DNA from: Psammoneis japonica | Lineage: Eukaryota | Reading direction: 5' to 3' | Assembly (NCBI GenBank): GCA_008632985.1 | Contig: QPGO01000021.1 | Coordinates: 1-64,000 of the forward strand | DNA: 64,000 bases | Part shown: piece by piece, positions 1-64,000 of the stretch | How positions within the stretch are numbered: position 1 is the stretch's first letter | How the letters are laid out: the number at the start of each line of letters is the position of its first letter | The notes under the pieces: model-generated | Seen by the model: the letters and a program-made list of their open reading frames with translations, nothing else | Told to the model about the DNA's origin: nothing | Database searches by the model: none | Made by a program: the position numbers and the translations under genes

Positions 1-330
1 GCGACGAAGCATGCTGGGGTGTCACCACTGATGGCACAGAACAAACGCAAGAGACTCATGGCGGCTTGGTGCATTTGATGATTCAGCTGCATTGGCTTGC
101 CCTTCTGATGATTGTTGCCACAGCAGTTGCTTGGCGAGTGGTTCGCAAGCGCTGTCAAAAGAGGCGTCAGTGCTCCAGCATTGATGATTCAGTCGCAATG
201 CTTCCAGTGACGAAGGGAGAGAATTGTTGACAGAACAATTGATCGAGTGACAGAGCGAGAAACGAGGCAGGGCAACGGAAAGAGAAGAAGATGTATGTTG
301 GAACCACATTAGACGTTGCACATGTATGCT

Positions 331-412
331 CGAATCTCGATGACATGGTGACGCAACACGTTCCGAGACGAGCACAGCAATTCAAAAGCACGCACAGTAG
401 ATTCAAGTTTGA
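331..412 (+). pseudogene. Degraded duplicate of the thioredoxin 3' end and 3' flank
   Basis: cgaatctcgatgacatggtgacgcaacacgttccgagacgagca...caagtttga aligns to 3637-3719 (NLDDMVTQHVPRRA vs NLENMVMQHVPRRA). The stops TAA TAG read CAG CAA in the copy. Confidence 0.8.
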
Positions 413-497
413 CAAGAAGTACAGAGATTCACAAATGAACTGTTTTGGTCTTCTCCTCTCTGAAGTCCATGCGAATGTGATGTTTCATAGATCAGGA

Positions 498-2483
498 TTA
501 CAAATCCAGCGAAAAGACATAGGCCGAACCCGACGATGTCCCTTTGACATCACGAAGTCGTGCACCGACAGCAACAGCACCGCCGCTTGCGGACAGCGAA
601 ACAGACTCTCCAAACCGGTCACTCGACGTCTCTCCCGTCAAGGATGTGCCCACCTGTTTCCATTCCATTTCACCATGCTGAAAGATTCGGACCTGACCCG
701 TGTTAGTCAATCCATTGGCGTCGTGCCAGTGGCCTCCCGCCGCTGCGACACGTCCGTTTGCACTCAAAGACATGGACCAGCCAAACTCATCATCCACTTG
801 CAGAGTAGAAAGGGCTTGGCCTTGTTGTTCCCATGATTCAGAAGAGCCATCGTATTCGTACACAAAGACTCGTCCAATGGTCGTAAGATCCAAAAACTCG
901 CCGGGTGCACCCACGGCCATGACCAATCCGCTGTCATCCAGCGCCACCGAGTGTCCAAACCAACCACCGGCGATTAGACCATCAACAGCATCACCCATGG
1001 GTTCCCATGTGGACGTTTCCGAGCTACACTGAAACACAGAAGCCTGACCTCCGCTGATCGCACCGGAATCACTCTGACGTGCTCCAATCGCAAGCACTCC
1101 ACCAGAGCTGCTCAGCGACACAGACCAGCCAAAGGAATCGCTCGAAGCTTGTCCCAACAGTGTTTGACCAAGCTGTTGCCATGAGCCGTCCTTGTGTTGA
1201 AATGCTCGAACCGATCCCGAGTCATCGCCGTTGCTCGTGTCTTCCATGTGGGATCCTGCAGCGACAATGTTTCCTTCTCTATTCAGCGACACTGAAATGC
1301 CAGAGCATGCAAAAGCTTGAGAACCGTCAATGTCGCTGCCGAGTTGGATCCACTGATCCGTGAAGGAACCATGTTGAAGCACTCGGACGTGACCCGCATT
1401 GGATCCACCGCTGCTGTCGTTTTCATCTGCTCCAATGGCAACGACAGCACCATTTCCATTCAGCGCCACGGATTCGCCAAAGTCGTCACCCGCGGCGTCT
1501 CCCAGCAAATCTTGTCCCATGGGCATCCACAAGGGTGATGATTCATCTGCAAGTCGAAACACAGACACGTGCCCGCGTTTGGTGGAGGTTTGTGTGGCTC
1601 CCACAGCCATGACGCGGGCGTCGTCTCGTGACAGCACCGCGGGGAGACCAAAAATGTCGGGTGCACTGTTGCCGTGCAAGACTTGTCCCACCGAAATCCA
1701 CGTGCCATTTGGCAATGTTACAAAGGCGGTGGGAGATGGAGTGGGGGACAGAGTCGGCAGTCTTGTAGTTGGACTTGTCGTGGGACTCGTGGGATTTTTT
1801 GGCGATGGCTCTGGTGAGTTTCCGCCGCTGCCGCTGTTGTTTCTCATGGACAGTGCGATGGCTGCTGCCACCAGCACGGCAAGAACAACAACCAGAAACC
1901 CAATCACCGATGCAATCAGCCAAATCCGACGACTCTTTATCACTCTCTCTGCATCTTCCGACTCATCGTCATTGTTGACCACTTGAGCAACCTCTGCGTG
2001 AGCAATCGGAGCTGACTGACGAAACTCATCTGGCTCCGACCGCAAATGATCGATTTCTTGTTGCATGCTTCCCACGTCTCGTGGTGACTGTGCGACTTCA
2101 GCCTTGACCACCACAGCACTGTTCGTGTTGGGTGGCTTGACGGGAGGAAGGTGCTGCTCTTGGACAATTGTTGTGTTGTCCAACTCGGTGAAGACCGCAA
2201 TGCTGTCATGGTCACCAGCACGTGGAGTCACGCCTTGTGGATTGACTGCACATGCCCCGGCTGCGGTTGGCATGGCAATTGGTTCTGCCATGACATTTCC
2301 GATTCCTTCTTCCTCGTCATGTTGTTGAAAACGACAATGACCACGACGCTTCTCGTGCATTTCGGGAGCAAAATTTTCACAGGCAGCACGTGACACTGCC
2401 GATTCAGCAGACGAAATCATCACGGGAGAGAACGAAGCCACGGTAGAACGTACGGGAGGACTCAAGGAGACTTCATCCGACAT
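498..2483 (-). CDS. Type II membrane protein with FG-GAP/integrin-alpha-like beta-propeller repeats (possibly mutationally damaged)
   Basis: 661 aa ORF with a TM helix (IWLIASVIGFLVVVLAVLVAAAIAL), a Pro/Thr linker (PTTSPTT..PTPSPT) and about 7 repeats of FG-x-SV-x-L...AxGA...G.V.VF...W.Q.G. Only 3 Tyr. Confidence 0.75.
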   Translation of the reverse strand: MSDEVSLSPPVRSTVASFSPVMISSAESAVSRAACENFAPEMHEKRRGHCRFQQHDEEEGIGNVMAEPIAMPTAAGACAVNPQGVTPRAGDHDSIAVFTELDNTTIVQEQHLPPVKPPNTNSAVVVKAEVAQSPRDVGSMQQEIDHLRSEPDEFRQSAPIAHAEVAQVVNNDDESEDAERVIKSRRIWLIASVIGFLVVVLAVLVAAAIALSMRNNSGSGGNSPEPSPKNPTSPTTSPTTRLPTLSPTPSPTAFVTLPNGTWISVGQVLHGNSAPDIFGLPAVLSRDDARVMAVGATQTSTKRGHVSVFRLADESSPLWMPMGQDLLGDAAGDDFGESVALNGNGAVVAIGADENDSSGGSNAGHVRVLQHGSFTDQWIQLGSDIDGSQAFACSGISVSLNREGNIVAAGSHMEDTSNGDDSGSVRAFQHKDGSWQQLGQTLLGQASSDSFGWSVSLSSSGGVLAIGARQSDSGAISGGQASVFQCSSETSTWEPMGDAVDGLIAGGWFGHSVALDDSGLVMAVGAPGEFLDLTTIGRVFVYEYDGSSESWEQQGQALSTLQVDDEFGWSMSLSANGRVAAAGGHWHDANGLTNTGQVRIFQHGEMEWKQVGTSLTGETSSDRFGESVSLSASGGAVAVGARLRDVKGTSSGSAYVFSLDL

Positions 2484-2498
2484 TTCTTCAGATCCAGG

Positions 2499-2864
2499 TC
2501 ACCGGGAAGACCTTGTGCTCACGCCGAGCATTCCAAACTGACCGACACCGCCAATGTTTCGTCGACTGGCAGTTCTTGCCACTGCATTGCGGTGACTGAT
2601 GGCAGCATCTCTTGTTTCATATAATCTCTCTTCACTCTGCAAAATGCGCTCGGCGGCTGCATCGATGTTCCGTGTTTGTGGCTCATGTTGACCAGAGCAA
2701 ATCGCCTCCACTGAACGGCCCACATTTCCTCCATGTTGAGCAAGGATCGACTCAAATTCTGCCACTGGCATGTCCTCAAACAACTCCACGAGTTGCATCA
2801 GTTCATGGCTTGACGATGACGACATGATGCTGGAAGTCTCTCTTTGAATGAATGAGGGTATCAT
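2499..2864 (-). CDS. Small protein with a CUE-like ubiquitin-binding domain (may be a 5' exon of the adjacent gene)
   Basis: LMQLVELFEDMPVAEFESILAQHGGNVGRSVEAI resembles the CUE consensus. It ends only 15 bp before the FG-GAP ATG. Confidence 0.45.
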   Translation of the reverse strand: MIPSFIQRETSSIMSSSSSHELMQLVELFEDMPVAEFESILAQHGGNVGRSVEAICSGQHEPQTRNIDAAAERILQSEERLYETRDAAISHRNAVARTASRRNIGGVGQFGMLGVSTRSSR

Positions 2865-3140
2865 GCGGTACGACGGCTGATGGCTTCATCTATCCGCGAA
2901 CGCCTCGGTCGTGGATACGAAATTTCGAAACTGAAAAACAGCCAAAAAATGAGTCACCCTTTTGCTCGGACACCTTTTTCTATTATCATTCAGACTTTGT
3001 GAGACACACAAGCAAATTTTTACTTATGGAGCACAGAAACTGACACGTCACGTACATTGAACGAAACTAACGACACCACACAAAATCGCGTGCAGTCAAA
3101 TCAGGAGGTTCGCTTCTTTTCTTTTCGTCTCTCTCTGGCC

Positions 3141-3683
3141 ATGGCGGCGTGTTGTATTGGTGGCGTTTGCATCCCTTACAGTGCCATACTCCCATTATTG
3201 GCACTGGCATTGAAATGGCTCACCGCCAAATTGGCAGTGTTGGGAGTTTTACCCGATTCTGTAGTGGAGCGGTTTGGATTGCAACAACAACAAACTACCA
3301 CCAAGAGCTGCTGTCAAGAAAATGCCTCCCGTAGTATCAACACGACTAAAGCTCCAGATGTAAGAACAATCGAATCGACAGAGGAATGGAACGACTTGAT
3401 TCAAGATGAAAACAAAGTGATTGTCGTCAAGTTTACAGCATCCTGGTGCAAACCCTGCAAAGAAATTGCTCCCTACTTTTCTCAGCTCTCCTCTGGAGAC
3501 TTTGACGCGACCTTTTGTCAGGTTGATGTCGATGATCTAGACGAGGTAGCGGCGCAACACAAGGTGGCCATGATGCCCACCTTTTGTGTCATCAAGGGAA
3601 AGCAAGAACTAGCCACGAGTCGAGGAGCCAATCAAGCGAATCTCGAAAACATGGTGATGCAGCATGTTCCAAGACGAGCTTAA
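3141..3683 (+). CDS. Thioredoxin with N-terminal Cys-rich hydrophobic extension
   Basis: VVKFTASWCKPC active site, VDVDD and MPTF motifs. ATG at 3141 (MAACCIGGVCIP), TAA at 3681-3683. Confidence 0.9.
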   Translation: MAACCIGGVCIPYSAILPLLALALKWLTAKLAVLGVLPDSVVERFGLQQQQTTTKSCCQENASRSINTTKAPDVRTIESTEEWNDLIQDENKVIVVKFTASWCKPCKEIAPYFSQLSSGDFDATFCQVDVDDLDEVAAQHKVAMMPTFCVIKGKQELATSRGANQANLENMVMQHVPRRA

Positions 3684-3902
3684 TAGTTCAAAAAGTATGT
3701 ACAGTAGACTCAAGTTTGATTAGTGTAGAGCTTTATCAAAGGAATCTCTAGTCTTGTTGCTTTGCTTCAGCGTTACAACCAACTTGGACTTTCCACACGC
3801 CTCGAACCTGCTGGCCGTGACTGACTCACTCGATGCTGTGTAACGGAAGTAACGAGAATATCAATCCCTAGACTAAAAACAGGCAGGAGCAACAGTCATG
3901 TA

Positions 3903-4265
3903 TGGGGACATACCGAATGATTTTAGCCAGTGGCTAAAATCTTGTGTAGACACATACCAGGTTTGTACGCTAGTATATTTTCTACACAGAAAATATTTAC
4001 TATCCACTTTACTGAACCTATAAATGTCATATCTGTAACGGTTTGCTGCTAACTATAACGTTCGTTTTAATATAAAACCTTTAGCTTTAAGCCTCTAAAA
4101 ATAAATACAAAAACAAAAAACTACAAATAATAATATGTATATAAAAGAAAACAATGGGGTGGCGTTAAAAGGCGTTATCATTAAATAAATCGCATACCAG
4201 GAGAAATGCGCATAATTCTACAGGAGGTTTTTAGCCACTGGCTAAATTTATTCGGGATGTCCCCA
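3903..4265. mobile_element. MITE-like non-autonomous DNA transposon
   Basis: About 37-bp imperfect terminal inverted repeats (tggggacataccgaatgattttagccagtggctaaaa / ttttagccactggctaaatttattcgggatgtcccca), TA on both flanks, AT-rich non-coding interior. Confidence 0.75.
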
Positions 4266-4518
4266 TACTATTATACCTTATATCTGCTTTGATTCAAGAC
4301 GCCATGTTTGAATACCACGCGTCAGTAGAGATGCAACCATCGTCCGTGGCAATCGTGGCTCTGTGCGGGTTTCATGTCGGTCGTGGATCGGCATCACTCG
4401 GTGTCGGAGGGTTCAGAGAAACTAACCAAGTAGTAGTGACAATGGCAAATACTTCTATACGGTAGTTTATTATAGCTATTGTAGCAAAAATTGTTGTCGG
4501 CAAGTGACACACAAAACT

Positions 4519-5298
4519 CTATGCCGCTGTGACCCATGATTCCGGTTGCCACATGGACATGCGTTTTCGTGTCACGAGTGGGGATGGTGTCAAGCCAGAC
4601 TTGTTGGGATTATGATTGAGACAACGTCGCTTTTTGGTCGGTCTCAAGCAGTCCGAAGAGGTGATTCGTCGCTTGACACACACGACATCCATTTCTTCGT
4701 CACTACTAGAATCATATTCGTAGTGTTGATTCTCGCAAAGCATGGCTTCCATCTCACGGTATACATCGGCTTCTGACTTGGTGGCGTTTTCATCATGCAC
4801 AGCCTTGGAATCGTACAGTGCCGTCTTGTAGGCAACTTGTGTGGCCCATGTCGATGAGTCACGTGCGACAAGAGCAATTTCCTTGGGAGAGCATCCATCC
4901 TCTTGAGCTTGCAACACATTCTGTACGGCTCGATCCTTGAGTCGTTGACGTGTCGACGACATGCGACGTTCCAATCCACGCATGGAATGATCCTCGTCTT
5001 CGAGAGAGAGCGGTTCGAGTCCCAGCTTTTCACGATACTGATTGTCCATGTAGTGTCGTGATAGGCTTGAGATGGAAGCTCGAAAGTCTTGATAATCCTT
5101 CTTGCCGTACCAACGATTGCGTTTTTCCTCTGCCGACAGGGTGGAACACGGTTTGTTCACAATCAGCGCTGATGTGCCCACAACGCTCGCTTCACCAAAC
5201 GACACGAGACGTGTCCTCCTCTTGTTGACTGGAGATGTCGTCATGGTGGTGGGTGATTTTACGTAGTTGTTGTTGTTGTTGTGGTCTAGTTGACACAT
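4519..5298 (-). CDS. Diatom-type protein of unknown function (V-x-F...WY...RGLE family), paralog 1
   Basis: Motifs RLVSF, RWYGKKDYQDF, RGLERRMS and C-terminal WQPESWV. Clearly similar to 6584-7321. Confidence 0.75.
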   Translation of the reverse strand: MCQLDHNNNNNYVKSPTTMTTSPVNKRRTRLVSFGEASVVGTSALIVNKPCSTLSAEEKRNRWYGKKDYQDFRASISSLSRHYMDNQYREKLGLEPLSLEDEDHSMRGLERRMSSTRQRLKDRAVQNVLQAQEDGCSPKEIALVARDSSTWATQVAYKTALYDSKAVHDENATKSEADVYREMEAMLCENQHYEYDSSSDEEMDVVCVKRRITSSDCLRPTKKRRCLNHNPNKSGLTPSPLVTRKRMSMWQPESWVTAA

Positions 5299-6583
5299 TC
5301 TCCTTCCTTTGTTTCACTCGAATGTGAATTTGCAGTTGAAATGATCGCCACCGCGTGTGTGTGTTCGGAATGTATTTTTTTGACATTCCTTCTCATCCGT
5401 TTGTTTGCGCCAAGTAGGATTTCTACGGACTTCCTACGCAGTCTTGTGGCACTTGACAGAGAACGCGCATTCAAAATTAGAGGCTTTCTACAGATTTGTA
5501 TATATAATTATTGCAGACATCAACGTCACTTTGCCGCCACCGTCACGCTACTCGATTAGGTTTGTATACGTAGAAGGATATATTTTTATTATTCATTTCT
5601 GCGATACTGCTTCCAGCAGTATGACACATCGGAGTGGCAGCGATCTTTCCGTTGATGTTTGAATGTGTCTACCCTACGTGCCCCTCAGTAGGTCCCGTAT
5701 ATACAAATAATTTTTCAAAATCGCGAATACGCATCCCAACGCACTCTCTCATTTTTCACGAATTTTTGTTCGCGGAATGAATCAATCACGAATGGTCGCG
5801 CATTCACCATGACGTGGTTTGATGAGCAATCATACACACACACAAGCGACTGTGAAGATATTCATGCAGCATCAAAAATCAGAGTAGCGTGGCAAATGAG
5901 AGTGATACTCTCTTGCTAGACTGTGCACCGCTCTGCGAAACGGAGAATTCAGACGTTTGTCGCTTGTCGCTCGACTGAGAATGACGAGAACTCAAAAAAG
6001 GAATGGATAGCGTTCATCTTGTTGTAGAATGCAAATAAAATAAAACTCTTTTTTCCGTATTGCTTGTTTTACAGGAATAGAATCATGCTAAGCTAAGTCC
6101 CGATTCTTTGGTGATGGACAAAAACATGCTGCAAACCCACACCGCTTGTCAAAATCACGTCAAGGATGATTCACGATTAGATCAACAAGGCACCTTATGC
6201 TGCATAGAACTACCACAGCATTACACAGGCTATCAACACTCTAGTCAATACTTGCCTTGGCTTTGGTATTCGAAAAGGCGAAAAAGACAAAAAGACGAAG
6301 GATAGAAGAAACCATTCGCAATATGATTATCAATGGCTAGAAGCGATGTCAAAACTGGAAAAGAAGAAAATGACCTCACGGTTCCGTCCAAGTAGAGTAT
6401 GCGCAAGCAGTATTCCTTGTACTTTTGATACTCAGACAATTCGAGCCCTAGTCTCTTCTAAGTGATCGATATTATGGAATAAAAAGTAACATGATGACGT
6501 CTCAAAATCGAAAGTTCTATTGATAGGTTATGGTATGCTCTAGAAAAGTTCTTGATATAGCACGCGGGGATAGTATAGACGAG

Positions 6584-7321
6584 TCATGCAGCAACCCACG
6601 ATTCGGGTGTCCACATGGGAACTCGCCGACGACGGCAGGCCACAGGAGCATGAATCGATGCCTTGGGGTGAGGTCGTCGCTTCCGTGGAGGTTCCTCTTC
6701 CTCTTCTTGAACGGGTCGTGTGCGTTTCTTTCGAGTCAAAAAGGATGGAGAAACACATCGTTCTTCTGGTACATTCTCCTTTTCGTCCTTGTAGTCGTCA
6801 TCATCATCGTGGAAGTAGTGTTCTTCATGAAGCAACCTTTCCAACGCCGTTGCATCGTCGTCGTAGTCTTGATTCAAATGAGCCGCGTTGTAATCGTTGG
6901 TAGCCGCTTCAAGAGCAACAACAGTGGCCCAAGCATTGGCTTCTTGTGCAATCATGGCGATATACTGAGCGGTGCGTCCGTCTTGTTGGGCCGTCAGCAC
7001 GTCCCGGATCCCAATCGATCGGAGTCGGAGACGCGTGGTCGAGATCCGCCGTTCCAAACCACGTAGACAAAAATCAGGAGAAAGAGACTTGGGATTGCAT
7101 CGGGCTTGAAGAGACATCGCATTGACAGTATCCTTGAACTGACGGTAGTCAGACTTTTGATACCACAATCGTTGACGTTCCTCTGCCGAGAAATCGCAAG
7201 TAGTCCGTGCATCAGGCGCAACGTGGACATTCGCATCAAAGGTCACGCGGCGGCGGTTTCTTGCCTTTTCCGCGTTGCGCTTTCCCATCATTGAAGAAGG
7301 TGTATCTCGAGGACAGCACAT
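6584..7321 (-). CDS. Diatom-type protein of unknown function (RGLE family), paralog 2
   Basis: RRVTFDANV, LWYQKSDYRQF, RGLERRIS and C-terminal WTPESWV. ATG at 7321 (MCCPRD) chosen by alignment with paralog 1. Confidence 0.75.
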   Translation of the reverse strand: MCCPRDTPSSMMGKRNAEKARNRRRVTFDANVHVAPDARTTCDFSAEERQRLWYQKSDYRQFKDTVNAMSLQARCNPKSLSPDFCLRGLERRISTTRLRLRSIGIRDVLTAQQDGRTAQYIAMIAQEANAWATVVALEAATNDYNAAHLNQDYDDDATALERLLHEEHYFHDDDDDYKDEKENVPEERCVSPSFLTRKKRTRPVQEEEEEPPRKRRPHPKASIHAPVACRRRRVPMWTPESWVAA

Positions 7322-7854
7322 GGTGAAGAGGGGCAGTGATACCTTGGCCGTGTTGTAACTCTCTTGCCTCGTTTCAAACGGCTCGTGCCTGTTGGTCTTG
7401 GTGTGATCACTTCTCACGCGAGAGCTTGTGTGTGGCGTCTTTTTTCGATGGCCGGTTTTTGTCGTTTTTTCGATCACCAAGTAGAAATCTACACAAGGTA
7501 CTACTCCTACGTACATTGCACGGCACTGTGTACCGCGGGGAATGACATTTTGTTTCAATTTGATTGGCGCACGCCAGAATGTCCGAGCACCCAGAATGTC
7601 CGAACGTTTTCGAAAACAGGATCGCAAATCGTTTTGCCGTAGAATTCTACGTGCTGAATGGTAACGAACACATCTGTTTCGCGCCATTTTTTAAATAGGG
7701 GTGTCAACCATTCGTCAAATAATAAAGGAAGTCACGATTGTTTAGACATACATCATTATAATAATGATAGATATTTGCATACGTATATCCATAACTTATA
7801 GTACATCAATAATATATGAAATAAATAATGAACCAACTTTATGATAAACATAGT

Positions 7855-10560
7855 GTCGCAGCAGGTTGAAGGTGCTCATGCGCGCGCCAAAAAAGATGAC
7901 CTCACTCGTTCAACACTCGCCAAAAGCTGACAGTTCGCATTTTGCGTTGATCGCACACATTGTGCTGTAACAAGCCGTGGAAGGGCTTGCTGTGCCACAT
8001 TCCCCACCTTGCATGTAAAATGCAAGGTGTTTGCTGCAGGGCCCCATGAGGCTGCACCATTGCTTCTTTGTTTCTTAGTGAAAGAACACTGAAAAAGTTC
8101 TTGAGGAAAGAACACATGAGAGCTTGGTGAGAGACAAGACAAGAGCACTTGAAAAAAGAAAAAAAAAGAACTGCTTTTGGCCCAGATTTGAGACAAATTG
8201 GGTTGCCCCTGCATTGTCAACTTGAGCTGCAGGAGTGCTGGGGTTGTGTGAAGTGCAGTGTGGCAAGCTCCTCCAAAACACACACAAAGTTGCAACAGGA
8301 GCGCGCAAAGTGCTCAAAAATCACGGGAGCCAACCAAAAGCGGTGGTGTTTGAGGTTGATGCAGCAAGAGCAGCAGTGCTGTGAGCCCTCAACCACACAA
8401 GGAGCATGCAGCAGGGGTGTGTGGGGGTCATGTGTCAATGGCTTTTCCAGCAGCACACAGCACGATGCGGCCACACAGCTCACTTTGTGTTGGCAGCTTT
8501 TTTTTCAGCCCGGAAAATGCAGGCGAAATTGTCCCCTCATGCCTTCTCTTGTGATGCTGGAAAAACATCACCTTTGTCAGAGTCAGGGGCAGAGACAGAC
8601 AGGGCTCTGTCACTGCCATCAAAGCATTGGATTGACGCAAATCTTTTCTCCAATGATGTTGATCACAACTTTGTGGACATTTTGGAAAAGCTCTGGATGG
8701 CTGCAGGGAGCTGGGGAACTCTGTGGCCATCACCTCCTTTTCTTGGGAGGCAAGTTTGCCAGCTCTCTCATCTTCTCTCTTTTTCAATGACCACAAGGCC
8801 CTCTTGCCACCAATCATTTGAGCCTTCTTCCTCTTTGCCATTGTGCCAAGACAGCAACAACATGGTGCACAAATTGTGCTTTGACCTGCCTGCATTGTTT
8901 GCGCAATTCTCTGCCTCAGTTTCATGGCCACACAACCCCTGCATGTTTTCTGTCTGAGCTCTGGTGCTGATGTCGCTTTTTCTGATGGTGTGATGATGGC
9001 TCTTGCCTGCCCTTTCCAACTGTGTTTTTTGTCAACATGCCTTCATTCTGTCATCACAAGTGCAATGCACAGCTGCCAACAAGAGCCAATGTATCACGGC
9101 AACGTGTTACAGCCTTTAAATGTCACAAAGGGCGTGACAAAAACAACCTTTTGTCTGCATGCATGCTGCACCATGAATTCACAGCGGAGTGGTTCATCGC
9201 AACCATCAGGCAGGAGGCCAGGGGTTCGAAACCCTGAGTGGGAGTTGTCTGCAGCAACGTTGATCACTGTCGAACGCGCAAAACTCTGTGCAGTTCTGCA
9301 CATTCCTTCGTGCGCACCCACACTGTTCTGCCAAAAACCGTGCAGTGTCAGCGCACGTTAGCAAAGAGCCGCATGGATGCGTGACACATGGGGAGGAGTG
9401 CAACACACAGCTGCTGATGAGAGTCAATGCATCACGGCGACGTGTCACAGCCTTTAAATGTCACAAAGGGCATGACAAAAACAACCTTTTGTCTGCATGC
9501 ACACTGCACAAGCAATCTCATGAATTTGAAAGTGACCAGCACTGACCTCTTTTGGCTCGCATGCTTGTCATTCTTGTCGGCAATTTTTTTCCTCGGATGC
9601 AAAGTTTTCACACAAGTTTCAGCACAAATTCTGCATGTTCTGAGAGTCCATTCTCTGTCCACACCTCTCAAGTGTCAGCGACTCCTCTTCGTCCATCCGT
9701 TGCCAATTTAAGTTCTCTGCTTTGATGTGGCAAACAATCTTCCATCATTGATGCTCCCAGAAGCCTGCATTTGCAATCAACTCAGCATGAGTTTGCCATT
9801 CTTTCATTTTCTGATAATTCCACACAAGTTTTGGTGCAAATTCCATGTGTCTTGAATGCATTTTTGGATGATCAACCCCTGCCGATCTGTCGGCTGTTTT
9901 CTGTTCACGCCTCTCAGGTGTGAACAAGAACTTCCCTCTCACCCACCGCCAATTTGAGTTCTCTGCTTCATGTGGTGAACAATCTTCCATCATTGCCACC
10001 TGCAGAACTTTGAATTCAAGACTGCTTCAGTGTGGATTGACCAGTTTTTCCTGTCCCTTTGTTCTTTCTTTGGTTGCTGCGCCCACACCACATTGCCTCT
10101 CTGTGTCGTCCTTGCAGCCAGATCTTGTCCCAAAAGTGGATGGCCCAATGGCAGCATCAAGTGCTTCAAATTTGATGTCTGGTTTTGTGGGTCCTGTTCT
10201 TGCTTCTGCCAGCCATTCCCGGCAGGCGCCACAGAGTTGTGGCATCATTTTTTGCCAATTGGGGCACTTTCCTGCCCCGAATTTTGTCAGTGTGCTGGGG
10301 GTGTGGGTCAGCTCATTGCCGGAGTTGCAGGGTAGAAGCATGGCAGCACTTTTTATTATAGAATTTTGGTTTTGTTTTGCCTGCATTGTTTGTTTGCCCT
10401 CTGAAGAGTCGCCGTCTTCTGACTCTTTCAAAAAGATTTTAAATGATCCTTTTCTATTGCACGCCACCACGCACATCGCGACGGGAGCCAAACAGACCTG
10501 GCCGTCTGCCGTCTGCATGCCAGCCGCCGCCGAGCTTCGAGCTTCGAGCCGAGCTTTTTG
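7855..10560. other. TpA- and CpG-depleted, TG/CA-rich degenerate repeat block
   Basis: Abrupt switch from TA-rich flank (7740-7850) to near TA-free sequence. Many overlapping Cys/His/Gln-rich, Tyr-poor ORFs and internal duplications. Confidence 0.75.
9061..9509 (+). repeat. About 110-bp direct repeat (9061-9171 and 9399-9509)
   Basis: Shared core cagcctttaaatgtcacaaagggc-r-tgacaaaaacaaccttttgtctgcatgca. Mismatches are almost all TA/CA, CG/CA or TG/CA swaps. Confidence 0.9.
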
Positions 10561-10770
10561 CGCGGTTTGACCATGAACCATGAACACAAGACTTGCCGGT
10601 GCCGCCGCTTTTGCTGTTTGCTGTCACCTGTCCTTGTTGTGCTGAACGTCTCTTGCTACTATCTTTGTATCTAAGTTGGCCGTGGAGTCATACAAGCTCT
10701 CTGAACAACGGCAAGTCGCGATCGATTTGCTTTACGGTTTTGTCTTTTGTAGATTTTGTAAAACTGTTGC

Positions 10771-11660
10771 ATGGGACGTGGTACCAAACGTAAAGTGAAA
10801 AAGAAAGAAATGTGGAGCTCCGGTGGATCAAAGCGCAAGAAGAAGGAATCGTCTAAGCTCAACACTAGTGCGATTGAAAAGCTCTTTGACGGGTTCGCCG
10901 ATCCAGACGATGACACCGTAGCATCCATGGAGGGTATCTCCAAATTGTGTGAAAAGCTAGAATTGGACCCACTGGAAGATGTGCGTGTGTTGGTGTTGTT
11001 GTGGAAATTGGGGGCGAACGAAAAGCCGGCGCAAATCAGTAAAAGTGAGGTAAGTGGCGATTCATTCTCTGTATGGGGACTGAAGCTGTGCCTCTAGTCA
11101 ACTTTGACTCACGTGTCTGCTTCGCTACTTGTCGTATCATAGTGGACTCAAGGATGCAAGAAGCTCGGTGTGGACTCTATCGCCAAGATGAAGGAGCTGA
11201 TACCATCCTTAGATCTTGGATTTCTCGATCACACTGAATTTAAGGACTTCTACAAGGTGAGTCAGCTACGAGTATTCGATGAAAGGAGAACAGCGTGGAG
11301 TGAAAATGCTCTGAACCTGAACTCACTCTTTTCGATCCTCTTCTCATGCTTTTCCTTTGTTAGTTTTGTTTTCAATTCAATCGACAGGGTACACATCGAA
11401 CCTTGGATGCCGATTTGGTGATTGCGCTTTGGCAATTGGTCTTGGATGAGCGCGTCCCTTCAGATCGTCTCTCGACCTTTTCCAAGTTTTTGGAAGAACA
11501 CAAGAACACATACAAGCTCATCACGTTGGATCAGTGGACGTCCTTTTTGGATTTTTGCATGGAATGTGAAGATTTGAGTTCTTATGATGAGGCTAGTTCA
11601 GCGTGGCCCGTCTTGATTGACGAGTATGTCGAGTACATGGAAGAGCAACAGCGTTCCTAG
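10771..11660 (+). CDS. DCN1-like neddylation co-E3 (PONY/cullin-binding domain, no UBA); 3 exons
   Basis: Exons 10771-11049, 11143-11256 and 11364-11660, joined by GT-AG introns. Motifs EGISKLCEKLELDP, FKDFYKFCFQF, ITLDQW and SAWPVLIDEYVEY. Confidence 0.9.
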
Positions 11661-12508
11661 GGAATAGAAATCGAGAAGTGCTTCGGACGAAGTTGTTGAT
11701 GGGGTAGTCAGAGATTTTTTCTTACATTTCAATCGCCATACCTTGCGAGTTGCTTATGTTCACAAAGACTGCTTTTGTAGTAGTCGTGAAAGTCTAACAG
11801 TCTAGCGAGTTTCTCAATAGTCCCACCAAGATAACCATACCTTCATTCTGCTGCGACATCCATATGGAGAAACGTTGGCCAGGAGAGTTCTATTGTGTGC
11901 TATTCTTGTTACGCTTTCTTTCTTCTGTTACCGTATAGAGCACCGAGGGAGAAATGTGTAGAGCTCTGTATCCCAGGACGACAAGACGAAACAGATGAAA
12001 TTATTGCAGCTTCATGAGAGTCACGCTTGCTTCAGTTGTACATCTTACAACACAATCTTGACTTTCGACAACGTACTTGGATGCTTTTCCGATCCGCAGT
12101 CGCGAGCCCGACAGCTTGATTGAGTGCATCGAAGACACAAAATAAGCAGGCACTACAACACGGTGAAACCTTTTCAATCATGAGAAAACAGAAAACGCGT
12201 TCAGAATTGGCCGCTGTTAATCTAGTTGCACCCCTTGGCTGGACATTCTGGTCCACATCCAGTCGTTTCTCTCAACATGAGTTCCTCCCAATGTTGTCCA
12301 ATTGTTCAACCACAATTGCCTAGATGCCAAGGTCATCATCTCCTCCCCGCCTTCATTACAAAAAGCGACTTCACTCGAACTTTTAAAAGAAAGCCTTACC
12401 ACACAACGCTGTCTACTATCAATACCCTTTGCACTAGACTAGAACACCAACAAATAAGGCAACTCCACGAAAACATAGCTCAAGGTAGTCTCTCTCAGAG
12501 TTAAGTTC

Positions 12509-13615
12509 TTACTGATAATGTGGACGATTGTACACATACCCTTGTCGCTGTTGCTGTTCCAGTCTCTGTCGCTGAGACGATTCGGCCAATTTGGCAGCCC
12601 CATACAAGCTTCCCGCCGCCGCGCCATAGAGCGCCAGCAGATACGAGGCCACAAAGGCAAAGGCGGCACACGATGCCAAGATGAAAAAGACAACCGCCGT
12701 GGCAGGATTGGGCTGATAATCCGTGATAATGCCCCACAGACCAAAGATGAAAATCGCCAAGGACATGATGAGTCCCATGCTGAAATTGATGAGCACCTGC
12801 ATCAAGACTCTCAAGATGTATTCCACCGTGCTCTCGTCTCGACCCATGGACCGTATTCCCATGAACCTACGGGGTAAAGAGGAATATCAGCAGTTGTAGA
12901 GGTTAGAGTCAACACCAAAGTCAAGGGACAAAAATCTGACCTTGTCGTGTGCTTGTCCACTTACATTGCATCCCACATAGATTGTCTCTTAGCGAATTGC
13001 TTTCCCTGATTAAAGTACTGCCAGAAAGAATCCTGAAGAAAGAAAATCACAAAGACGATCCGATAAGAAACAATCTCAGAAGATGCAGATAAAGAAGAAC
13101 AAATCCCCAAAGATACACATCCTATAACTGGACAACAAGAATTCCACGACATATTGAAAACTCACCTTTACTTGTCCAACTCCAACTTCCGAAAAGAGAC
13201 CCGCAACAGCCTTGGCATCGCTCATTCGTGCATGCCCTTCTGCTCGAATTTCTTCCAAATCAGCTCTTGCTGCTTCCATTCGTTTCTTGTTACGCTGACA
13301 CAAATCATCACACTGCCAGAACCATCCTTTACTGGCACGGTAAGCTCCATTGGCCACTGCGTATCGGTGAGAGGCATCGTACTCTGCCTCCAAATCGATC
13401 GTCGACATGATGTGATTGAATTTACGTTGTTGGTCCATTGTTAATTTCGTTCCGCCACCTACCAGAAGAAGAACTAAGAGGCCCAAGATGTAGCTGGATG
13501 CAATCACCTTGTGGCGCTTGGCAAAGTTCACACTGCTTCGGACAATCAACGTGCCCACGTCGCTGGCATTTGGCAAAGCCACCTGCTGCTGTGGATGCTG
13601 CGGAAACCGGTTCAT
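12509..13615 (-). CDS. Multi-pass membrane protein of unknown function; 3 exons
   Basis: Exons 13615-13166, 13032-12965 and 12866-12509, joined in frame by GT-AG introns (..GQVK|DSFWQYF..WDAM|FMGIRS..). Several hydrophobic helices and a coiled coil. Confidence 0.75.
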
Positions 13616-13994
13616 GTTTAATTGAAACTGTCTAAGGTTACTTCTCTTTTTTGTTTTTGAAAAAAATTGCTTGCTCGAGGCTGAACACAAGACTCAGTCG
13701 TCTCTCACGTTCGGCACAAGTTCGTGACCGCAGCAACTTTTTTGTTGAGCGACGAGCGTCTTCGAGCTTCGATGTTGGTTTTCCTTCGAAAACAGCGTGT
13801 AGAAATCCACGTGTCATTGCATCGCTCTCGCGTTTGCGGGCGTTGCGTGCCGTGTCGGTCATTTTTCATTCCCGTTTAGGCGCCTATGATATAGGGCTTT
13901 CCCTTTCGCGCCGCCTGTCCCTTTGCTTCTCTCCATCGTCACCACAGCTTTTGGTCCTTGTTCCAACCTTGCTCCTCTCTCTCTCTACCTAGCT

Positions 13995-15170
13995 TCAGAC
14001 AGTGAATGCCAATGTCGACAGCTTTAAAGCAACTTATTGAATTCTCTCTGAGGCCATGTGCTCCATCCACAGATCCAAGGTTTNNNNNNNNNNNNNNNNN
14101 NNNNNNNNNNNNNNNNNNNNNNNNNNNNNNNNNNNNNNNNNNNNNNNNNNNNNNNNNNNNNNNNNNNNNNNNNNNNNNNNNNNNNNNNNNNNNNNNNNNN
14201 NNNNNNNNNNNNNNNNNNNNNNNNNNNNNNNNNNNNNNNNNNNNNNNNNNNNNNNNNNNNNNNNNNNNNNNNNNNNNNNNNCAGGTGTGTGTGGTGGCAG
14301 AAGCCACACCACCAAACATGCATCAACTCATCTGCGCAAGACTTTGGGAGACAATGAGGCTGTGCTGCAACAAAGAAAAACTGCAGCACCAAAAGAAATG
14401 GGTCTGTTTTCATCATGTCTGTTGTGGTCTCACTTTGTGGCATCCTGTCATGCTTGGTTCATCCCAGCTCTGTGCACCGACTTTGCCGTTCCCAGTTCCC
14501 ACCAGTCTGCCAAGCTGCGCAACTCAGCTTTGTGGCATCAAACCAGGGTCTCTGTTTTGTGAGACAAATTTGGTGCAAGCCAATGCTTTGTTCAGTTCCC
14601 CTCTTGCCAAAACAATGTGCAGTTGTGTTTTGTGGCAATCTTGCTGCCACCGTTTTCTGCCCCACACCTCCATTTTTTGCACCCTGTCTCCACCAAACCA
14701 AAGAGCAGAGCAAGATTGTCTTGGGAAACCATTGAGTCCATCTGCATCCCATGGAATGGCATGCTTCAAATGCAAACCAGTGCCCAATCCAATTTTTTCT
14801 TGCCATGGAAAAGCTCCAGCCCTTTGCATTTGCAAGTGTTTGGGCAGGCGCGATGCATGTCGATCAGTCTGCCACCACAATTCACTTGATGCACTTCCCC
14901 AGATGTGGCACAAACACCACCATGCAGGTGAAAATCCATGGTGCACATGCAATGCACAATTGCCATGCTCCCAGCCATCTTGTCATTGAGGGTCGCTAAG
15001 AAGTGCGCTTCCACAATGCTGCCATCAGCACAGAAGTGGCTGCCGCATGTGGCACCTGATCCGCAGTCACTTGCTTCAACTACTTTTGCAGCATCGACAT
15101 TTCAACAACAGCGTGACCGCACAGCAAAGCTCCCCAAATTGCTTGACAGATGTCCTCAGCTCATTGTTTG
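13995..15170. other. TpA/CpG-depleted degenerate repeat block containing an assembly gap
   Basis: Near absence of TA and CG, TG/CA-rich, spurious ORFs in all frames. Confidence 0.7.
14084..14281. other. Scaffold gap (198 N)
   Basis: Run of n characters. Confidence 1.
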
Positions 15171-15640
15171 TGCTTTTTACTTTTTACTCATCCTTTTCAA
15201 GGTTCCCAGAGAGTTCAGAGCCCCTTGTTCACAGTTCAGCTTGATCAGCATCCGTGCCTTCATTGGCAATAGAACAATCCTTCGTACGTTTTCCCCAACA
15301 AGGACCTTGTCGAGTTCATCCCCACCTAGGATAAGAACAGCGTACGAACTTTTTTGTGGTTTCCTAGGCATCGACATGCCTGATAGATAACTGCTTTTGT
15401 GAGAGCATTGCATTGGAAACCGTCCTCCGTACGACTGTCTGTCTTGCCACAAGGGGCAGATGTTTGTCGCTGGTTCCTCCTGTTGATCCTTGCCTGTTAC
15501 TTCCAACAATGACAATAGCGATGAGATTACAGTGTATAGCGAGAGGGGTTAATGAAAGAGTGTATCCTCTAGCCTGTCCTTGCACAAACAGACTCAGCTT
15601 CTCTATTAAAGTTCGCCATTTAAACTATTCCACCAACTCA

Positions 15641-16669
15641 TCAAATCAGCATCGGGGTCAGAACGAATACATTGAACAAAAACCAAAACAACATGACGCC
15701 CTTGTTCATGCCAAGTCGCTCAAATTCCATTGTAATCAAGTTGCCCGCCAGCAACAGGACAAAGGCTGGCAGTGATCCCCATCCAACCGCTGTTTCCAGA
15801 GATCTGTTTTGCGATAGGACGAGCAAGCTGCAGATGCAATATCCCAAACACCAGGTCCCATACGAGCGTGTTAAGGTATACGCTGCTTGAGTGTCAGCGA
15901 TGTCAAACTTCCACGGCTTGGACAAAACGCCGGGCGCAAGAGCTCCAACCAACCCATTCCAGGCTCCAAATGCCATGTAGCCAAGCAAATAGGCACGAGC
16001 AAGCTCGGTTGACACTAGTTTGGTAGGCCTATAGCTTGCCAGCAAGGGTAGAACCAACGCCATTCCTGCCAATACAAGACCCACAAGAAAAGATGATTTG
16101 GGAATGCCAGGGACTCCAACAACGCTCGAAACAATCAGATTCAGAACTACAAAGATATTCGACGCTGCCACCGCCACCTCGAGATTTTCATTTTTCTGAG
16201 CTAGCCACGAAAAGACACCAAGTCCCGTTATGAGAGTTCCACAACCACGCATCAAAAACGCCACGAGTGCATCATTGTCGGGTGACAGTTCCGAGGTTTG
16301 AATGCCATAGACACGAGCGTTGAGTCTAGGGGCCAACATGCAAATTGGGCCTTGTATCAGGTAAATGACGGTAAATATTTGTAGCGAAGAAGTAGGCGAG
16401 AGACCCATACCTCCTCCGCCTCGAGGTATCATTAACAAGGATTCATGTTTGGCATTGTCACGACTGTGTTGATGTTGCAAGCTGCCGCAGAGCTGATTGC
16501 TTTTAAGAATAATGTTGGTTCGCCTCGCTTTTGCAAAGGCATAAATGTTTTTTCTTGATACTTGTCGTACATGCTCCCTCGCTCCATGGGCGTAAGAAAC
16601 AAAGATAACGACAAGTAACAGTGCCGACCACAGCAGTTGAGAGCGCTTGCTCTTCGTGGCCATCATCAT
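15641..16669 (-). CDS. Signal-peptide-bearing multi-pass membrane protein of unknown function
   Basis: 342 aa ORF with N-terminal hydrophobic signal (LLWSALLLVVIFVSYAHG), a PRGG motif after the presequence, and about 8 hydrophobic segments. Confidence 0.7.
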   Translation of the reverse strand: MMMATKSKRSQLLWSALLLVVIFVSYAHGAREHVRQVSRKNIYAFAKARRTNIILKSNQLCGSLQHQHSRDNAKHESLLMIPRGGGGMGLSPTSSLQIFTVIYLIQGPICMLAPRLNARVYGIQTSELSPDNDALVAFLMRGCGTLITGLGVFSWLAQKNENLEVAVAASNIFVVLNLIVSSVVGVPGIPKSSFLVGLVLAGMALVLPLLASYRPTKLVSTELARAYLLGYMAFGAWNGLVGALAPGVLSKPWKFDIADTQAAYTLTRSYGTWCLGYCICSLLVLSQNRSLETAVGWGSLPAFVLLLAGNLITMEFERLGMNKGVMLFWFLFNVFVLTPMLI

Positions 16670-17074
16670 TGTCGACTTGCCTTGTGTGTCACGCGTCGGC
16701 GCGTCTCGGGCGTCGGAGCGGAGGCGATTTTGTAAACGTTAGAGTTAGGGTTTTTGGCCATGAGCTTCTGATTCAAAATTCAAAATCATTTTTGACTTAC
16801 GGTACTTGCTCTCTGGCTGTCTTGTCTCCTTTTCCTCCTTGCCTTATTAAGGCTACAATGACAGGAACTTTGCTGAAGAAGAGGACAGGGTCAATTACAG
16901 ATAAATGGTTTATGTTTTCAGAATTCAGAATAAACTAGAGATGCAAACAGTAACATCACAAGCCAACCTCAAACCTTGAAACAGACACGTAAGTATGGTG
17001 AGTATTATTTTAGTTTCAAAAGAATCTATTCCTCATCAGCAGTCAAACAGTGAGCCCTTCGACAGGACTGGCGT

Positions 17075-17764
17075 TTACGGTGATGTGGACACCAACACGG
17101 CTTCGGCATTGGTTGTAGGAGGCGAACACACACGACTGTTCTTCGTCGATGACACTGAGCATGGCATACCACTGTCGTGCAGGGCCTTTCTCTTTAGAAC
17201 TCTTGTCGACGGGTCAATGCTACAGCCTACGTTTGAGATCTTGTCCGCTTTTAGAATGTTGAGGGCCGTGCTGGCATCACGAATCGCCGCGACATATGCG
17301 ACTTGTTTCGATTGAAACGTGCACTTTTGGGCGATCAGAGCCAAGTGTTCGGGACTCGAGCAGCGTTCGTGTGCTTTCAAAATAACTCGTACCGCCAGGC
17401 ACTTGTGCTTGTGCCGATCAGGGCAAATGTAGCGCTCCATTCCTCGAATACAGCCGCCACCATGGCAGCATGATACTCTTTGGTTTAAAATCTTCTCGGG
17501 GTCTTCCAAAAAGAGTCTCTGGCATAAAAGCTTGGCATTATCTTTGAACTCATTCAGCTCGTCATTGGTGTACCAAACCTCTTCCTGTTCTTTCTGCGAC
17601 ATTTCCGGTATGGTTTCAACCTGAGCATCTTCCCGAAACGAGACGCGGCGATTCCGTTTCAATCCCAGTTTCAACGCATCAACGGGAATCACTGCAGACG
17701 TGGAGGGAAGAGCTGTTGCTTTCATGGCTGTGAAAGGCGGAACTTGTTCCTTAATGCAACCCAT
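17075..17764 (-). CDS. Diatom-type protein of unknown function (RGLE family), distant paralog 3
   Basis: RRVSFREDAQV, VWYTNDELNEF, CIRGMERY and EHLALIAQKC match the motifs of paralogs 1 and 2. Start uncertain (ATG at 17764 or 17725). Confidence 0.7.
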   Translation of the reverse strand: MGCIKEQVPPFTAMKATALPSTSAVIPVDALKLGLKRNRRVSFREDAQVETIPEMSQKEQEEVWYTNDELNEFKDNAKLLCQRLFLEDPEKILNQRVSCCHGGGCIRGMERYICPDRHKHKCLAVRVILKAHERCSSPEHLALIAQKCTFQSKQVAYVAAIRDASTALNILKADKISNVGCSIDPSTRVLKRKALHDSGMPCSVSSTKNSRVCSPPTTNAEAVLVSTSP

Positions 17765-18572
17765 GGACTGTAATCGTGTTGACTGTGTGACTTTTTCTAC
17801 CAAGCTTACTTTTCGAGAATGGATCTGTCTTGGATCTGTCTTTTCTCTTGAACAAGACGTGTTGGTTGACTGACTGTGGTTGCGTCGAGCTGTGCGAATG
17901 TTTCAACCAATCTATGGAAGAGAATGGATGTGTGTCTCTTCGAAAAAAGATATCTCTGGTAGAAATGGGAAGACCAAACAAGCTTCACCGACCCGAAGGT
18001 GCTCAGGAAAAAAGAAGTGATGCGATTTCTGACGCGATGCGAAACGCGAGCGTGACTCGAATTCTTCACGTCAGTCTTGCATGCTGACGGTTGAACAGAT
18101 GCCGACGAGCTGGCCACCTCGCCTTGGTGTACTAGACCACGTAGAAATATACAGGAGCATGTTAACGGTAATGACGTAGAAAAACCATGAGATTGTACAT
18201 ACTGAAGTTTCCACGCGTCATTCAGTACTGACAGCTTTTCCGTGATTGGCCGGCTCACGTCTGAAACTGTCTGTCTCATCCGCGTCTGGAAATCTGGAAG
18301 CATTTCGAACACTATCAAGACAAGCGAACCCCTCGATCAAAGGGAGGGACGACTCGACAATGTAGGGGACGACTCCGCCCCTGCTGTACTCTCTACTCTA
18401 GCTAGCCTTTCTTCTATTCACCATCTATTTATATTGCAGCAATTTTCTCCTGCTCTCTTGGCCAAGCAGCAGAGAATACTTTATCTAATTTGAAAATCAT
18501 AGAGAGCAATGCAGTATATTTTTGAAAGCTGTTGAAGATTTATGTCGCGCTGTCTGTGTTCTGGTATTCTGA

Positions 18573-21500
18573 TCAAGTCAGCTCAAATCCTGCTCCCGAT
18601 TCAACGGCATCCAGCAGCTTCTTCCTGAGCAGTTGTTTGTCTTTGTAGTTGGGAAGTTTCAGTAAGTTCATGCACGTGGCACTGGTGGGAAGTGGCGTGA
18701 CCTTGGACAGGGCTTCCATGTCATAATTATGCATTTCAAACAACTCCTCTCCTAAATGCAGTTGCTGTATGCAAGGTAGTGGCTCCAATGCTTTGAATCC
18801 GAGTAGCGGTTGACGTGAACAAGACGTCATGAAGCGAAGGAACTTTCTTTGCTGGTCGGGTGTCATTTCTTCTACAACCTCCCAGAACCATTGAATAATC
18901 GGCTGGGAAGGATGATAGCCGCCAGAGTAGCGCATGACGGCCTTCATGCCGCGGACATCGATACCGCGTACAGTGTCGTCACCTGAAATAAGCTTCTGTA
19001 ACTCGTTGGAAGAAAACAATCGCAGCCACGAAGCAGGGATCAAATCACGGAACCCTTTCAGGAAGGCCTTGGTTTGCGCTGCGCCTTCCACGTTGAGTCG
19101 CTGGTGAGCAACAAGATGTACATACTGAATCACGTTCTGTTTTGTCACGTGCATTGAACTACCGCCAGGGATAAGCTCCGTCGTCGCCGTTTCCCTGCTA
19201 CCATTCGGCCCTGTCGTCGCTTTTGTCAATTCAAATGTCAGACCAAGGCCGTCGATTTCGGAAGCGCTGAGATTCCGCAACTTGATTAGATTGTTGTAGT
19301 ACTCTAAATCAAAGTTCTTCAAATCGTCGAGTGTGTTACGCTTCCCTAATAACTGATTCAAAAAGGGCAAACAGAACTGTGGCTCCACTAAGATGGATTC
19401 GTAAACAGCTTTCCCAAGCACTCGGCCGAGGAACTCATAATGAGACAAATCATAAGACGCAGACGAGTTCACCGAAAGGGTTTGAAGTGGTGTGACGGAG
19501 AAGAGCCGAGGCGCACCTCCAGATGTTCGGTCGGTATTCTCGCCAGGATCGAAGGCTTCCTTGATCAGATCATCCAAGAACTCCTTAAACACCCCACCGC
19601 CATCGATTCCAGCTTCTGTTGCACCATGTTGGTTGATAAAGGTGACTTGCACTTTCCTCCTCAACTTGTTTCCCAGTTCATTCAATTGTTCCATGGAGTC
19701 CTTATACAAGGCATCCCGACGGATTTCGACTCGCTCTCGTCCACCAAAGTTGATATTTTCGTTCTCCTCGTCACCTCTTGCCATCATCATCAAGGCACGA
19801 CGAAACTCGGTTTCTTCGTCTTGAGTTGTAGCCTTGTCGACAGAAAGCAGAGAACTAAACATTTTCACGCGACGTTCAAACGGAAGTGCCTGTGGAATAC
19901 ATGTAAGGATTCGGGCCATTTTAGGGTCACGAAAAATTTCTGCCAAAGCATCACTCTGTGCGTCAGTAGGAGATGGCCCCTCGTCATCCCCGTCGCTCTC
20001 ATCTACATCCATGGACGCAACGCTTCCATCGTCATTATCATCTGGAACACCAGCTTGACGAAGCGTAACTAGCCCGTCTCCTTCACGACTAATGAGACTA
20101 GGGAACCACCAAACCGACTCATCGCAAAAGGTGGGTGCATGACGAACTAGTCGACACCAACGTTCGTACAATGAATTCCAAAGCTTTGTGCCCGACAACA
20201 AGAGTCGCCCACGGTAGAACTTCAATCGATCATCCATATTTTCAAACGCCACACGGTCTACTTGCACATCTGCGGCAAGAACAGGTCGAGTCCAGAAGAC
20301 ATCATAAAGGGCGCTGCCAAGGCGAGCAATGACGTCCTCCGCAAGAATGACTCGCTTTTTGTGTGAGTCGGATGCGGCAGCAGTATAATACAGAAGGAAT
20401 TCTTCGTCGTGAAGCACCAGCAAGTGATGCGCAAAAAAATCACAAAAGACTGCCATACCCGCGGTGATAAGGAGCTGTCTGTCTTCCTCACCAGTCATCC
20501 ACTCGACAAGCGACTGCCACAATCCCTCCAGAATGCGCAACCCACGATGAAATGCAATCTGCGTCAAAAAAGGTGATTTTGATGCCCGTAGTCCGGTGGT
20601 ACACTGCAGCAGAGAAAACAACAACTTGACATAGGTCTCCTTTGCGTCGTAATTGCTGCTGCTGCTATTTCGACCAAAAATAATATCCCCCCACTCGATC
20701 CAAATATCGGCATTCCCCAATTGCGTGGCCAGATTCGCAAGCTGTTCCTTGTTGGATGCGGTTTCCATACTCGATAAGACTTGTTTTCGTGACTTGCAGG
20801 TCACATCTTGATACAAGCGATCCAATTTTGGAACGGTTTGCAAGTCCCGTCGCGTGAGCGTGCTCGAACGGTGTCTGTGACGAGTCTTCTTGGTTTGATC
20901 CGGTTTGGATGCATCTTGCATTTCGACATCCTCCTCTTCTTCCTCTTCATCGTCTTCCTCGGTATCCAAACGATCGTTTTCGTACGGTGACGACGACAAG
21001 GCTGCATTCTTGAGCAAGAGCTCTTGCACGTTTTCTCCTCGCACAACAAGAGACACAAGCGTGGTCAAATCAGGACGCTTGGACAAAACCAAGTCCACCA
21101 AAGACAAGTACATGTTGGGACTCAATTCATCGCGATTACCAGTGTTCCACATGTCAAGAGCATTCTGTAAAACAAGGCTTTCTCGTCCCCGGATTGCCTT
21201 GTGAATCGTTTCCTCGACACGAGGCAGGCTGGTGATTTCTTCAACAGTTCCAGTCAGGGCCTTTACAAGATACGGCAGCAATTCACGTTGATACGCCTCT
21301 AAGCTCTTGTCTTTTGCAGCTGGAAACAAAGCATCTGCCACATTGTCAAGCCCCTCCTTTATACCAAGGCTGGATCTTGCGCAAAACATGGTGCTGGACA
21401 ACAAGGCCATGACGGCCGTCTTGCAGTGATCTGTTCTGTTGAAAGCAGCAGCCGTCTGGCAAGACCAATACCAAAGAGTAGCTGCGGTTGCATCGTCTGC

Positions 21501-22091
21501 ATTTCTAGAATTCGATAGCCATTCTCGACAGCAATTCACGAGAGAAATAAAAGAATCCAATTCTAACTTTCCGTTTGTATTCTGAAGCATGTACACCAAC
21601 AGAGGCAATATGGTTGAAGTGGACGACTTGTTGGGACGCAGTTCTGACAGTGTTGTTTCGAAGATTTTCCTCTGAGAATAGGAAAATAGACCTCCCGTAC
21701 CGCCTTTGCTGTTGTTTTTGCTGCTTTCGTGATTATAATAGTCAGACAACACGGAAGAAACCGCGACTTTCAAATATGGCGAGAGTGGGGTCGATAGTCG
21801 CAGAGAAACCACCGTTTCGGTTATTTCAGAGTTTGCCAGCTGCTCTGCTAGACGCTTTCGTGCTTGTCGACCGCGAAACACACTCTGAATCGTCTTGGCA
21901 GAGGCATTTTGCAATTGAACTTGTCGTCGTTCATTTCGCTGAATTCTCGCTTCTTCCAACACGGATGACTTGTTGCTGTTTGCTGCTGCTGTTGTTGCTG
22001 CTGCTGTGGAAGTTTTTCGTCGTTGACGGCGATGGCGTCCACCTGTACTCAAATCAATGGTACGACGCGATCGATGGCTTCCATCGAACAT
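18573..22091 (-). CDS. HECT E3 ubiquitin ligase, UBE3B/UBE3C-like
   Basis: 1172 aa ORF with N-terminal IQ motif (IQSVFRGRQAR) and HECT motifs EAGIDGGGVFKEF, FLGRVLGKA, LPTSATCMNLLKLP (catalytic Cys) and GAGFELT end. Confidence 0.95.
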   Translation of the reverse strand: MFDGSHRSRRTIDLSTGGRHRRQRRKTSTAAATTAAANSNKSSVLEEARIQRNERRQVQLQNASAKTIQSVFRGRQARKRLAEQLANSEITETVVSLRLSTPLSPYLKVAVSSVLSDYYNHESSKNNSKGGTGGLFSYSQRKIFETTLSELRPNKSSTSTILPLLVYMLQNTNGKLELDSFISLVNCCREWLSNSRNADDATAATLWYWSCQTAAAFNRTDHCKTAVMALLSSTMFCARSSLGIKEGLDNVADALFPAAKDKSLEAYQRELLPYLVKALTGTVEEITSLPRVEETIHKAIRGRESLVLQNALDMWNTGNRDELSPNMYLSLVDLVLSKRPDLTTLVSLVVRGENVQELLLKNAALSSSPYENDRLDTEEDDEEEEEEDVEMQDASKPDQTKKTRHRHRSSTLTRRDLQTVPKLDRLYQDVTCKSRKQVLSSMETASNKEQLANLATQLGNADIWIEWGDIIFGRNSSSSNYDAKETYVKLLFSLLQCTTGLRASKSPFLTQIAFHRGLRILEGLWQSLVEWMTGEEDRQLLITAGMAVFCDFFAHHLLVLHDEEFLLYYTAAASDSHKKRVILAEDVIARLGSALYDVFWTRPVLAADVQVDRVAFENMDDRLKFYRGRLLLSGTKLWNSLYERWCRLVRHAPTFCDESVWWFPSLISREGDGLVTLRQAGVPDDNDDGSVASMDVDESDGDDEGPSPTDAQSDALAEIFRDPKMARILTCIPQALPFERRVKMFSSLLSVDKATTQDEETEFRRALMMMARGDEENENINFGGRERVEIRRDALYKDSMEQLNELGNKLRRKVQVTFINQHGATEAGIDGGGVFKEFLDDLIKEAFDPGENTDRTSGGAPRLFSVTPLQTLSVNSSASYDLSHYEFLGRVLGKAVYESILVEPQFCLPFLNQLLGKRNTLDDLKNFDLEYYNNLIKLRNLSASEIDGLGLTFELTKATTGPNGSRETATTELIPGGSSMHVTKQNVIQYVHLVAHQRLNVEGAAQTKAFLKGFRDLIPASWLRLFSSNELQKLISGDDTVRGIDVRGMKAVMRYSGGYHPSQPIIQWFWEVVEEMTPDQQRKFLRFMTSCSRQPLLGFKALEPLPCIQQLHLGEELFEMHNYDMEALSKVTPLPTSATCMNLLKLPNYKDKQLLRKKLLDAVESGAGFELT

Positions 22092-22389
22092 GGTAAACTA
22101 ACGTTGGAAGAAGTGGCAACAGGACGCTTTGCTTTCTTCGTTTTCTTTCGCTCGTGGTGCCTTCGTTGTGTGCGTGTTCGTGTGTTTTGTGTGTTGTGAA
22201 CTGGCATCGAAACACGAAAACGAAAGAACCGTTGCTTCAATAACGTCGAAAAGAGCTCGAACTACTCTTGATAGTCACGACTCCGTTGGTCAATGAACTT
22301 AGAGCTCGATTGTTGATTCTGTCATTGAACAATCCCCGAGCTTTTCGTTTAGGCAAGTGGAGATAGATGGCTAAGCCACTAGAGCAGTG

Positions 22390-25300
22390 GTTGCTCTCTC
22401 GGTTAGCACCCTGGAGTGCTGGGGCCTGGTGTGTTGTCACTGCTGGCTTGTTTTTCACATGAGGCCCAGGAGGTCAAATTTCTCAGAGAAGCGCTTGTTT
22501 GAGATCTCCTCCCTGTGCATTTGCGCAGACTCAGAGAGTGCCAGATGCCGCTTGTGGACTTTGGCACCATCATTTGTTGTGTTGAGTGTTGGTTGTTTGG
22601 CAACATTTTGTGTTTGGTCACTTTTTGGAGCAGAAGTGGAAAAACTCCCAACACCGAGGGTCCATCACCAAAGGGAGTGCAAATCAGAGCTGTCAGCGGG
22701 GGCAATCAGAGTGGTGGGCACCCACCAAACCAAGAGTGTGGATTTCACTTCTGCTGCAGCCAAAAATTGTTTCTCAAACAGTGCACTCAGCTGCTGTGTG
22801 AGCAAGATTTCCTCAATGACAGTGTGCTTTTCTTGCAAGCACAATGCTGCACTTGTGCACAAAAATCCACCACTGTGCACCCACCCCTCTTTCAAGAGCA
22901 CTTTCATGGCATGCCAAACTTTGCTCCAAATGAAACAAACTGCAAGCATTTGCAGTGCATTTGACAATTGTTGTTGGCATTTTTCTTGCTGCCATCACAT
23001 TGTCAGTTGCTTTTTTGTTGCCAAGTCTCACAGTGGTTTGCCACAAACAATTTGCCCACTGTGCTGTGCACTTTCCACAACAGCTTTCTCCAGCTAGAAA
23101 CTTGCTTTGGGTTTTTCCAGAACCTGCTGGAAGAGCTGCTGGCTTTCTGCACCAACAAATTGGGGGCATTGCTGGTTTCAGTGCTGTGCACATTTGTTTT
23201 TCAACAACCTTCTTGTCACACAGCAAGTGCACAAATGCTGGCAGTTTTGTTGGACTCTGTGTGTGGCAGCTGGGCTGCTCACACAAACAAGTTGGGCAGC
23301 AGAGCAGGGTTGGCTTCAGTGCAAAATTCATTCTTCAACCTAAAACCTCTTTGGTCATGCACATCTTCACAGCAAACTTTGTGAGGCACTGCTGCTTTGA
23401 TGTTTGTTGGTGCATCAATCTTCCCAATGTGTTTGTTGTGCACTCTTGACTGTGAGCCAACTTTTTGTGCACCAAATGTCAATCTCCCAATGTGGTTGTT
23501 GGCAACTCATGTGGCACTTTGATGACCAATTTGCAACAATGTCATTGTTTTGCAACAAGTCAGCCCATGCCTGTTTGCGTGCTGAATTGTGGGACAAATT
23601 TTCCCAACAAGTTTGCTCACTTTCTTGCTGATGATGTCTGTGGCAAGTTGCTCATGCACAAATGCTTTCTCATGACCACTTTTCTGCTTTCTGTCAAACA
23701 GCGCCACTCTGACAAGTGGTTTTGTTCTGCAACTCTCTTGCCAGTGCACTCCTTTTGCTTTTCTCCAACACTTTTGTGTTCAGAAAGGTCCCCAACTTGA
23801 TGATGCTGGATGAGATGTGTTTTGGAAACTGCTGTTTCCACTGATGCAACTTTTGCTGCCAAAGCTGGCATTTTTTCTTTTTTGTTTCTGCGGCCACTTC
23901 CAAATTTCCTGTTTTTGTAAAAGCAAGCCCTTCTTGTTCAGCATGCTCACATGTGCCCTGCTTCCAGCCACAAGCTGCAAAAAGTGGCAGCACCAAAACC
24001 CAAAAGAAAAATCAAAACAACAAACCAGGGGACAAGGAGAGGGTGACAGCATCACTCCCAAATGTTTCATGTGCAAGAGACAGGTGCACAGGTGTGCACC
24101 CAGATGGATCTCTGACTTTCAGATCTGTGCCAAGATCTGCTCACTTGCTCAAGTTTGCTGCTGGCTTGAAAATTCTGTCAAACGCTTCCACCAGTGGGGG
24201 ACTCCTGCAAGAGCAGGTGTTAGACTGTCCCTGTTCTGCCACCAAGCAAGTGGCAAGTCTTTCATGAGAAACACCTGCAAATTCGACCTCCTGTCAGAGC
24301 ACCAATCCAAGCTTGATCCACTGGTCTTACAACTGAGACATTGTTGTGGATCCATGCACACACAAACATTTCTTGTGCAACAGAAGTGCCAGTGGGTTGT
24401 GCTGCTAAAATTTGTAAAATGAGTTCATTGAACATGTGTCGCTTGGTGTCAGAAGCATGGCAGGTGTCTCCTGCTTTCTGCTTTGCAGTCCTGACTCTAG
24501 CCACACTTGAGAAAGCATGTGGGATTGTCAGACAGAAAGGCTCATCTGTTTCTGGCTGGCTGATGATCCACTGCAGGTGAGCTGAGAAAGGCCTGAGCAT
24601 TTGCCACAGGACCATGCAAGGTAAAATCAAGCATGAGAGACAAGGTTGGGGTTGGCCCATCTTTTCATTTGCCAAAATCAATCACATGGACATCCTTGTC
24701 ACACTTTTTAAGCTCTAAAATGGCCTTGGTCATTTGAACAAATGATTGTTTTCACATTTGTCATGTTGCGTCCTCATGTCATTGACACTCATGTGTGAAT
24801 GTGTGTGTGTTCCAGCCAGCTTGGCTGCCATCAAGATGGCTGTCCATGCATTCAATCAATTGCGTGCATTGCTGGAGAAACAAAAAGGCATGACATGTTG
24901 TGTTCTGGGTTCCAGCACAAAGGGATTGTGCACAGAGTGCATTCACACACATGCTCCAGTTCAGCTGCAATCAAGATGGCTGTCCATGCACTCAATCAAG
25001 CAGTGCATCAGAGACAAAAAGGCGATGTGCACCAGGTTCCAGCACAAGGTGATGTGCAAAATGACAATTCTGTCAACTCACTTGTTGACAGCACTTGGGT
25101 GCAATTGTGGTGCAGAACACTGGCACAAAACTGATCAATGCATCATGCAATTTCCAGCCAAGGGGGGCATTTTCTCAAAACAAGAGGCTGGCACTCCAAG
25201 CTCCACAAAGAAACAGCAAATGGTGCTCCCAGCACGACAATGAAAATGACTGGCAGCAGCACTGGTGCCAAATTTTTGTCTTTTGACAATGCAAACAGTG

Positions 25301-26940
25301 CCACTGCAATCACAGCATTTTTCTCAGTGTGCAGGTGCCATTTCTCTTTTTGCTCAGTGCAAAGCAAACAAGCAAACACTTGCAGGCAGCTTTGGCTTCT
25401 CTCAACTTTAAAGTTCTCTTGTCTCACCAGGCCATTTTGGCTTCCTGCTCCAGATGCACCACTCAACTGTGTGAAAATGACACCATAAATCAGCCACACA
25501 CAAATTAGATTGTGTGGCAATTTCTGCATTGCGCAAATCCACCAGGTGACCTCCTCTGTCAACTTTCTTGCTTGGCATGCCAAAGACACCTTGTTTTAAA
25601 CAAAAAACATGGTGCACTTCAATGCTTTGTTGTGCCAGCTTTGTGTTGTTGATTGGCTCCACTTTTGCAATCACAAAGTTGAGCAAAATCATCAAACAGC
25701 TGCACGCCACTACAGAGCAACTTGCCAAAAAAAAAACACACACACCACACACATTGTCTGAGCACGGTCAGTGTGCACAAAAATTCCTCACCCAAATGTT
25801 TGTTTGGCAATGTGCTCAAGTCACAGCCAGGCAGGACTCTGTGTGACATTGGGCCCACAAAATTCCACACGCAAGCTCTGCAGCAAAAAATTGCTGGGCG
25901 AAGAATGTGCAATGATTGCCAACAGAAAAAGAGCCAACTTTTAGATGTCATTTCCAGCTTGCCTGGGCATTTTCAGAATGTCAAAGAAAATGCCCAGAAC
26001 TTTTTGTTCTCACAGACACAAACAACAAAAGCCTCAGTTTTGCAAAAAAGACAGTGCAAAACAATTGCGGAGAAGAACACACACAGAAATGCAATGTTGC
26101 AGGACATCTGCAGCTTGCACATGACAAAAAACTCTTGTGTCATGGCACAGCTGTTTCATGATGTCGACTCAGAACTGGAGCATGTGGCATGCACATTTTC
26201 ATCACTGGCTCAAAAGCACTCTGTGTGTGAGCAAAAAAAAAAAACAGGCCGTTGACAAGCTGATGAGCTTGTTGGATCATGTGATCCCATGTGAGTGGCT
26301 GGTGCTCATGCACACACACAAAAAATTTGTTGGAGTGTGATCTCTCATGGGAGGAGAACAAGAAATGGCCATTGCTCTCAAGATCAACAGCCCTTGTGCC
26401 ATTGAAAAGTGCAGCTCTGGTGGCACAATTTTGTTGCACGATGGAGCAATCACAAATGTGCAAAGACATTGTTTTGCACTCAACAAAGCAATCACAAATT
26501 GGCAGCTGGGAAAGAATCACAGCAATGTCTTCTTTTTTGATGCACGTGCACAAGCATGGTGCTGAAAGACATTCAGCATGTTGGGACAGAGAGCTTGCGT
26601 TGACAAATTGAAGAGAACTGCAGAGCGGCAAGAGCAGCTCAAGACACATTTGCCTTGGTTTGCCACAACATTTGGGGCAGATGATGTCACACACAAAATG
26701 ATCCAGGACATGCACAGGCTGCGTTGGGGAGCAGCGTTGGATTGTGGCTCTTCAAAGCTGTGCAGCACTTGCAAAGCACACACTCACACTGGGAGCACAG
26801 CCACTCAATCTGCACCAAACTTGCAGCAAGCAGTGCTGCAGCAGCGGGCACAATTTGCACCCACAGCTGCAAGAAAAAATGGAGCTGCTCAAAACCAGCC
26901 GCCCTCTTCGACACTTGGCTGCAGCGCTGCTCCTTTCTGA
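22390..26940. other. TpA/CpG-depleted degenerate repeat block
   Basis: About 15-20 TA dinucleotides in about 4.5 kb by manual count, very few CG, sharp boundaries next to the HECT and Hsp70 genes. Confidence 0.8.
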
Positions 26941-27181
26941 GTGCTGTAATCTTTTCATATACCATACATAGTCCCTTCCCTCGAGGATGGAGATGCATGG
27001 CATTGACAGCAATCCAAACGCGGTAAACAAATATAGATGAGATCGTAGAAGGAGAGAACTACTGGAGAATGGATCGGTGGAGGACAAGATCGGTGTCGCA
27101 CAAAACAAGAATGAAATGCAAATATAACGACAAGACCCGTTTCGACACTATCTCTACTACTAGACCGCTACGCTTCAAAAA

Positions 27182-29470
<2,289 letters not shown>

Positions 29471-30777
29471 TCACACACACAGGGGCCGATCGAGTTGGCC
29501 GGGCGGGCGCGGGCCGTGGGGGTGACGCGGCGCGCTGAAAAATTGTTTGTGATGTTAGTTTGGCAGAGAGTGTTGGGGCACTACTCGACAATGATGCCCC
29601 CAAAAACACAGCTTGGAGCACACATGTGTCCATAAAAGTCTTTCAATCGAGTCAGCTTTCAGTCATTCATCCTGATGCTCACACATGTTTTACAACAAAT
29701 GTCACCTTTGCCAGCTGTGTCTCAACTGCTGCAGCCTCTTGCTTGTGCACTTCCTCCCTCTTTTGGGCACTGCTGTGGCCTCTTGCTTGCGCACTTTCTC
29801 CCTCTTTCTTTTCTCTCCCAGCCAGCACAGGCCTTGGCTTGGTTTTGCCCTGTGGAATTTCCCAAAACTGACCAGGATTGCCACTTCTTGCTGCTGTCTG
29901 CTGTGCTCTTCTGCAGGGAGTGCAAATTGCTGTGGGGGGAATCACCATGAAAGCTGCTTCATCACATTTGTTGTGTGCGCTGTGAGAGAACACAAACGCA
30001 CAAGCTCACGAGCTGGAAACTCCCCCCTTGTTGCCCCCTGCATGATTTGCTGCAACACAGGCTCATGCCAATGACCAGCACATGATGTCATGGCAGCTTC
30101 AAGTGCAACAAATGACACAAATCAGAGTCTGTTCAATTTCATGTCTTTTGCCCCCATGTGTGTTGCTGCGCCACTTTGTGAAAGTCACTCCGCATCACAG
30201 AAACAAGCCAGCTGTTCTTGCACACTTTTTTCTCTTTCTCTTTGGATGTCACAACCCCCCACATGTCCCTTCTCCCTTCTTCTCTCCCACCTCTTGATGC
30301 AGCCATGTGTGTGGCTTCTGAGCATGTGTTGCCATGCTTTGAATGTCGCTCCACATTGCAAAAACAAGCAAGCTGCTGTTGTGTGCAACTTTTTTCTCAT
30401 TTTTTTTGGATGCCACACCACAAACCCCTCACATGTCTGCTCACCTCCCTCATCTCAATGTGGCCACATGTGGGCAGGCCTGTTCCAGCCCCAGGTGATG
30501 AGAAATCCATCGCGCAAGAGGCCGATTTTCTGTGCAGTTTGGCACATTTTAAACTCCTTCAAATTTGGGCTGATTGTTTCAAAAATCAAAAGGTGAGTGC
30601 ACAAAAAAATGAGTTTTGAGTTTTGTGTTCACTCACCCTTTCAATTTGGGAAAAACCCAATTTTGAAGGAGTTTGATGCTCTAAATGCAAAAATGGCCAG
30701 TGATGGGAATCAAACCTGTCCACGGCTGCTGCCAAAGCTGGCAAGAGAGAACAAGGAAGAAAGCCTCTAAAGACTCC

Positions 30778-32416
30778 CAAGAAGGCAAAAGGAGAAAAAG
30801 CAGCCTCCACATTGAAAAAAAAGAAGCCTTCTCTTTGTGCTCAAATTGCCAGCTTTTTGGTGGCAACGTTGCTCAGCTCATGGCTGTGAACAAAAGAAGA
30901 GCAAGGCCCAATTTTTGGGGCACCTGAGAGCAAGGACATGAGAACTGGGTTGCTGGTGGGTCAAGATTTTCAACTTTTAGTTGTTGCCATGAGAGTCAGT
31001 TTTAACAATGATGAAGATCTGAAGGAAAGTGGCTTGCCTGTCAGGAGTTGTCCAACCACAATGGATGAAAACACCACAACATCACACCCTCAACTTCATC
31101 AGCTCTTTGAGAGAGTTGCAGAGACAACAAACAAACACATCACAAAGACAAAAAGCACAGCAAGATGGAGCATGTTGTCAAGGGCAGCAATGACGAAGCA
31201 CACAACATTGTTGTCTCTCTTGGCTGGTTGCACCAGACCATTGTTTGTGGGTTGCAAGTGCCGCTGCCAAGTTGACCAGAGATTTGCACAAAAAAGATGA
31301 CATGCTGGCCAGACATTTTGTGATGCTTGCATGGGTGCCACCCTCAAGCCTTGGTTTCTTGCAGGTGATGTGCACCCAACCAAAGCCCAAGAATGCTGTG
31401 AGCATTCTTCTCTTTAAGGTGGATGAGTGCAGCGCTGTTGGTTGCTGTGCCACTGAACACTTCATCTTGAGGTGCGTGCACAACAAAGGACATGTCAGAC
31501 AGACCATGATGGCCCATTTGTGATGAAAATGGAGTCTTGCCAATCTTTTTCTAAAACTGCATGCAGTCTCTCACGCAAAGCACATGCACACAAATGCTGT
31601 GACAGCCTGCCCCCAAGGACATTGCTGTCTTTTTGGTGATGATGGTGAGTGCAGCATGCACAAAGTTTCCAGCACAAAATAATTCAGGAAGTCAAATCAT
31701 CTTGCCATCCATCAGCTTGTGCGCAAAGACAACAATGCGTCCAATCATGATGGAGTGCCATGCTTTCTGTTTTGGTTTTGTTTTGGCTGAGACTGCCAAG
31801 AAGGCAAAAGGAGGAATGGCAGCCTCCACACTGGAAAAAAAAGAAGCACTCTTTGTGCTCAATCACTGGCACTTTGGTGGACAATGTCACTCAGCATGTG
31901 GCTGTGAACAACAGGAGAGCAAGGCCCATTTTTTGGGGTGCCTGAGCAAGGGCATGAGGAGCAGATTGGTGGTGGGTCAAGGTTTTCAACTTTCAGTTGT
32001 TGCCACAACAGTCAGTTTTGACAATGACACACGAAGATCTGAAGGAAAGTGGCTTGCCTGTCAGGATTTGTCTCCAACCACAATGGATGAAAACACCACA
32101 GCATCAAATCCTCAACTTTGTTTGCTCATTGAGATTTGCAGAGATGACAAACAAACATGCAACAAAGACAACAAGCACAAGATGGAGCATGTTGTCAATG
32201 ACAGCAGCAATGGCGGAGCATGCAACATTGCTGGCTCTCTTGGCCTGTTGTGCCAGACCATTTGTGGGCTGCAAGTGCCACACCAGAGAGGCACATGATG
32301 AAGATGACATGCTGATCAGACATTTTGTGACCCCAATGACTTGTGTGGACATGCCACCATCACGCCTTGGGCTTCTTGCAGGTGGCGTGCACCCCAGTGC
32401 AAGCAAAGCCCAAGAA
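30778..32416 (+). repeat. About 0.6-kb diverged direct duplication (30778-31393 and 31797-32416)
   Basis: Shared blocks gaaggcaaaagga, gaagatctgaaggaaagtggcttgcctgtcagga, caatggatgaaaacaccaca and caaagcccaagaa. Confidence 0.9.
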
Positions 32417-33427
32417 CACCATGGGATGTGCCGTGCATGTTTGGCTCTCAGGTGGTTTCCACATGAAAAGTGCACCAGGCGATCTCCGGAAATTGTTCAC
32501 ACATGCTGCTCCAGTGGAGACCAGGACATTAAAAAAAATGGGTGACAGCGCGCCGCGTGCGCAAAAAATTGAAAAAAGACAGTTGCGAGGAAGTGAGGAA
32601 GTGAGTTGACAACGTCATCAGAGACAACAAGATCAAAACAACTCCTGCATTGTGAGTGTAAAGAAGCAGCAACAAACACTGAACATTCACATTGCAGGCT
32701 TGTGCATGAAACCAGCCTGGAACCCAAAGGTGAGCCACACGTCACATCATGCTTGTTCCACGTCAGCGCTCGAGTTGACCTTGATGCCACACTTCACGCA
32801 TCCAGACAGCTTCAAGACACATGATGCATGTTCATTGCCAGACATTTCTGCTGCCACTGATGACAATTGGACCACTTTGAATGTTTTGAACTTCCCTTCA
32901 TTCCAAGAAAATGTGGGTGCACAAAGTGTTGCTGGGATGACTCCTGGAGAGACCCATCAACATTCCTCCTGCCAAGGCCAATCTCAGGAAATGAAGTCCT
33001 GCCATGCGGTGTGGCAATGTCTTTATGAGGAGTTGTTTCTGTGCTGGATTACAATGTTTGTGATAAAAGCACTGCACAAGTTGTTGATTTTCCATCTGAT
33101 CTGAGGCGGAGCAGCACGCAGGCATGCCCAAACCATCCTCTTGGTGACAGGACAAGGTGCTCCTTGACAAAACAGATCATGGCATCTACAACATGTTGTG
33201 TGTTTGTTGCTTGTTTGCACTCCATTGTCAAAATGCCGTCAGTTGGCCAGCATGGGTGTCATGGCTTTCTTTTGCATCCATTCGGGTTGGGGCCCTGTTG
33301 CGGCGCACCTTTGTCCTCTGATGCAGGTCATCACTTGGCATCAGCATGCCGGCAGAACACCAAGCACAAAGAATTGCTGGAAGATTTCCAGCAAGTTTGA
33401 GACCCACCACTTTCATCCTCGAAAATG

Positions 33428-33635
33428 CACTTGCCAACAAGGCAAAATCTGTTGAATCAACCATCTGGCAGCAACCAAGTCACACTCTCAAGTTCAAGTT
33501 GCTGAACACTCTCTCTAGCGAGGTCACCAAACACTTGCCGACAAGGCAAAATCTGTTGAATCAACCATCTGGCAGCAACCAAGTCATGCTCTCAAGTTCA
33601 AGTTGCTGAATGCTCTCTCTGGCGAGGTCACCGAA
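33428..33635 (+). repeat. Tandem repeat, 2 x 104 bp
   Basis: acaaggcaaaatctgttgaatcaaccatctggcagcaaccaagtca occurs twice at 104-bp spacing. Confidence 0.9.
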
Positions 33636-33849
33636 TGTGACTCAGTTTGCCGTGTGAAGACAGGGTGCCGCAGAGCTCAACATCATCAGACAGTTCGACA
33701 CCCTGCTTTTGCGCGAGTGGCCATTGGACTCCAAAAGTGCCAACACATGCTGCATGCCACTGGACTCCAAAAGTGCTGCCACACTCAGAGAGAGTGAATC
33801 ACTCTTCACAGCGACTGGGTCATTGATGCAGGCACACGTGGCTGCACCA

Positions 33850-34740
33850 AAAGTGGCACTGGCCAATGTTAAAAGCGCAAGTCCCACAATGATCTGGTGC
33901 CACAATTTTGTTTTGGAACCAACAGTCAACAATGGTGACCCCCCTCCACATCAAACATCAAACCTTGTGACCACCGCTCCATCAAAGGTGTTGGTGCTCT
34001 GCAGTTTTGAACATGTGATGGATGGAACGTGACCGCCACGGAGAGAGTGATTGGCGACAACAGTGCACAAAAAGAGGTGCAATCAAAAAGAGCCAACATC
34101 AATCACCAGGTGTCCAAACGGCAAAAACAGGTTTCTGCATTGGCCAAATCTGATGGAACACACCCGACGCAGTTGCAAGTTGGTCCAACCACAATCCATG
34201 CATGGCTTTTTAGAAGACCAAGCCACCTGCACCAAAAGGGCCCACCTCCCAGATGAGGGGCTGCAATGATCCAGAATCTAAGTTCAATGGCACAGACAGG
34301 AAGCATCCTGATGGGAAGTGTTCTCAAGACTTGATGCAACCACAGTCCCAGCAGTGTCGATGCATGCTTTTGCAAAAACCACGCTCGCTTCCGACTCTCA
34401 CAGTCAGAACCGACATTGGGGTCCTGCCAAGCAAACGCACCACGAGGAATCCTGAAATGAAGAGAAAGGTGTTGACTGCAAACCTTTGCGAAAATAGCAG
34501 TGTCCCACCAAACATGGAGTCTCTCCACCATGCACCATCGCTCTGTGTGCCGCAATGCCACAAAACAGTGTGCACAAGGCACAAGTCATCAAACGACATT
34601 CGATTCTTCTCGAGAAGGTGACACACAGGTGATCGGCAGCCTCATGCCCATGGCGAATGAAATGGGGGTCTGATGTGCCATACAGCGACAATGCAGGACA
34701 CCGGGATGAGACGGATGCAACAAACTGAGGGCCATCGCGA
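33850..34740 (-). pseudogene. Acyltransferase-3 (NRF-6/OafA-like) pseudogene
   Basis: Fragments in several frames: LLFSQRFAVNTFLFISGFLVV, HQVLR..LPVC..FWIIAAPHLGGGPFWCRW and ETCFC..TW match AT3 motifs (FAVDTF..ISGFL; R.LR..P.Y; GP.W; C...WYL). Confidence 0.7.
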
Positions 34741-34854
34741 GGTGTGCCGACCTGCAGTACAGTGCAGCATACAATAAAGTGCGTACAAACGGTTGATTCT
34801 TGAATCGGAATTTGTGAATTTTTGTGCGCGTGCGTGCAGTCACCCGTTTTTCAA

Positions 34855-36589
34855 ATGTCCTGGTCTTCTTCCGTACCACTTACAGACCTCCCAGTTGGGA
34901 GTGCCATTCACTCACCACTCACCAGCGCTTTCTCCAACGATGAATGCTCTGGGGCGATAGTCATTGATCCCATGTCCCTTCCAAATTCTCTTCAAGGATC
35001 CAACATTGGCGCCACTCTGGAGCATTTTAGTTACTGTGGTTTCGGGCTTTTTCATGGAGTATATTTTTATCTCGATGGGATTTCGGGAGGCCTCCGTGAT
35101 GGGTGATTTTCCCGTCGATGTGGGCGTTCTAGAAACATGCGCTGATCCTGCTGTGGAAGATTGTCCGCTCCGGTGAAGAATAACAACGAGAGGGTATGGG
35201 TGGCGGCGCCAGAGGCAACGTACTTTATCCTGATCGGTGGAAATGGTACTTTTGGAGAAGAACAAGGACAGATCGGTGTGGATATGGGAAATTTTGTTTT
35301 GGAACTCTCGGTGAGTTTGCTAGTGTTGATTTTTGCGGCTTACTGTATATCTGCATCCTCGTTGCGTGCTATTTTGCCTTATCCGCTTGGTGACCACTCA
35401 ATCACTGAACACATCAACACGTGGCCAATAATTGTCCTTGTCTCTACTCACAGGCTTTTGAAGTGGCTTCCAACGACCAATGTGAAAATCCCACCAACAT
35501 TTCAATTCCCAGTATCACAAGGGGCTCCGCTGAGTTTGCCTTTCCCAATGACAGCCTTTGCTACAGCACGGGCAATTTCAACAAGCGAGGTGCATGGTAT
35601 TCGTTGCAAGGAAACGCTAAGATTATCCAGATTTCGCTTGAGGGGGGCATCCTTTGACGCAGTCACCAGTGTGTAACACATGTCAAGTGCGTTCCTGCCC
35701 ACCGCCACGCCTTGTGGATGGTTTGTACACGTATGCCGCCCTTGCGGGTATTCCTTACACTGTTGTTGTGGCTGGGACGGACGAAAAGCAATGGGGCGAT
35801 TTCATCTTGGATATTCGTGTTGTAGATCCGCCGGTCCACAATTTTTGTGCGAGTGCCTCCTCGTTGACACGCTTCATTCCGTTTTGACTGGAGCCACCAC
35901 GTATGCCTTTGAAGAAACTCGAGGGAATGCTTGTTTTACAATTACCAAGGGTCCTGGTGTCTGGTACTCCCTTAGGTGCCAATCAAACCCTGCAGGCAAA
36001 TCTTGATGCCGAATATCCATACGAAGAATCTGCCACCCTTGCGGTTCAACGGGTGCGAGTTCCCAGAGCTCTCTTGTCCGGAATTCACGGTCGCGATGAG
36101 TGATAACAAGACCCGAGGCAGGAAGAATCACATATTACCCCGGGGTGTCCAGTACAGGGCAGTAACCGTTTCAGTGACTACCAACTCATTGTGCGATAAG
36201 AAGGAGATCCGTTGCAACCAACATTTCCTCCAGTCACCACGTCAGCTCCCGTTGCCACAGCCGCTTCTCCAAGTGCGTTTCCTGCTGTCCTTCCCAGTGC
36301 TTCCAGTGACCTGTCACTTGTTTTTCGACATTGGACTCTTGATGCGCCCGCATTGTCAAGCGCTCCATCTCTCAACAAGTGCACCATCGCTGGCACCCTC
36401 GTTGAGTGCGGCACCGTCATCAATGCCGCCATCTGATGTGCCCACGTAAGATCCAACGCGATCCCCCCTAAACCGACGGATTCAACTCGCACGGACAACA
36501 TTTTCAGCAGAAGTGGCGCTGCCGATGCAACAAAACTCATCAGCAGTGTTGGAAGTTTGGTGATCGGGACGCTGGTAATGTGCTTTTGA
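34855..36589 (+). pseudogene. Fragmented cell-surface protein gene with repeated Cys-containing extracellular modules, Pro/Ser/Thr stalk and hydrophobic tail
   Basis: Recurrent N-D/F-x-C-x-x-A and G-x-W/Y-Y-x-L modules (NDECSGA, NDQCENP, HNFCASA; GAWYSL, GVWYSL), PTFPP/APSL stalk, tail LISSVGSLVIGTLVMCF. Broken across frames; introns not resolved. Confidence 0.45.
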
Positions 36590-36742
36590 CGCACAAGCAT
36601 TTGGCAGTTTTGACAGAGTCATTTTGTCGATGATGCGGCGTCCTATTCACGCCGAGCACAAGCAGCGGTCAACTCCTGGATATTGGGATAGAACTCTGCC
36701 ACCAAGAAGTGAACTGGTGGAAGCAAGTGCAGGGCAGGAGAA

Positions 36743-36800
36743 CTCTCTCTCTAGTAGAGTAGCTAGAGCTACTCTCTAGAGTAGCTAGCTAGCTAAGAGA
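36743..36800. repeat. CTAG/TAG-rich low-complexity tract
   Basis: ctctctctctagtagagtagctagagctactctctagagtagctagctagctaagagag. Confidence 0.75.
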
Positions 36801-37149
36801 GTGGGAATAGAGAGCGAAGTGACAGAGCTCCATTTCGCGACGAGCGCGCGCGTGCGCGCTAACGCGCGTTCTGTTGTTCTTGATTTGAGATTTCGCGGAT
36901 TGTGATACCAAAAGTGGATCAGAGAGCTTCGCATAAAGTTGACATCATCCCATCAACATCAATCACTCGCGCATCACTGAAGTTTATTCTTCCATCATTG
37001 TAAGAAGGTATCAGGAGTCTCTGTTCGTTGTATGAAAGTATCATTTGGAGTGCTTTTGTCGACTGGATTCATTCGAAAGTTAAACCCAAACAGAAAACTC
37101 GGAGGATTGGATTCTTGAATTTCGGCTTCTCATCGGACGGGTTCGCATC

Positions 37150-40100
37150 ATGGGCGGTGTTTGTTCTGGTCCCGTGGGCTTCGAAATCACGGAGAGAGAA
37201 AGGAAACAATGCACTGTTTTGGAAACAGCACGAGGAGTGAAGCCTCTCTTGGAACTAGCCAAGCTCGGGGTTCCGTTTCGGGCCGCGGAGGTAGTCGTTT
37301 ATGTCCGACCAGCTTCCAAAAAATTCGCGGGAGATCCAACAGCAGTCACTCCAGACCAGCTGAAACGAATCTTGCGAGCCCTTTTCCTTACACCGGGGAC
37401 AGTGCAGCTCATGTCGCGAAGAGGCTTTGCCAGGTATCCCAGCTGCCGCTATGCGCTCCGCAAGCTTAGGCTGGTTGCTTACGATGAGACTCGCGACTTG
37501 ATGATTTTGGCTGCTGGACCAGTGGGACAAAGCGTGCCCCCACATATCACCATGTATCAAACACCGTTTCCTTCTCGTTTCCTTTATCCTTTGGCTCAAG
37601 CTTTAGCGGATGCATTTGTTGGAGTGCCGCCATGGGCCGTTCCAGTCCAAATCAAGCCTGGAAGTCTGGCTTTGCCTGCTTCGACCGCGGCTTCGCAGGA
37701 ACAAGCGCTTGGAAAGGACGGAGGATTTAGCTCTTGCTTCGCAGCACATACTGTGGCCACTGTCATCTTGCAGTCTCCAAAACCAGAACGAAAGCTTTCT
37801 TCTCGAAAGGCACTGAATGTTCGCCAGATCATCTCGAGCCTAGTCGCTAACCAGCAACCTCAGAACTTGCCGTGGTCTAAGGGACACTCGTACGTTCTCG
37901 ACGTAGGTGCTTTGGTGACTGGGTTGTTGGCTCAAATCAGGCCTATATCGAAAATAGCGCTTTGTGATTCTCTGATTCTTGGTGCGTTGGACTGTCTTGC
38001 TTTCAACCTCGAGTTCCGAAAGCTGAGAATGCACAATTTGAAGCTGGATTTCCAGGTGAATCTTGCTAGAATATTTCTCTACAATGTCACTCTGAGAGAC
38101 ATTGACCTTGCTGGCACCAGTCTTCATGGTATGGGCCGAGATTTGGGACGGGCTTTGTCAATGAATATTCAACCACTCGTGTCAAACCTTGATCTCTCTG
38201 GATGTAAGCTCGGTGATGTGGACTGGAATGGACTGGTCGTAGGTTTAGCTCGCCTTTGGTGTGGCGGTTCAGCAACTTTGCAAGCGCTATCTGTTGCGAA
38301 CAACAAGGATGTTAAAGCTTTATCTTGGGGTGCTTTCTGGGATCTCTTGGTGGACCCGTCGACGTTCGAGATGTGGCCAAGCTCTCACCGCCGCCACCCA
38401 ACCTTTGCTTTCTTCAGCACCTGGATGTCACCGAAACGACAGCCGCAGGATTCAGTTTGGCTCGACTCATTAGAAAGCTGGAGGGTCTGCGCTCCTTACG
38501 CCTTGGTGGCGGTACCTCAAAGTTTGAAGATGTGGACATTGTCTTGCAGGCCGTTGCTAAGTCGGATGCACCCTTGGAAACATTCTATGGAAAATGCTTA
38601 CAGCTCACAACGAGCAAAAATGCTCTTGCAGATGCACTCCACCACCACAGTGGTACTCTGAAACAGGTGGAGCTCGAAGATTTCTCCGGAAATGCATTAC
38701 GATTGATCTGCTTGTGGCCCTCACGTGTTCCGAAGGTTTCTTTGGAATTCAAAGGCGATCTCAAAAAGGCCCAGGCCTGTTCGACCTCAATGACGAGTTT
38801 ATCACATGATCATTTCTCTCCAGGTACAATCATCTTGCGCGGTAAAAATCATCGGAGCTTCGTTCGAGATGTGCTGTCAACACTTGCTTCTCGAGCGACC
38901 GGGTTGATATCTTTGTATATTCACGGCGTGCGTTATGCAGATATCGCCCGTGAGGGCTCGGAAACTCAGCTAGCCACGTGTGGGCTAAAGGTTCTACATG
39001 TTACGTGGCCTCCTTCCGAACGAAAGGATCATGGTCGCAGTCGTCGAGGCTCGTCGTGTGATTGGAAGTTACGTCAGCAATTTTGGTCAGTTCTTGCGCT
39101 TTCAAAGACGCTGGAAGAGATCTGGCTCCCGAATCAACTGGAGGATTGCACTTGTGAGAATCACGAGGACGAAGTTGCCATGATTGGTAGATTTCTAAAG
39201 ACGAACCGTTCTGTCCGGCGCATCAATTTTGACAGCGATGCCCTCACATTAAATGTCGAATCTGTAAAGATTTTGCGATCCGCTTTTTACGGCAACAAGA
39301 AAGTTGTTTCTATGGTATATCCAGTTGAGGCCAAGGCGCGCACAATGGCGAAGGCTAGACAGACTACTCTAGTCTGTACTCGTGAAGTTGCTGATGCAAA
39401 GAGGAGCATCAAACAGATCTTTAAAAGTCATTACGACAAATACGACCGCAACTGGAGAGCCAAGCCCAATCGGTACGTTTGTAAAGGCGTCGAAACAGAT
39501 GTCGAGAATGCTTTCGTGCTCTCGCTGACTCTTCCATGTCGCATTTTTGTCCCCGTCTAGGTTGAAGGTGCCCCATGTGGAAAGGATCAGGACCGCAAAG
39601 CGAAAGATTGGGAAGACGAATCGAGACGCTACTAAAATTGGAGGGCTTCTGCAACAAGTAAAAGTCTGTGTTCAGAAGAATAACGATCCGTTCCGTCTGT
39701 CGCTTTTCGAGAAGAAACAGTCCAAACTTGCGCGTCGTGAGACACAATTAACTAAAATGGCTGTGAAGCAAAACCAGGTGATGGGAAAGCTAGTTACAAG
39801 GCTCCACCGCGCCAAAATTCGTGGAAGAAAGAAAAGATCTGGCAAGGAGCACGTGCCTCGGAGTTACTATTACAAAGACAGGCATAATTGGCCCGGGAGA
39901 AGGTTCGAAAGGGCTGAAAGCTCTCACTACCGGCGTTGGAACGACCCATACAATGCCCGCTTTACGTATGCTTGGCTTTGGTATCATGACCGCGACCGGG
40001 AGGGTGAGCAGTTTCCAACCCAGGCAACTCCAGAAATCGAGGTTTCAGAAGAGGGCGATGAGCCCGAGATTTTTGTTTGTGGGGATGAAGAACCCGCAGA

Positions 40101-42003
40101 GGACGTCCCCGTCGGTGCTGCGTGGCCTCCTTACGTGATCGATATTGAGGATATTGATCTCGCATGTTCACCAAACCTGGTGGAAAGCCGAGATCCAGGT
40201 ATCTTCCCAGACTTATCGTCCACAGTGGACGACCCCTGGGCCCCTATTGATGAATTAGTCACTGCCAATGATCCCTCTTCCGACAAACTTTTCTCTGATG
40301 CATACCTTTCACAGCTTCACATGGAGGCTGCAGAGCTAGGCCTTGATGTTCTGGCTGACGTGCAGCCCATTCTAGATGTAGCTGCATCACTGAACGACAA
40401 AGTCGACGATATCGCAATCACTTTGGGGGTCGATCCATCTGATGTTGTTGCGTCGGTGCCGGTCCAGAGTTTTGATGCCACTGAGCTACTAAGTGTACTT
40501 CCGGAAGTCGGGGCCTATGACCTTGAAGAGGCTGACGATGCTGTCGAGATGTATGCTGGAGCAGGACCAAGGGATCTGGACGACGGTGGTCCATTTTTTG
40601 GTGATGGTAGCATTGCGGTTGAAGCAGGCGCCCGACGTCGGGCTAGAACTAGAAAGAACAACCGAGTGCAACGTCGGGTTCGATTATCTGCCTGTAGACG
40701 ACAGCGAGGATACAGGAGCTTGTCATTGACGCCAAACATCTTTGTTGAAGATTGCGCGAGTAGCGAATCAGAGGCGCCGTTTAGGCCTTGGCCAGACAAC
40801 ATCAGCGGTAGCTGGAAGGATGATGTTACAGCTGCTCAAATTGAAATAATCTCGCAGAGTGATGTATTGTCACTTCCTGAGATCTCATCACCGGTACAGG
40901 TCCTAGAGTGGTCACATATGCACAATGTAGCGGATGAAGCACAATCACAAATCGACGTTGCTCTTGTCACTCAGTGCAGTGTTGACAGACTCGATAATCT
41001 GCGCGATCAGCTGGCCGCGTGGAATGGAAAGGCGTCAGTGGCGGTTTACGTGAAGAATTCTGAGTTGTCTTCAAAGATTGATGCTAAGCTCTTGTCACTT
41101 GTCAACGAAGCTCAGCAGCGTGCGCTTCAGTTGGGCAGTGATTCATCAGGATGGGACGTGGCTTTGTCCATTGTAGAGGCACACGGCGAAGATGAGCCGT
41201 ACCCGATCAATTACTTGCGAAATGTCGCACTTCTGCAGGCTCGCAGTCTGTTTGTGTCGAAGGGATACGTCTTGGAAAAGACCGCGGTGCTACTCGTGGA
41301 CGTCGATTTTCGTCCAAGTTGGAACCTTCATGAAGCTTTGCACTGCGATACTGCTGCCGACGAAATCCTGCAGAAGCGCAGAGTCGTGGTTTGTCCCGCT
41401 TTTGAGGATTCAACTAGCGATAACTTGCCTCGAAACATTCCTGAATTGCGAGAAGATCTTGACAATGGCTCAGCAAGCGGTTTCCACCTCTCGAAGTTTC
41501 CCCAAGGCCACAGCCCGACAGATTTCGAGGCGTTCTGGTCGGCTTCGTCATTGCAGGCGCCGTCAACACAAGAGTTGTGGAGCAGACTCTATCCGGTGTC
41601 GTACCAGAAGCTCTTCGAGCCATACGTCGTTGTGCGGACCCCTGACGTGCCACTGTATGATGAGCGTTTTCAAGGATACGGATTGAATAAGGTGTCGCAC
41701 TTGGCTGCGATTGCCAGACAGAAGTGCAATGAGTTGTTCGTGTTGCCGGGGGTCTTTCTAGTTGCACCGTGCCACGAGCGGTCTCAATCATGGGCAAGCA
41801 TTTACGGTTCTGCTTCGGATGAAGCAAATTTCAACAAGCTGTATCTCAAGGGACTGTACCACAGTTTTTCGATCCGGTTGAGTGAAGGTAAAGCTCCCGT
41901 TGTGTCGTCGGCCACCAAGATCTGGCATGAGCAGCTACTGGAGGCAGCAGCTACAAAACCCATTTCTTCGGTAGCTTTTGAAACTCAACAATATTTGTCA
42001 TAG
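37150..42003 (+). CDS. Large protein: N-terminal MG..C motif, RNI-like leucine-rich repeats, C-terminal GT49 (LARGE/B4GAT1-like) glycosyltransferase domain
   Basis: LRRs (LRDIDLAGTSL, VSNLDLSGCKL, LQALSVANN). One frame break near 38390. GT-AG intron 39473-39560 joins in frame. GT49 motifs LVTQCSVDRL, YPINYLRNVA, LVDVDF, PAFE, GHSPTDF, FEPYVV and DERFQGYGLNK. Confidence 0.75.
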
Positions 42004-42099
42004 ATAGAATTGTGTTCAATGGCGAAAGGTTTATAATAATTCATATGCATTTTGATTTTATGATCTTAGGATGATTCGTTGCTCTTTGTCGCCAACTCG

Positions 42100-44570
42100 T
42101 CACTTCTCCCAACAAAAGCCCTCTAAGACCACCAGTAAATCATCACCATGAATACCGTCACTGTCGCACGAATGCTCAGAATGAAACCGGAAGACGATCT
42201 GTGGGCGGACATGGAATTCGAAGTGCGAGACGTTGTCCACAAATTCAAACAGCTCTTGCCGCGAAGGAAGAAGACGCGGGTTGGCAACGATTTCGTGAAA
42301 ATCCTTCAGAAAAGAATCCTTCATGCATGTGGTAAACCATTCAGGAGCACTCTCCTCGTAGAGTGGAGGAGCCATTGCGGTCATTAAGAGAAGTGGACTC
42401 ACATCAATGCCGCAAAAGCCACGGTCAATCACAAGTTGTGCAGCATTGAATCCCACTTCGTCTGAGCCACAAACGCCAAGTCGCCACTTCCGTGACGGCC
42501 ACGGAGACCGTTTGTCTCTGTGCTGACCTGTGCATCATGCACGGTTGCAGCTTTTAGGTTGTCCGTACAAAGTAGAAGAACTCACATGCGTGCAGTCACA
42601 ACGTGCCCGAATTCTTCTACGCGTTGTCTTTCAGAAGTCATCGTTGTCGTCATCTTCCCTGGTCATCCTCCTCAGAGCCTTTGGTGTGAAAGAGCTCCAC
42701 ATGCACGGGCCACAGCATCACTGAGAGAAAGCGTGGGCGTGAGAGGACGATGCGAGCATTGAGACAACCGTCACCGATCATTGCCAGTCATGGGGCCAAC
42801 GAGTGGCAGTCACTGAGAGTGCTGTTGCCAAATGCGGTGGCAGCAGCTTCTTGATCTAGAGACAAGCAAATGGCTTTCCAGAGTGCTGGATTGGTTGTCC
42901 ACACCTTCGAAACAGATGAGGAGGATGACAAATCATTGCAGGCAGGAGAGACACCAGGAAAACACATGCCATGAGATGTGCTCAAATGTGTTCTTCCCCC
43001 AGCAAAAAGCCCCTCCAATGCTGCCAACAACTTGTCACCATTGACAGGTCCAAAGCACAAATGAGCACAAGCATTTCCAAAGAAAAAAGTGATTTGAGGA
43101 CCTGGAACTCCAACTCCGAGACATGGGCCACAAATTCCATCAGTTCTTGCCATGTAAAGAAAAGTGCTCAAACCCAATTTTTAAGTGCTGTTGCACCTTT
43201 GCCCAGCAACACCGGCACCGACAAACCCACACTTCCAGTGCAATCAACTGGGAGCATGACACAGAAGCTCATGAAATTAGCCGGTCGTGGCACCACTTTG
43301 CAGCAACGCCCTCCGGAGACAACTGGTTGTGAAATGAAACCACACAAGAATTGGGCCATTGCTTTCTTTTGGAATGAATGCAAAGTGTTCACACAACAAC
43401 AGCAAAGAACAATTGTGTTCAGAAGAAGATGCAAAAGCACCTCAAGATCTGGGAGAAGAACCTTGCTTGTCTGCACCAAAGAGGGACTGGATCACACACT
43501 TGCAGGCACGGGAACAAAAGCAAACAGTTTGCTGCATGGAGCAGCAATCTTGGCAAGCTGGCAAATGGAAGAAGGGATGTTCAGGACTTGCAAGTGTACA
43601 TTGGGGAGCCTTGATGATGTCACAATGCTGAGTCTTGCATGGAAATGCCAATCCGCCATGCATCAGATGGACGATGTCAGGTGATGCCAATGGTTCATCC
43701 AAGTGAACACTCACAAGAACCATGACATGCACAAAACTTTCACTGAATGAAGTGTGAAGAACTCAGTTGGCCAATGAGAGCAGAAGAAATCATTGGGAAC
43801 TGATGGCTGTGGATGGAAGTGGTGCACATGTTGACAAAGTGGTTGTTGGAGCACATTTCTGAAGCACACAGAATTTGTGCTGGATCCTGTGTAGAAAATG
43901 CTCTGAATTTGCAAAAAATTGCCAAAAAGATCAACAAGCATGTGTGAGCCACAAGGTTTTGATGCCGGTCATTTTCCACTCAAAAGCATTAAAAAGGGCA
44001 ACAGCATCAGCATGAGAGCATGTGCAGAAACACATGTGGGGGCTGCCAGTGGGGGCTGACATCAAGGAAGTCTTGTTGTGTGAGAAGTGGCAGACATCTG
44101 ACAAGACAGCCAACATCTCACAAAAAAGTCCTTCATGCATGTGGCAAACCACGGAGGAAGATTCTCCCCCATGATGACAAGGGGTTGTCAGAGTCATGAG
44201 GAGAAGAGGACTCACTGCAACTCTGGTGCAGCCAAGCTCAAGTGAAAGTCCAGTGGCATTGTGCCCCACTTTGCCACAGCCAATCACCAAGAAGTCTCTA
44301 CTTGCATCACAGCTGTGGCCACACATGTTGCATTCTGGGGCAATGCAAGCATCACACACGTTCACAAAATCCAGTGGATTGCCTTTTTGGCGGAATTGCA
44401 CTTGCATGCATGCATTGGCAAAGAATTCTTTTGTCACATGTCTCGCTGGTGTCAGATGTGCATTGCATCCAAACTGAAGGTCATCATCACTGTCACCATC
44501 ATTTTTGTCATCAAGTCCAAGGTCTGGAGGAACACTTGCCCAAACATTCAGGGCTTTGGGGGGTTTCATC
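42100..44570 (-). pseudogene. Three degraded paralogous fragments of an unknown protein family
   Basis: GFNAAQL..VSPLLLMT (about 42390-42456) matches GHNATGL..VSPLLLMT (about 44195-44270). PQIVF..GDDLLVVLEG (42100-42210) matches PQITF..GDKLLAALEG (42990-43100). DNA ccttcatgcatgtgg-y-aaacca is shared. Confidence 0.6.
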
Positions 44571-47500
44571 AAGAGAGAAGTGCCGCATCACTTGTCTGGG
44601 TTCATCCTCAGTGATGCCATTGATGTTGCAATGCACGCAGAGCTCAACACTAGCCACAAAATCACTGTGACAAAGTGCTGGCATGAGTGGATGGCAAGCC
44701 AACAGCATTTTAGGTTGTTGATCCTCAGTGCAAGAAATGGAGTTGATTTGGCAAGACAAATGAGGCACATGGCAGACAAATGTGGGAAAGACCAAAAAAA
44801 ATGTGTCCAGAGATTGGGCTGTCATGCATGACAGCCTCTTAGCCTTTGAACAGGTTCACAATGGACGGGCCCCAACATGGCTGGAAATGATGATGCTGAG
44901 GAGACACGATCATGGTGCCTCCACTGACAGCAGTCTCTTTGGCTTTGAACAGAGCCTCACATTTTCTGCTGCTGCTGCTGCTGCTGCTGCTGCCTGCTGC
45001 CACTCTACAATGGACTGACTGTTGCTCACTCATGCTTTCTGTTTCTTGTGCTTTTTTGAATTCAAGGACCCAGAAACTTGTGTCATGTGACATCACACAC
45101 AAACGCTTGTGCAAATCAAATCTTCAGCAAGCAAAAAAAAACTCAAGTGACAGTTCTCATCATTGTTGATGCTTTCTGCCATGTTGCCAACTTTTTACCA
45201 TCTCAAAACCCCAGAGCAAACTCCTCTTTTGCCATGACAGTCTACATCCCAAATCAACTCTTCATCATTCATTGCATCCCCCTGTTGTGCAACATGACTT
45301 CTCTCACATGGAAGGAGAGATGAATGGACTGCCTTTGACACCATGTTTTTCCTCAGAGTGTTCTGTGTCTTGCATCCCATTGTTGCCTCAAGGGATGTGT
45401 GCAAAGTTTGATTTGTGGATCACAAGATGATTGACAAGCTCGCTGGAAACATCAATGCACGTCTTTCAAAGACATTTGAAAGACAAAAACATTGAAGACA
45501 AATCAGCGGTGGTTGTGAATGATGCTGTTGCCACAGCATTGGCTTCTGTTGGCTGGTGGGTGTCAGAAGATTGAGACATCTTCCCAACAAGGCATTTGAG
45601 TCATCCTTGGAACTGGCAACAACTTGGATTGTGTGGAGGGAACACAGATGCACAACATCAAGACTGGTGGTTTCAAAAATCTCAAGTGCAATGAGATCAA
45701 CAAAAGTGGCATTGACATTGAAAGCCACAATGAAAGCAAAACTTTTACAAAAAGGCAGTCACTGAAGAGTGCCTTGGTCTGCTCACATTGAGGCAATTAA
45801 AAAAGAGCCCTGACTGAAAGAAACACAAAGAAATCCTTCAGAGAATGCAAGGAGGAGCAAGGTTGGACAAGATGTGGGAGCTTCTCAAGACCATGGATGC
45901 ACCTGAGTCCTTCAAAAAGATCTTTGAAAAGGTGATTGATTGTGCAGCTAAGCTGCACCAGTTGCATTGTTTGTTGCTGCAGCCATTGCAAGGACTGGCA
46001 AAGGATTGCAGAACAGAAACCAGCCAACCAGGTCTGTGTCAGCACAATCGGTCAGCGCAACAAGATGGTGCAGGAAAAAGTGGAGTCTTGTCTCAGAGAG
46101 GTTGTCAGTGAAGGCATTCATTGTCATTGCATTTGTGTTGAGAGTGCCTTTGCTGTTGGTGCAGCCATCACAGAATCTTGGCTTCCAATGAAGAGGAGCA
46201 GATGTTGGAGTGGATGGAACTCTCTTCTGGCACCAATGAACAGAGAAGCCAGACATTGTGCTGCATGGCTTGGACATTCTGTGCACATCCATCAATCCTG
46301 TGAAAAGTCTTCACCTGGTGTTTTTAAAGCATGCATGCTCCCACTGTGCAACACAACTGGCTGGCTCTAGCTGGAGAGAGAGAGAGAGACTGCAGCACTG
46401 CAGTTACGTGAGACAGACAGATGGTGTCAGCGCATTTGAAGCACTGTTGCCCATGTCACATTGCATCATCATCCTTCATCATTGCAATCTGTCCACTGTC
46501 CATTGCCATTCTAAATTTGCCAGTTTTGCCAGTTTTGCCAGTTTTTTGTTGACAAACCATGAAAAGCTCAACAGCTTGCAATGGTGTTGGCAAAATTGAT
46601 CCCAGCCCCTCCAAAAGGATGACATGCAACCAAAGCTTGCCTTTGCAAGCCAGCTGTCCCAGGGACAATGCAAACTGTTTTAAGATGTGGCATCCTCCCA
46701 ATCCTCTCCTGTCAATGCACACATTTCATTTGTGCCACACAAAGTGTGCAAAGCACCGAGGACAGCCAGCAACAAGAAGTGGCAATTCTTGAAAGCTCCC
46801 TTTTGCTTTTGAACAACAGAACATGGAATGGCCAGACTCAGCACATGGCATTGCTGTGTCATTGGCACCATGCAGCAGAGTGCTGGTTGCTTTTGAGAAA
46901 TGCCCATGTCCTCAATGTCATGCTGTGATCACTGCAGGATCAAGCAGAGCTCAAGTTGTCTTGTCCTGTGGTGTGGCTGTTCTCACCACAACTCAGGAAC
47001 AGCAGCAAGTGACTGTGATTTGTTTGATGGTGTTTTTCCATGACATTTTCACAGCTCTTGCAGGAGCATTTGTGCAGTGCTGAGCACAGTGCCATGAAGT
47101 GTTTGCTGCCATGTGATTGCAACATCTGTCTTGTCAAAGATTTACATTTTGCCACTTGGGATGTCTTTGCAAGTCATGCAAGTCACAACTCCTCTTCAAT
47201 CCAGCAGGAGTTGACCCACATGTGCTTGCAGAGGAGCTGAAGGCTCCAGTGGCTCAACTCAGCAGTGCTTGGATTCCATTCTCTGGGCAAAGCAATTTGA
47301 CACAGCAATCTGCAGCTTTGTTGTTTGTGCCATGCCAATGACCCTTGCATGCTCATGGATGAATCACTCTCAAGGATGCAGACTCAAGGTGCTGCAACAG
47401 CTGCACATGGGCAAACATGCACAAAAAGACATGTGCACATGGGGCATCATCAGATGGCTTTTGTGCTCCCTCTGTGATTGAAGCTTCAAAGAACTCATGA

Positions 47501-50500
47501 GAAGCAAGTTAAATGAGCACATTGCAGCTGAAAAGAAAATTGAAACAGCTGTCTTCCTCAGCTGTCTAAAGCTCTGTTGCCAACACACATGACTGGAGCA
47601 AATTTTGGCCATTGCCCATGTGTCTTGGCGGTCTGACCCAGACTTCACCCACCAACAAAGCAACAAAAAATGGTTTTTGTTTTCAAATCACAGCAGGTTT
47701 CTGGGCAGAGAGTCCCCAGCTCCAGCAACATGTTTGGAAAACAACTGCCTGGCTGCAACAAGGTTGAGCCACTGCAAACAAGTTTGCAGATTGTGCTGGC
47801 ACCCCAACAAAGACTGGACAGCCACACACTTGCACTGCACAAGGGGGGGGCGGGGGTGCTCACATTGATGTGCATGAATGGTTGCCATGCCCAGCCCCAG
47901 TGCCATTCAGTTGAATTTTTTAATCTACAAGGACTCTCTCTGCCCACAAGTTTCCTGGGGAGGACTCAAAATGAGGCAAATGAGGCATGTGCCCTTGTCA
48001 AAGCCACTCACAGCTTGAGCATCACCAAATTCATTGGGAGGGGTGGGGGCACAACACAAGTGACCATGTGCACAACAGCATCATTTCATCAGCTTTTGCT
48101 GCAGTCACAGGCAGCAACCAGCTCCTCTAGCGCTTCTTGGCGTGTGGGCTTTTGGGCACTTGGAATGGCTCTTGCACTTGTTCTCAGCATGTGCAGGCTT
48201 TCAGGCACTTGGGATGAGAGATGAAGCCCCACACCACAAAAAACAGGGCTGAGTCTTTGCTTGTGCACACTTCTCAGCACTTGCAACTTGGAAAAATGTG
48301 CACACCACTCACCAAGAACTTTGAAAGCAGCTTTAAGCAAAGCAGCCAAGGTGAGAGCACATGGCATTTCTCTTGTTTCTCATTGCAAAGAGAAGGAGCT
48401 CTCCATTTTTGTTTGATGTTGTGCTTCCCTCTTGTGGAAGCACACCAGCATGCTGTCATGCAGAGTGCAGCATTTGCTGGAGTGTGGTGGCTCTGGTCTC
48501 CTCCCTCATGCATCATTGTCTCTCCACCTGCATTGATGTGCTGCTGTTTACTTTTTGGCTGTGGGCTTCAGACTTGGCCACCTCAAGCAGTTTGATGCAG
48601 CAAAATGGCCCATCTGCCAACCATTGGAGTCACCAGCCATTTTAAAATTTGAGCGCAGGTGCGCAAGACCAGAGCAACAGCCACTTTGTTGCTCTCTCAC
48701 TCACTTGCTCTTCTGACTCTTCCAAAGAGCAACCAACAGCAGCAGCTGCAACAGACAAAATGATTTTAATGCGGTTGTCTCAGTGCAGTGCACTGCCCAC
48801 TGTTGTTTGTTGTTTGCAGGAAGAAAGCACAGAGTGCCAACCAACAGGGCATTCTTGGTGGTGGCTGCCATGCAAGCAGCTCAACAATCCTGTGATGGCT
48901 CTTTTGCCCCATGCGCCCAGCTGTGCCAGGCAAAAATCACCTGGTCATGCAGCAGGGGTCAATGTTTCAGCACTGCACACAGGTTGAGATCCAACGCTGG
49001 TTCCTGTCCCAATCCACTGCTCATCAAGAGGTCCCGTTCACTGCCTCAATGCTTCATGGGGCAGAAAAGGGCATGATGTTGTGGTGTTTGATCTCAACTG
49101 CCACAGCAACAACTTGTGCCATTAAATCTTGCAGTCACAAGTTGCCATGATGCAGCGGGACATGGCACAGGTGGCGTGCTCATCCTTGCTGATGCAACTG
49201 TGCAGCGCTGGCTGCCACCACCTTGCAGTTGACAGTGTGATGCAGGTCCCACAGCATGGTGCCTGTCACTTCCCAAATGTGTGCTGGTGGTGTGCATTGC
49301 TGCATGCTCTAACCCATGGGGCCCAACTGCCAACATGGAGCTGGAAGAACTTGCCAACAGAATCATGCAGTTGCACGGCACAGCCAAATGCTTTGACCAC
49401 ATCTGTGAGAGCACCAATCTCTTGCATGCCAACAACTCTGGTGCAATGTGCTGGCAACAAAAAGGGGCCACTGTCACCACAAAACCCACCTCCAAGTTGT
49501 TGCTGTGCTGTCAAGCTTTTCACCAACATTGCCACCAATGCATCGGCCTCCATGTCTGCTGGCCAGGATGCCTCAACTCTGCTGCTCAGTTTAGTTTCGC
49601 TGCAGGATTCCCAAAATTCTCTGGGATTGCCACCTTTCACCATGTTTGAATGATGCTTTGTCAAACATGTGCCCAATGCTTGAAGAAAAAAATCACACAT
49701 TGGGAGTTCCCCATGCTTCCCCTGCATGATGTGACACGTGCACCACAGATGTTGCAGCAGTCCAGAGCTGCAGCAGAGCCAATCAGCTGTCAGACACCAC
49801 ACACCACACAACACATCATCAAACACTGCTGCTTCAACAGTTTGGAGAGCCATTCACTGACAATGACAGCTGCTGCAAGGATTCTCTGCAGCACTGCAGC
49901 ATCTTTTCACTGCCATGTTCATGCCACCGGATTGTTTTCTGATGTCACACAGATTGGTGCTGCATGTTTCTCATTGCAACACAAATGGCAGCCATGCCTT
50001 TTGCTCAGTCAACACCCATCACATTGTCAACACACAAATCAACTCTTGCAGCAGCTGCCTCTTCAACAGCTGTGCCGTTCATTGCCACTTTCATGTGCAG
50101 CACATGATCTTTTTGTTGTCAAGTTGGTGACGCATCTTTCTTTTTTTAATGCCACAAATCTGGCGTTTTTTTTTGTTGAGATTTAAGATTGCATCTTTTT
50201 GTTCATGCACTCACCCATGTCTTGTGCATGACCCTCATCTTTGTCACTCACATTTCAGGGTTTCACTTTTCTCACAAAATTCATTTTGGCAAATGAGTGA
50301 TGAAGAGCAACAGGATGATGCTCGTGTGAGTGTTGCGGCTGTCATTGCAGATGCATGAGGAGCTCCCAGCAATCACAAGCATCTGGGATGGCAAAATTGC
50401 ACCCAAGAATGCAGCTGGCTGGATGTGTGGTTTGTGCAAGCAGTCATGCAGCAGAGCAGCTAAGTGGGTCAATCTGTTCTGGTGTGCAACAGTGCAGCAG

Positions 50501-51118
50501 CAACAGTGCGCAGCAAGCTCCAAATCTTGATTGTCGCATGACAGCAAGATGGAAATTTTCTAGATTGCATTCATCAACTCTGCTGGAGACAAGAGCACAC
50601 CCACCCAAACCACGTTCATCCAGAATTGCCGCAATCCACTCGTTTTTTATTCCCCTCTCCTGAGCCCTTTCAGTTTTTCCTTTTTGCAAAAAATTGCCCT
50701 CATTTCCTGGGCATTTCCCAAAAGGGTTGAGGCAACTCCCCCCCTGCCCTTGCCATTTTGGGGAATCCCCAAATGGGTGAAACCAAACTGAGCTCTTCTG
50801 CTGATGATGCACCCCGCCTCCAATCTTTGTTTGCACTTCCTGAGAGTTTTTGCAAGAGCGCTTTTGCCGTTGTCGCCTGAACAGAAATTCTCTCCTGGTG
50901 CCTCTGGACACCACTGCCTGAGCTGACCTCTTCCTTTGTGAGGACCTCAATGCTGCTCAGCATGCCGTGGCACATTGCATTGCGTCACTGACTCACAAGC
51001 CTCCACTGGCAACAAATGCCCGCTGGCTGCAGGAGAACGAATGAGAAGGGCGTTGCGCACACAGCAGTGCACGCATTCTCAATGTTGTGTTCGCAGCCGG
51101 CCCCCGTGCGTTGAATGA
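42780..51118. other. Long TpA/CpG-depleted degenerate repeat block
   Basis: About 8 kb with very few TA or CG and dense spurious Cys/His/Gln-rich ORFs. Confidence 0.75.
48578..49586 (+). mobile_element. Heavily decayed relic of the same tyrosine-recombinase retrotransposon family
   Basis: 48578-48780 resembles repeat A (aaatttga..gagcaa..cttcc-r-aagagcaac). 49140-49586 encodes CHDAAGHG.GGV, NP.GP..N.ELE and NSGAMCWQQKGAT..KP.S.LL, homologous to the RNase H at about 53010-53460. Confidence 0.8.
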
Positions 51119-51387
51119 CCCACCTTGTGCAGTGCAACAAGGCAAATGACCCACATTTGACCGTTGGGTCATGCAAACCGTTTGAGTTCAAATTTGAACG
51201 TGCTTGCGCGAACTTGGCGAGCAAACAACGGTTTTTTCTGCTCTTTTCTCGTTTGCTTCACTCATTCTTCCGAAGAGCAACAAAGAGCAAGAAGCCGCTA
51301 GACAGTTTTTAACGCTGTCGACGCGGCGCAGGATGCCTCCGCTGTGGCTCCCTGTTGTTCGCAGGAAGAACCTTTGGTGAGTCCATC

Positions 51388-53778
51388 ATGGACGTGCAAC
51401 AGCAGCAAAACGCAGGACAAGGGGCCCAGAATGCCCAAAATGCCAACGACCCTGCTCCACCGCAAAGAGGAGCTGCAGCAGCCGCCGCGGCAGCCCAAAA
51501 CGCTCCGCCACCTCCTCCTCCACAAGTCCTGGTGCCTCCGGTGGCACCGCAAGCAGCAGGAGCCGTCATGCCGCCACCGCCACCGGGTGCACAAGCCGCA
51601 CCGGTGGCGCCGCCGGTCATTGCGACGCACCGGGATTTTTACCTCACAGCCGCTAACGACCCACACCGGGGGGTGCACGACGAGTCGATGCTAGACTTCG
51701 CGGTTCCGGTTCAGGGACCTTCGAGATACAACCCCGGAGTGCTCCATGGGCGAGTTGCAGCGGCGTCAAGTCACGATCAGCCGATGGCCGTCATCGTGCA
51801 CTGCCGAGAGGACGGCGCAGCGGATGAAGGACAGATCCAAGTCCTGCACCGCGTCACCACTTATCCGACGACCGTGGTTGGACCTGCCGAACCTTGGGAC
51901 GGTGAGACGCACGCAATGGCGGGTGACCTAACCCGTGGACAGTTTGCCCTGGTCGAATTCGGGGGCGACTCATTCAACTTGGCACAGCAGGGGACTAGGG
52001 TGCCAACCCACGCCGCACTCCTGGAGCATGTCACCAACAATGCGGAAGGCCTGCATCCGCATCTGGCTGAGGATGCACCAAACTCGGAGGTCGTACGGAC
52101 ACGACATGCAATGCACGTGCCATTTGAGTTCGTGCCGCTCTTGTTGGCACACCCTTTGCATCCCAAACAAGCCCACCAGCGCGTGCACGGCGCCGCTGCG
52201 GCAGCTAACAAGGTGGCTGCCATCCGACCACTGCTCGACTTCTTGCGCGTCGCCTGCTGTGCCACTGCCAACAACCAAGTGGCATCTGTTGTGGCGCAAC
52301 CTTGGCCTGCAATGACACGTCCCCCCAACGAAGCCCTCATTCAATTTTTTGATGCCAAGGTGGAGCGGGACATCCCCGGGAGACTGGGTTGGGCACCACC
52401 CACCGCGCAGCACTTCCAGCCGGTTGCACAGGCCATTGAAGAGCTCACCACTGAACAACGACAACTCCGACTTGATGCTACCGCACGTCAACAAGCGGCT
52501 GCCCGGGGCAAGGTTCCCAATGAGTTCTGGGGACCTTTTGGTGTCACCAAGCTTGTGAATTGGTGCCACGCCCTCAACGAGACAGCACTGCCGCCTGTGT
52601 GGGCCGCCCTTGCCGCAGCGCCTAAGACAGGCCGCCTGGCAGTCGTCCAAAATGCAATTGACGAGCAACGCCAGGCAATGGCCGTTCATTTTGACGCACC
52701 AGTCACGGTTGGCCTTGTCACCAAGCTCGCACAGCTGGATTTTGCTGGTCACAATCAAGACGAGCCAACCCAAGGCATCACTCCATTCCAGTTTGGGATT
52801 GCTGCGCCAGACAGTGCCGAGCAGATCGCCTGTCGCAAGGCCATGTACATGCACATTCATGGCGGCGCTGCGGCCCCGTCCCTCCAAGACACGCAGATCC
52901 TGGAAGCACCAGACAAGGCGCTCGTGGCGACGACAATGCAAGAATCTACCCTAGACGCCCGACCCGTTCGCATTCAAGAATTGGTTCCACTCAAACCAAC
53001 ACTCACCGGCTGTCATGATGCTGCAGGTCACGGCGCAGGCGGCGTCCTCCTGCCAACCAGTGCCACAGCACCCAGAGCAGCCACTCTCCGTTTCGGCAAT
53101 TGCAGACGCTGTCAACAGAGAGATGCGGGTCCTGTAGTGTGGCGACTGCCCTTTCCCAAAAGTGTCAGCAGTCAACTCTCCACTTTCTCCAACCCGCGCG
53201 GTCCCATCACCAACACAGACCTGGAACTTGCCGGCAGTGTCATTCAGTCCTTCGGCGCCGCCGACTGTTTTGACATCCGTGAACGCACCAGTCTTTCACG
53301 CACCGACAATTCAGGCACCATGTGCTGGCAACGTAAAGGTGCCACCACTGCCGTCAAACCCGCCTCCCGGTTGCTTCGACACCAATCCTACCACCAACGC
53401 TACCATCGCTACTTGGGGTTGCATGACTGCCCACCTGGACACCTCAACACTGCCGCTGACGATGCCTCACAACTGCAGTCTTTGTCCAACCATGAATTTT
53501 TGCGTCACTTTAATTTGTGCCATCCGCAGAAACTCTCCTGGCGTCTCTGGATGCCTCCACCAGAACTGAGTTCATACGTGATCTCAATGCTGCTCAACAC
53601 GCAGTCCAGCATGGCGTTGCCTCTTCCAGAGCCTCCGCCGCCAACACCCATTGGGACAAATGGTGAGAGTTCTGCTCCTCTTTGGCCATCGACCCACTCC
53701 TCAAAGACATTGACGACCCTGTTGTCTTCCTCCAAGTCTTCTTGCACCGATGCCGCACAGGAGTCCTCGCGCCGCTGA
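51388..53778 (+). pseudogene. Gag-like region fused in frame to a DIRS-type RNase H domain (RT apparently deleted)
   Basis: Pro/Ala/Gln-rich gag-like N-terminus, then RNase H motifs HDAAGHGAGGV, ITNTDLELAG, RTDN and PGHLNTAADDAS. No RT YxDD-like motif between them. Confidence 0.75.
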
Positions 53779-54664
53779 AGATGCCATGCGTTCGGTTGGC
53801 CAAACGTTTGCTGCAATGGGGTCCCCGGATCCACGCCACACATCCCAAGGCACAATGGATTTCCGCCTCACCTGGCAAGTCCGTTTTTACAAGAAGCAGG
53901 ATCCACCCCCAGACCACGTAAAACCGGTCCCAATTGCAGTGCTGCAATGGATTATGACCGCCGCAGCCCTCAGCAATGCCCCGGGCACACAAGCCATTGC
54001 TGAAATGATTGTACTTGCCTTTTTCTTCCTGTTGCGGCCTGGCGAGTACACCGCAACACCATCAGACACCACCCCCTTTCGTCTCGCCGATGTCCGGCTT
54101 GTGTCTGGTGGTGCTCACCTTGATGCCATGCAAGTTCCACTTGCACACCTTGACACAGCAAACTTTGCCACTCTCACCTTTGCCACCCAGAAAAATGGAG
54201 TGTGAGGCAAAGTTCTAGGGCTTGGTCTTTCCGGTCACCCCCACCTGTGCCCGGTTCAAGCCCTCATCCGCCGTGTCCAACACTTGCGCACCCACGGTGC
54301 GCTCCCTGACACACCCCTTGGTGTTTGCTTTCAAAACAACACCTGGCGTCGTGTGTCCCCGGCTGACATCACCAGCATGCTGCGCAATGCTGTCACTGCT
54401 CTCGGTCCGGCTAATCTTGGCTTCACCACCCGAGATGTTGCCACTCGGTGTCTTCGTGCCGCCGGAGCAATGGCCCTCCTTTGTGCCCGCGTCGACACCG
54501 ATCTCATTCGGCTCTTGGGCCGCTGGCGATCCGACGAAATGTTGCGACACCTGCACTTGCAAGCAGAACCAGTCATGCGCAACTTCGCTCGCGACATGCT
54601 CGCCGGTGGCGACTTCGTCCTCCACCCCAATGCTGACGTCCCTCAAAATCCTCAAGACGCCTGA
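53580..54664 (+). pseudogene. Tyrosine recombinase of the retroelement, inactivated
   Basis: FFFLLRPGEY (Arg I), TQKNG, RCLRAAGA and GRWRSDEMLRHL with the expected catalytic Tyr as His (CAC 54548-54550). In-frame TGA at 54203 and a frameshift near 53775. Confidence 0.85.
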
Positions 54665-54691
54665 TCACCACAGCCCTCCAGCCTCAACCCA

Positions 54692-55230
54692 CCCACCCTC
54701 CCAAAAGTGCACGGCACTGTGGGTGGCGCTGGAAGGCCCTGCCATTCCAGCTTGGGATTTTGGGAATGAGGCTTGCGCATCCGCTAGCAAAGCCATTCCA
54801 GTCCATCATTAGAAGATCTCTAGATGGCACTAGAGAGCCGCAGGAGAAGGAACAAGACGGGCGGCGTGAGCCGCCCACCTTGTGCAGTGCGACGAGGCAA
54901 ATGACCCACATTTGACAGTTGGGTCATACAAACCGTTTGAATTCAAATTTGAACGTGCTTGCGCGAACTTGGCGAGCAAATGACGGTTTTTTCTGCTCTT
55001 TTCTCGTTTGCTTCACTCATTCTTCCGAAGAGCAACAAAGAGCAAGAAGCCGCCAGACAGTTTTTGATGCTCCCACCTCTCCCGCCCTCTGGCCCTGCCG
55101 TTCCAGCTTGGGTTTTTGGGAATGAGGCTTGCGCATCCGCTAGTAAAGCCATTCCAGTCCATCATTAGAAGATCTCTAGATAGCACTAGAGAGCCGCAGG
55201 AGAAGGAACAAGACGGGCGGCGTGAGCCGC
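54692..55230 (+). repeat. 3' B1-A2-B2 split direct repeat block
   Basis: The 140-bp B cores differ at 4 sites; A2 matches A1 over about 197 bp. Confidence 0.9.
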
Positions 55231-55736
55231 GACGTCTACGGTGTATGTATCTCGAAATCGGCGAGTTTAGTCGTAGGAATCATGGAGAGGCTGCCTTTAC
55301 ACGACCGGCCGCCGCGCTGTTGAAATTTGGATCACTTTTTAAAAATAGGCCACACAATCGTATTTGAATAAATGATATCTTGTGCGGTAACGGATTCTAG
55401 ATCACGTAAAATTCATATGTGTTTAATCAGAATTTAATATAAATTGATACTTATCGATACCTTCTTTAAATTAAAACATATTCATATATGAAAAGTAATA
55501 TTTATCGTCTAATAACGGATTGTAAATCCCGTATAATTGTGTTATACATATTAGGTACCATATAAGAAGATACAATTCCCACGTGAATTTTGGAAATCAT
55601 GAATCTGCGAGCGAAGAGCGAGCGAAGGCACCAGCGAGCAGTGTGCGTGCACACTCACAACGGTATTTTGGGGGGAGACGAGTTGTACGGTAAGAGGGGT
55701 TTGTAAGAGGACTACATACAACATTGATTAGGCAAG

Positions 55737-58700
55737 ATGAGACGCATCTGCTGCCGATCATCAAACGATGAAGGCTTGAAGAATCATCATTCGGAGAGAA
55801 GATCTTGTCTCCAAAAGTGGGACTTTTACACCGAGCGCTACTTTAAGCGACCCATTCTCAAAGGACTTATCTGGTTAGCAAGTGAAGCAGCACGTTGTCC
55901 CGGCTTGACAATCGCCATCTCGATTACCGTGGCCGTCACTGTTGTCTGTGCTGGGTTTGCTACAAACTTTAGGGTGGAAACGAATCGTGATGTTCTCTGG
56001 ACGCCGATAAATTCCTACTCCGAGAAGCACTGGCAGTGGCTGAATTCGGATGATGCAGGCTTTCCCGCCCCAGACCGGTATGTTGATTCGATGGTACACA
56101 TGTCGGGAAAAAACGTCCTTACAAGACAAGGTGTCGATTGCCTCTTTGACGTCTTGGAAGTGTTGCAAAGTTCAGCGGGTTACGAAGACGCTTGTTCCCG
56201 GTCAGAAAACGGAGAGTGTCGAATATTCTCAGCCACAGCCTTCTTCAATCATGATCGAGCTCAAATGGAAGCCCTTTTGGCTGAAGACACGGATGATGAT
56301 TTGACGCTAAGGCGCCTAATGTCAGCTTTAGAGTACCCAAACGAGGAGCCGGTGTTTCGAGACATTGTCTTCGGAACATCTCTGCCAGAGCTACCAAAGA
56401 ATACTTCTTCTGCTTCGCAAGAAGATCTGCTCTTGACCAGCGCAAAGGCTCTCATGGTTCGAATCGCCGAACCTCAAGCGGATATAACCAATGCGGGTGA
56501 GTTTGAGCTTGAATCCATGAAGAATCTAGACCGCGTCAACGACCGCTGGAAGAGGGCTGGGTCGGAGTGTGCCGTCAGCTTTACAACGAAACGATCCGTG
56601 GACGATGAAATGCAACGTGGGATCAAGAAGGACATACCGTACATGGCGCTGGCCTTTATCATTATGGGCTGCTTTTGTGGTCTCTACTTGTCCAACTTTA
56701 GAGACCTTGTGAAAAGCCAGAGCCTTGTGGGCTTGGGCGCCGTGGTAACCATTCTCGTATCCGTCGGAACCGGATACGGGCTACTGTTTCTTATTGGTGT
56801 CCCGTTCACCAACATGACCCAAGCTTTTCCGTATGTGATGGTGGGGATTGGGCTGGATGATACATTCATCCTTACAGGCGCGTTTCATCGATCGGATTCT
56901 TCCAAACCCTTTGTTGATCGTGTGGTTGAAGTTATGAAGGAAGTCGGTGTCAGTATTACAGCGTCTACCCTGACTACCGTGACAGCCTTTTCTCTCGGGT
57001 GCACGTCAAGCATTCCAGCCATTCGCTGGTTCAGTTATTACGCCGCCCCGACCGTGGCCATTGATTTCATCTACCAGATTACCTTTTTCATTGCGATTTT
57101 GGCATACGATGATCGAAGACAGAAAGCCGGTCGCTACGATGTTCTTATCTGTGTCAAGGCCAAGAACAAGTCTCCCGAGCACGAGTCGCAGAGTGCTCCA
57201 GTAGTCCACCAAGAGAACAAGCCAAACTTCATCACCAGGCTAATGGCATGGTACTCTGGAATTCTTCTCAAGCCCATCTCGAAGGTTGTCGTGCTCCTTG
57301 TGTTTTCGGCAATGTTGGCTCTCGGAATACTCGGTGCCATAAATCAGAGGCAAGAATTTGATTTCCGAGAGCTCGTTCCTGCGGACTCTTATCTGAGAAC
57401 CCACTTTACGAATCTCGATGCCTACACGCTGCCCGAGACGGTTTCTCAGTTTCCCATCGGCGTGTATTTTCGTGGCGTTGACCAAGGATCAGAAGAAGTT
57501 CAGCAACAGATGCTTGACTTTGTAGATGATCTGGTGGCGCTCCCGTACATATCCAACCCACCGGAACTCTTCTGGTTGCGAGATGCCAAGAGATTGCAAC
57601 AGGAGGTAGCCTTTGCGAACTACACATTTGAAGAAGGGGTTGATCTTTTATTGAATATTGAACCCGCCAAGACACTCTACGGTCCTCAGATCGTGCGTGA
57701 TGAGTTCGGCAACGTCACCGCATCACGAACCTATGTAAGGTTCGATAAGTCATCCTTGTTCGATGTGAAGAACCAGATTAATTCGCTAGAGGCGGCACGT
57801 GAGGTATCACGATCACATCCTGTAAATCAGGGAAGTGATGATTGGAAATTCTTTGCTTTTGGCGAATTGTTTATGGTATGGGAGACGTATTCTGTGTTGG
57901 TCGAAGAGATCATGTTCACTGTTGCGCTTGGGCTGGTTTCGGTGTTTTCAATCTCTTTACTTTTTATCCCTCACCCAATCGGCGCGCTTCTATTGACTCC
58001 CGTTGTCGGAGCCATCTACATTGAAGTCATGGCGGTACTGTACGCCGCTGGGATTTATATCAATGGTATTTCAACAATTGGACTGATTATGAGTGTTGGT
58101 CTTGTTGTTGACTACAATATGCATGTCGTGCTCACCTACTACGAAATCAAGGATGCCACGACTCGCAACGATCGTGTTTACAAGTGCCTTACTACAATGG
58201 GTACATCGATCCTCTTGGGAGGCTTCACGACGTTCATCGGTGTCCTTCCTCTTCTCCTTACCCAGTCGGAAATCGCAAGAACTTTCTTCTTCACTTTTTT
58301 GGCAATTCCTTTGCTGGGTGTGGCTCACGGACTGATGTTGGTACCGGTCATTTTGTCATTGTTTGGTCCTGTTGGTCAACCGGAGAATACGCTTGCAGGT
58401 TATGACGACGAGAAGGATGTCTCCACTGACGAGCACTCAACCGATGCGGAAATCTCAGGAAATTCATCGATATCAGACGGCTCGGAATCATCCGTACAAG
58501 CCTACGATTTTTCTTCGGTGACGGACATCGAAGTTGAAACGGACATTAACGGAAGCGTCACAGTTTTCCATTCCAGACAGAGTCGAAACAAGGGAGCCCC
58601 CCAGGTTCGAGCTATTGTTGACACTGAAGTGCTCAGCCAACGATCATATCCTGTTGTCCATAATTCTTCTTACGACTTTTCTTCCATAGAGCTGCCAATG

Positions 58701-58790
58701 GAAGGAGACGGAAGCGTTGCGGTTGTTCATACCGGCACTGGGAAGAAGCAGCCTTCCTTTCCCCGAAATTCTACCCTGTCAGAGTTTTGA
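55737..58790 (+). CDS. Patched/NPC1-family (RND, sterol-sensing domain) membrane protein
   Basis: 1017 aa ORF with 1+5+1+5 TM layout, GIGLDDTF and GLVVDYNMH GxxxD motifs, and two large luminal loops with several N-x-S/T sites. Confidence 0.92.
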   Translation: MRRICCRSSNDEGLKNHHSERRSCLQKWDFYTERYFKRPILKGLIWLASEAARCPGLTIAISITVAVTVVCAGFATNFRVETNRDVLWTPINSYSEKHWQWLNSDDAGFPAPDRYVDSMVHMSGKNVLTRQGVDCLFDVLEVLQSSAGYEDACSRSENGECRIFSATAFFNHDRAQMEALLAEDTDDDLTLRRLMSALEYPNEEPVFRDIVFGTSLPELPKNTSSASQEDLLLTSAKALMVRIAEPQADITNAGEFELESMKNLDRVNDRWKRAGSECAVSFTTKRSVDDEMQRGIKKDIPYMALAFIIMGCFCGLYLSNFRDLVKSQSLVGLGAVVTILVSVGTGYGLLFLIGVPFTNMTQAFPYVMVGIGLDDTFILTGAFHRSDSSKPFVDRVVEVMKEVGVSITASTLTTVTAFSLGCTSSIPAIRWFSYYAAPTVAIDFIYQITFFIAILAYDDRRQKAGRYDVLICVKAKNKSPEHESQSAPVVHQENKPNFITRLMAWYSGILLKPISKVVVLLVFSAMLALGILGAINQRQEFDFRELVPADSYLRTHFTNLDAYTLPETVSQFPIGVYFRGVDQGSEEVQQQMLDFVDDLVALPYISNPPELFWLRDAKRLQQEVAFANYTFEEGVDLLLNIEPAKTLYGPQIVRDEFGNVTASRTYVRFDKSSLFDVKNQINSLEAAREVSRSHPVNQGSDDWKFFAFGELFMVWETYSVLVEEIMFTVALGLVSVFSISLLFIPHPIGALLLTPVVGAIYIEVMAVLYAAGIYINGISTIGLIMSVGLVVDYNMHVVLTYYEIKDATTRNDRVYKCLTTMGTSILLGGFTTFIGVLPLLLTQSEIARTFFFTFLAIPLLGVAHGLMLVPVILSLFGPVGQPENTLAGYDDEKDVSTDEHSTDAEISGNSSISDGSESSVQAYDFSSVTDIEVETDINGSVTVFHSRQSRNKGAPQVRAIVDTEVLSQRSYPVVHNSSYDFSSIELPMEGDGSVAVVHTGTGKKQPSFPRNSTLSEF

Positions 58791-59176
58791 TTCGTTTACC
58801 GTGGGTTTATTGTAACGTAGGTTCTGCTCTGTCTTTTTTGCACGTTTTAAAACAAGAACCTACAGGTTTGTGGGCAGTAGTACTCTGAAAGAATAAGTTG
58901 AGATGGGGAAGGACATAGCGTCTTTGCTGTTTCTGTGGAACAGGAGGCGGGCCTTCACGACCAAGAGAAGATTGCGTTAGACAAAAATGTAACCAAATAA
59001 GCATTGAATATATCTATTTCGCCAGTGTTGGTGCCCTGTGCTACTTCACTTCGCGTTTTCCCCTGAAAGTCGTTGTCAGGACAAGGGATTAGAGCCTCTT
59101 TCGGATTCTCTGCTAACTCCGTTAAAGCTACCTAGTGCTAGAAAGAATGCATCCAATTCTAAAATAGTTTCCCCCC

Positions 59177-61834
59177 TTAAACTCCTACCGACACCGTCGC
59201 GCTCCCACTAAACGTGAACGAATCATACCAGGAGATCCACTTCTTGACATTGCCAGCGTCGAGTCTGTCTGTAGAGTCGTCGACTTTGTTTGGCCGCTCA
59301 GCCTCACAAACAAGCACGTCGTCACGTTGGTCCTCATATTCCACTTCCTCGCTGCGTTTCTCAAAACTAGTACATGGCTCAAATGGTTTCTTCAGTGAAG
59401 ATGACTCTTCTTTCTCATTGACTACATCGGATTTTTTGTCGTGATTCACATGGACATCCCAATGTCTCTCTTCGACTCGCGCATGTTCCTCGGGTACGTT
59501 GTACTGTCCATTGGCTTCTTTGCCTTGTCCTTCGATTTTTTGGGCTTCCGAGTCGAAACCACGACAAGAAGGATATACCGTTAGTAATCCATTGCTCTCC
59601 ATGGTTGAGGCTTCACCGCGTATAACGTGTCCCTTACCGTCGTCCGATTGGCTTTCTTTGCTGTCCACTTCTTTGTCATTGACGGCGATATTCGTGTGTT
59701 CTACCGAAGACGAAAACGATGACTCCCACTCGTTGAGGCTGATTTCTTGTTCTTCTGAATGTTGATACTGGGCTGTGATCTTTTCAGGTGCCTGTGAAGA
59801 AGGAGAAGGCGTGCACGGCTCCACCCATCTACATTCACCCTTAACATTTGCACGTTCATAGCTTTTAGCTTGACCCGAATTCTGTTTTCCTTCACTGCGC
59901 AATTGATGGCCTGGATGATCCACCTCATTTTCAAGATCACTGTTACCAACCTGAGTGGCCCTGCAAGAAGTTGTGGGAGATGTTACGTTCGCAGCATTTG
60001 TTTCCGTTGTATCTGAGTCAGCTATGCGTTGACAATAAGCCGCAACTGCGCTAAGTTGCTCTTGTAGTTTTGTTGAGTTTCTTGAGTCTTCGAATTCCGT
60101 AACCTTATCAACCAGTAAGGCGAGATCGTTCAGCTCAACGACTATTTGCAAGCACTGGCGCGCAACTTCGTTTCTCTGTGCTCGATACATTTCTCCCCTT
60201 TCTTGCATCTTTCGAGCAAGCATAGTTTTATCATGAAGAGCGTCCTGAAACAAATCAAGCGTGGAAGAATTTTTCAGTCCCTTTTGAGATGGTGCATCCC
60301 GATTCGTTGTAGAATTGTCTAGTTGAGCACCGATCAACTCTTTGCTCTTAATATCCGTAGAGTAAACCATGTTGCCAATGGAATGTCGACGCCTAAGCTT
60401 AGTATGACGACCTTTCGTCTGAAGGACAGCACTTCCGCGGTGATGAACGAGAACTTGCTTGGGTTTTCCGGCGGCTGCTTCTTTTTGCCCGTACATGTCC
60501 ATGAGCCTAGCACACTGTCGTTGAGAAGCTGCAAGCTTTAACTGCAGTTGCCTAATAAGTACTTTGTCATCAATGATCTCGTTCACCTGAGCATTGGTTT
60601 TGATTCGTTTTGCGCGTGAAGCGAACTGGAGGGTGGATCTAGACTCCTCGACAAAATCTTCGCACGGAGTTATGCAGCAAATTACTGCAAGCCGAGCCTT
60701 TCCCAAAAGAGAAGACTTAAGAATAAATGTAAGTTTCGAATCTCGAAAGCTTATGTGAGGTGGATTGGGCTTTCCAAGAGCGTCAATAACACGCGACAAC
60801 GTTGTCAAGCTGTAAAGAAAGGTGAACATCGGAATGAAGTTAGGCCGACAGTACAGACCCCGCTTCGTCAGACGTACAGAGTCTCACCTTCTATTAATGT
60901 TCCCACCCTCGCTTTTCCTTGTTCCAATAGCTCGCGTTAAGCGTGCGCTTTCTGACCCTGCTAGATCAACCAGATTTAAGGTCGACTGAATGGTCGGCAC
61001 ATCTCCTTCGTAGGTCTCGAGAGAATTTTGACGACTCTCAATCGTAATCCGAAAGACTGCATGGGATCGAGATGAGTACTCATTCATTTTGGTAGATCTG
61101 GTGGTACGCTTTGTTTGTCCGTCGGAGAGTACTCTTAGTACGGAGTCAACGTTGCGAACAATCTTTTCCGTGGCGCTGACGAGATCTACAGTCCCCTTCT
61201 TCGGGTTTTCTCTGACTTGAATGGGTCTGCTCCCCCCAAGTAAATCTAGCACCTCCTCATTATACACTTCAAAAAAAGAAGCAGATATAAGAAATGATCT
61301 TTCGGGATGGTCGTCAATGTGATCGAATATAGCTTGAGCTGCCATATGAACTATGCCAGAATTCTTGTTTTGGTCGCCCTGCATGGTGAAGGTTTTTCCA
61401 CTCGATGTCTGACCATAGGCAAATATTGTGCCGTGCATACCCCTCAAAGAATCCATTACTATGCTTTTTGCGACTTCATCATATACCTGCCTCGTAGTGG
61501 CATTCTCGTTGAAGATCTTGTCAAAGGTGAAAGCGTTGCGACCGACAACTCTTTTCTTCAAAGGCCGTCCGTCACTCGATGCTTGCTCAATTGAATTTGC
61601 CACTTCCGGAGAAACACGCCACGCCCTACCTTCGCTTATAGCTTTTGAAGCTCCTTGTGTATCTTCAACCACGCTGAGCGGTCTGCATCGTACCGCAACT
61701 GAATTTCAACATTATATTTTGCAGCGTCAAGTATGTAAGTAGACAGCGTCGTCATTTCAACAGGACTGCGTCAATTTCGTACCTTTGACGTTCCCAAGAT
61801 CTTCTTCAATATCATTATAGAGCTTCTGATTCAT
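59177..61834 (-). CDS. Kinesin motor protein, kinesin-7/CENP-E-like; 3 exons
   Basis: Exons 61834-61783, 61698-60888 and 60809-59177. Splicing restores NVKVAVRCRPL and INRSLTTLSRVI. Motifs GQTSSGKT, SSRSH, DLAGSE and FRDSKLT. Confidence 0.9.
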
Positions 61835-62224
61835 TGTTCGTGATTATTTTGCTTTGATGCCTTGTCGCAATGCACCTTGCTTCACTCCTTCCTTGATCCG
61901 TTTTGTTGAGATTTGTGAGGGCCGAAGGCCGAAGGGCGACACAACGCAACGTGACAATGATTGATATAAAGAATTGTAGTCTTCAATAGATGCGTTGACG
62001 AGTAAATAAACATTATGCCACGATGCTTAATAACACGAAAGACAACGCATCAATTATGGAAATAAAGGCGAATCAAAACTACTGTATGCTGGTAAGCATT
62101 GTAAAAAGTAAATAGAAGTATGAAATGGAATTATAAGAGCATGCCAGTAGTTAAAAATTTACATACTAAATTTAAATTTATAAATATATGCGCATAGTTT
62201 TATTTACATAAAAGACTTAGTGAG

Positions 62225-62450
62225 GAGAGAGAGCTCTATCTCTACCGGTACTCTCTATTTTCATCAACTTCGAGGTAGCAGTAGAGAGGACCAACTAGTA
62301 GCTAGCTACTCATAGCTACTAGAGTAGCTCTAGAGCTAGCTACCTACTATAGTCTACTCTCTAGTAGAGAGTAGTACTAGAGAGTAGAGAAGCTGTAGCT
62401 CTTGAGCTAAGTACGGTAGTACGTAGAAGTAGGTAAGCTCCTCACTCTCT
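62225..62450. repeat. CTAG/TAG/CTA-rich low-complexity tract
   Basis: ctagtagctagctactcatagctactagagtagctctagagctagctacctactatagtctactctctagtagagagtagtactagag. Confidence 0.8.
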
Positions 62451-62720
62451 AATTCTTGGTGGGAAAGCTACATGCTGGTAGATGGACGAGGGGGGTTGGG
62501 TGCGCGTACTTGGGTTGGCCGCTTAAGTGGCAGAAGAGAGAGAGAGAGAGTGCTGCACTTTAGAGATAATAACCAACACTACGTTTGCACGACAACGCAC
62601 AAAAAGGCTCAAGAACATAGACAAAGTGGTCAATCTCTCCCTAAACTCTCTAGAGCCTTTCGTCTTTTCAAGTGGTGATATTTGGTTTTTACTGCTCTTG
62701 AAATGATTGAGACGCCATTC

Positions 62721-64000
62721 CTACGGACGAGCTTTCTTTGCCAACCGCGCAGAACGCCTGTAACCTACTGAAGGGGCGTCCTTTGTGGACGGAGCATTGG
62801 AGCGGTTCCTTTGACCTCTGGTTGACGCGGCAGGCTTTATTGACTCGCCATCACTTCCGCGTTTCGCTTTACCTGAAAACCCGGCCTTTCGTTTCTTGGG
62901 TGACAATTCCTCTTCAGATTCTAGCGCACTACTCCTGAGTTTTGACGTTCGTTTTGTATCCTTTGGCGTTGGCTGCTTCGTGCTGACCTCGTCCTCTTTG
63001 ATTCTCGATCGTTTTGTAGCCCTCTGTTTTTTCCTTGGCTCGTTTTCCTCCTCTGAATCTGATGCATGCTCCGCACGATGTCGCGCTATGCTCGGTGTTC
63101 GCCTCGAAGTCGTTGATCTAGTGGATGTCGCCTTACGCTTCTTCGGGGAAGATGATTCTTTTTCGTCGGATGTTTGTTTCTTTTGCCGATGTCTTGGGAG
63201 CGGTGGCCTCGATGATTTGTCTTTGTTGTTTCGGTCATCTTCGTCAACTTCTCCTTTGTTTGATTGCTTCGCTGCAGGAGCCAGACGCCTGTTCAATCTT
63301 CGTGTAGGAATGCCTGACTCCTCATCCCCATCAACATCTTCGACAGCATCCAGCTTCCCCATCTTACCTAGATTCTTCGCGGTGGAACCCTGGGAAGCTT
63401 GCGACATGCGCGCACGTATACGAGCTGAACTACGGGTTTTCACTGACGATCCTGGATACACCGGTTTAGCTTTGCGGCCACTGGACCCGGTAGCGGAGGG
63501 TTCATTATTTTCTCTTGACGATTCTTCTTCGACTCTAGACAGATTACGTTCATCTTCCTCTCGTGGAGTTGATGTTCTCCTCGTCCTTCTCGTCGAGCCA
63601 ACACTCGATGCCACAGATGGAGCAATGGACGACAAGGCGGGAGACGCCCCAGTCGTTGATGGAATTTCGATAGACTTAACCTGTGGTGAAAACTTGTGGC
63701 GCTCGTCGCCACGATCTAGAGATGGAGTGCCTCGAGAAGGCTCATCAATAGAAGCTCTGTTGTCGTGTGACCGAGTGTGCATGGCAGGTGAATCGAGTAC
63801 ATTAGAATCATCAATGGATCGCGTGTGAGCGCTACGATCTTCTGATTGAGTGCCTTGAGAAGGCTTATCAATAGCACCTTTGTTGTCGTGAGACCGAGTG
63901 CGCATGGCAGGTGAATCTAATACATGAGGGTCATCATGGGATCGTGTGTGAACGCCACGATCTTGAGATTGAGTGCCTCGAGCAGGCTCAACAACAGCAG
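62721..64000 (-). CDS. 3' part of a low-complexity basic/Ser-rich protein with 40-aa tandem repeats (5' end outside the window)
   Basis: The frame stays open to the window edge. Repeated unit ..HTRSxDDxxVLDSPAMxTRSHDN.., NLS-like SPKKRKA twice, and RRSARL near the C-terminus. Confidence 0.65.
   Translation of the reverse strand, partial: AVVEPARGTQSQDRGVHTRSHDDPHVLDSPAMRTRSHDNKGAIDKPSQGTQSEDRSAHTRSIDDSNVLDSPAMHTRSHDNRASIDEPSRGTPSLDRGDERHKFSPQVKSIEIPSTTGASPALSSIAPSVASSVGSTRRTRRTSTPREEDERNLSRVEEESSRENNEPSATGSSGRKAKPVYPGSSVKTRSSARIRARMSQASQGSTAKNLGKMGKLDAVEDVDGDEESGIPTRRLNRRLAPAAKQSNKGEVDEDDRNNKDKSSRPPLPRHRQKKQTSDEKESSSPKKRKATSTRSTTSRRTPSIARHRAEHASDSEEENEPRKKQRATKRSRIKEDEVSTKQPTPKDTKRTSKLRSSALESEEELSPKKRKAGFSGKAKRGSDGESIKPAASTRGQRNRSNAPSTKDAPSVGYRRSARLAKKARP

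Follow-up and report, generated by a model that had tools for sequence, protein, structure and literature searches.

Depletion of TpA in domains of a Psammoneis japonica contig: a candidate A:T->G:C mutator of repeats

In a 64,000-nucleotide (nt) stretch of DNA from the diatom Psammoneis japonica (positions 1 to 64,000 of contig QPGO01000021.1; "the window"), nearly half of the sequence is depleted of the dinucleotide TpA. The depletion is real: TpA has been converted to CpA or TpG, within limited domains, symmetrically with respect to strand, and faster than CpG decays. The process responsible is probably a TpA mutator that acts on these blocks in place. A preliminary description of this DNA had proposed an A:T->G:C mutator acting on repeats; of that proposal, the TA->CA/TG direction holds when polarised with homologues, and the location in repeats is supported by a pair of retroelement copies and by the relatives of one block (B4).

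Across the whole window, observed/expected ratios (O/E) are 0.37 for TA, 0.73 for CG, 1.43 for CA, and 1.41 for TG. A two-state model that contrasts TA with CA+TG calls TpA-depleted segments at 10-2853, 7854-10328, 14038-15171, 22407-26945, 29260-34755, 36213-36634, and 42159-55134, which sum to 29,886 nt (46.7% of the window), bearing out the six TA-poor blocks, about 45% of the window, that had been noticed earlier (Table 1). TA-rich intergenic DNA, also noticed then, is present in some 500-nt windows (O/E 1.12 at 4001, 1.45 at 62001, 0.89 at 55001). TA O/E is 0.04-0.09 in five blocks (B2, B3, B4, B5, and B6a) and 0.14-0.20 in the zones 1-2400 and 51000-55000; the gene regions between blocks, at 0.43-0.67, lie above all depleted zones. 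In the 21,034 nt core of the five blocks, 91 TA are observed versus 1,432 expected from base composition. AA is not depleted in the blocks (O/E 1.14-1.41). At distances of 240-600 nt from a block edge, single-copy genes escape depletion, and the region of the spared Hsp70 gene (27000-29500) has a TA O/E of 0.43 and a CG O/E of 1.09.

The blocks had been treated as one class, but they are not. In B2 to B6a, CpG is depleted together with TpA (CG O/E 0.14-0.44, versus 0.91-1.10 in genes; 234 CG versus 1,190 expected in the same core). Two other zones, which contain an FG-GAP gene (B1) and a young LTR-like retroelement (B6b), are depleted of TpA only and have normal CpG. The loss of CG from the five blocks is absent from the preliminary description. 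The sixth block is TpA-poor, as had been claimed, but it is not a unit, being composed of an old relic (B6a) and a young element that keeps its CpG (B6b). At four of the block ends, 49-100 nt separate the edge of CpG depletion from that of TpA depletion; at the other six, the offset is 78-620 nt.

Table 1. Depleted blocks and associated features in the window.
Feature	Position	Strand	TA O/E	CG O/E	Remarks
B1	10..2853		0.14	0.89	TpA-only depleted zone; runs past left window end
FG-GAP-repeat ORF in B1	498-2483	-			open; FG-GAP_2, E 2e-24
B2	7854..10402		0.09	0.44	doubly depleted; less depleted core at 9092-9380
B3	14038..15249		0.04	0.30	doubly depleted; assembly gap (N run) at 14084-14281
B4	22354..26945		0.05	0.14	doubly depleted
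Hsp70 gene	27182..29000	-			between B4 and B5; normal composition; HSP70, E 1e-106 and 1e-113
B5	29260..34755				doubly depleted (composition and two-state model); CG-depleted over 29536-34380
Small TpA-depleted segment	36213-36634				two-state model
B6a	42159..51118		0.08		doubly depleted; old decayed retroelement copy; CG-depleted over 42779-51017
LTR-like piece in B6a	48578-48825
pol C-terminal relics in B6a	49092-49667 and 50785-50982
B6b	51119..55230	+	0.20	0.82	young LTR-like retroelement derivative; GC 58%
Direct repeats in B6b	51119-51316 / 54874-55071				198 nt, 95% identical, 3,755 nt apart
Direct repeats in B6b	54735-54874 / 55091-55230				140 nt, 97% identical
ORF in B6b	51355-53778				gag-like part fused to pol C-terminal part, without RT region

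The repeat setting is supported by the sixth block, where a young retroelement adjoins an older copy, and by B4, which has many diverged relatives among the contigs of a sequencing run (133 of the 189 contigs placed are less than 95% alike; 130 transitions versus 51 transversions); no protein domain is recognisable in B4. The B6b ORF has two homologues of its N-terminal part and 62 of its C-terminal 218 aa (aa 590-807). A domain search of the window copy found no RT, integrase, or recombinase domain; six of six scanned homologues among the 62 give a weak, sub-threshold RVT_1 match (24-28 bits versus a cut-off of 29.6). The B6a relic matches this ORF at 49% amino acid identity (E 8e-34).

The direction of change was polarised with homologous proteins as outgroups, 62 for the retroelement pol and 150 for the FG-GAP gene. 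At Tyr columns conserved in the consensus of the 62, B6a reads TGC in three of three, and B6b reads TAC, TAC, TGC, and CAT, so that two of four have changed; other conserved residues are retained at 70 of 74 positions in B6b. Each of the four altered Thr codons in B6a (Thr->Ala) reads T|GCN where B6b has C|ACN. Because A is ancestral at these four boundaries, the ancestral dinucleotide there was not CG; TA would be the ancestor on a reading that allows one step per copy. Conserved Arg CGN codons are retained in seven of eight columns in B6b versus none of seven in B6a, and five of the seven lost from B6a turned directly into TGY or CAN codons. Fisher tests give p = 0.028 and 1e-4. At the CG sites of B6b, B6a reads CA 13 times, TG 7 times, and CG twice. 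Within the aligned pol segment, the polarised products of TA are TG in seven of seven cases in B6a and mostly CA (five of six) in B6b, which could hint at a local strand bias, though the block-wide test is negative.

The FG-GAP protein contains 0.45% Tyr, versus 3.84% in its 150 homologues. Only 8% of the aligned positions at which the homologues have Tyr retain it, versus 48% in a control NPC1-like gene, and the His and Cys residues of the FG-GAP protein most often align to Tyr of the homologues (18% and 26%). Thus, the earlier observation that conserved Tyr codons read His or Cys is upheld against outgroups, both here and in the retroelement copies. Together with the Thr codons that became GCN after T, it sustains the further claim that the loss is mutational and runs from TA to CA/TG. 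The commonest substitute for the homologues' Tyr, however, is Phe (23%), which suggests long exposure combined with selection rather than a single burst.

Duplicates within the blocks diverge in the same manner. A pair with a 338-nt period in B2 (9059-9171 / 9397-9509) differs by 13 transitions and 0 transversions, 10 of the 13 making up four CA/TG doublets and two CA/TA differences. The word pairs tgtatc/tgcatc (9090/9428) and gttaca/gtcaca (9106/9444), cited in the preliminary description, occur here, and the other two pairs cited there, ctagca/ctagta and gatggc/gatagc, lie in the shorter direct repeats of B6b. A duplication in B5 (30771-31393 / 31790-32416) is 79% identical, or 88.6% in purine/pyrimidine coding, with 55 transitions versus 26 transversions and 13 CA/TG doublets. 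CA/TG doublets account for 41 of the 62 adjacent double transitions in nine duplicate pairs. Counts are small in the LTR-like pairs of B6b, where 11 of 14 differences are transitions within the CA/TG/CG/TA set and five of nine TA sites differ, versus about four of 20 CG sites. An 83-nt duplicate (331-412 / 3637-3719) shows one-strand C/T differences (seven CA/TA and three CG/TG), which could equally well be read as C->T changes in the copy that lies within normal DNA.

Decay of CpG does not make up the whole compositional shift. CA+TG gains 0.0870 in the blocks, balanced by losses of 0.0459 for CG and 0.0344 for TA taken together; CG loss thus covers only 0.046 of the 0.087 gained. The dinucleotide GC is up and AT is down, as predicted from GTA->GCA and ATA->ACA changes. 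In simulations that start from the young element, CpG decay alone (x20) lets TA O/E climb to 0.40-0.64, and a 60-fold rate at TA is required to keep it at 0.04-0.05. CpG decay is therefore insufficient to account for the low TA, and the statement that decay of 5-methylcytosine (5mC) cannot explain the loss of TpA is supported. For B2 to B5, we infer loss of TA from composition, mass balance, and simulation.

CA and TG are about equally frequent in the blocks, with a slight plus-strand surplus of CA in five of five. Their order fits randomness in B1, B2, B4, B6a, and B6b (runs z -1.2 to +0.4); B5 departs from it (z -2.45), and the variance of CA/TG over 40-symbol chunks equals that of permutations in six of six zones. 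A processive, one-strand deaminase is expected to leave strand-coordinated runs; the random interleaving found instead argues against one-strand editing or RNA editing. Sequence context matters as well. Block/unique ratios are 0.03 for ATA, 0.06 for GTA, 0.14 for CTA, and 0.29 for TTA, and ATAT is absent from the blocks (0 versus 200). Loss is favoured at RTAY, and TTAA is the most spared.

Several other explanations share some of these features. Biased mismatch repair, resembling bacterial very-short-patch (VSP) repair, is an unlikely alternative: a T:G glycosylase/endonuclease at methylated repeats would resolve T:G to C:G in T(A), and replication errors at TpA would then, with the same limited likelihood, be fixed as CA/TG rather than corrected. 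Its products would be identical, strand-symmetric, and laid down site by site, its confinement to methylated, CpG-decayed domains would come naturally, and rates of T:G misincorporation before repair could perhaps supply the 60-fold excess. In addition, VSP repair, as presented in PMC5337935, is the only documented purge of the TA->CA/TG type that we found in the literature. It would be surprising, however, for a domain with abundant T:G repair to leave CpG unprotected, as the blocks do; moreover, TpA is also lost in B1 and B6b, which have intact CpG and no evident decay through methylation. It is considerably less probable that these transposons come from lineages with an inherent shortage of TA, one that might, for instance, help them evade a host nuclease or RNase that reads TA, and that CpG decay was added later. 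Inherited composition of this kind would suit the young B6b, which is already TA-poor despite LTR-like repeats that are 95-97% identical, as well as its pol family, in whose 62 homologues Tyr is scarce (2.1%) and His abundant (3.8%), and the FG-GAP ORF, which is still open and in which Tyr often gave way to the conservative Phe. Yet the older, dead B6a has less TA than B6b and has converted conserved Tyr codons and T|A boundaries that B6b or the homologues keep; changes have struck conserved positions in a dead stretch of pol that is beyond the reach of selection; duplicates inside the blocks acquired CA/TG doublet differences once duplicated; and simulated TA rebounds unless it is actively removed.

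A-to-I editing of retroelement transcripts by an ADAR- or ADAT-like enzyme that prefers U 5' of A, fixed by reverse transcription, is very improbable. Editing of A after U would give TA->TG, one or more of the blocks are retroelements, and all seven polarised TA changes in the B6a pol segment are TG on the coding strand; but the changes in B6b are mostly CA (T->C) on that strand, and the A->G changes confined to the sense strand that editing predicts are at odds with the balanced, randomly interleaved CA and TG of all blocks. Moreover, loss goes on in the dead relic, the LTR-like repeats were affected differently after insertion, and the region of a cellular gene (FG-GAP), with its flanks, is affected too. 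Least probable of all, to the point of being nearly negligible, is an artefact of sequencing or assembly in which modified bases at TA and CG were systematically miscalled. Some long-read base callers do miscall modified sites, and methylation of the blocks is probable; for the run that confirms the sequence, no library type is recorded. However, contigs of 262-412 nt from this run (k-mer depth 29-62), which may derive from the assembly's own sample, match B4 with 0 differences, and one crosses its left edge at 22407; base-calling error is unlikely because both the sequence and a block edge are reproduced. The protein-level changes also look evolutionary, with an ORF kept and a gradation from old to young copy, and apart from the scaffold gap the window bears no sign of poor consensus.

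The favoured explanation, a mutator acting in place, can be outlined as follows. The blocks would be copies of retrotransposons and other repeat relics that lie between diatom genes and have been rewritten at the DNA level by two dinucleotide-specific transition processes. One would be ordinary CpG->TpG/CpA decay of silenced repeats, a known result of their cytosine methylation. The other would convert TpA to CpA/TpG at approximately 60 times the background transition rate and approximately three times faster than CpG decay, so that it becomes visible first in the young element and the FG-GAP gene, where CpG is normal. It would work site by site on either strand and end within about 50-600 nt of block edges. 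Since it would never make stop codons, affected ORFs would remain open while their Tyr codons turn into His or Cys. We infer that the blocks are methylated and that the process is targeted through chromatin: an enzyme directed to silent chromatin would modify one base of the symmetric TpA step, and the modified base would then pair as C or as G. Enzymatic base modification as the cause is a possibility a little short of evenly balanced. Oxidation of the thymine methyl group, of the 5hmU/5fU type, by a TET/JBP-like dioxygenase would be the likeliest chemistry and makes up the larger part of that possibility, although taken singly it is doubtful; it gains only indirect support, from the loss of T in RTA contexts inside the repeat domains. 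Adenine deamination would be the alternative. 5-Formyluracil mispairs with G. The thymine methyl group can be oxidised to 5hmU and 5-formyluracil, as described in PMC9423628.

Tentatively, then, diatoms, or at least this lineage, may have a chromatin-targeted A:T->G:C conversion at TpA that is the mirror image of repeat-induced point mutation (RIP). If so, TpA would be erased from repeats faster than methyl-CpG decays and some 60 times faster than background, and the encoded proteins would be scrambled (Tyr->His/Cys, Thr->Ala, Ile->Thr/Met) within reading frames that stay open. The same process may, in addition, generate diversity within repeated gene families, the FG-GAP proteins among them, and its enzyme would be a natural modifier of T or A in DNA with dinucleotide specificity. 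A search of the literature found no description of TpA-erasing hypermutation.

Known systems resemble this process in part. ADAR and Pol eta yield A->G after T, Pol eta also targets AA, and both ADAR/APOBEC editing and Pol-eta hypermutation at WA motifs are strand-biased or strand-coordinated. Like the process described here, these produce clustered, context-dependent transitions in mobile elements; unlike them, the diatom blocks are strand-symmetric, with CA and TG randomly interleaved and AA not depleted. Decay of CpG through 5mC matches the low CpG of the blocks, the accompanying gain of CA/TG, the normal CpG of genes, and the loss of all seven Arg CGN codons in B6a, but it cannot remove TpA, which is lost here even where CpG is intact (B1 and B6b). 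RIP, which is triggered by homology and depends on a RID/DNMT-type enzyme and a sexual stage, is a C:G->T:A change that makes TpA (CpA->TpA) and stop codons. It is known from Neurospora, and transposons of other fungi undergo RIP-like hypermutation (PMC3318451). The diatom blocks share with RIP context-specific transitions, which may here too be limited to repeats, sharp edges beside spared single-copy genes, and divergence of duplicates after duplication. They differ in that the change is A:T->G:C at TpA, which is removed rather than made, in that no stops arise and ORFs stay open, and in the lack of strand-coordinated runs, B5 deviating in the runs test and chunk variance equalling permutation.

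To our knowledge, diatoms are not known to carry 5hmU. In dinoflagellates, according to PMC11572971, 5hmU is enriched in transposons and takes the place of T with a preference for TA and TC. This thymine mark on repeats overlaps with 5mC and offers a route to mutability of T at TpA in silenced DNA; neither TpA depletion nor T->C hypermutation is known to us from that account. The scarcity of CTAG in E. coli and Salmonella results from VSP repair, which removes this word (PMC5337935, citing Bhagwat and McClelland 1992). There, too, a word containing TA is turned into words containing CA or TG (CTAG to CCAG/CTGG), through biased correction of T:G, and conversion of TA to CA/TG is what is seen in the diatom. 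However, VSP repair is bacterial and genome-wide, is limited to a Dcm-related pentanucleotide, and causes a modest depletion, whereas the diatom process is eukaryotic, is restricted to domains, and affects all TpA, with a preference for RTAY and an approximately 20-fold depletion.

Over long stretches of the window the observed/expected ratio (O/E) of TpA, taken in 500-nt windows, lies between 0.00 and 0.17; it is 0.3-0.7 in the intervening genes and reaches 0.9-1.45 in some intergenic windows. A two-state model (TA versus CA+TG) assigns 46.7% of the window to TpA-depleted segments (see the table), which coincide almost exactly with the six TpA-poor blocks of the preliminary description, here B1 to B6 in order of position. 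In the five blocks that form the core (21,034 nt), 91 TA dinucleotides are present, compared with 1,432 expected from base composition. These same five blocks are also depleted in CpG (234 observed, 1,190 expected; O/E 0.14-0.44), a feature that the preliminary description had missed, and both CA and TG occur in them at ~1.6-2.1 times expectation. The single kind of block that it proposed must also be divided into two classes, since two TpA-poor regions retain CpG: B1 (1-2853; TpA O/E 0.14, CpG O/E 0.89) and the GC-rich distal part of B6, B6b (51119-55230; TpA O/E 0.20, CpG O/E 0.82). At four block ends the edges of the CpG- and TpA-depleted segments are 49-100 nt apart; at the other six the distance is 78-620 nt.

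Depleted segments and other features of the window
Feature	Position	Strand	Remark
TpA-depleted segments	10-2853, 7854-10328, 14038-15171, 22407-26945, 29260-34755, 36213-36634, 42159-55134		two-state model
CpG-depleted segments	7954-9182, 9443-10402, 13940-15249, 22354-26896, 29536-34380, 42779-51017		
Inverted repeat pair	3900-3939 / 4229-4268		40 nt, 92% (self-comparison)
Core of B2	9092-9380		289 nt, far less depleted (TA 4, CG 17, CA+TG 61); overlaps first copy of a 338-nt-period duplicate, with TA where the second copy reads CA
Assembly gap in B3	14084-14281		198 N; assembled B3 length may differ from true length
High-depth segment of B4	25801-25981		summed contig depth ~18,900 (45-110 elsewhere in B4); loose ends crowd 25827-25888; suggests a short stretch of very high copy number or part of another repeat that is shared
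Hsp70 gene	27182-29000	-	ORFs 27182-28102 and 28044-29000; their overlap indicates a frame change or very short intron near 28044-28102
Near-palindromes	30551-30674, 62325-62409		73% and 79% self-complementary (self-comparison)
LTR-like piece, old copy	48578-48825		in B6a
pol relics, old copy	49092-49667, 50785-50982		in B6a
ORF of young copy	51355-53778	+	in B6b; 807 aa
Kinesin motor	59177-61672	-	ORFs 59177-60829 and 60884-61672, ~55 nt apart; looks like a short intron
ORF without Pfam match	62721-63905	-	very poor in Tyr, Phe, Cys and Trp
Tandem repeat	63707-63999		123 nt, 83% identical; within ORF 62721-63905

The window comes from an intron-poor eukaryote with a GC content of ~48%, and its large ORFs include those of a HECT ligase, Hsp70, a GT49 glycosyltransferase, an NPC1/Patched-like protein, a kinesin, and an FG-GAP-repeat protein. 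The named relatives of the NPC1-like protein are all from diatoms (Seminavis robusta, 43%, followed by Cylindrotheca, Amphora, and Striatella); its best unnamed match is 53% identical. These relatives identify the source as a diatom. One public DNA run covers 73% of the words sampled from 22000-27400. Short contigs of this run (k-mer depth 29-62) match B4 without differences over 262-412 nt, and one, at 22238-22648, spans the block edge at 22407. The run, whose library type is not on record, is possibly the assembly's own sample, making the agreement not fully independent; as far as can be tested with it, the TpA depletion is not an artefact. Since 133 of the 189 run contigs placed in the same comparison are less than 95% alike, B4 has diverged relatives or alleles; these differ from it by 130 transitions versus 51 transversions, CA/TG doublets among them. 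Among the public runs listed for this stretch there is no RNA run.

The blocks are mutually dissimilar by self-comparison, local duplicates excepted. None of 211 block ORFs (called with table 11; 61 mostly >110 aa, and 150 of the remaining 185 of at least 60 aa) reached a Pfam gathering score, the 35 ORFs outside the scan all lying in 46683-51385. Four weak, sub-threshold matches (DUF6236, Toxin_18, Pox_F17, and Acyl_transf_3) are taken as chance. B4 and B5 lacked terminal repeats in a purine/pyrimidine-coded self-comparison, and no related loci were found among the metagenome or viral contigs searched. The identity of B6 is clearer. B6b has direct repeats of 198 nt (95% identical, spaced 3,755 nt) and a further 140-nt repeat (97%), and its ORF fuses a gag-like part directly to the C-terminal part of pol. 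The N-terminal, gag-like part has two database relatives, both ending in a Cys/His-rich motif; the last 218 residues have 62 protein matches with identities of up to 63%, including one in the diatom Fragilaria crotonensis. An RNase H-like appearance of this C-terminal part is unsupported, as the ORF has no match in Pfam (E up to 10) or in a PDB sequence search. All six of its homologues that were scanned give a weak, sub-threshold match to reverse transcriptase (RT). Together, the direct repeats, the gag-like relatives, and the pol relatives with their RT match point to a derivative of a retroelement from which the RT region has been lost. A second, older and decayed copy lies in adjoining B6a (42159-51118); a tblastn search of the window with the 62 pol homologues and the gag-like proteins found B6a and B6b only.

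This pair of young (B6b) and old (B6a) copies, with the 62 outgroups, is the key to the polarity of TpA loss, which could be assigned in B1, B6a, and B6b. At columns with a conserved Tyr in the homologues, the codons are TAC, TAC, TGC, and CAT in the young copy and TGC at all three in the old one. Tyr is the first casualty in the young copy, since every other class of conserved residue is almost untouched (70/74 kept; Tyr versus the rest, Fisher p = 0.028). Conserved Arg columns keep CGN in 7 of 8 cases in the young copy and in none of 7 in the old copy, which reads TGC, TGT, AGC, CAA, CTG, CAT, and CAA. Thus, in the old copy Tyr and Arg together are kept at 0/10 positions, compared with 29/43 for the remaining conserved residues (p = 1e-4). 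All four Thr to Ala changes in the old copy place T|GCN opposite C|ACN in the young copy. Such CA/TG doublets cannot descend from CG, because the Thr of the homologues fixes A as ancestral; the most economical reading is an ancestral T|A that changed in a different direction in each copy.

The FG-GAP protein of B1 has 0.45% Tyr, compared with 3.84% in 150 homologues. At aligned positions, whose counts are redundant because these proteins are internally repetitive, 8% of homologue Tyr are kept (Phe 23%, His 11.6%), and its His and Cys most often stand opposite a homologue Tyr (18% and 26%). In the NPC1-like gene, used as a control, 48% of Tyr are kept and His is opposite Tyr in only 5%. The loss is not an effect of codon usage, since TA is low in the flanks and at all three codon positions (4, 4, and 7 in 662 codons; the HECT gene has 29, 31, and 44 in 1,173). 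With both outgroup sets (pol, n=62; FG-GAP, n=150), the earlier observation that conserved Tyr codons read His or Cys is therefore borne out. Tyr retention across the 62 pol homologues (5-9 of 9 columns in full-length rows) gives no clear indication that the same process operates elsewhere.

Aligned duplicates had also been described as having TA in one copy and CA or TG in the other, and this divergence is again found. Among nine duplicate pairs inside blocks, CA/TG accounts for 41 of the 62 adjacent double transitions, the trace of an unstable CG or TA intermediate that each copy resolved on its own. In the repeat pairs of B6b, transitions between members of the CA/TG/CG/TA set make up 11 of the 14 differences. 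At TA-bearing sites 5 of 9 differ, versus ~4 of 20 CG sites, and these small, unpolarised counts suggest a rate of change at TpA several times that at CpG. An 83-nt duplicate (331-412 / 3637-3719) has one copy in a TpA-poor zone and the other in normal DNA. Its differences are C/T on the same strand (7 CA/TA, 3 CG/TG), and its polarity is ambiguous, since T may have become C in the first copy or C may have become T on one strand of the second.

As shares of all dinucleotides, CA+TG rises in the blocks by 0.0870, while CG falls by 0.0459 and TA by 0.0344; GC is up and AT down, as GTA to GCA and ATA to ACA changes would give. Decay of CpG alone is rejected as the source of this pattern. When the young element sequence was evolved with uniform substitutions and CpG transitions at 20 times the background rate, CpG came down to the level observed, and TA O/E climbed to 0.40-0.64 at 0.1-0.3 substitutions per site. 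A TA O/E of 0.04-0.05 was held only with a TpA transition rate ~60 times background; a 20-fold rate gave 0.12. The same simulation, starting as it does from the young element, rejects the idea that the old blocks merely inherited a TA-poor composition. The TpA process is independent of prior CpG decay, since both a young element and a gene region with CpG still intact have undergone it.

Survival of TpA depends on context: block/unique ratios are 0.03 for ATA, 0.06 for GTA, 0.14 for CTA, and 0.29 for TTA. ATAT occurs 0 times in blocks versus 200 in unique DNA, and GTAC 2 versus 194; TTAA makes up 50 of the 194 surviving TA counts. CA and TG are about equal in number in every block, their order along the blocks conforms to chance in five of six zones (runs z -1.2 to +0.4; B5, -2.45), and their chunk variance equals that of permutations in all six. 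These features speak against RNA edits that became fixed through reverse transcription as well as against a processive one-strand deaminase, and the runs test rejects strand-coordinated patches. They favor events that occur independently of one another at symmetric sites of double-stranded DNA. A change of TA to CA or TG cannot turn a sense codon into TAA, TAG, or TGA, and the heavily altered sequence keeps open frames of 807 aa (B6b) and 661 aa (FG-GAP), consistent with this property. Gene callers may thus report proteins from such sequences.

In our preferred reading, an enzyme would modify TpA in silenced chromatin and so alter base pairing; we infer cytosine methylation of the blocks from their CpG loss. 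5-Formyluracil mispairs with G. A variant of this idea would have an ADAT/TadA-like enzyme deaminate the adenine; the A that such enzymes naturally target follows U. Both 5-formyluracil and 5-hydroxymethyluracil (5hmU) arise by oxidation of the thymine methyl group (a passage of PMC9423628). The main rival is biased correction of T:G mismatches of the very-short-patch type, which would yield the same products and symmetry and is known, from a passage of PMC5337935, to purge CTAG in enterobacteria. However, it fits badly with CpG being unprotected in the same domains.

A strong, dinucleotide-specific A:T to G:C process would be a new entry among mutational mechanisms and genome defences, would account for an extreme compositional class of diatom DNA, and would point to an enzyme possibly usable as a natural T:A to C:G editor. 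Its signature, joint loss of TpA and CpG with CA/TG at ~2 times expectation, would help to locate silenced repeats missed by profile searches; no scanned block ORF reached the Pfam threshold. No account of repeats depleted in TpA, whether from diatoms or from other organisms, was found in the open-licence PMC and bioRxiv literature searched, nor by term search in two diatom transposon papers (PMC2806351; 10.1101/2025.10.24.684338); PMC11804724 contained none of the terms sought. The repeat-associated, context-specific hypermutation in this one window has a polarity opposite to that of every case known to us. To our knowledge, all repeat-directed or methylation-linked hypermutation described in eukaryotes is C:G to T:A. 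For a mark on thymine there is a precedent in another algal group, the dinoflagellates, in which 5hmU is concentrated on transposons and overlaps with 5mC, with a preference for replacing T within TA and TC (as stated in part of PMC11572971).

Follow-up and report, generated by a model that had tools for sequence, protein, structure and literature searches.

Flank-dependent survival of TpA in eroded blocks of mobile-element DNA in the diatom Psammoneis japonica

Results

Eroded blocks between intact genes

Between two intact genes of Psammoneis japonica lies a region that has lost nearly all of its TA dinucleotides, and the question that it raises is what removed them and why a few TAs, in particular flanks, were left. 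The window, that is, the whole stretch of DNA analyzed here, comprises 64,000 nucleotides (positions 1 to 64,000 of contig QPGO01000021.1). At positions 22390–26940, the observed/expected ratio (o/e) is 0.05 for TA and 0.14 for CG, and it reaches 1.95 for CA, 1.88 for TG, and 1.33 for AA. The eroded block in this region, its two neighbors, and the five other eroded blocks of the window are listed below.

18573..22091, minus strand: HECT ubiquitin ligase gene, the untouched left neighbor, with 104 TA including 34 RTAY (R, purine; Y, pyrimidine)
22405..26899, no strand: eroded block under study, HMM-defined, with 17 TA (o/e 0.05), 30 CG (o/e 0.13), and TG/CA at about 1.9
27182..29000, minus strand: DnaK-type Hsp70 gene occupying two overlapping frames, the untouched right neighbor
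7977..9091, no strand: eroded block with 2 TA and 11 CG
9456..10319, no strand: eroded block, a repeat-family copy
14036..14993, no strand: eroded block adjoining a 198-N gap, with 0 TA and 8 CG
29587..34357, no strand: eroded block containing a diverged duplicate (30771–31393 / 31790–32416)
42801..50965, no strand: the largest of the six eroded blocks, containing old pieces of the retroelement family to which a young element belongs

Together, the eroded blocks occupy about one third of the window, with o/e values of 0.05 to 0.07 for TA, 1.86 for CA/TG, and 0.13 to 0.33 for CG, whereas the genes adjoining them have a TA o/e of about 0.5 and a CG o/e of about 1. The block at 22405–26899 is unique sequence, with the HECT gene's 5' end on one side and the 3' end of the Hsp70 gene on the other, and the best named relatives of the latter gene are all diatoms. 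A Pfam comparison of the 35 stop-free frames of at least 75 amino acids in this block gave no matches; for all eroded blocks together, 150 of the 155 such frames were compared, with just two sub-threshold chance matches. No deaminase gene is found among the genes of the window. Since 9528–10351 matches 43183–43976 on the opposite strand when both are written in purine/pyrimidine coding, the block at 9456–10319 represents one member of a repeat family. The six TA- and CG-poor blocks represent old insertions of mobile elements, lying between diatom genes that are intact. Their edges are very sharp.

A younger insertion lies next to the largest block.

51119..55230, plus strand: young retroelement whose direct repeats are split (A1 51119–51316, B1 54735–54874, A2 54874–55071, B2 55091–55230)
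51355–53778, plus strand: ORF of the young retroelement, whose relatives carry reverse transcriptase

One contig of the public sequencing run X1 joins 51118 to 55230 and thus represents the empty site. In the same run, the contigs of the element add up to a depth of about 10–30 times the single-copy level. The element already has a TA o/e of about 0.2, compared with 0.38 to 0.90 in 67 metagenome relatives, and its CG o/e is still 0.8 to 0.9. Among the old pieces in block 42801–50965, 48578–48897 resembles A1, and 49107–49586 resembles ORF residues 541 to 701 with 49% amino acid identity. A DNA-level ancestor of the young element was sought among its metagenome relatives, and none was close enough. 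The element keeps no tyrosine at eight conserved tyrosine columns (2 Cys, 2 His, 3 Val, 1 Phe), a small number, and its N-terminal half aligns doubtfully.

Two probable decay processes in the eroded DNA

When the normal DNA of the window was eroded in silico at both TA and CG, CA/TG reached an o/e of 1.86, the observed value, whereas erosion of CG alone gave 1.60 and that of TA alone 1.45. Erosion of CG alone would also leave TA at an o/e of 0.46. As 1.86 was reached only with TA loss added, CpG decay accounts for the CG half only. Over 20122 bases, the excess of TG and CA amounts to 2147 against a deficit of 2243 for TA and CG. The young element, with low TA and near-normal CG, separates the two losses, and we therefore read CpG erosion as a second process, distinct from TpA hypermutation. 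CpG methylation is known from diatom transposons. One-pass erosion of normal DNA did not reproduce the GC (1.36) and AT (0.81) ratios of the blocks. Strand-coordinated bursts were looked for by runs tests of how TG and CA follow one another within the blocks; z values ranged from −2.3 to +2.6, with no consistent clustering.

In the eroded DNA, AA/TT has an o/e of 1.25 to 1.33 and AG of 1.0. The preliminary description of this region had taken the persistence of long A runs as an argument against the WA signature of polymerase eta (A-to-G at TA and AA); the AA/TT values bear this out and do not show the signature.

Flanks of the surviving TAs

The region 22390–26940 holds 18 TAs: 12 YTAR, four RTAR (one ATAA and three GTAA), two YTAY (one CTAC and one TTAC), and no RTAY. 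Within the block proper, where the preliminary description had estimated about 17 TAs with about 11 YTAR, about 6 mixed, and no RTAY, the exact counts are 17, divided into 11 YTAR, four RTAR, two YTAY, and no RTAY. Under a first-order Markov expectation (YTAR 33%, RTAY 18%), this block alone is moderately unusual, with P = 0.007 for at least 11 YTAR of 17 and P = 0.03 for the absence of RTAY. The other five blocks carry 64 TAs with the same bias (41 YTAR, 8 RTAR, 14 YTAY, and 1 RTAY; P = 3e-7 and 4e-5). Pooled, the 81 TAs fall into 52 YTAR, 12 RTAR, 16 YTAY, and 1 RTAY against expected numbers of 26.5, 19.4, 20.2, and 14.8 (chi2 41, p = 6e-9), or, with the two mixed classes joined, 52/28/1 against 26.5/39.6/14.8. 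In the non-eroded parts of the window, RTAY is the commonest class (424/1448). Because the pattern recurs in five further blocks and RTAY is the commonest class outside them, TA depletion is not uniform across NTAN contexts once composition is controlled, in line with the context preference proposed in the preliminary description. The flank dependence of TA survival is thus real and replicated.

The pattern is strand-symmetric and alike in six unrelated blocks. By half-site, the o/e values in block 22405–26899 and in the rest are 1.42 and 1.70 for TAA, 1.38 and 1.08 for TAG, 0.66 and 0.66 for TAC, and 0.16 and 0.21 for TAT; overall, TAT is lowest (0.20), followed by TAC (0.66) and TAG (1.14). 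An A stands at +2 from the surviving TA in 101 of 162 cases, where 58.6 are expected. This A is enriched two-fold on each side independently (9, 43, and 29 TAs have it on none, one, and two sides), and at all 17 TAs of block 22405–26899 one or both strands read TA-N-A. Few TAs are available for context in the young element (30 TA) and at positions 1–2500 (21 TA), where coding confounds it as well.

Flank-dependent loss in metagenome copies

A related retroelement is represented in metagenome contigs by five near-identical copies (L005, L006, L007, L009, and L042), which differ from one another mostly by TA versus TG/CA. TA was taken as ancestral wherever any copy has TA. Polarizing four copies by majority rule gave only 8 events, and the per-site analysis was used instead. 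Of the 37 A-to-G events, 34 are at TAY: under a strict filter, 34/222 TAY targets mutated compared with 3/194 TAR targets (OR 11.5, p = 2e-7). A purine 5' of the T on the same strand raised the rate further (logistic ×2.5, p = 0.0015), so that the hot word is R-T-A-Y. The strict filter gave 26/112 for R-TA-Y, 8/110 for Y-TA-Y, 2/110 for R-TA-R, and 1/84 for Y-TA-R, and a loose filter 33/134, 15/145, 11/145, and 5/102, respectively. The target had been proposed as TAY to TGY, equivalent to RTA to RCA. This captures the faster loss of TAY relative to TAR (34/37 events) and is incomplete, since the 5' purine also speeds loss (26/112 versus 8/110).

According to the base after A, 24/135 targets mutated before C, 10/87 before T, 2/121 before G, and 1/73 before A. 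The hottest 3' base therefore differs between the two data sets, with the metagenome copies mutating most at TAC and the window survivors most depleted for TAT. Protection by an A at +2 was not seen in these copies (11/78 mutated with it, 26/338 without). Eight control pairs from other clusters showed no flank bias among 30 events at 1924 targets.

Applied to the window with one free exposure, the loose-filter ratios of 1:2.9:8.3 predict 55, 25.9, and 0.1 survivors in the YTAR, mixed, and RTAY classes, where 52, 28, and 1 are observed (G = 3.2); without a flank effect the prediction is 15, 42, and 24 (G = 101). The strict-filter ratios of 1:3.9:22 over-predict YTAR (63 versus 52) and under-predict the mixed class (17.5 versus 28).

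Duplicates within the window

Copies inside the window reveal that the mutations arose in place, after duplication or insertion. The duplicates within eroded blocks have 13, 2, 4, 1, 2, and 1 aligned CA-versus-TG double differences, the 13 belonging to 30771–31393 / 31790–32416. One further repeat is as follows.

9059–9178 / 9397–9516, plus strand: repeat pair with four CA/TG swaps, one shared TTTAAA, and two unshared TAs

In the older duplicates, 7/8 TA sites are unshared between copies. The swaps lie in R..Y flanks in 12/25 cases against a background of 26% (p = 0.015), a tally that omits three swaps, two because their flanks are unequal and one because it is messy. Ordinary C/T differences number 42/325 after purines and 23/406 after pyrimidines. 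The window's own direction of change at RTAR/YTAY is weakly informative, with five sites fitting the rule and six against it in a hand tally from which two sites with unequal flanks were dropped. The split repeats of the young element differ at 5/9 TA sites, 5/21 CG sites, and 2/276 other positions. TTTAAA and CTAG had been described as unchanged in both copies of repeats: TTTAAA is indeed kept in both copies of the pair at 9059/9397, and three CTAG and one TTAG in both B1 and B2, but the words are not immune, as one CTAG and one TTAA differ between A1 and A2.

Discussion

Loss, creation, protection, or artefact

TA is depleted, the depletion depends on the flanks, and it is restricted to the insertions. 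We consider it probable that the block at 22405–26899 is an old mobile-DNA insertion that was run down by flank-dependent TpA hypermutation together with ordinary CpG decay. The hypermutation would be a TpA-specific change of A:T to G:C, in which a TA-to-TG change on one strand is read from the opposite strand as TA to CA. Counted per strand, the A of T-A would change about 10 times more often with a 3' pyrimidine and about three times more often again with a purine before the T. As both strands are targets, the site hazards would total RTAY >> RTAR/YTAY > YTAR, roughly 8–22 : 3–4 : 1. Exponential compounding would sharpen this order, such that an exposure removing about 60% of YTAR would remove about 93% of the mixed classes and essentially all RTAY, which matches the survivors observed.

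What equilibrium and survivor counts determine for each context is no more than how creation relates to loss, and faster loss and slower creation are inseparable by them. Loss could then be blind to context, with the present TAs being mostly new and derived from C-to-T changes at YCA (TGR to TAR on the other strand); both strands can make YTAR in this way and neither can make RTAY. This creation bias equals loss bias in every equilibrium statistic, and its simulation yields YTAR at 0.49 to 0.70, RTAY at 0.05 to 0.10, AT at 0.62 to 0.76, and GC at 1.28 to 1.52. The TAR/YTA half-sites hold 12/16 TA-versus-TG/CA pairs in the window, and a rough hand flux estimate of about 1.6 TA/kb at the balance of creation and loss is of the same order as the observed 4/kb. 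We nevertheless regard it as unlikely, because the polarized metagenome data represent flank-dependent loss itself. In addition, the 10-class NTAN table fits a multiplicative model in which the flanks independently lower survival (deviance 6.1 to 9.7, 6 df), whereas an additive four-parameter model with TAs newly made at N-CA is rejected on the basis of 81 TAs (deviance 21.6, 6 df, p = 0.0014), mainly for too-rare ATAA (7 versus 15.6) and ATAG (0 versus 5.1). Ordinary C/T differences are rarer after pyrimidines, the opposite of what creation bias requires. At the observed YTAR share it also predicts a product asymmetry of 2.7 to 7.3, and the RCAR/RTGR asymmetry is 1.55 (1.14 in normal DNA); in block 22405–26899, the product ratio (RCAR+YTGY)/(RTGR+YCAY) is 366/182. 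Low AT, high GC, and the product asymmetry do not tell the two apart, because simulations of loss bias and creation bias both give them.

The A at +2, enriched two-fold on both sides and part of TA-N-A at 17/17 TAs of block 22405–26899, is an excess that the measured loss preference leaves unexplained, and words such as TTAA, CTAG, and TA-N-A might be kept by binding or function, for instance as processing signals. Such protection is very improbable in blocks without recognizable genes among the 150 of 155 frames compared, where the pattern is strand-symmetric and the same across six unrelated blocks, and where duplicates mostly share no surviving TA (7/8 unshared). The very sharp block edges and the involvement of both TA and CG could also be imagined to reflect modified bases in silenced DNA that were misread in sequencing or polishing and gave false TG/CA. 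We give this hardly any credence: contigs of the independent public run X1 agree with about 7.5 kb of the eroded DNA at all but 29 letters, TG-versus-CA outcomes are independent between duplicates at the same sites, and unrelated metagenome assemblies carry the same signature. The run X1 contigs cover the eroded 43191–50774 (approximately 7–7.5 kb, 29 differing letters), and in the flanks they differ from the window once in about 5 kb (two flanks) and nine times in 2.5 kb (third flank).

Comparison with known systems

Flank-dependent TpA hypermutation resembles repeat-induced point mutation (RIP): each is a heritable decay by point mutation, with sharp boundaries, that strikes mobile or repeated DNA, leaves the adjoining genes alone, and prefers a dinucleotide. 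RIP of ascomycete fungi changes C to T at CpA (or CpG), turning CpA into TpA, and the DNA becomes TA-rich. The direction here is opposite, with TA at 0.05 and CA/TG at 1.9 in place of the TpA-rich, CpA-poor DNA of RIP, and most of the eroded DNA is now single copy. Methylation-driven CpG decay shares the low CG of the blocks and the CG versus TG/CA differences between copies; however, it covers the CG half only, and the young element lost TA before CG. Clustered, deaminase-driven transitions in mobile elements of animals are also the work of ADAR and APOBEC. ADAR favors G after the edited A, and APOBEC changes C. Here, TAG is cold in the metagenome copies (2/121) and over-represented among the survivors (1.14), it is A that is changed and not C, and the decay occurred in place after insertion, not during reverse transcription.

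The natural target of TadA is U-A-C, to which the preliminary description had likened the target here. Any such link is tentative and would call for a host-encoded deaminase that has the HxE/PCxxC site and acts on DNA. The tRNA adenosine deaminases TadA and ADAT2-ADAT3 convert A to I, which is read as G, their 5' base matters, and U-A-C resembles T-A-C, the hottest context in the metagenome copies, a T preceding the A at every target. In the window, however, TAT is depleted at least as much as TAC. Amphioxus BjADAT2 (PMC10354150), the only eukaryotic ADAT2 known to have a measured DNA preference, prefers GAA for adenine and TCG for cytosine, not R-T-A-Y, and the same paper calls evolved TadA editors broadly tolerant as to the context of A.

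The closest likeness that a literature search for TpA-to-TpG/CpA hypermutation returned, and its only hit, is a 2026 preprint on one alga, the chlorarachniophyte Bigelowiella natans, which names no enzyme (Mettrop et al., bioRxiv 10.64898/2026.01.13.699255). It describes hypermutation restricted to TpA in giant-virus and virophage DNA that has integrated, with de novo mutations that are nearly all A>G / T>C at TpA and arise at about 1000× background, and proposes adenine deamination to hypoxanthine. In both organisms, TpA changes to TpG/CpA on both strands in foreign or mobile DNA beside untouched genes, and in Bigelowiella the long-term footprint likewise consists of TpA-poor, CpA+TpG-rich clusters, enriched in reverse-transcriptase/transposase genes. 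The host here is a diatom, and its erosion is deeper (TA o/e 0.05 versus 0.45 in the NCLDV insert of Bigelowiella). CpG is eroded too (o/e 0.13 to 0.33), whereas the preprint text reports none, with zero occurrences of CpG; its main text is also without a flank analysis (zero matches for context, flanking, and trinucleotide). For the Bigelowiella lines, 231 de novo TpA mutations are recorded (10.64898/2026.01.13.699255), whereas the diatom process is known from its footprint in sequence.

As to chemistry, adenine deamination in DNA to hypoxanthine would be the simplest fit. Since each flank has an effect on either strand, the enzyme may be one that recognizes double-stranded DNA, or the TA step that opens easily in alternating purine-pyrimidine sequence, and not a TadA-like reader of single-stranded loops. 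We tentatively raise the possibility that diatoms possess a heritable defense that edits A:T to G:C at the nearly palindromic R-T-A-Y in silenced mobile DNA. If so, the enzyme would be of a new kind, modifying adenine (or thymine) in DNA, and would be either shared with the chlorarachniophyte one or convergent on it; its interest as a natural base editor would be plain.

What is new here is a quantified flank preference, R-T-A-Y hot and Y-T-A-R cold, as a fingerprint of TpA hypermutation, and through the deep TpA-erosion footprint in a diatom, the known range of the process now takes in a major group of ocean phytoplankton. At approximately ten-fold from the 3' base and three-fold from the one that precedes T, the preference makes the enzyme question testable, as a candidate deaminase must match it, and it offers a sharper detector for TpA hypermutation in other genomes. 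It also accounts for the abundance of TGC/GCA and the scarcity of AT steps in such tracts.

Two kinds of DNA in the window

The window carries eukaryotic DNA with few introns, and its genes include a glycosyltransferase, a Patched/NPC1-like protein, a kinesin and others in addition to the following two.

18573-22091, minus strand, HECT ligase
27182-29000, minus strand, DnaK-type Hsp70, whose best named relatives are all from diatoms (86-91% identity), which points to a diatom as the host

The window consists of two kinds of DNA, told apart by sliding dinucleotide counts and a two-state segmentation. Normal DNA has a TA observed/expected ratio (o/e) of about 0.5 and a CG o/e of about 1. The six eroded blocks have sharp edges, total 20.2 kb and show a TA o/e of 0.03-0.07, a CG o/e of 0.13-0.33 and a CA/TG value of about 1.9. 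One of them, 22405-26899, occupies the whole interval from the HECT to the Hsp70 gene.

Two other parts of the window deserve mention. The intact 661-aa FG-GAP-repeat ORF at 498-2483 (minus strand, in the region 1-2500) has a TA o/e of 0.1-0.2, normal CG and only three tyrosines; either the same TA loss is at its first stage here, or the gene's composition is unusual. The ORFs at 4519-5298, 6584-7687 and 17075-17803 (all minus strand) are mutual paralogues with 29-33% identity and no Pfam family, forming a small local gene family.

TA and CG decay in place within old insertions

In the eroded blocks, the excess of TG and CA (2147) matches the deficit of TA and CG (2243). When erosion was simulated on normal DNA of the window, loss at TA and CG together gave a CA/TG value of 1.86, exactly that observed, whereas CG erosion alone gave 1.60 and TA erosion alone 1.45. 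The 30771/31790 duplicate contains 13 aligned CA-versus-TG double differences in 598 aligned bases, and others lie within eroded-block duplicates; these would arise from an ancestral TA or CG decaying independently in each copy.

The eroded blocks are old mobile-element insertions. One retroelement family is represented by a young element and two decayed pieces.

51119-55230, young retroelement with split direct repeats, A1 ... B1-A2-B2
49107-49586, decayed piece inside the eroded block adjoining the young element, 49% amino acid identity
48578-48897, decayed piece in the same eroded block, matching A1

The 807-aa ORF of the young element has 54 database relatives, several with a reverse-transcriptase domain. 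A single-copy contig (depth 55) from the public sequencing run X1 joins 51118 to 55230, omitting exactly this element, which marks the insertion as polymorphic and recent. The TA o/e of the element has already fallen to about 0.2, with CG still at 0.8-0.9; among 67 metagenome relatives, TA o/e ranges from 0.38 to 0.90. The repeats of the young element, presumed identical at insertion, now differ at 5 of 9 TA sites and 5 of 21 CG sites, against 2 of the 276 remaining positions. Recoding as purine/pyrimidine, which is unaffected by transitions, exposed homologies that escape an ordinary comparison of the eroded tracts: 9528-10351 pairs with 43183-43976 of the opposite strand at a score of 120 (shuffled maximum, 54). 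The block at 22405-26899 matched none of the sequences compared, and no credible Pfam match was found in the eroded blocks (150 of 155 stop-free frames scanned). At the edge of the largest block, 42668-43334 is a high-copy repeat, with a summed X1 contig depth of about 2057 (single-copy DNA, 56-60).

The X1 contigs reproduce the eroded sequence, which excludes an assembly artefact. Across some 7 kb of the eroded tract (43191-50774) they depart from the window at 29 positions, mostly as CG or TA versus TG/CA; two normal flanks, some 5 kb together, contain a single difference. X1 therefore comes from another haplotype or strain, where this tract has kept changing. Among the rows listed (40 of 400), the 30 for the eroded block amount to 25 events: eight CG and five TA versus TG/CA, four CA/TG swaps, six other transitions and two or three transversions. 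A third flank, the normal-looking Patched/NPC1-like gene at 55586-58098, has nine differing letters and four gaps in 2.5 kb, a density like that of the eroded block.

A hand count of old against young copies (49107-49586/52975-53457, 48578-48897/51120-51442 and 44112-44442/42300-42625) found that CG in the less eroded copy had become CA 28 times and TG 16 times, with CCG giving CCA 12 times and CTG four times. This preference for CA may reflect a strand or flank effect of CpG decay.

Surviving TAs are rich in YTAR and lack RTAY

The preliminary description reported that the TAs surviving between the HECT and Hsp70 genes are mostly YTAR and never RTAY. Its counts are correct: 22390-26940 contains 18 TAs (12 YTAR, 4 RTAA, 2 YTAC and 0 RTAY), and the block proper contains 17 (11 YTAR, 4 RTAR, 2 YTAY and 0 RTAY). 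Against a first-order Markov expectation, this block is by itself only moderately unusual, with P = 0.007 for its surplus of YTAR and P = 0.03 for its lack of RTAY. The other five blocks, which that description had not used, repeat the pattern, with 41 YTAR, 22 mixed (RTAR or YTAY) and one RTAY among 64 TAs (P = 3e-7 and 4e-5). For all 81 TAs pooled, chi2 = 41 and p = 6e-9. In normal DNA, RTAY is the most frequent class (424 of 1448). Counted as strand-symmetrised half-sites, the base after a surviving TA occurs at 1.63 (A), 1.14 (G), 0.66 (C) and 0.20 (T) of expectation, with nearly equal ratios in this block and the remaining ones. The words said to persist in both repeat copies do so, namely one TTTAAA common to 9059/9397 and three CTAG plus one TTAG common to B1 and B2; words of these types are still lost at other places.

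One base further out, A occupies the +2 position at 101 of 162 surviving half-sites in the six blocks (58.6 expected), both sides being independent; TAAA (56), TAGA (27) and TACA (18) make up these half-sites. In the block at 22405-26899, TA-N-A can be read on one strand or both at every one of the 17 TAs (e.g., 23341, 23918, 24406, 24415, 24622 and 24716). The measured loss preference described below does not explain this excess, and protection by A at +2 was not seen in the metagenome copies.

TA loss itself depends on the flanks

The preliminary description took the survivors to be hard-to-mutate sites. The same survivor pattern would result if TA loss were blind and new TAs came mainly from C-to-T changes at YCA. 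Three tests within the window favour biased loss. Flank effects that are independent and multiply account for the ten-class NTAN table (deviance 6.1-9.7, 6 df), and the additive model that biased creation requires is rejected (deviance 21.6, p = 0.0014); words containing ATA are scarce even with a favourable other flank. Ordinary C/T differences are more frequent after purines (42 of 325) than after pyrimidines (23 of 406), contrary to creation at YCA. Of 25 CA/TG swaps, the scars of lost TA or CG, 12 have R..Y flanks (background, 26%), which favours flank-dependent loss; surviving CG, in contrast, prefers RCGY. However, the direction of change at asymmetric sites agrees with the rule five times and disagrees six times, which counts against it. 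Product asymmetry, taken as (RCAR+YTGY)/(RTGR+YCAY), reaches 1.55 across the blocks, 2.01 in the block at 22405-26899 and 1.14 in normal DNA; simulations of either model produce this asymmetry as well as low AT and high GC dinucleotides, and these measures were set aside as discriminators.

Polarised copies of a related retroelement bear directly on the loss rate. Five metagenome contigs from an uncultured host (L005, L006, L007, L009 and L042) form one cluster among the 67 relatives, with 98.6-99% identity and a CG o/e still at 1.0. The differences within this cluster are chiefly of TA against TG/CA (for L005-L009, 20 TA, 6 CG, 5 swaps and 7 other transitions), from which an ancestral TA state was inferred. 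Under a strict filter requiring four identical bases on each side, per-strand A-to-G changes affected 26 of 112 R-TA-Y, 8 of 110 Y-TA-Y, 2 of 110 R-TA-R and 1 of 84 Y-TA-R targets. By the base 3' of A, the frequencies were C 24/135, T 10/87, G 2/121 and A 1/73; by the base 5' of T, G 18/135, A 10/87, T 5/73 and C 4/121. A looser filter left the order unchanged with smaller ratios, giving two independent effects of 3.35-fold (p = 1e-4) and 2.46-fold (p = 0.0015). Eight control pairs showed no flank bias (30 events at 1924 targets), and eight other clusters of the element family showed no excess of TA differences. TA loss itself is therefore flank dependent, with both flanks acting per strand, and the same hypermutation is therefore active in at least one uncultured host. 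The proposed TAY target is supported, with 34 of 37 events at TAY (OR 11.5, p = 2e-7), but is incomplete, the motif being R-T-A-Y.

These rates were transferred to the window from normal-DNA context frequencies with one free exposure. Under the loose ratios (site hazards 1:2.9:8.3), the expected survivors (YTAR/mixed/RTAY) number 55/25.9/0.1, and those observed 52/28/1 (G = 3.2). The raw loose rates give 41/40/0.2 (G = 8.0), the strict ratios 63/17.5/0 and a zero flank effect 15/42/24 (G = 101).

Relation to Bigelowiella natans and candidate enzymes

The signature in the window is that of Bigelowiella natans, described in one preprint (bioRxiv 10.64898/2026.01.13.699255). Accumulation lines of that alga yielded 302 new mutations, and 231 of them changed A/T to G/C at TpA within an integrated giant virus and virophage; the genome holds 124 TpA-poor, CpA+TpG-rich clusters, and an ADAT2-like deaminase is proposed. 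The main text of the preprint contains neither a flank analysis nor a mention of CpG. A literature search found no report of TpA hypermutation in diatoms. The diatom case joins this very recently described process, and its sequence fingerprint is new and usable.

The process is a TA-specific transition process on both strands, confined to insertions and faster at R-T-A-Y. Its chemistry would be adenine deamination in DNA. T-A-C being the hottest context, in one data set, is the one observation behind a putative TadA/ADAT link; the only DNA preference measured for ADAT2, as given in PMC10354150, is A at GAA and C at TCG. We found neither the G after A of an ADAR-like signature nor the mutation of AA that accompanies Pol eta, the latter bearing out the earlier argument against that polymerase. 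As a speculation, the near-palindromic hot word could reflect an enzyme that reads the duplex, or weak TA stacking in alternating purine-pyrimidine runs.

Follow-up and report, generated by a model that had tools for sequence, protein, structure and literature searches.

A GT49 glycosyltransferase domain behind a predicted CARMIL-like scaffold and an N-acylation motif in Psammoneis japonica

GT49 glycosyltransferases build the laminin-binding glycan of animal dystroglycan in the Golgi lumen. LARGE and B4GAT1 are Golgi type II membrane enzymes and, to our knowledge, every characterised GT49 enzyme is luminal. A cytosolic protist glycosyltransferase with a protein-binding repeat domain is found in the Skp1 pathway of Dictyostelium, namely AgtA. 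CARMIL, a linker of capping protein, Arp2/3 and myosin-I, has a fold in which a PH domain is rigidly joined to an LRR of roughly 16 repeats (PDB 4k17; a further structure is 9ec0). In the available part of a review (PMC5491179), the CARMIL layout is given as a PH domain, an LRR, a helical segment and a long disordered half that carries a basic patch and a short conserved motif, and the protein is described as apparently absent in plants and fungi, with no word on stramenopiles.

We analysed a stretch of 64,000 nucleotides of Psammoneis japonica (contig QPGO01000021.1, hereafter the window), in which positions 37150-42003 of the forward strand encode one protein of 1588 codons. Its C-terminal part is a GT49 domain and its N-terminal part is modelled as a CARMIL-like PH domain and LRR (Table 1). 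We found no published description of a PH+LRR+GT49 protein in the literature. The available part of a brown-algal CAZyme survey (PMC11468063) calls the presence of GT49 enzymes there 'unexpected' and leaves their architecture undiscussed.

Table 1. Features of the locus, in window coordinates
Feature	Position	Strand	Basis or remark
Upstream ORF in the 5' leader, 28 codons plus stop	37032..37118	+	frame differs from main ORF
Start codon and N-acylation motif MGGVCSG (Gly2, Cys5, Ser6)	37150..37170	+	translation, homologue N-termini
PH-like domain, residues about 26-160	37225..37629	+	AF2 model, CARMIL alignment
Helical linker/N-cap from PH to LRR, residues about 161-245	37630..37884	+	AF2 helices 180-234
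RNI-type LRR solenoid, first part, up to the break	37885..38386	+	strand/helix alternation, residues 248-401
Frame break, one base absent from the window	38386..38387	+	X1/X2 contigs
LRR solenoid, second part and C-cap, residues 414-734	38388..39350	+	AF2 pLDDT 86.0
Long helix after the LRR, opening the basic helical region	39324..39472	+	AF2 helix at piece positions 313-348
Intron, 88 nt, GT..AG	39473..39560	+	X2 contig joins 39471 to 39560
Basic region, probably helical, up to about residue 900	39561..39936	+	composition; conserved in 15 aligned relatives
Acidic, probably disordered linker containing conserved islands	39994..40572	+	composition
Invariant short motif MYAGAGPRDLDDGGP	40549..40593	+	alignment of relatives
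Arg-rich basic patch	40633..40686	+	composition; ARRRARxRK in family consensus
GT49 catalytic domain	40918..41955	+	PF13896; envelope from family HMM
DxD motif (DVD)	41299..41307	+	aligned with LARGE1 DID, Asp563-x-Asp565
His aligned with LARGE1 His708	41773..41775	+	alignment
Stop codon (42001-42003) and short 3' end	42001..42037	+	X2 cover

A single intact gene

The main ORF opens at the ATG at 37150, upstream of which lies an in-frame stop, and stays open over all 1588 codons when an N is placed at the gap site and the intron is spliced out. A preliminary description of this DNA had pointed to a frameshift near 38390 and had allowed that it might be real and the locus unexpressed. The frameshift is indeed present, and it is a base missing from the window sequence. 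Both sequencing runs that hold the locus, X1 and X2, have contigs with one extra letter at this point, an A behind 38386 in X1 and a C behind 38385 in X2, and with this base, which makes a Gln or Pro codon, the frame is open again. These contigs contradict the reading as a real frameshift in an unexpressed locus. We infer, and only infer, that X2 is cDNA: the run is recorded as 'DNA?' and, among the runs listed, none is recorded as RNA. The source assembly thus contains single-base indels that disrupt real genes, as seen at 38386.

The intron proposed in the preliminary description was borne out by a 2576-nt contig of run X2 that skips its 88 nt, and three diatom orthologues align collinearly across the site. 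At the 5' end, an X2 contig covers 37000-37877 free of gaps and extends beyond 37000. The intron-skipping X2 contig extends from 39374, in the last part of the scaffold, through the splice as far as 42037, which is 34 nt beyond the stop codon; X2 depth is zero at 42046-42200, where X1 continues. X2 contigs span the entire long form. We also found 13 full-length collinear relatives of the diatom type (1556-1798 aa), some from transcriptomes marked complete. The continuous ORF, the X2 contig that leads from the LRR end to the 3' end and these collinear relatives establish the LRR and GT49 parts as one gene and not two neighbours, as had been proposed. The locus is a real, intact single gene.

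N-terminus, predicted scaffold and linkers

An N-myristoylation site begins with Met-Gly, has at position 3 a residue that is small or uncharged, Ser or Thr at position 6 and no Pro at position 7, and a Cys near it is a site for palmitate. The protein starts as MGGVCSG, the MGGVCS start noted earlier, and fits this consensus, including the nearby Cys; lipidation itself is a prediction. The pattern MG-x-x-x-S/T occurs in nine distinct N-termini, eight of them from homologues (P0002, P0013, P0021/P0059, P0026, P0037, P0040, P0083 and P0084), and two are brown-algal MGC starts. This recurrence supports the view that the putative N-acylation signal is no chance feature of the gene. At least 12 relatives lack the motif and have longer N-terminal extensions instead, so lipid anchoring is no family-wide requirement. 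The N-acylation motif noted earlier is recurrent, though not universal.

Topology was assessed solely by Kyte-Doolittle hydropathy averaged over 19 residues, which gave no signal peptide or membrane span anywhere in the protein (maximum mean 1.75), in agreement with the preliminary description. The peak contains two Asp and lies in the confidently modelled N-cap helix of the LRR. Maxima in the full-length relatives range from 1.39 to 1.84 and mostly fall in the same helix.

To assign the scaffold we rely on predicted structures, because Pfam reveals no PH, LRR or CARMIL family in the protein (E<=1) or in 15 relatives (E<=10), and no family at all in its first 774 residues (E<=1). Searching PDB sequences with the family profile returned LARGE1 only and no CARMIL match. 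Pfam LRR_6, absent from the protein, is above cut-off in P0015 and P0082-P0085, and in P0016 it falls just short (23.3 bits, cut-off 23.4). The AF2 models are confident, with a pLDDT of 85.8 and a pTM of 0.87 for residues 1-412 and a pLDDT of 86.0 for residues 414-774. In the first model, strands at 45-137 and a helix at 142-155 form a PH-like region that aligns with the CARMIL PH domain of 4k17, other PH/PTB domains being the next-best matches. The top five Foldseek hits of this model are CARMIL chains (E 3.7e-12 to 9.4e-9; next 1.8e-3), and VIA-align places it on CARMIL 9-366 over 310 residues, which include the linker/N-cap stretch, with a Z of 15.7 (next entry Z 11.7, 157 residues). The first LRR part matches the LRRs of CARMIL, RanGAP and NLRP3 (VIA-align). 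For the second model, CARMIL 331-648 (Z 16.5, 284 residues aligned) and ribonuclease inhibitor (Z 16.8, rmsd 4.9, 272 residues) are tied, and NLRP3, NOD2 and RanGAP follow at Z of about 14-16.

These confident models suggest that the N-terminal fold is a CARMIL-like PH domain plus RNI-type LRR, joined through a rigid linker/N-cap and collinear with mouse CARMIL. Structurally, then, the RNI-like LRRs of the preliminary description hold up, with ribonuclease inhibitor and CARMIL tied for the second half; they escape Pfam. In the models they are not a free-standing RNI/NLR-like sensor but belong with the PH domain to one unit, which CARMIL alone matches in structure over its whole length. The second half of the solenoid does resemble RNI-like LRR proteins, including the LRRs of NLRs, but the first half matches well only with the PH region included, which is specific to CARMIL, and Pfam finds no NACHT/NB-ARC or other NLR domain.

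The likeness to CARMIL extends beyond the LRR, where a helical segment is followed by a long, probably disordered region that carries a basic patch, as in the layout given in the available part of PMC5491179. There are also clear differences. The structural alignments are only 13-17 % identical in sequence, and a strict and a loose regular expression built on the consensus of the capping-protein-interaction (CPI) motif gave 0 matches in the protein and 15 homologues. The C-terminus is an enzyme, whereas that of CARMIL consists of capping-protein-binding and proline-rich regions.

By residue composition, the basic and then acidic linkers described earlier are both real stretches: K+R rises to as many as 18 per 50 residues at about residues 751-900, and D+E amounts to 10-13 per 50 residues around residues 901-1100. 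The acidic linker has no Pfam match and no PDB sequence match. Within MYAGAGPRDLDDGGP, all 15 of the aligned relatives share an identical MYAGAGP, which is also found in six brown-algal sequences.

The GT49 domain and its relatives

The GT49 domain with a DxD motif, as first described, is confirmed: it matches PF13896 (Glyco_transf_49) far above the cut-off of 27 bits, scoring 127 bits with an E of 1.3e-36. All 15 aligned relatives match the same family, and no other Pfam family appears in them at E<=10. LARGE1 chains 7zvj and 7ui6 match the domain with an E of about 1e-25 over about 287 residues. Outside the family, metazoan LARGE proteins come closest among named relatives (33-35 % identity). 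Residue numbers for the LARGE1 DID motif (Asp563, Asp565) and for His708, a Mn2+ ligand, are those of PMC9746966, in the part available, and the His708 equivalence uses a numbering offset derived from the DID position. The DxD and the His are each present in 14 of 15 relatives. Because the domain retains these metal ligands, known from the glucuronyltransferase part of LARGE1, it is probably active as an inverting UDP-sugar transferase that depends on Mn2+. Family analogy makes UDP-GlcA, a product of the cytosol, the most likely donor.

With LARGE1, LARGE2 and B4GAT1 the protein thus shares PF13896, the DxD and the His708 equivalent. Unlike LARGE, it lacks the GT8 xylosyltransferase domain: neither PF01501 nor any other second Pfam family was found in it (E<=1), while metazoan relatives in the same comparison carry both PF01501 and PF13896. 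It likewise lacks a type II membrane anchor or stem, and its GT49 domain ends a 1200-residue scaffold of cytosolic type behind an N-acylation motif. In concept the protein would resemble AgtA, in which a Golgi-type GT-A domain has moved to the cytosol and is joined to repeats that bind its protein substrate; the GT family and the repeat type differ.

The preliminary description had proposed a search for the same architecture in other stramenopiles. It is found in diatoms and in brown algae; LRR_6 and GT49 occur together in four brown-algal genera, and judged by sequence the full-length architecture is conserved across both groups. Three proteins, P0003, P0027 and P0051, have one or two Deltex DTC domains fused N-terminally. 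Other GT49 relatives (P0068, P0072 and P0075) are short, 39-51 % identical, and have a signal peptide or N-terminal membrane span; P0068 nests deep in the fused diatom clade, beside Pseudo-nitzschia-type proteins. To judge from these three, this GT49 domain is evidently able to function in the secretory pathway as well.

Proposed function and competing explanations

We consider it fairly probable that the protein is a peripheral GT49 transferase on the cytosolic face of a membrane. MG acylation motifs, RNI-type LRRs and DTC domains are features of cytosolic or nuclear proteins. For lipidation, location, donor sugar, acceptor and dimerisation we infer the following scheme. The MG-x-x-x-S motif would be N-myristoylated, and the nearby Cys probably palmitoylated, so that the acyl motif and the adjoining CARMIL-like PH domain could hold the protein on the cytosolic membrane face. 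The RNI-type LRR, its fold taken from the models, is the surface on which a protein partner or the acceptor would likely dock. Nothing in the present results supports the earlier proposals that the LRRs select the substrate to be glycosylated and that the protein may act in signalling or defence. The basic helical segment is perhaps a dimerisation element in place of the CARMIL HD domain, and the acidic disordered region with MYAGAGPRDLDDGGP and the Arg-rich patch may tether the scaffold to the enzyme. The C-terminal GT49 domain would then transfer sugar from a UDP donor.

Could the enzyme instead act in the secretory pathway like LARGE or B4GAT1? This would require either a short isoform with a signal, made from an alternative first exon, or unconventional import; the long form would then be minor or regulatory. 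We regard it as rather unlikely. The luminal location of characterised GT49 enzymes, LARGE1 among them in the available part of PMC9746966, speaks for it, as do the short signal- or anchor-bearing relatives and the position of P0068 deep in the fused clade. However, tblastn of the N-terminal signal/anchor parts of P0068 and P0072 against the window gave no similarity (best E 0.36), and X2 contigs cover the whole long form. The MG motif, the LRR type and the fused DTC domains point to the cytosol or nucleus, and the long architecture is kept from diatoms to brown algae. A further explanation, quite unlikely in our estimate, takes the protein to be primarily a CARMIL-type cortical or cytoskeletal scaffold in which GT49 serves as a non-catalytic sugar- or nucleotide-binding or regulatory module. 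That CARMIL alone matches the N-terminal 734 residues in structure over their whole length and that the overall layout echoes that of CARMIL would fit such a role, but the retention of DxD and His argues for catalysis, and neither a CPI motif nor a CARMIL Pfam family was detected in the searches above. It is scarcely credible that the fusion is an artefact of neighbouring scaffold and GT49 genes, or a pseudogene with a real frameshift. The frame break lies in the window sequence itself and none of the runs listed is recorded as RNA, yet the missing base is present in contigs of both runs, the ORF is otherwise unbroken, an X2 contig crosses the splice into the GT49 part and the full-length relatives are collinear.

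The cytosolic-face transferase that we prefer would place an apparently conserved and probably active GT49 domain in a putatively lipid-anchored, CARMIL-like cytosolic scaffold common to diatoms and brown algae. If true, two ecologically dominant algal groups would have a cytosolic-face glycosylation reaction that is so far unknown, the CARMIL-type PH+LRR module would extend past the lineages where it has been described, and the gene would be a concrete, testable candidate. It is conceivable, though very unlikely, that the family represents an undescribed nucleocytoplasmic glycosylation in ochrophytes, in which a lipid- and PH-anchored GT49 enzyme glycosylates LRR-docked cytosolic targets with GlcA or another sugar.

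Deltex DTC domains are readers of ADP-ribose. On this same very unlikely reading, the acceptor in the DTC-bearing lineages could be ADP-ribosylated proteins or the pentose of ADP-ribose. This would echo the GT49 enzymes of animals, which transfer GlcA to a xylose carried by a ribitol-phosphate chain.

Reading frame, intron and run evidence

Tblastn with three diatom-type relatives reproduced the gene model of the window protein as three blocks in collinear order. The coding sequence begins with MGGVCSG at the ATG at 37150, which has an in-frame stop upstream, and it passes through three open frames (see the table). With one N put behind 38386 and 88 nt taken out, the repaired frame is open over 1588 codons and its stop lies at 42001-42003.

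Features of the gene, its protein-coding motifs and neighbouring open frames in the window
Feature	Coordinates	Strand	Remark
Open frame 1	37084-38661	+	carries start ATG of the window protein
Open frame 2	38316-39560	+	continues coding from near 38386
Open frame 3	39529-42003	+	downstream of GT..AG stretch 39473-39560
Upstream ORF	37032-37118	+	28 codons, 5' leader, within X2-contig coverage
Motif MYAGAGPRDLDDGGP	40549-40593		inside acidic part; residues 1-7 of the motif invariant in all 15 aligned relatives
Arg-rich patch	40633-40686		downstream of MYAGAGPRDLDDGGP
FG-GAP ORF	501-2498	-	Pfam domain
HECT ubiquitin-ligase ORF	18576-22097	-	Pfam domain
Patched/sterol-sensing ORF	55728-58787	+	Pfam domain
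Kinesin-motor ORF	59180-60883	-	Pfam domain

A search for sequencing runs found three, which share a sample and a study; each is entered as 'DNA?' and none as RNA. We placed their contigs on 37000-42200. Run X3 gave no contig there. The contig of run X1 (depth about 59) carries an additional A behind 38386 and that of run X2 an additional C behind 38385; the true sequence is therefore one base longer and A/C polymorphic, with the codon at 38386 reading Gln or Pro. X1 may come from the same sample as the window source and so is not independent, and X2 is also from X1's sample. A real frameshift had been named in the preliminary description as grounds for doubting the gene. With the missing base present in both contigs, the break near 38386 is an error in the window assembly and the gene itself is unbroken. 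We considered a short intron at 38350-38407, where GT..AG pairs of 35-50 nt can be seen by eye, in place of the indel. The indel is simpler, given the orthologue consensus WPxxPPPPPNL and an extra base that X1 and X2 both carry.

The proposed intron at 39473-39560 is missing from one contig: a 2576-nt X2 contig joins 39471 to 39560, skips 88 nt with GT..AG ends and terminates at 42037, 34 nt past the stop codon. X2 depth is absent at 42046-42200, while X1 keeps the intron and runs on. We infer that X2 is cDNA, though its record gives no such label; the alternative is an intron-less DNA allele behind the skipped 88 nt. The X2 contigs span 37000-42037, one of them extending upstream of 37000, and the gaps between them sit at paired 61-nt contigs with a one-letter difference (for example 37848-37908 and 39343-39403), which we read as heterozygous sites. 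Together with the A in X1 and the C in X2 at 38385-38387, these pairs fit a heterozygous diploid.

ORFs at about 36200-36436 resembled orthologue N-termini by eye and were considered as an upstream exon. Tblastn with three diatom orthologues gave no match upstream of 37177 at E<=0.1 and the exon was rejected; the collinearity of an X2 contig over 37000-37877 also counts against it.

The GT49 domain and the CARMIL-like N-terminal unit

Across the three translated pieces, Pfam recognises a sole family, PF13896 (Glyco_transf_49; E 1.3e-36; 127 bits, cut-off 27), and the domain takes up about residues 1228-1573. A PDB sequence search with the C-terminal 387 residues returned LARGE1 alone (7zvj, 7ui6), aligned along about 287 residues at E about 1e-25. 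As described in a passage of PMC9746966, LARGE1 has an inverting GT49 domain of GT-A fold in which the DID motif is Asp563-x-Asp565 and His708 is an additional Mn2+ ligand. The DVD of the window protein aligns with this DID motif, and the His encoded at 41773-41775 falls on His708 (numbering offset derived here from the DID motif), so that a complete GT49 domain with a DxD motif, as first described, is borne out. Both Asp and the His are retained in 14 of the 15 aligned full-length relatives; the exception is the homologue P0017, which in its GT49 part aligns to the family HMM over positions 6-134 only. Judging from these residues the domain is probably active; by family analogy its donor would be UDP-GlcA.

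Pfam reports no family at E<=1 in the first 774 residues, and no LRR, PH or CARMIL family at E<=10 in 15 aligned relatives; the family profile finds only LARGE1 among PDB sequences besides a chance-level flagellin match (E 0.28), and the ESM Atlas gave no usable match to residues 1-245 or, separately, to the linker half. A HMMER search of residues 1-412 against 1.84 billion representative proteins returned 27 matches at E<=1e-3, 16 of them at <=1e-10, the stronger ones being long family members or their fragments. Three homologues (P0034, P0038 and P0039) match weakly (E 7e-6 to 2.4e-4) through short stretches aligned several times each, and in blastp P0038 matches repeatedly with the LRR part alone.

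AlphaFold2 models built from the family alignment are confident for both residues 1-412 (pLDDT 85.8, pTM 0.87) and residues 414-774 (pLDDT 86.0, pTM 0.84). The best five Foldseek matches of the first model in the PDB are CARMIL chains, namely 4k17 A-D (mouse CARMIL 1-668) and 9ec0 (a CARMIL dimer with capping protein), with 380-424 columns aligned at E 3.7e-12 to 9.4e-9; the sixth match has E 1.8e-3 and is followed by isolated PH/PTB domains and NLRP3 LRRs. VIA-align places model residues 26-411 on CARMIL 9-366 of 4k17_D (Z 15.7, rmsd 4.6, 310 residues aligned), the next non-CARMIL entry reaching Z 11.7 over 157 residues. For the second model, ribonuclease inhibitor (Z 16.8) and CARMIL 331-648 (Z 16.5) are tied, with NLRP3, RanGAP and F-box LRRs close behind; residues 414-774 are, in this predicted structure, an RNI-type LRR. 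Together the two models make residues ~26-734 collinear with the crystallised CARMIL fragment. The 'RNI-like LRR' of the preliminary description was therefore the right reading, and more specifically the N-terminal unit is predicted to be a CARMIL-like PH, linker/N-cap and LRR. Sequence identity in the structural alignments is 13-17 %, so the likeness to CARMIL is one of predicted fold and does not establish homology.

Directly after the LRR the model has a long helix (residues 313-348 of the piece 414-774). Beyond it come a basic stretch (K+R up to 18 per 50 residues) and then an acidic one (D+E 10-13 per 50 residues), which correspond to the basic and acidic linkers noticed at the outset. 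The acidic part contains the MYAGAGPRDLDDGGP motif, found too in six brown-algal sequences. This order of parts resembles the CARMIL layout given in a section of PMC5491179, where PH, LRR and a helical dimerisation domain precede a disordered half that contains binding motifs and a basic segment for membrane binding; by this likeness the window protein may dimerise. Judged by a consensus pattern, the capping-protein-interaction (CPI) motif occurs in neither the window protein nor 15 homologues.

N-termini, relatives and the GT49 tree

When proteins of 1424-4065 aa were searched with the GT49 part, 17 matched, and 13 of these are 1556-1798 aa long and 49-54 % identical; named relatives include Pseudo-nitzschia arenysensis and Ditylum brightwellii. 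Brown algae (Cladosiphon, Scytosiphon, Pylaiella, Ectocarpus) have proteins of the same build, with Pfam LRR_6 and GT49 in 1525-1836 aa. The LRR and GT49 architecture thus exists in other stramenopiles, where the preliminary description had proposed to look for it. The LRR C-cap and GT49 are also present in a 1578-aa transcriptome protein of the kinetoplastid Papus ankaliazontas, though this sequence may be a contaminant. The nearest named proteins outside the family are metazoan LARGE (GT8+GT49), at 33-35 % identity. One database entry, the 2911-aa Symbiodinium 'Large2' (P0014), has reverse transcriptase, RNase H and GT49 in one gene model; the annotation is probably chimeric and includes a retroelement.

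The start of the window protein, described earlier as of the N-acylation type, has Met-Gly and a Ser/Thr at position 6, a pattern that recurs in eight further distinct homologues: P0002 (MGTSSS), P0013 (MGNKVT), P0021/P0059 (MGQILT), P0026 (MGSCTS), P0037 (MGCGPS) and P0040 (MGGSWS), and in brown algae P0083 of Pylaiella (MGCMQS) and P0084 of Scytosiphon (MGCSQS). A conserved acidic/basic stretch with a Cys at its end lies 12-20 residues past the motif. At least 12 relatives (P0001, P0003, P0004, P0007-P0011, P0017, P0025, P0027 and P0028; also P0051) have longer N-terminal extensions that lack it, several of them lysine-rich; P0005, P0006, P0012, P0015, P0018, P0082 and P0085, whose N-terminus is missing or not comparable, were left out of the count. 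It follows that the motif, though not universal, is old and recurrent, and the proteins that carry it may be lipidated.

In three relatives the PH-LRR-GT49 body is preceded by Deltex DTC domains, one each in P0003 and P0027 and two in P0051 (E 2.2e-29, 1.1e-29 and 2.1e-60). DTC domains are ADP-ribose readers, and these fusions hint that the acceptors in some lineages may be cytosolic or nuclear. Such a domain, or a signal/anchor exon, was also considered inside the window and was rejected on tblastn with the N-termini of P0051, P0003, P0068 and P0072 (best E 0.27).

Three shorter GT49 relatives (39-51 % identity) carry a signal peptide or a membrane span at the N-terminus, with hydropathy of 2.25 at residue 17 (P0068), 2.28 at residue 74 (P0072) and 2.00 at residue 22 (P0075). 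Of the 59 GT49 domains that span the profile, 15 near-copies or fragments were dropped and the other 44 went into a maximum-likelihood tree. In this tree, which has a midpoint root only and several long branches, the brown-algal proteins group together (100/100), and a second clade takes in all diatom-type proteins (99/99); the window protein pairs with P0013 (100/96). All three short forms fall inside the second, fused clade. The catalytic domain thus seems, from these sequences, to have shifted between the secretory pathway and a cytosolic scaffold, or else some genes may produce fused as well as signal-bearing isoforms. For P0068, which is placed deep among Pseudo-nitzschia-type fused proteins, the possibilities are a chimeric contig, a paralogue and an alternative isoform.

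Predicted location, novelty and genomic surroundings

Topology was judged by hydropathy alone, as 19-residue means. The maximum in the window protein is 1.75, in a segment with two Asp that lies within a confidently modelled LRR N-cap helix, and the N-terminus has no hydrophobic stretch; maxima of full-length relatives are 1.39-1.84, mostly in that same helix. This agrees with the original view that the protein has no signal or TM anchor. The best-supported reading is a GT49 transferase that would act as a peripheral membrane protein on the cytosolic face, with the CARMIL-like PH-LRR unit possibly providing membrane targeting and a docking surface. The presence of the LRR is the one observation behind the initial idea of a role in signalling or defence.

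In the literature covered, subscription journals being outside it, we found no description of this architecture. Searches on GT49 in diatoms or brown algae found only a CAZyme survey of brown algae and its preprint; in an excerpt of the survey GT49 is merely listed, as unexpected (PMC11468063). Among the matches listed, none for PF13896/Glyco_transf_49 concerned algae, none for CARMIL with stramenopiles, diatoms or glycosyltransferases named CARMIL, and none for cytoplasmic or protist GT49 named GT49. While the GT49 family itself is already known, what is new is a conserved, putatively cytosolic CARMIL-like context for such an enzyme.

Where the window is richest in GC (0.58 over 52001-54000), it has an 821-codon open frame (51313-53775, +) in which Pfam finds no family at E<=0.001. 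The HECT, Patched, kinesin and FG-GAP neighbours are ordinary eukaryotic genes that have no evident link to the GT49 gene. An Hsp70 gene at 27185-29060 (-) is divided between two overlapping frames that cover positions 52-315 and 312-598 of the Pfam HSP70 profile; the split may reflect either a short intron or another single-base assembly error like that at 38386.

Follow-up and report, generated by a model that had tools for sequence, protein, structure and literature searches.

Repeat-induced point mutation (RIP) of ascomycete fungi changes C to T mainly at CpA, raising TpA and lowering CpA/TpG, and 5-methylcytosine (5mC) deamination drives CpG decay in methylated mobile elements. In animals, retroelements are edited by ADAR and APOBEC, whose substrates are RNA or cDNA and whose marks fall on one strand; with its preference for a 5' U, ADAR would leave edits that read as TA to TG. 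The closest described system is that of the chlorarachniophyte alga Bigelowiella natans (B. natans). According to the accessible part of the preprint on its mutation-accumulation lines, 210 of 211 mutations in one integrated viral region and 20 of 20 in a second were A to G or T to C changes, all at TpA, at a rate of about 6e-7 per site per generation, which is orders of magnitude above background (Mettrop et al. 2026, bioRxiv 10.64898/2026.01.13.699255). The same accessible text reports that TpA-depleted coding sequences are enriched in reverse transcriptase (RT) and DDE domains, names RIP in its Discussion and discusses ADAR/APOBEC editing (bioRxiv 10.64898/2026.01.13.699255). CpG methylation of diatom elements has been described (e.g. 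PMC9998398, in its accessible part). The literature searched, with most subscription journals outside the search, contained no diatom report of TpA-specific erosion or hypermutation.

We computed the observed/expected (o/e) ratios of CpG, TpA, TG and CA region by region over a window of 64 kb from a diatom-like genome, with six host stretches as the comparison. The window is the whole stretch of DNA that was analysed. The host stretches have CG at 0.89-1.12, TA at 0.44-0.68 and TG/CA at 1.02-1.24, as against TG/CA of 1.4-1.95 in the TA-poor domains. When 253 overlapping 500-nt windows were scanned, TpA o/e was below 0.25 in 107, and seven contiguous domains, edges included, contain all but four of these (20751, 29251, 36251 and 42251). 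CpG was at least 0.6 in 29 of the 107 and below 0.4 in 71. None of the 253 combined CpG below 0.4 with TpA of 0.35 or more, and thus the order of loss runs one way. The features are as follows.

1-2900, minus strand: TA-poor domain of normal CpG in which an FG-GAP_2 repeat gene is intact (498-2483, minus strand).
8000-10250, no strand: block with CpG 0.34 and TpA 0.06, of which 9001-9750 is intermediate (CpG 0.63-0.71, TpA 0.09-0.16).
14282-15100, no strand: block adjoining an N gap, CpG 0.26, TpA 0.04.
22390-26940, no strand: old block, CpG 0.14, TpA 0.05, TG/CA 1.9 (1.88/1.95).
29600-34700, no strand: old block with a gradient, CpG 0.15 and TpA 0.05 in 29600-32250, CpG 0.41 and TpA 0.08 in 32251-34700.
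42780-51118, no strand: old block with CG and TA both lost, and an RNase H remnant of the YR element's superfamily at 49107-49586 (plus strand).
51119-55230, plus strand: YR retroelement with split direct repeats (A1 ... B1-A2-B2), an RT-less defective copy, from repeats, composition, an empty-site contig and contig depth.
51119-51316, plus strand: terminal repeat A1 (partner A2, 54874-55071), non-coding, TpA o/e 0.14 and 0.07, CpG 1.04 and 1.03.
51355-53778, plus strand: ORF of 807 codons that joins a gag-like N-terminal part to an RNase H/C-terminal pol part, RT region missing.
53750-54662, plus strand: YR gene, dead, with an in-frame TGA and the catalytic Tyr changed to His.
54735-54874, plus strand: repeat B1 (partner B2, 55091-55230), TpA kept, o/e 0.62 and 0.88.

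The first-pass annotation had claimed that TpA is lost while CpG is near normal in the YR element and the FG-GAP region, and the counts agree. The element has 276 CG (o/e 0.82) and 41 TA (o/e 0.22), with TG at 1.46, CA at 1.40 and a GC content of 0.579. The FG-GAP region has CpG at 0.90 and TpA at 0.16; its TpA is 0.14 in the coding sequence, 0.18 in the 3' flank (1-497) and 0.20 in the 5' flank (2484-2900), with TG/CA at 1.40-1.66. Non-coding DNA is therefore TA-poor as well, both in these flanks and in the A repeats (0.07-0.14). The description of the element as TA-poor with intact CpG needs qualifying on two points: the B repeats have kept their TpA, mostly within CTAG/TTAG, and at least four conserved YR codons carry CpG-type changes (R to stop, R to H, E to K, A to T). 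The two blocks at 22390-26940 and 42780-51118 had been said to have lost both steps, and they have (CpG 0.12-0.14, TpA 0.05-0.07), the values for the second (CG 0.12, TA 0.07, TG/CA 1.89/1.91) being those of 42780-50500; its final 600 nt have intermediate values (CpG 0.50, TpA 0.06) and are high-copy, with a depth of 2152 at 50614-51014. Over all old blocks, CpG is 0.12-0.41, TpA 0.04-0.08 and TG/CA near 1.9, and in the intermediate blocks, with CpG at 0.34-0.50, TpA is already at its floor of 0.06-0.08. The composition of regions and windows also bears out the claim that both losses end in TG/CA. The right edge of the depletion at the YR element is sharp, TpA being 0.95 in the first 200 nt outside versus 0.20 in the interior. 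The depletion is limited to inserted DNA as against the adjoining host DNA, with the exception of the intact TA-poor FG-GAP gene region. A BLAST search of the window against itself returned 13 pairs, which leaves few usable internal repeats.

The YR retroelement is 4.1 kb long. The accessible part of PMC4157794 describes Ngaro and PAT (DIRS order) as YR retrotransposons with split direct repeats, and the element has their layout, A1 ... B1-A2-B2 with the internal repeats downstream of YR, along with a gag-like ORF, an RNase H pol, a YR gene and no target-site duplication. Unlike them, the window copy has no RT. Its three ORFs gave no Pfam family. Residues 535-802 of the 807-codon ORF match the pol C-terminus of the relative L009 at 43% identity, and tblastn with the gag-like ORF1 of the relative L063 matched 52228-52884 (E = 8e-7). 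The relatives' pol has a weak RVT_1 match, sub-threshold even in the full-length L009 and L063 (E = 2e-4 and 5e-4), that is absent from the window copy. The window copy is best taken for a derivative with an internal deletion. A methyltransferase-like domain is present in DIRS/PAT and absent in Ngaro. Since Pfam detected no such domain and nothing beyond the weak RVT_1 in the relatives' pol, although a diverged domain might escape it, the Ngaro type is favoured over PAT.

The element carries a tyrosine recombinase gene, which has 3570 relatives at E <= 1e-3 and the alignment motifs RPGEY, QKNGV-R-GE, SLRxGGA and GRW..Y; it had no Pfam match, and a PDB sequence search with its C-terminal half found no chain at E <= 10. 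Two changes have inactivated this copy. One is the TGA at 54203-54205, where the relatives have Arg. The other is CAC (His) at 54548-54550 in place of the catalytic Tyr, a column that is Tyr in 38 of 40 aligned relatives, and this TAC to CAC change reads, from the alignment, as a TpA change that killed function.

One contig of sequencing run X1 joins 51118 to 55230, which is an empty insertion site and places the earlier coordinates of the element within 1 nt. The joint has an overlap of 1 nt and no target duplication. Summed contig depth over the element is 436-1573 versus about 60 for the flanks, so the element is multi-copy. The flanks differ from run X1 by 0.36-0.42% (22 letters in 6.1 kb, or 0.36%, for the block at 42780-51118) and the terminal repeats differ by 4.1%; together with the empty-site contig, these figures indicate a recent insertion. 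Runs X2 and X3 gave almost no coverage, and among the runs listed for the element there was no RNA run. Run X1 is possibly the window's own assembly sample, and its agreement with the window would then not be independent against an artefact.

As a baseline we used 80 related YR genes from metagenomes, of which 77 are stop-free and 79 have the catalytic Tyr (GRW..Y motif); these are 51-70% identical, come from other organisms and are not active copies from the window's own genome. Intact copies as TA-poor as the window copy, which the first-pass annotation had named as the outcome that would count against its claim, were not found among them. The TpA o/e of the 80 genes is 0.59 +/- 0.10 (0.40-0.86) with CpG at 0.97, and that of the window gene is 0.18 (z = 4.1 below the relatives) with CpG at 0.83. 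Similarly, TpA is 0.59 (0.32-0.76) in 57 stop-free RNase H regions of relatives versus 0.18 in that of the window, and L009, with B repeats 100% identical and ORFs open, has a YR TpA of 0.52. Judged by relatives of this distance, TA poverty would not be intrinsic to the YR family. At 20 codon-aligned positions where at least 30% of the relatives have TA, the window has TA at 4, CA or TG at 8 (on the sense strand, TA to TG 3 and TA to CA 5) and other dinucleotides at 8. Retention of TA at the same set is 52-62% in the relatives versus 4 of 20 in the window (p = 0.0008, with outgroups 51-70% identical and CpG changes mixed in). At 103 CG positions the window retains 44 and the relatives 51-54%. 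Among 1176 windows from the 80 metagenome loci, 7 were TA-poor and 0 were TG/CA-rich, and TpA depletion may thus be a lineage-restricted trait.

The terminal repeats, described at first as differing at a few percent of sites, do so: the A repeats (198 nt) are 95% identical and the B repeats (140 nt) 97%. A1 and A2 differ by nine events (3 CG-class, 3 TA-class, 1 TG<>CA double, 1 other transition and 1 transversion), and B1 and B2 by four (1 CG-class, 2 TA-class and 1 transversion). Transitions in pyrimidine-purine steps make up 10 of the 13 events, or 11 of the 14 changed letters, where 29% is expected (p = 2e-4), and other transitions number just one. Of the union sites, 5 of the 9 for TA and 5 of the 21 for CG differ. 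Against other genomic copies, the 17 best-supported differences among 40 listed of 304 places comprise 6-7 of the CpG class and 0 of the TpA class, so the element may already have been TA-poor to some degree when it inserted. No direction could be assigned to the differences between copies from the run contigs, since those of other copies match either repeat. Fifteen CG-class differences separate the old RNase H piece from the young one. The internal duplicates of the block at 29600-34700 differ largely by TG<>CA doubles. Over the duplicates within blocks, such doubles account for 4 of 9, 2 of 5 and 13 of 68 substitution events, and a host tandem repeat has none among 29; we take this as pointing to changes that arose in place once the sequences had been duplicated. 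At the 0.36% divergence from run X1, TG<>CA two-letter differences are 4 of 15 events. Where the old block and run X1 differ by single TA-class changes (five), these could be ordinary transitions and are not counted as directional, since TG/CA makes up about half of the block and any transition there yields TA or CG.

We think it probable that two separate context-specific transition processes act in place on the inserted or repeated DNA of the window's genome, which is like that of a pennate diatom. The first would change TpA to TpG or CpA, an A:T to G:C change at the self-complementary TA step, and the second would change CpG to TpG or CpA. TpA loss would be about 3-6 times faster per site and able to proceed without CpG decay. 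A recent insertion would then already be TA-poor with near-normal CpG, and old debris would have lost both steps and become about twofold enriched in TG/CA. The earlier claim that TpA loss is a process of its own and not a by-product of CpG decay is supported, because an A:T to G:C change is beyond the reach of cytosine deamination and it is seen where CpG is near normal. That it is fast is borne out in part. Three rough estimates put the ratio of per-site loss rates at about 3-6, but the separate Fisher tests gave p = 0.08 and 0.12, none significant alone, and none of the 17 listed differences is TpA-class. By analogy with B. natans, the first process may be carried out by an enzyme that deaminates adenine in DNA and is directed at silenced or foreign sequences; the second is presumably 5mC deamination.

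It is unlikely, in our judgement, that the element was instead born TA-poor, with the TpA changes made on an RNA or cDNA intermediate or along a non-autonomous subfamily lineage and CpG decay following only after insertion, so that the two tiers would stem from the place of change and not from a faster chromosomal rate. With no RT and a dead YR gene the window copy depends on mobilisation in trans and can bring old damage along, and the absence of TpA-class changes among the 17 best-supported of the listed copy-private differences, with 6-7 of the CpG class, fits this. In addition, about 38% of TA sites have been lost per repeat since the repeats were identical, so TpA o/e at insertion would have been about 0.36, already below the 0.59 of the relatives. 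The TA poverty of the window copy may thus come in part from its parent copy. However, five TA-class differences separate terminal repeats that are expected to be identical at insertion (PMC4157794, accessible part), and the 100% identical B repeats of L009 fit that expectation. Moreover, TG<>CA doubles were made in place in block-internal duplicates and in a single-copy old block, the FG-GAP region is no retroelement, and the sense strand has both TA to TG and TA to CA changes. The B. natans process, as described in the accessible part of the preprint, acts on integrated DNA (bioRxiv 10.64898/2026.01.13.699255).

A single enzyme or repair pathway acting on both CG and TA steps in silenced chromatin, such as a deaminase that takes both C and A and gives two outputs with different efficiencies, appears improbable to us. 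Both losses do occur in the same domains with the same edges, and TG<>CA doubles at 4 of 15 events and 0.36% divergence are hard to obtain by independent single hits. Yet the FG-GAP region has a lower TpA with a higher CpG (0.16 and 0.90) than the element (0.22 and 0.82), so the two losses stand in no fixed ratio, and the accessible part of the B. natans preprint has TpA-only hypermutation and leaves CpG unmentioned (bioRxiv 10.64898/2026.01.13.699255).

Intrinsic composition or selection, whether through codon usage, amino-acid content or anti-UpA selection in RNA, is a highly improbable cause. Host genes are moderately TA-poor too (0.44-0.68), and the FG-GAP gene is intact with a Tyr content of 0.45% versus 3.4% in 29 homologues, its Tyr to Phe changes looking like avoidance filtered by selection. 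But TA is depleted at all three codon positions (o/e 0.10-0.28), the FG-GAP flanks and the non-coding A repeats are depleted as well, intact relatives of the element are not TA-poor, the catalytic Tyr was lost, and old non-coding blocks stand at 0.05 with TG/CA doubled. That modified bases in silenced DNA were miscalled in sequencing or assembly (5mC as T, modified A as G) is scarcely credible even though the affected steps are those able to carry symmetric base modifications, since run X1 contigs (up to 315 kb, about 60x) match 6.1 kb of old block with 22 letters off, the old blocks have no recognisable coding signal and carry indels, and miscalls would have to strike nearly 95% of sites.

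Among the known systems, RIP resembles the window in its context-specific transitions on repeated DNA, in element killing and in a dinucleotide signature with sharp edges, but the direction is opposite, the window having TpA at 0.04-0.22 and TG/CA at 1.4-1.95. 5mC-type decay is matched by the loss of CpG to TpG/CpA in the old blocks, down to 0.12-0.15, by the CpG-type hits in the young copy, and by the gain of TG/CA that goes with CpG loss in mobile-element DNA (CpG 0.12-0.41 across the old blocks). It cannot yield A:T to G:C changes, however, and leaves the TpA loss unexplained. ADAR/APOBEC would share with the window deaminase damage to mobile elements, whereas the window has both TA to TG and TA to CA on the sense strand and changes in resident non-mobile DNA. 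The loss of TA to TG/CA in inserted and repeated DNA matches the process measured so far in one unrelated alga. As far as the accessible part of the preprint goes, B. natans and the window have in common clustered TpA depletion with CpA/TpG enrichment and limitation to foreign or mobile DNA, and the chemistry and context (TpA to TpG and TpA to CpA) may be the same too. They differ in lineage, one being a chlorarachniophyte and the other diatom-like, and in that hypermutation was measured directly in mutation-accumulation lines of B. natans and is deduced from comparisons here. The depletion is also deeper in the window (TpA o/e 0.05) than in the B. natans NCLDV region (rho 0.45), and TpA loss in the window sits on top of CpG decay, which the accessible part of the preprint does not mention.

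TpA-directed hypermutation of foreign DNA has been measured so far in one alga and one preprint, and the same, much deeper signature in a diatom-like genome would mean that SAR lineages far apart from each other have the process. Tentatively, diatoms and chlorarachniophytes might share a DNA-level, TpA-specific adenine-deaminating genome defence that marks new insertions while their presence or absence is still polymorphic, ahead of and independent of cytosine methylation. The TG<>CA two-letter changes could arise if the enzyme acts at once on a C and an A that adjoin each other on one strand. With its young insertion, intermediate blocks and old debris, the window is a natural time series that separates TpA loss from methylation-driven CpG decay, and the targeting rules (sequence context, chromatin, host genes affected) become testable.

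The old blocks are probably ancient mobile elements. Since TA erosion eliminates TAA and TAG and cannot give rise to stops, long open frames persist in dead DNA. Pfam searches of 107 stop-free frames of at least 90 codons from the old blocks gave 0 matches above curated cut-offs, and weak matches to DUF6236 and Acyl_transf_3 look like chance. As no frame has a credible family, the mobile-element origin is demonstrated for 49107-49586 alone, and such frames can mislead gene prediction and divergence dating.

The FG-GAP region had been counted among the least decayed repeats, a status that its intact gene of 661 codons does not support. The proposal that ancestral Tyr positions of this gene would read His or Cys was wrong, since the six conserved Tyr columns read Phe at four, Leu at one and Tyr at one. 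If there is a shared TpA defence, it appears that it can also reach some host genes, and that the FG-GAP gene has adapted by trading Tyr for Phe. The surviving TA contexts of this gene look host-like.

The window is eukaryotic, with short-intron genes for kinesin, a Niemann-Pick-C1-like protein and a glycosyltransferase, and the Niemann-Pick-C1-like protein has its named relatives, 32-43% identical, in pennate diatoms, raphid ones and others (Seminavis, Cylindrotheca, Amphora); a hit outside these named ones is the best, at 53%. The kinesin motor domain is divided over two ORFs (Pfam positions 25-257 in one, 258-327 in the other; window 59177-61672, minus strand), and a short intron accounts for the roughly 54 nt between them (about 60830-60883). 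In host stretches CpG o/e is 0.89-1.12, TpA o/e 0.44-0.68 and TG/CA 1.02-1.24. By composition, five old blocks are depleted of both CG and TA (CpG 0.12-0.41, TpA 0.04-0.08, TG/CA 1.67-1.97), and two regions combine TA poverty with near-normal CpG:

8000-10250, old block, CG and TA lost
14282-15100, old block, CG and TA lost
22390-26940, old block, CG and TA lost
29600-34700, old block, CG and TA lost
42780-51118, old block, CG and TA lost
51119-55230 (+), tyrosine-recombinase (YR) element, CpG 0.82, TpA 0.22
1-2900, FG-GAP region, CpG 0.90, TpA 0.16

A 198-N scaffold gap (14084-14281) directly adjoins the second block and therefore hides its true left edge. A high-copy repeat at 50614-51014, just left of the YR element, is of an intermediate tier (CpG 0.50, TpA 0.06), with summed contig depth of about 2150 compared to about 60 for its neighbours.

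When 253 overlapping 500-nt windows across the whole stretch were scanned, TpA was below 0.25 in 107, and 29 of these 107 retained CpG of at least 0.6, whereas the reverse state (CpG below 0.4 with TpA at least 0.35) was found in 0 of 253. The order of loss is therefore one-way, and the claim of the first-pass annotation that TpA is depleted while CpG is near-normal is borne out. Its further claim, that TpA loss is not a by-product of CpG decay, also holds because CpG decay is incapable of A:T>G:C changes and TpA is low where CpG is 0.82-0.90. TpA loss is a process separate from CpG decay.

The YR element could be TA-poor intrinsically, as a property of its family, a result that the first-pass annotation had itself named as refuting. 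A metagenome scan gave 80 loci with related YR genes, from other organisms and 51-70% identical to the window copy, of which 77 are stop-free and 79 carry the catalytic Tyr within a GRW..Y motif. In these genes TpA o/e is 0.59 +/- 0.10 (0.40-0.86) with CpG 0.97 and Tyr 2.1%, whereas the window YR copy has TpA 0.18, 4.1 SD under these relatives, with CpG 0.83 and Tyr 0.66%. Similarly, the RNase H region has TpA of 0.59 (0.32-0.76) in 57 stop-free relatives and 0.18 in the window. In the full-length relative L009 the B-type repeats are 100% identical, the ORFs are open and YR TpA is 0.52; thus an element of this kind is not TA-poor when fresh, and it starts with identical repeats. Intact relatives at this distance therefore speak against intrinsic TA poverty. 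The lowest values among the 80 are those of the YR gene at 905-1780 of locus L017 (CpG 0.51, TpA 0.40, TG/CA 1.46), and this copy may be partly eroded, in another genome where both processes run.

The direction of change was read from codon alignments, a TA position being one with TA in at least 30% of relatives. At 20 such positions the window retains TA at 4 and has CA at 5, TG at 3, TT at 3 and some other dinucleotide at 5, compared to 52-62% retention in relatives (p = 0.0008). Of 103 CG positions it kept 44, and 32 now read TG or CA, with relatives retaining 51-54%. The window differs at 11 of 100 conserved YR columns: catalytic Tyr267>His (TAC>CAC), Thr145>Ala through TpA>TpG, Arg56>His, Glu154>Lys and Ala232>Thr through CpG>CpA, and six others; in addition to these 11, Arg152 became a TGA stop through CpG>TpG. 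The presence of both types of change in conserved columns argues that both processes acted on the window copy, TA loss having apparently gone proportionally much further. Among predicted protein relatives (P0178-P0327), some have His or Cys at conserved Tyr columns (seven His and one Cys at column 100; one His and one Cys at the catalytic Tyr column).

The element has split direct repeats:

51119-51316, A1 repeat
54735-54874, B1 repeat
54874-55071, A2 repeat (95% identical to A1)
55091-55230, B2 repeat (97% identical to B1)

This A1...B1-A2-B2 layout is shared with Ngaro/PAT-type YR retrotransposons, as described in PMC4157794. The 3' ORF encodes a tyrosine recombinase for which 3570 relatives were found at E <= 1e-3. 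Its representative clusters (3570) and confirmed metagenome stretches (over 533) mark the family as very large, and apart from a sub-threshold RVT_1 no Pfam family matches the proteins. In two full-length relatives on metagenome contigs, L009 and L063, a gag-like ORF is accompanied by a pol (797 codons in one, 849 in the other) that matches RT weakly, and by an overlapping ORF for the YR. The 807-codon ORF of the window matches only the last ~270 residues of their pol (43% identity) and, in its middle, weakly the gag-like ORF; the window copy is therefore an RT-less derivative. The element is multi-copy, with summed depth of 436-1573 in contigs of sequencing run X1 compared to about 60 in the flanks. 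One X1 contig (depth 55) joins 51118 straight to 55230, an empty site without target duplication, and the insertion is therefore missing from at least one allele or strain. It is polymorphic or strain-specific despite a dead YR gene.

Within the two repeat pairs (338 nt) there are 13 difference events: 4 CG-class, 5 TA-class, 1 TG<>CA double, 1 other transition and 2 transversions. Of 14 changed letters, 11 are transitions within pyrimidine-purine steps (29% expected, p = 2e-4). Of union sites, 5 of 9 TA and 5 of 21 CG differ, and a loss-only model puts the loss in each repeat at about 38% of TA and 13.5% of CG, the two being in a ratio of about 3.4 (Fisher's test on the contrast, p = 0.12). 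Composition and retention relative to relatives gave ratios of about 5-6, and an old block compared site-wise with X1 gave about 2.8 (TA 5/32, CG 3/53). The three estimates agree in direction and none is firm alone; TpA loss per site is probably faster than CpG decay, and the earlier description of TpA erosion as fast stands only to this extent. The repeats also put TpA o/e at about 0.36 when they were identical, so that roughly half of the log-depletion would be older than the present insertion.

Changes in place were compared using these features:

46530-46531, 46686-46687, 46952-46953, 49374-49375, TG<>CA doubles, window versus X1 (overall divergence 0.36%)
51226-51227, 52427-52428, further TG<>CA differences (between A repeats, between element copies)
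63707-63999, host-control tandem repeat, unit about 123 nt, 83% identity, inside ORF 62721-63998 (-)

Between block-internal duplicates, 4 of 9 and 2 of 5 events were TG<>CA doubles, as were 13 of 68 substitution events, compared to none of 29 differences in the host tandem repeat. Such doubles are expected if each copy turned an ancestral CG or TA into a different product. The single-copy old block differs from X1 at 22 letters in 6.1 kb (0.36%) and host sequence at 6 of 1415 (0.42%). The 20 of these 22 letters that were classified form 15 events: 3 CG-class, 5 TA-class, 4 doubles and 3 others. The single CG- and TA-class differences may be ordinary transitions of abundant TG/CA. The doubles exceed the expectation from independent single hits, and four at this divergence may require extremely mutable sites or one event altering both letters.

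The FG-GAP region had been placed among the least decayed repeats. Its low TpA with retained CpG stands, but it holds an intact gene (498-2483, minus strand, 661 codons, seven FG-GAP_2 repeats; 98 relatives at E <= 1e-5, all recorded with PF14312) and repeat status is unsupported. TA is scarce at each of the three codon positions (3, 4 and 7 observed versus 28.9, 36.0 and 36.4 expected) and likewise in both flanks (0.18 and 0.20; TG/CA 1.4-1.66), which argues for regional mutation bias. Against this, conserved Tyr columns are now F4, L1 and Y1 and not His or Cys, and surviving TA contexts look host-like. We infer a functional gene under long exposure to the TpA process, filtered by selection. 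TA erosion cannot create stop codons, and an open frame therefore says little about function.

Surviving TAs in old blocks compared to host are in TTAA at 26% versus 4% and in CTAA/TTAG at 27% versus 8%, and ATAN contexts fall from 46% to 11%. In the young element CTAG holds 11 of 41 TAs, and TpA o/e is 0.62-0.88 in B repeats versus 0.07-0.14 in A repeats. The TpA retained in B repeats (54735-54874, 55091-55230) is mostly CTAG/TTAG (GCTAGC, TCTAGA, ACTAGA); these repeats may represent a context that is protected, or may have a function, such as in recombination.

Among known systems, RIP runs in the opposite direction. In the part of a 2026 preprint on Bigelowiella natans mutation-accumulation lines that was consulted (bioRxiv 10.64898/2026.01.13.699255), the mutation rate of two integrated viral regions is ~6e-7 per site per generation, A>G/T>C being 210/211 and 20/20 mutations, all those on TpA; its authors propose adenine deamination of DNA, and CpG and diatoms are absent from that text. 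Our literature search found no diatom report of TpA-specific erosion or hypermutation. The window pattern matches the B. natans process and would extend it to a diatom-like genome, where it has advanced much further.

The five blocks contain 107 stop-free frames of at least 90 codons on both strands, none with a credible Pfam family. Since the loss of TA takes TAA and TAG with it, and TA>TG/CA makes no stop, dead DNA has the appearance of open frames and could be annotated as genes.

What the first reader, a model, noticed from the sequence alone, without database searches (positions are those of the whole stretch)
53580..54664. Recombinase catalytic tyrosine converted to histidine by a TA->CA change
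Seen: GRWRSDEMLR-H-LH, codon CAC at 54548-54550. Known: DIRS-order recombinases end in G.W.S....Y, with Tyr as the nucleophile. Nearby HRCRTG, MCWQRKG and HDC also fit Tyr->Cys. Inference: every Tyr codon begins with TA, so this mutator would efficiently kill Tyr-dependent mobile-element enzymes (YR, RT YxDD, HUH).
Basis: partly seen in the sequence, partly recalled or inferred. Interest (0 to 1): 0.7.

Follow-up and report, generated by a model that had tools for sequence, protein, structure and literature searches.

The report
TA-erasing mutation disables jumping-gene recombinase
A broken jumping gene in a diatom-like genome has lost the tyrosine its recombinase needs because a mutation process rewrites T-A steps in such DNA to C-A or T-G; tyrosine is not singled out, but it is the one residue here that cannot avoid being hit.

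Summary
Confirmed: CAC (His) at 54548-54550 replaces a Tyr found in 119 of 120 homologous recombinases and 77 of 80 metagenome loci. Thirty copies in this genome read TAC 4, CAY 17, TGY 9, which are the two outcomes of mutating TpA on either strand. The element is a DIRS-order retrotransposon with split direct repeats. This copy also lacks its reverse transcriptase and has two stops and a frameshift. A tree model puts TpA loss on terminal branches at about 80-590 times background, with both strands hit and a neutral spectrum. The window copy lost about 58% of its parental TpA and 11% of its CpG. Three qualifications. Tyr codons are lost no faster than other TpAs in the same context. The RT YxDD Tyr survives in 14 of 18 copies. 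The His may have been inherited from a parent copy, which would imply recombinase supplied in trans. The same TpA process is described in one 2026 preprint (Bigelowiella viral inserts); four searches found no diatom report. The scan noted it many times on other DNA of this genome. The enzyme is unidentified; adenine deamination is most likely.

The parts
51119..55230 (+). Whole element: DIRS-order (tyrosine-recombinase) retrotransposon with split direct repeats, 4,112 bp, internally deleted (siblings about 6.37 kb). TA o/e 0.22, CG o/e 0.80
   Evidence: empty-site contig joining 51118 to 55230 in run X1
51119..51316 (+). Repeat A1
   Evidence: 198 nt, 95% identical to A2
51388..52940 (+). 5' part of the gag-like reading frame (no Pfam match; name by position only)
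52940..52941 (+). Junction of a 2,232-bp deletion that removed the reverse-transcriptase region present in siblings
52941..53778 (+). 3' end of pol (RNase H-like region by position and recalled motifs); Cys for Tyr at 53323 and 53428
53580..54664 (+). Tyrosine recombinase gene, broken: TGA at 53664-53666 and 54203-54205, 28-bp deletion at 53771; of five Tyr columns three are lost (53751 Cys, 54326 Cys, 54548 His) and two kept (53888, 54047). The start may lie a little before 53580
   Evidence: fold of intact homologue P0002 matches Cre
54548..54550 (+). CAC (His) at the invariant C-terminal Tyr, the presumed nucleophile
54735..54874 (+). Repeat B1
   Evidence: 140 nt, 97% identical to B2
54874..55071 (+). 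Repeat A2
   Evidence: 10 differing letters against A1, 8 of them in TA/CA/TG/CG steps
55091..55230 (+). Repeat B2
   Evidence: 4 differences against B1, 2 at TA, 1 at CG
55231..55727 (.). Unmutated 3' flank (TA o/e 1.05; first TA 7 bases after the element), followed by a Patched-family host gene at 55728-58790
42700..51118 (.). Older repeat block (TA o/e 0.07, CG o/e 0.17) holding decayed pieces of the same family at 48690-48825, 49307-49586 and 50882-50986

Best explanation
The His is one hit of a TpA-specific A:T>G:C mutator that acts on both strands of chromosomal DNA in silenced mobile elements of this diatom-like genome. Shown: TA becomes CA or TG about equally; the loss falls almost wholly on the terminal branches of single copies, has a neutral amino-acid spectrum there, prefers TA followed by a pyrimidine, and stops at the element's edge. 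The source lineages were largely spared and were under purifying selection. CpG decay (CG to CA or TG) runs alongside at a lower rate. Inferred from the genetic code: every Tyr codon is TAY, the favoured context, and both outcomes (His, Cys) change the residue, so a recombinase whose nucleophile must be Tyr cannot escape, while the RT motif can use Phe. Inferred, not shown: the chemistry is deamination of the A by a TadA/ADAT-type enzyme (about 50%) and the trigger is the silenced, CG-methylated state rather than pairing of repeats. Confidence given is for the post-insertion TpA mutator as a DNA process.
For: Only TAY, CAY and TGY occur at the codon in 30 copies. Nine-copy alignment: 113 columns mix CA and TG, 52 mix CA, TA and TG. 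Tree model: expected hits per TA site 0.82-1.59 on terminal branches with background 0.0014-0.015, against 0.10-0.21 on the two long internal branches with background 0.028; share TA>CA 0.44. The inferred starting TA share (0.108 of pyrimidine-purine steps) lies in the range of 30 metagenome relatives (0.078-0.169, median 0.128), while the nine copies have 0.023-0.042, which fixes the direction. Terminal hits are 29% synonymous (131/455); changes fixed in a clade are 57% synonymous (56/98), p=2e-7. Split repeats, which should be near-identical at insertion (PMC6681497, passage), differ at 90 places in the 16 repeat pairs scored in eight copies, 74 of them in TA/CA/TG/CG steps. Relative hazard by base 3' of the A: T 1, C 0.8, G 0.42, A 0.32; TadA's natural site is U-A-C-G (PMC10586758, passage). 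Non-retrotransposon DNA is hit too (a host FG-GAP gene: 4 conserved Tyr are His or Cys). Same signature seen live in Bigelowiella (bioRxiv 10.64898/2026.01.13.699255).
Against: No enzyme was found: the own-genome search gave only ordinary-looking deaminases (one TadA-like with Asp at the E. coli 108 position, one ADAT2-like, two dCMP deaminases, one deaminase-oxygenase fusion). Sequence cannot tell a change of A from a change of the paired T. TA dose correlates only weakly with background length (rho 0.57, p=0.11) and with CG dose (rho 0.52, p=0.15; n=9), so one recent episode is not excluded. Some sites are kept far more than the four-letter context predicts, the RT motif Tyr among them. For the catalytic codon itself the model favours inheritance from a parent copy (posterior about 1.0 for the window copy), though that model ignores site-specific strand bias, which exists. 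No methylation data were seen.
Confidence: 0.85

Rival explanations
1. Chemistry rival: the base that is altered is the T of TpA (oxidation by a TET/JBP-type enzyme to 5-hydroxymethyl- or 5-formyluracil, then T>C), not the A.
For: TpA is a palindrome, so T>C on one strand and A>G on the other give the same data. In dinoflagellates 5hmU replaces T preferentially in TA and TC and marks transposons (PMC11572971, passages).
Against: TC is not affected here (singleton transitions at GA/TC 30/5842, background level). That 5hmU itself pairs normally is recalled, not tested. The Tet_JBP search of the genome was blank but uninformative.
Confidence: 0.15
2. Error-prone repair synthesis (Pol eta-like) recruited to T:G mismatches from methyl-CpG decay produces the A>G changes.
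For: TA loss and CG loss occupy the same DNA and the same terminal branches.
Against: Pol eta hits both TA and AA (recalled). Here AA transitions are at background (32/5103 against 30/5842 for GA), and hits show no same-strand clustering in 8 of 9 copies (one at p=0.026).
Confidence: 0.1
3. The changes arise by RNA or cDNA editing during retrotransposition (ADAR-like), not in the chromosome.
For: Young copies already carry a large dose (0.82-0.88 at background 0.002); ADAR favours U before A (as stated in the Bigelowiella preprint).
Against: Both strands are hit about equally within each copy; split repeats differ from each other; older copies have lost more (core TA o/e 0.00-0.04 where CG o/e is 0.2-0.3); a host gene is hit; TAG is disfavoured.
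Confidence: 0.07
4. The His at this codon was inherited: the five-copy clade that includes the window copy spread with a dead recombinase, using one supplied in trans. This concerns the history of this codon and is compatible with the mutator.
For: All five clade copies and three of four sister-clade copies read CAC, against 9 CAY and 8 TGY outside the group; posterior about 1.0 that the parent node had CA; changes fixed in this clade are less synonymous (25/52) than in the sister clade (31/46) and include seven Tyr losses.
Against: Strong site-specific strand bias occurs at other Tyr codons (for example 20 Cys to 3 His) and can mimic inheritance; the clade's fixed changes still show purifying selection (p=0.007).
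Confidence: 0.5
5. Tyr codons or catalytic sites are specifically targeted or selected for loss.
For: Tyr is by far the least kept conserved residue.
Against: In matched context Tyr TpAs are lost no faster than TpAs at other codon positions or in non-coding DNA.
Confidence: 0.04
6. Artefact or natural variant: base-calling error at modified DNA, plain CpG decay, or a recombinase that works with His.
For: The raw reads behind the assembly were not seen; position 54548 is not among the 40 difference rows shown.
Against: Contigs of run X1 match the stretch (173 of 671 laid at 99% or more; may be the source sample). CpG decay cannot give His and Cys at a Tyr codon. No homologue among 120 proteins and 80 loci has His there. 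The changes are shared along a tree.
Confidence: 0.03

Closest known systems
TpA hypermutation of integrated NCLDV and virophage DNA in Bigelowiella natans (Mettrop et al., bioRxiv 10.64898/2026.01.13.699255; parts 1-3 of 5 of the text read, supplements closed)
   Same: A:T>G:C changes only at TpA, giving TpG and CpA on both strands of nuclear DNA; foreign or mobile DNA is the target; TpA-poor genes there are enriched for transposon domains; enzyme unknown, ADAT2 proposed.
   Different: Here a diatom-like host (stramenopile, not Rhizaria), retrotransposon copies, an inferred rather than observed process, a much deeper loss (o/e 0.0-0.27 against 0.45), a measured 3'-pyrimidine preference, parallel CpG decay and a read-out in catalytic residues. 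Common origin of the two is untested.
Repeat-induced point mutation (RIP) of fungi (search listings and abstract starts only; details recalled)
   Same: Dinucleotide-specific transition mutagenesis that wrecks transposons in the chromosome and leaves neighbouring genes alone.
   Different: Opposite direction: RIP turns CpA into TpA and makes stops; this removes TpA and makes no new stop. Dependence on pairing or on the sexual cycle is not shown here.
DIRS-order retrotransposons with split direct repeats (Ngaro-like, PAT-like, VIPER-like; PMC8547959 and PMC6681497, passages)
   Same: A1-ORFs-B1-A2-B2 layout, about 6.4 kb, gag-like/pol/recombinase order, no target-site duplication beyond one shared C, internally deleted copies.
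   Different: The recombinase has Arg-x-x-Arg where Cafeteria Ngaro has His-x-x-Arg; gag and pol are one frame in siblings; superfamily not assigned because no RT tree with reference elements was made.
Methyl-CpG decay in silenced diatom transposons (DNMT5; PMC9998398, abstract and outline)
   Same: CG>CA/TG at about 10-60 times background on the same terminal branches; C5-methyltransferase domains are present in the genome.
   Different: Explains the CG loss and the CGA>TGA stop at 54203, not the TA loss or the His.

Membership tests
Tyrosine recombinase (Cre/lambda-Int fold) | Fold | tested here: met
   Model of intact homologue P0002 (pLDDT 87) matches Cre: Foldseek E 7e-7; VIA Z 17.9, rmsd 4.6, 274 aligned. 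Sequence-profile search of the PDB gave nothing; Pfam PF00589 only weakly on P0069 (E 6e-4, under cut-off).
Tyrosine recombinase (Cre/lambda-Int fold) | C-terminal Tyr nucleophile at this column | tested here: inconclusive
   Invariant Tyr347, eight residues after invariant Trp339. Alignment ranges end with model 339 on Cre 315 and 344 on Cre 319-320, which puts it near Cre Tyr324 (Cre numbering recalled), but residues 340-350 are under pLDDT 50, so the superposition of the Tyr itself is not shown.
Tyrosine recombinase (Cre/lambda-Int fold) | Intact catalytic Tyr in the window copy | tested here: not met
   His; the gene also has two stops and a frameshift. It is a pseudogene of the family.
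DIRS order, split-direct-repeat type | A1 ... B1 A2 B2 repeats | tested here: met
DIRS order, split-direct-repeat type | Reverse transcriptase upstream of the recombinase | tested here: inconclusive
   Deleted in the window copy; siblings carry a YVDD motif and a weak RVT_1 match (E 0.07, under cut-off).
DIRS order, split-direct-repeat type | No target-site duplication | tested here: met
   Six junction pairs show none; the empty site joins with one shared letter. That this is typical of the order is recalled.
Ngaro superfamily | His-x-x-Arg motif as in Cafeteria Ngaro | tested here: not met
   Arg in 114 of 120 homologues at that place. Not filed as Ngaro.
Ngaro superfamily | Placement in the Ngaro clade of an RT/RNase H tree | not tested
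   No reference elements were fetched.
Bigelowiella-type TpA hypermutation | A:T>G:C confined to TpA, both strands | tested here: met
   AA, GA at background; CA singleton rate raised about twofold (0.012), probably misassigned TA or CG sites
Bigelowiella-type TpA hypermutation | Limited to foreign or mobile DNA | tested here: inconclusive
   Sharp edge at 55230 and normal host genes, but a host FG-GAP gene and one thioredoxin-gene copy are also hit.
Bigelowiella-type TpA hypermutation | Ongoing, observed as new mutations in culture | not testable with these tools
   Needs mutation-accumulation lines.
Fungal RIP | C>T transitions that create TpA | tested here: not met
   TpA is destroyed, not made.
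Fungal RIP | Triggered by pairing of repeats before meiosis | not testable with these tools
   One duplicated host segment shows loss in one copy only (14 of 17 TA lost in the C132 copy, none the other way), a weak hint against.

The most novel reading that the evidence does not exclude
Diatoms have a silencing-coupled DNA adenine-editing defence, a mirror image of RIP, that strips most TpA from a new insertion within a fraction of a percent of background divergence. It disables tyrosine recombinases through the one codon they cannot recode, and elements persist only as a few unsilenced source copies whose recombinase also moves His- or Cys-bearing copies in trans. The same signature in two unrelated metagenome copies (L140, L144) and in protein P0001 would make it shared by other organisms.
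Probability: 0.35. Interest if true: 0.85.

Novelty: new variant of a known kind. Interest (0 to 1): 0.6.

Why it matters
A natural, sequence-specific A-to-G mutator of chromosomal DNA has been reported in one preprint only, in a different eukaryotic supergroup and mainly on viral inserts. Finding it on retrotransposons of a diatom-like genome, with direction, strand symmetry, timing and context measured, points to a wider genome defence and to a natural DNA adenine editor of possible use. The single codon in this finding is a clear read-out, not a separate mechanism. It also warns annotators: such copies keep long open frames, lose Tyr instead of gaining stops, and look older than they are.

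Tried and rejected
Pfam on the window's own recombinase pieces and gag frame: no relevant family. Profile search of the PDB by sequence: nothing. Tet_JBP search of the genome: blank, and the control rang nowhere, so no inference. No RNA holder listed for the stretch, so expression is open. Run X2 covers little of the stretch. Strand clustering of hits: not found in 8 of 9 copies. A recoded TGA was considered because most internal stops in RT matches are TGA; siblings have CGA or CAA at the window's stop, so it is CpG decay. The idea that the active lineage had purged its own TpAs failed: its inferred TA share is like that of relatives. Two base-editing reviews gave nothing usable (PMC9399415, PMC10960570; passages). 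A word search of earlier notes for an enzyme candidate returned none. HUH enzymes and DNA transposons were not examined. Three scripts stopped on errors; the needed parts were rerun. Kept fractions use only sites with posterior above 0.8 for TA in the parent and so overstate retention.

Full report
Observation. The window reads GRWRSDEMLRHLHL with CAC at 54548-54550. A search with the C-terminal frame gave 329 longer homologues, of which 120 were listed; the column is Tyr in 119 and Cys in 1. Of 146 metagenome loci, 80 were kept; 77 have Tyr and 3 Cys. A model of the intact homologue P0002 matches Cre recombinase (Foldseek E 7e-7; VIA Z 17.9, rmsd 4.6, 274 aligned). The Tyr lies eight residues after an invariant Trp that aligns at Cre position 315. 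The loop holding it is poorly modelled, so its role as nucleophile rests on invariance, position and family knowledge (Cre numbering recalled).

The element. Split direct repeats A1 51119-51316, B1 54735-54874, A2 54874-55071, B2 55091-55230 give the layout described for Ngaro-, PAT- and VIPER-like elements (PMC8547959, PMC6681497; passages). The genome holds at least 46 matches. The four closest siblings are about 6.37 kb; the window copy lacks 2,232 bp (the RT region) at 52940 and 28 bp at 53771, and has TGA at 53664 and 54203; siblings have CGA or CAA at the latter. There is no target-site duplication at six junction pairs, and a contig of run X1 joins 51118 to 55230, so an empty site exists. 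Nearest Atlas clusters of the recombinase and of a host protein are mostly Bacillariophyta, on few members, hence 'diatom-like'.

The codon across copies. In 30 loci the codon is CAC 15, CAT 2, TGC 7, TGT 2, TAC 4. At recombinase columns at least 90% conserved, Tyr is kept in 7 of 59 cells, Arg in 399 of 513, all others in 82-100%. In pol, Tyr is kept in 1 of 39 cells, others in 52-100% against a more distant reference.

The process. In nine aligned copies 113 two-letter columns mix CA and TG and 52 mix CA, TA and TG. A four-state model on a tree built from other columns gives 0.82-1.59 hits per TA site and 0.07-0.29 per CG site on terminal branches whose background is 0.0014-0.015; the two long internal branches (0.028 each) carry 0.10-0.21 and 0.046. 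That is about 80-590 times background for TA and 10-60 for CG. The window copy lost about 58% of parental TA (21 to CA, 30 to TG, 36 kept) and 11% of CG. The inferred starting TA share matches 30 metagenome relatives, which fixes the direction. Terminal hits are 29% synonymous, clade-fixed changes 57% (the fixed set includes some misassigned sites). Both strands are hit, without clustering in 8 of 9 copies; the A is hit more when followed by T or C; AA and GA are at background. A1/A2 and B1/B2 differ mostly in these steps: 74 of 90 differences over the 16 repeat pairs scored in eight copies (L035 gave none, L038 only B). The 3' flank is untouched from 7 bases out. Older copies have lost nearly all TA and most CG.

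What the Tyr claim gets right and wrong. Tyr codons are not hit faster than other TpAs in the same context. They are exposed because TAY is the favoured context and both outcomes change the residue; neither creates a stop. Why that site resists is unexplained; other YTAY sites are also kept. HUH enzymes were not tested.

A twist. Eight of nine copies of the window's group read CAC, against 9 CAY and 8 TGY elsewhere. The model gives a posterior near 1.0 that the window copy's parent already had CA. Site-specific strand bias, seen at other Tyr codons, is not in the model, so I put inheritance at about even odds. If true, copies with a dead recombinase were still moved, and losing the Tyr does not by itself stop spread.

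Mechanism. Most likely an adenine deaminase acting on silenced DNA. TadA recognises U-A-C-G (PMC10586758, passages), which fits TA followed by a pyrimidine. The genome search found five deaminase matches, none unusual on inspection: TadA-like with Asp at the E. coli 108 position, ADAT2-like with Asn in the matching motif (common in ADAT2, recalled), two dCMP deaminases and a deaminase-oxygenase fusion. Thymine oxidation, Pol eta-like repair and editing during retrotransposition are weighed under the rivals. CG loss fits DNMT5-type methylation (PMC9998398, abstract; 27 methyltransferase-domain matches); methylation itself was not observed.

Known work. Mettrop et al. (bioRxiv 10.64898/2026.01.13.699255; parts 1-3 of 5 read; supplements closed and may hold context data) saw TpA-only A:T>G:C hypermutation in Bigelowiella viral inserts. 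Four searches found no report in diatoms; the library lacks most subscription papers. Earlier notes of this scan describe the same process on other pieces of this genome, including loss of this Tyr in other copies; they are leads, not support. Outside this genome, two 97%-identical metagenome copies differ at 74 letters, 57 of them in these steps, with 20 TA versus CA/TG differences, and P0001 has His or Cys at 4 of 5 Tyr columns while 115 of 120 have none.

Verdict. Real, well explained as a by-product of a TpA mutator that is itself striking and barely described. New variant of a known kind; interest 0.6.

Noticed in passing
window 498-2498 (-): A host FG-GAP repeat gene has TA o/e 0.14 with CG 0.92; 4 Tyr conserved in paralogues are His or Cys and 3 are kept. 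A 94% copy lies at the end of contig C132. The mutator reaches non-transposon genes.
   Followed up: partly
L193:368-948 versus window 3138-3719: A second copy of the thioredoxin-like gene end in C132 has lost 14 of 17 TA while the window copy kept them: one-sided loss in a duplicated host segment.
   Followed up: partly
window 51118/55230: The element sits almost exactly at the border between an old TA-free block (last TA at 50648) and TA-rich unique DNA; the empty-site contig shows the border predates the insertion and has TA at 50978 where the window has CA.
   Followed up: partly
L140, L144 (metagenome contigs) and protein P0001: Related recombinase elements from other samples show the same TA to CA/TG signature and Cys at the catalytic column; L142 also has low TA (0.26).
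   Followed up: partly
L034, L031-L038 gag/pol region: gag and pol form one 1,622-codon frame in this subfamily; the TGA in two copies is a CGA decay. A metagenome relative (L068) has separate frames.
   Followed up: partly
window 54785-54831 and 55141-55187: CTAG sites in the B repeats survive in nearly all nine copies; CTAG and TTAA are the most resistant contexts.
   Followed up: yes
window 8000-10300, 14000-15000, 22400-27000, 30000-34500, 42700-51100: Further blocks almost free of TA and CG lie between normal genes; their origin was not worked out.
   Followed up: no
L066 (G000:C79): A deaminase domain fused to what looks like a 2-oxoglutarate/Fe(II) oxygenase (by eye, not scanned); substrate unknown.
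   Followed up: no
window 55388-55538: A 26-nt direct repeat, 125 bp apart, in the AT-rich stretch before the Patched-family gene; it differs strongly between two alleles in run X1.
   Followed up: no
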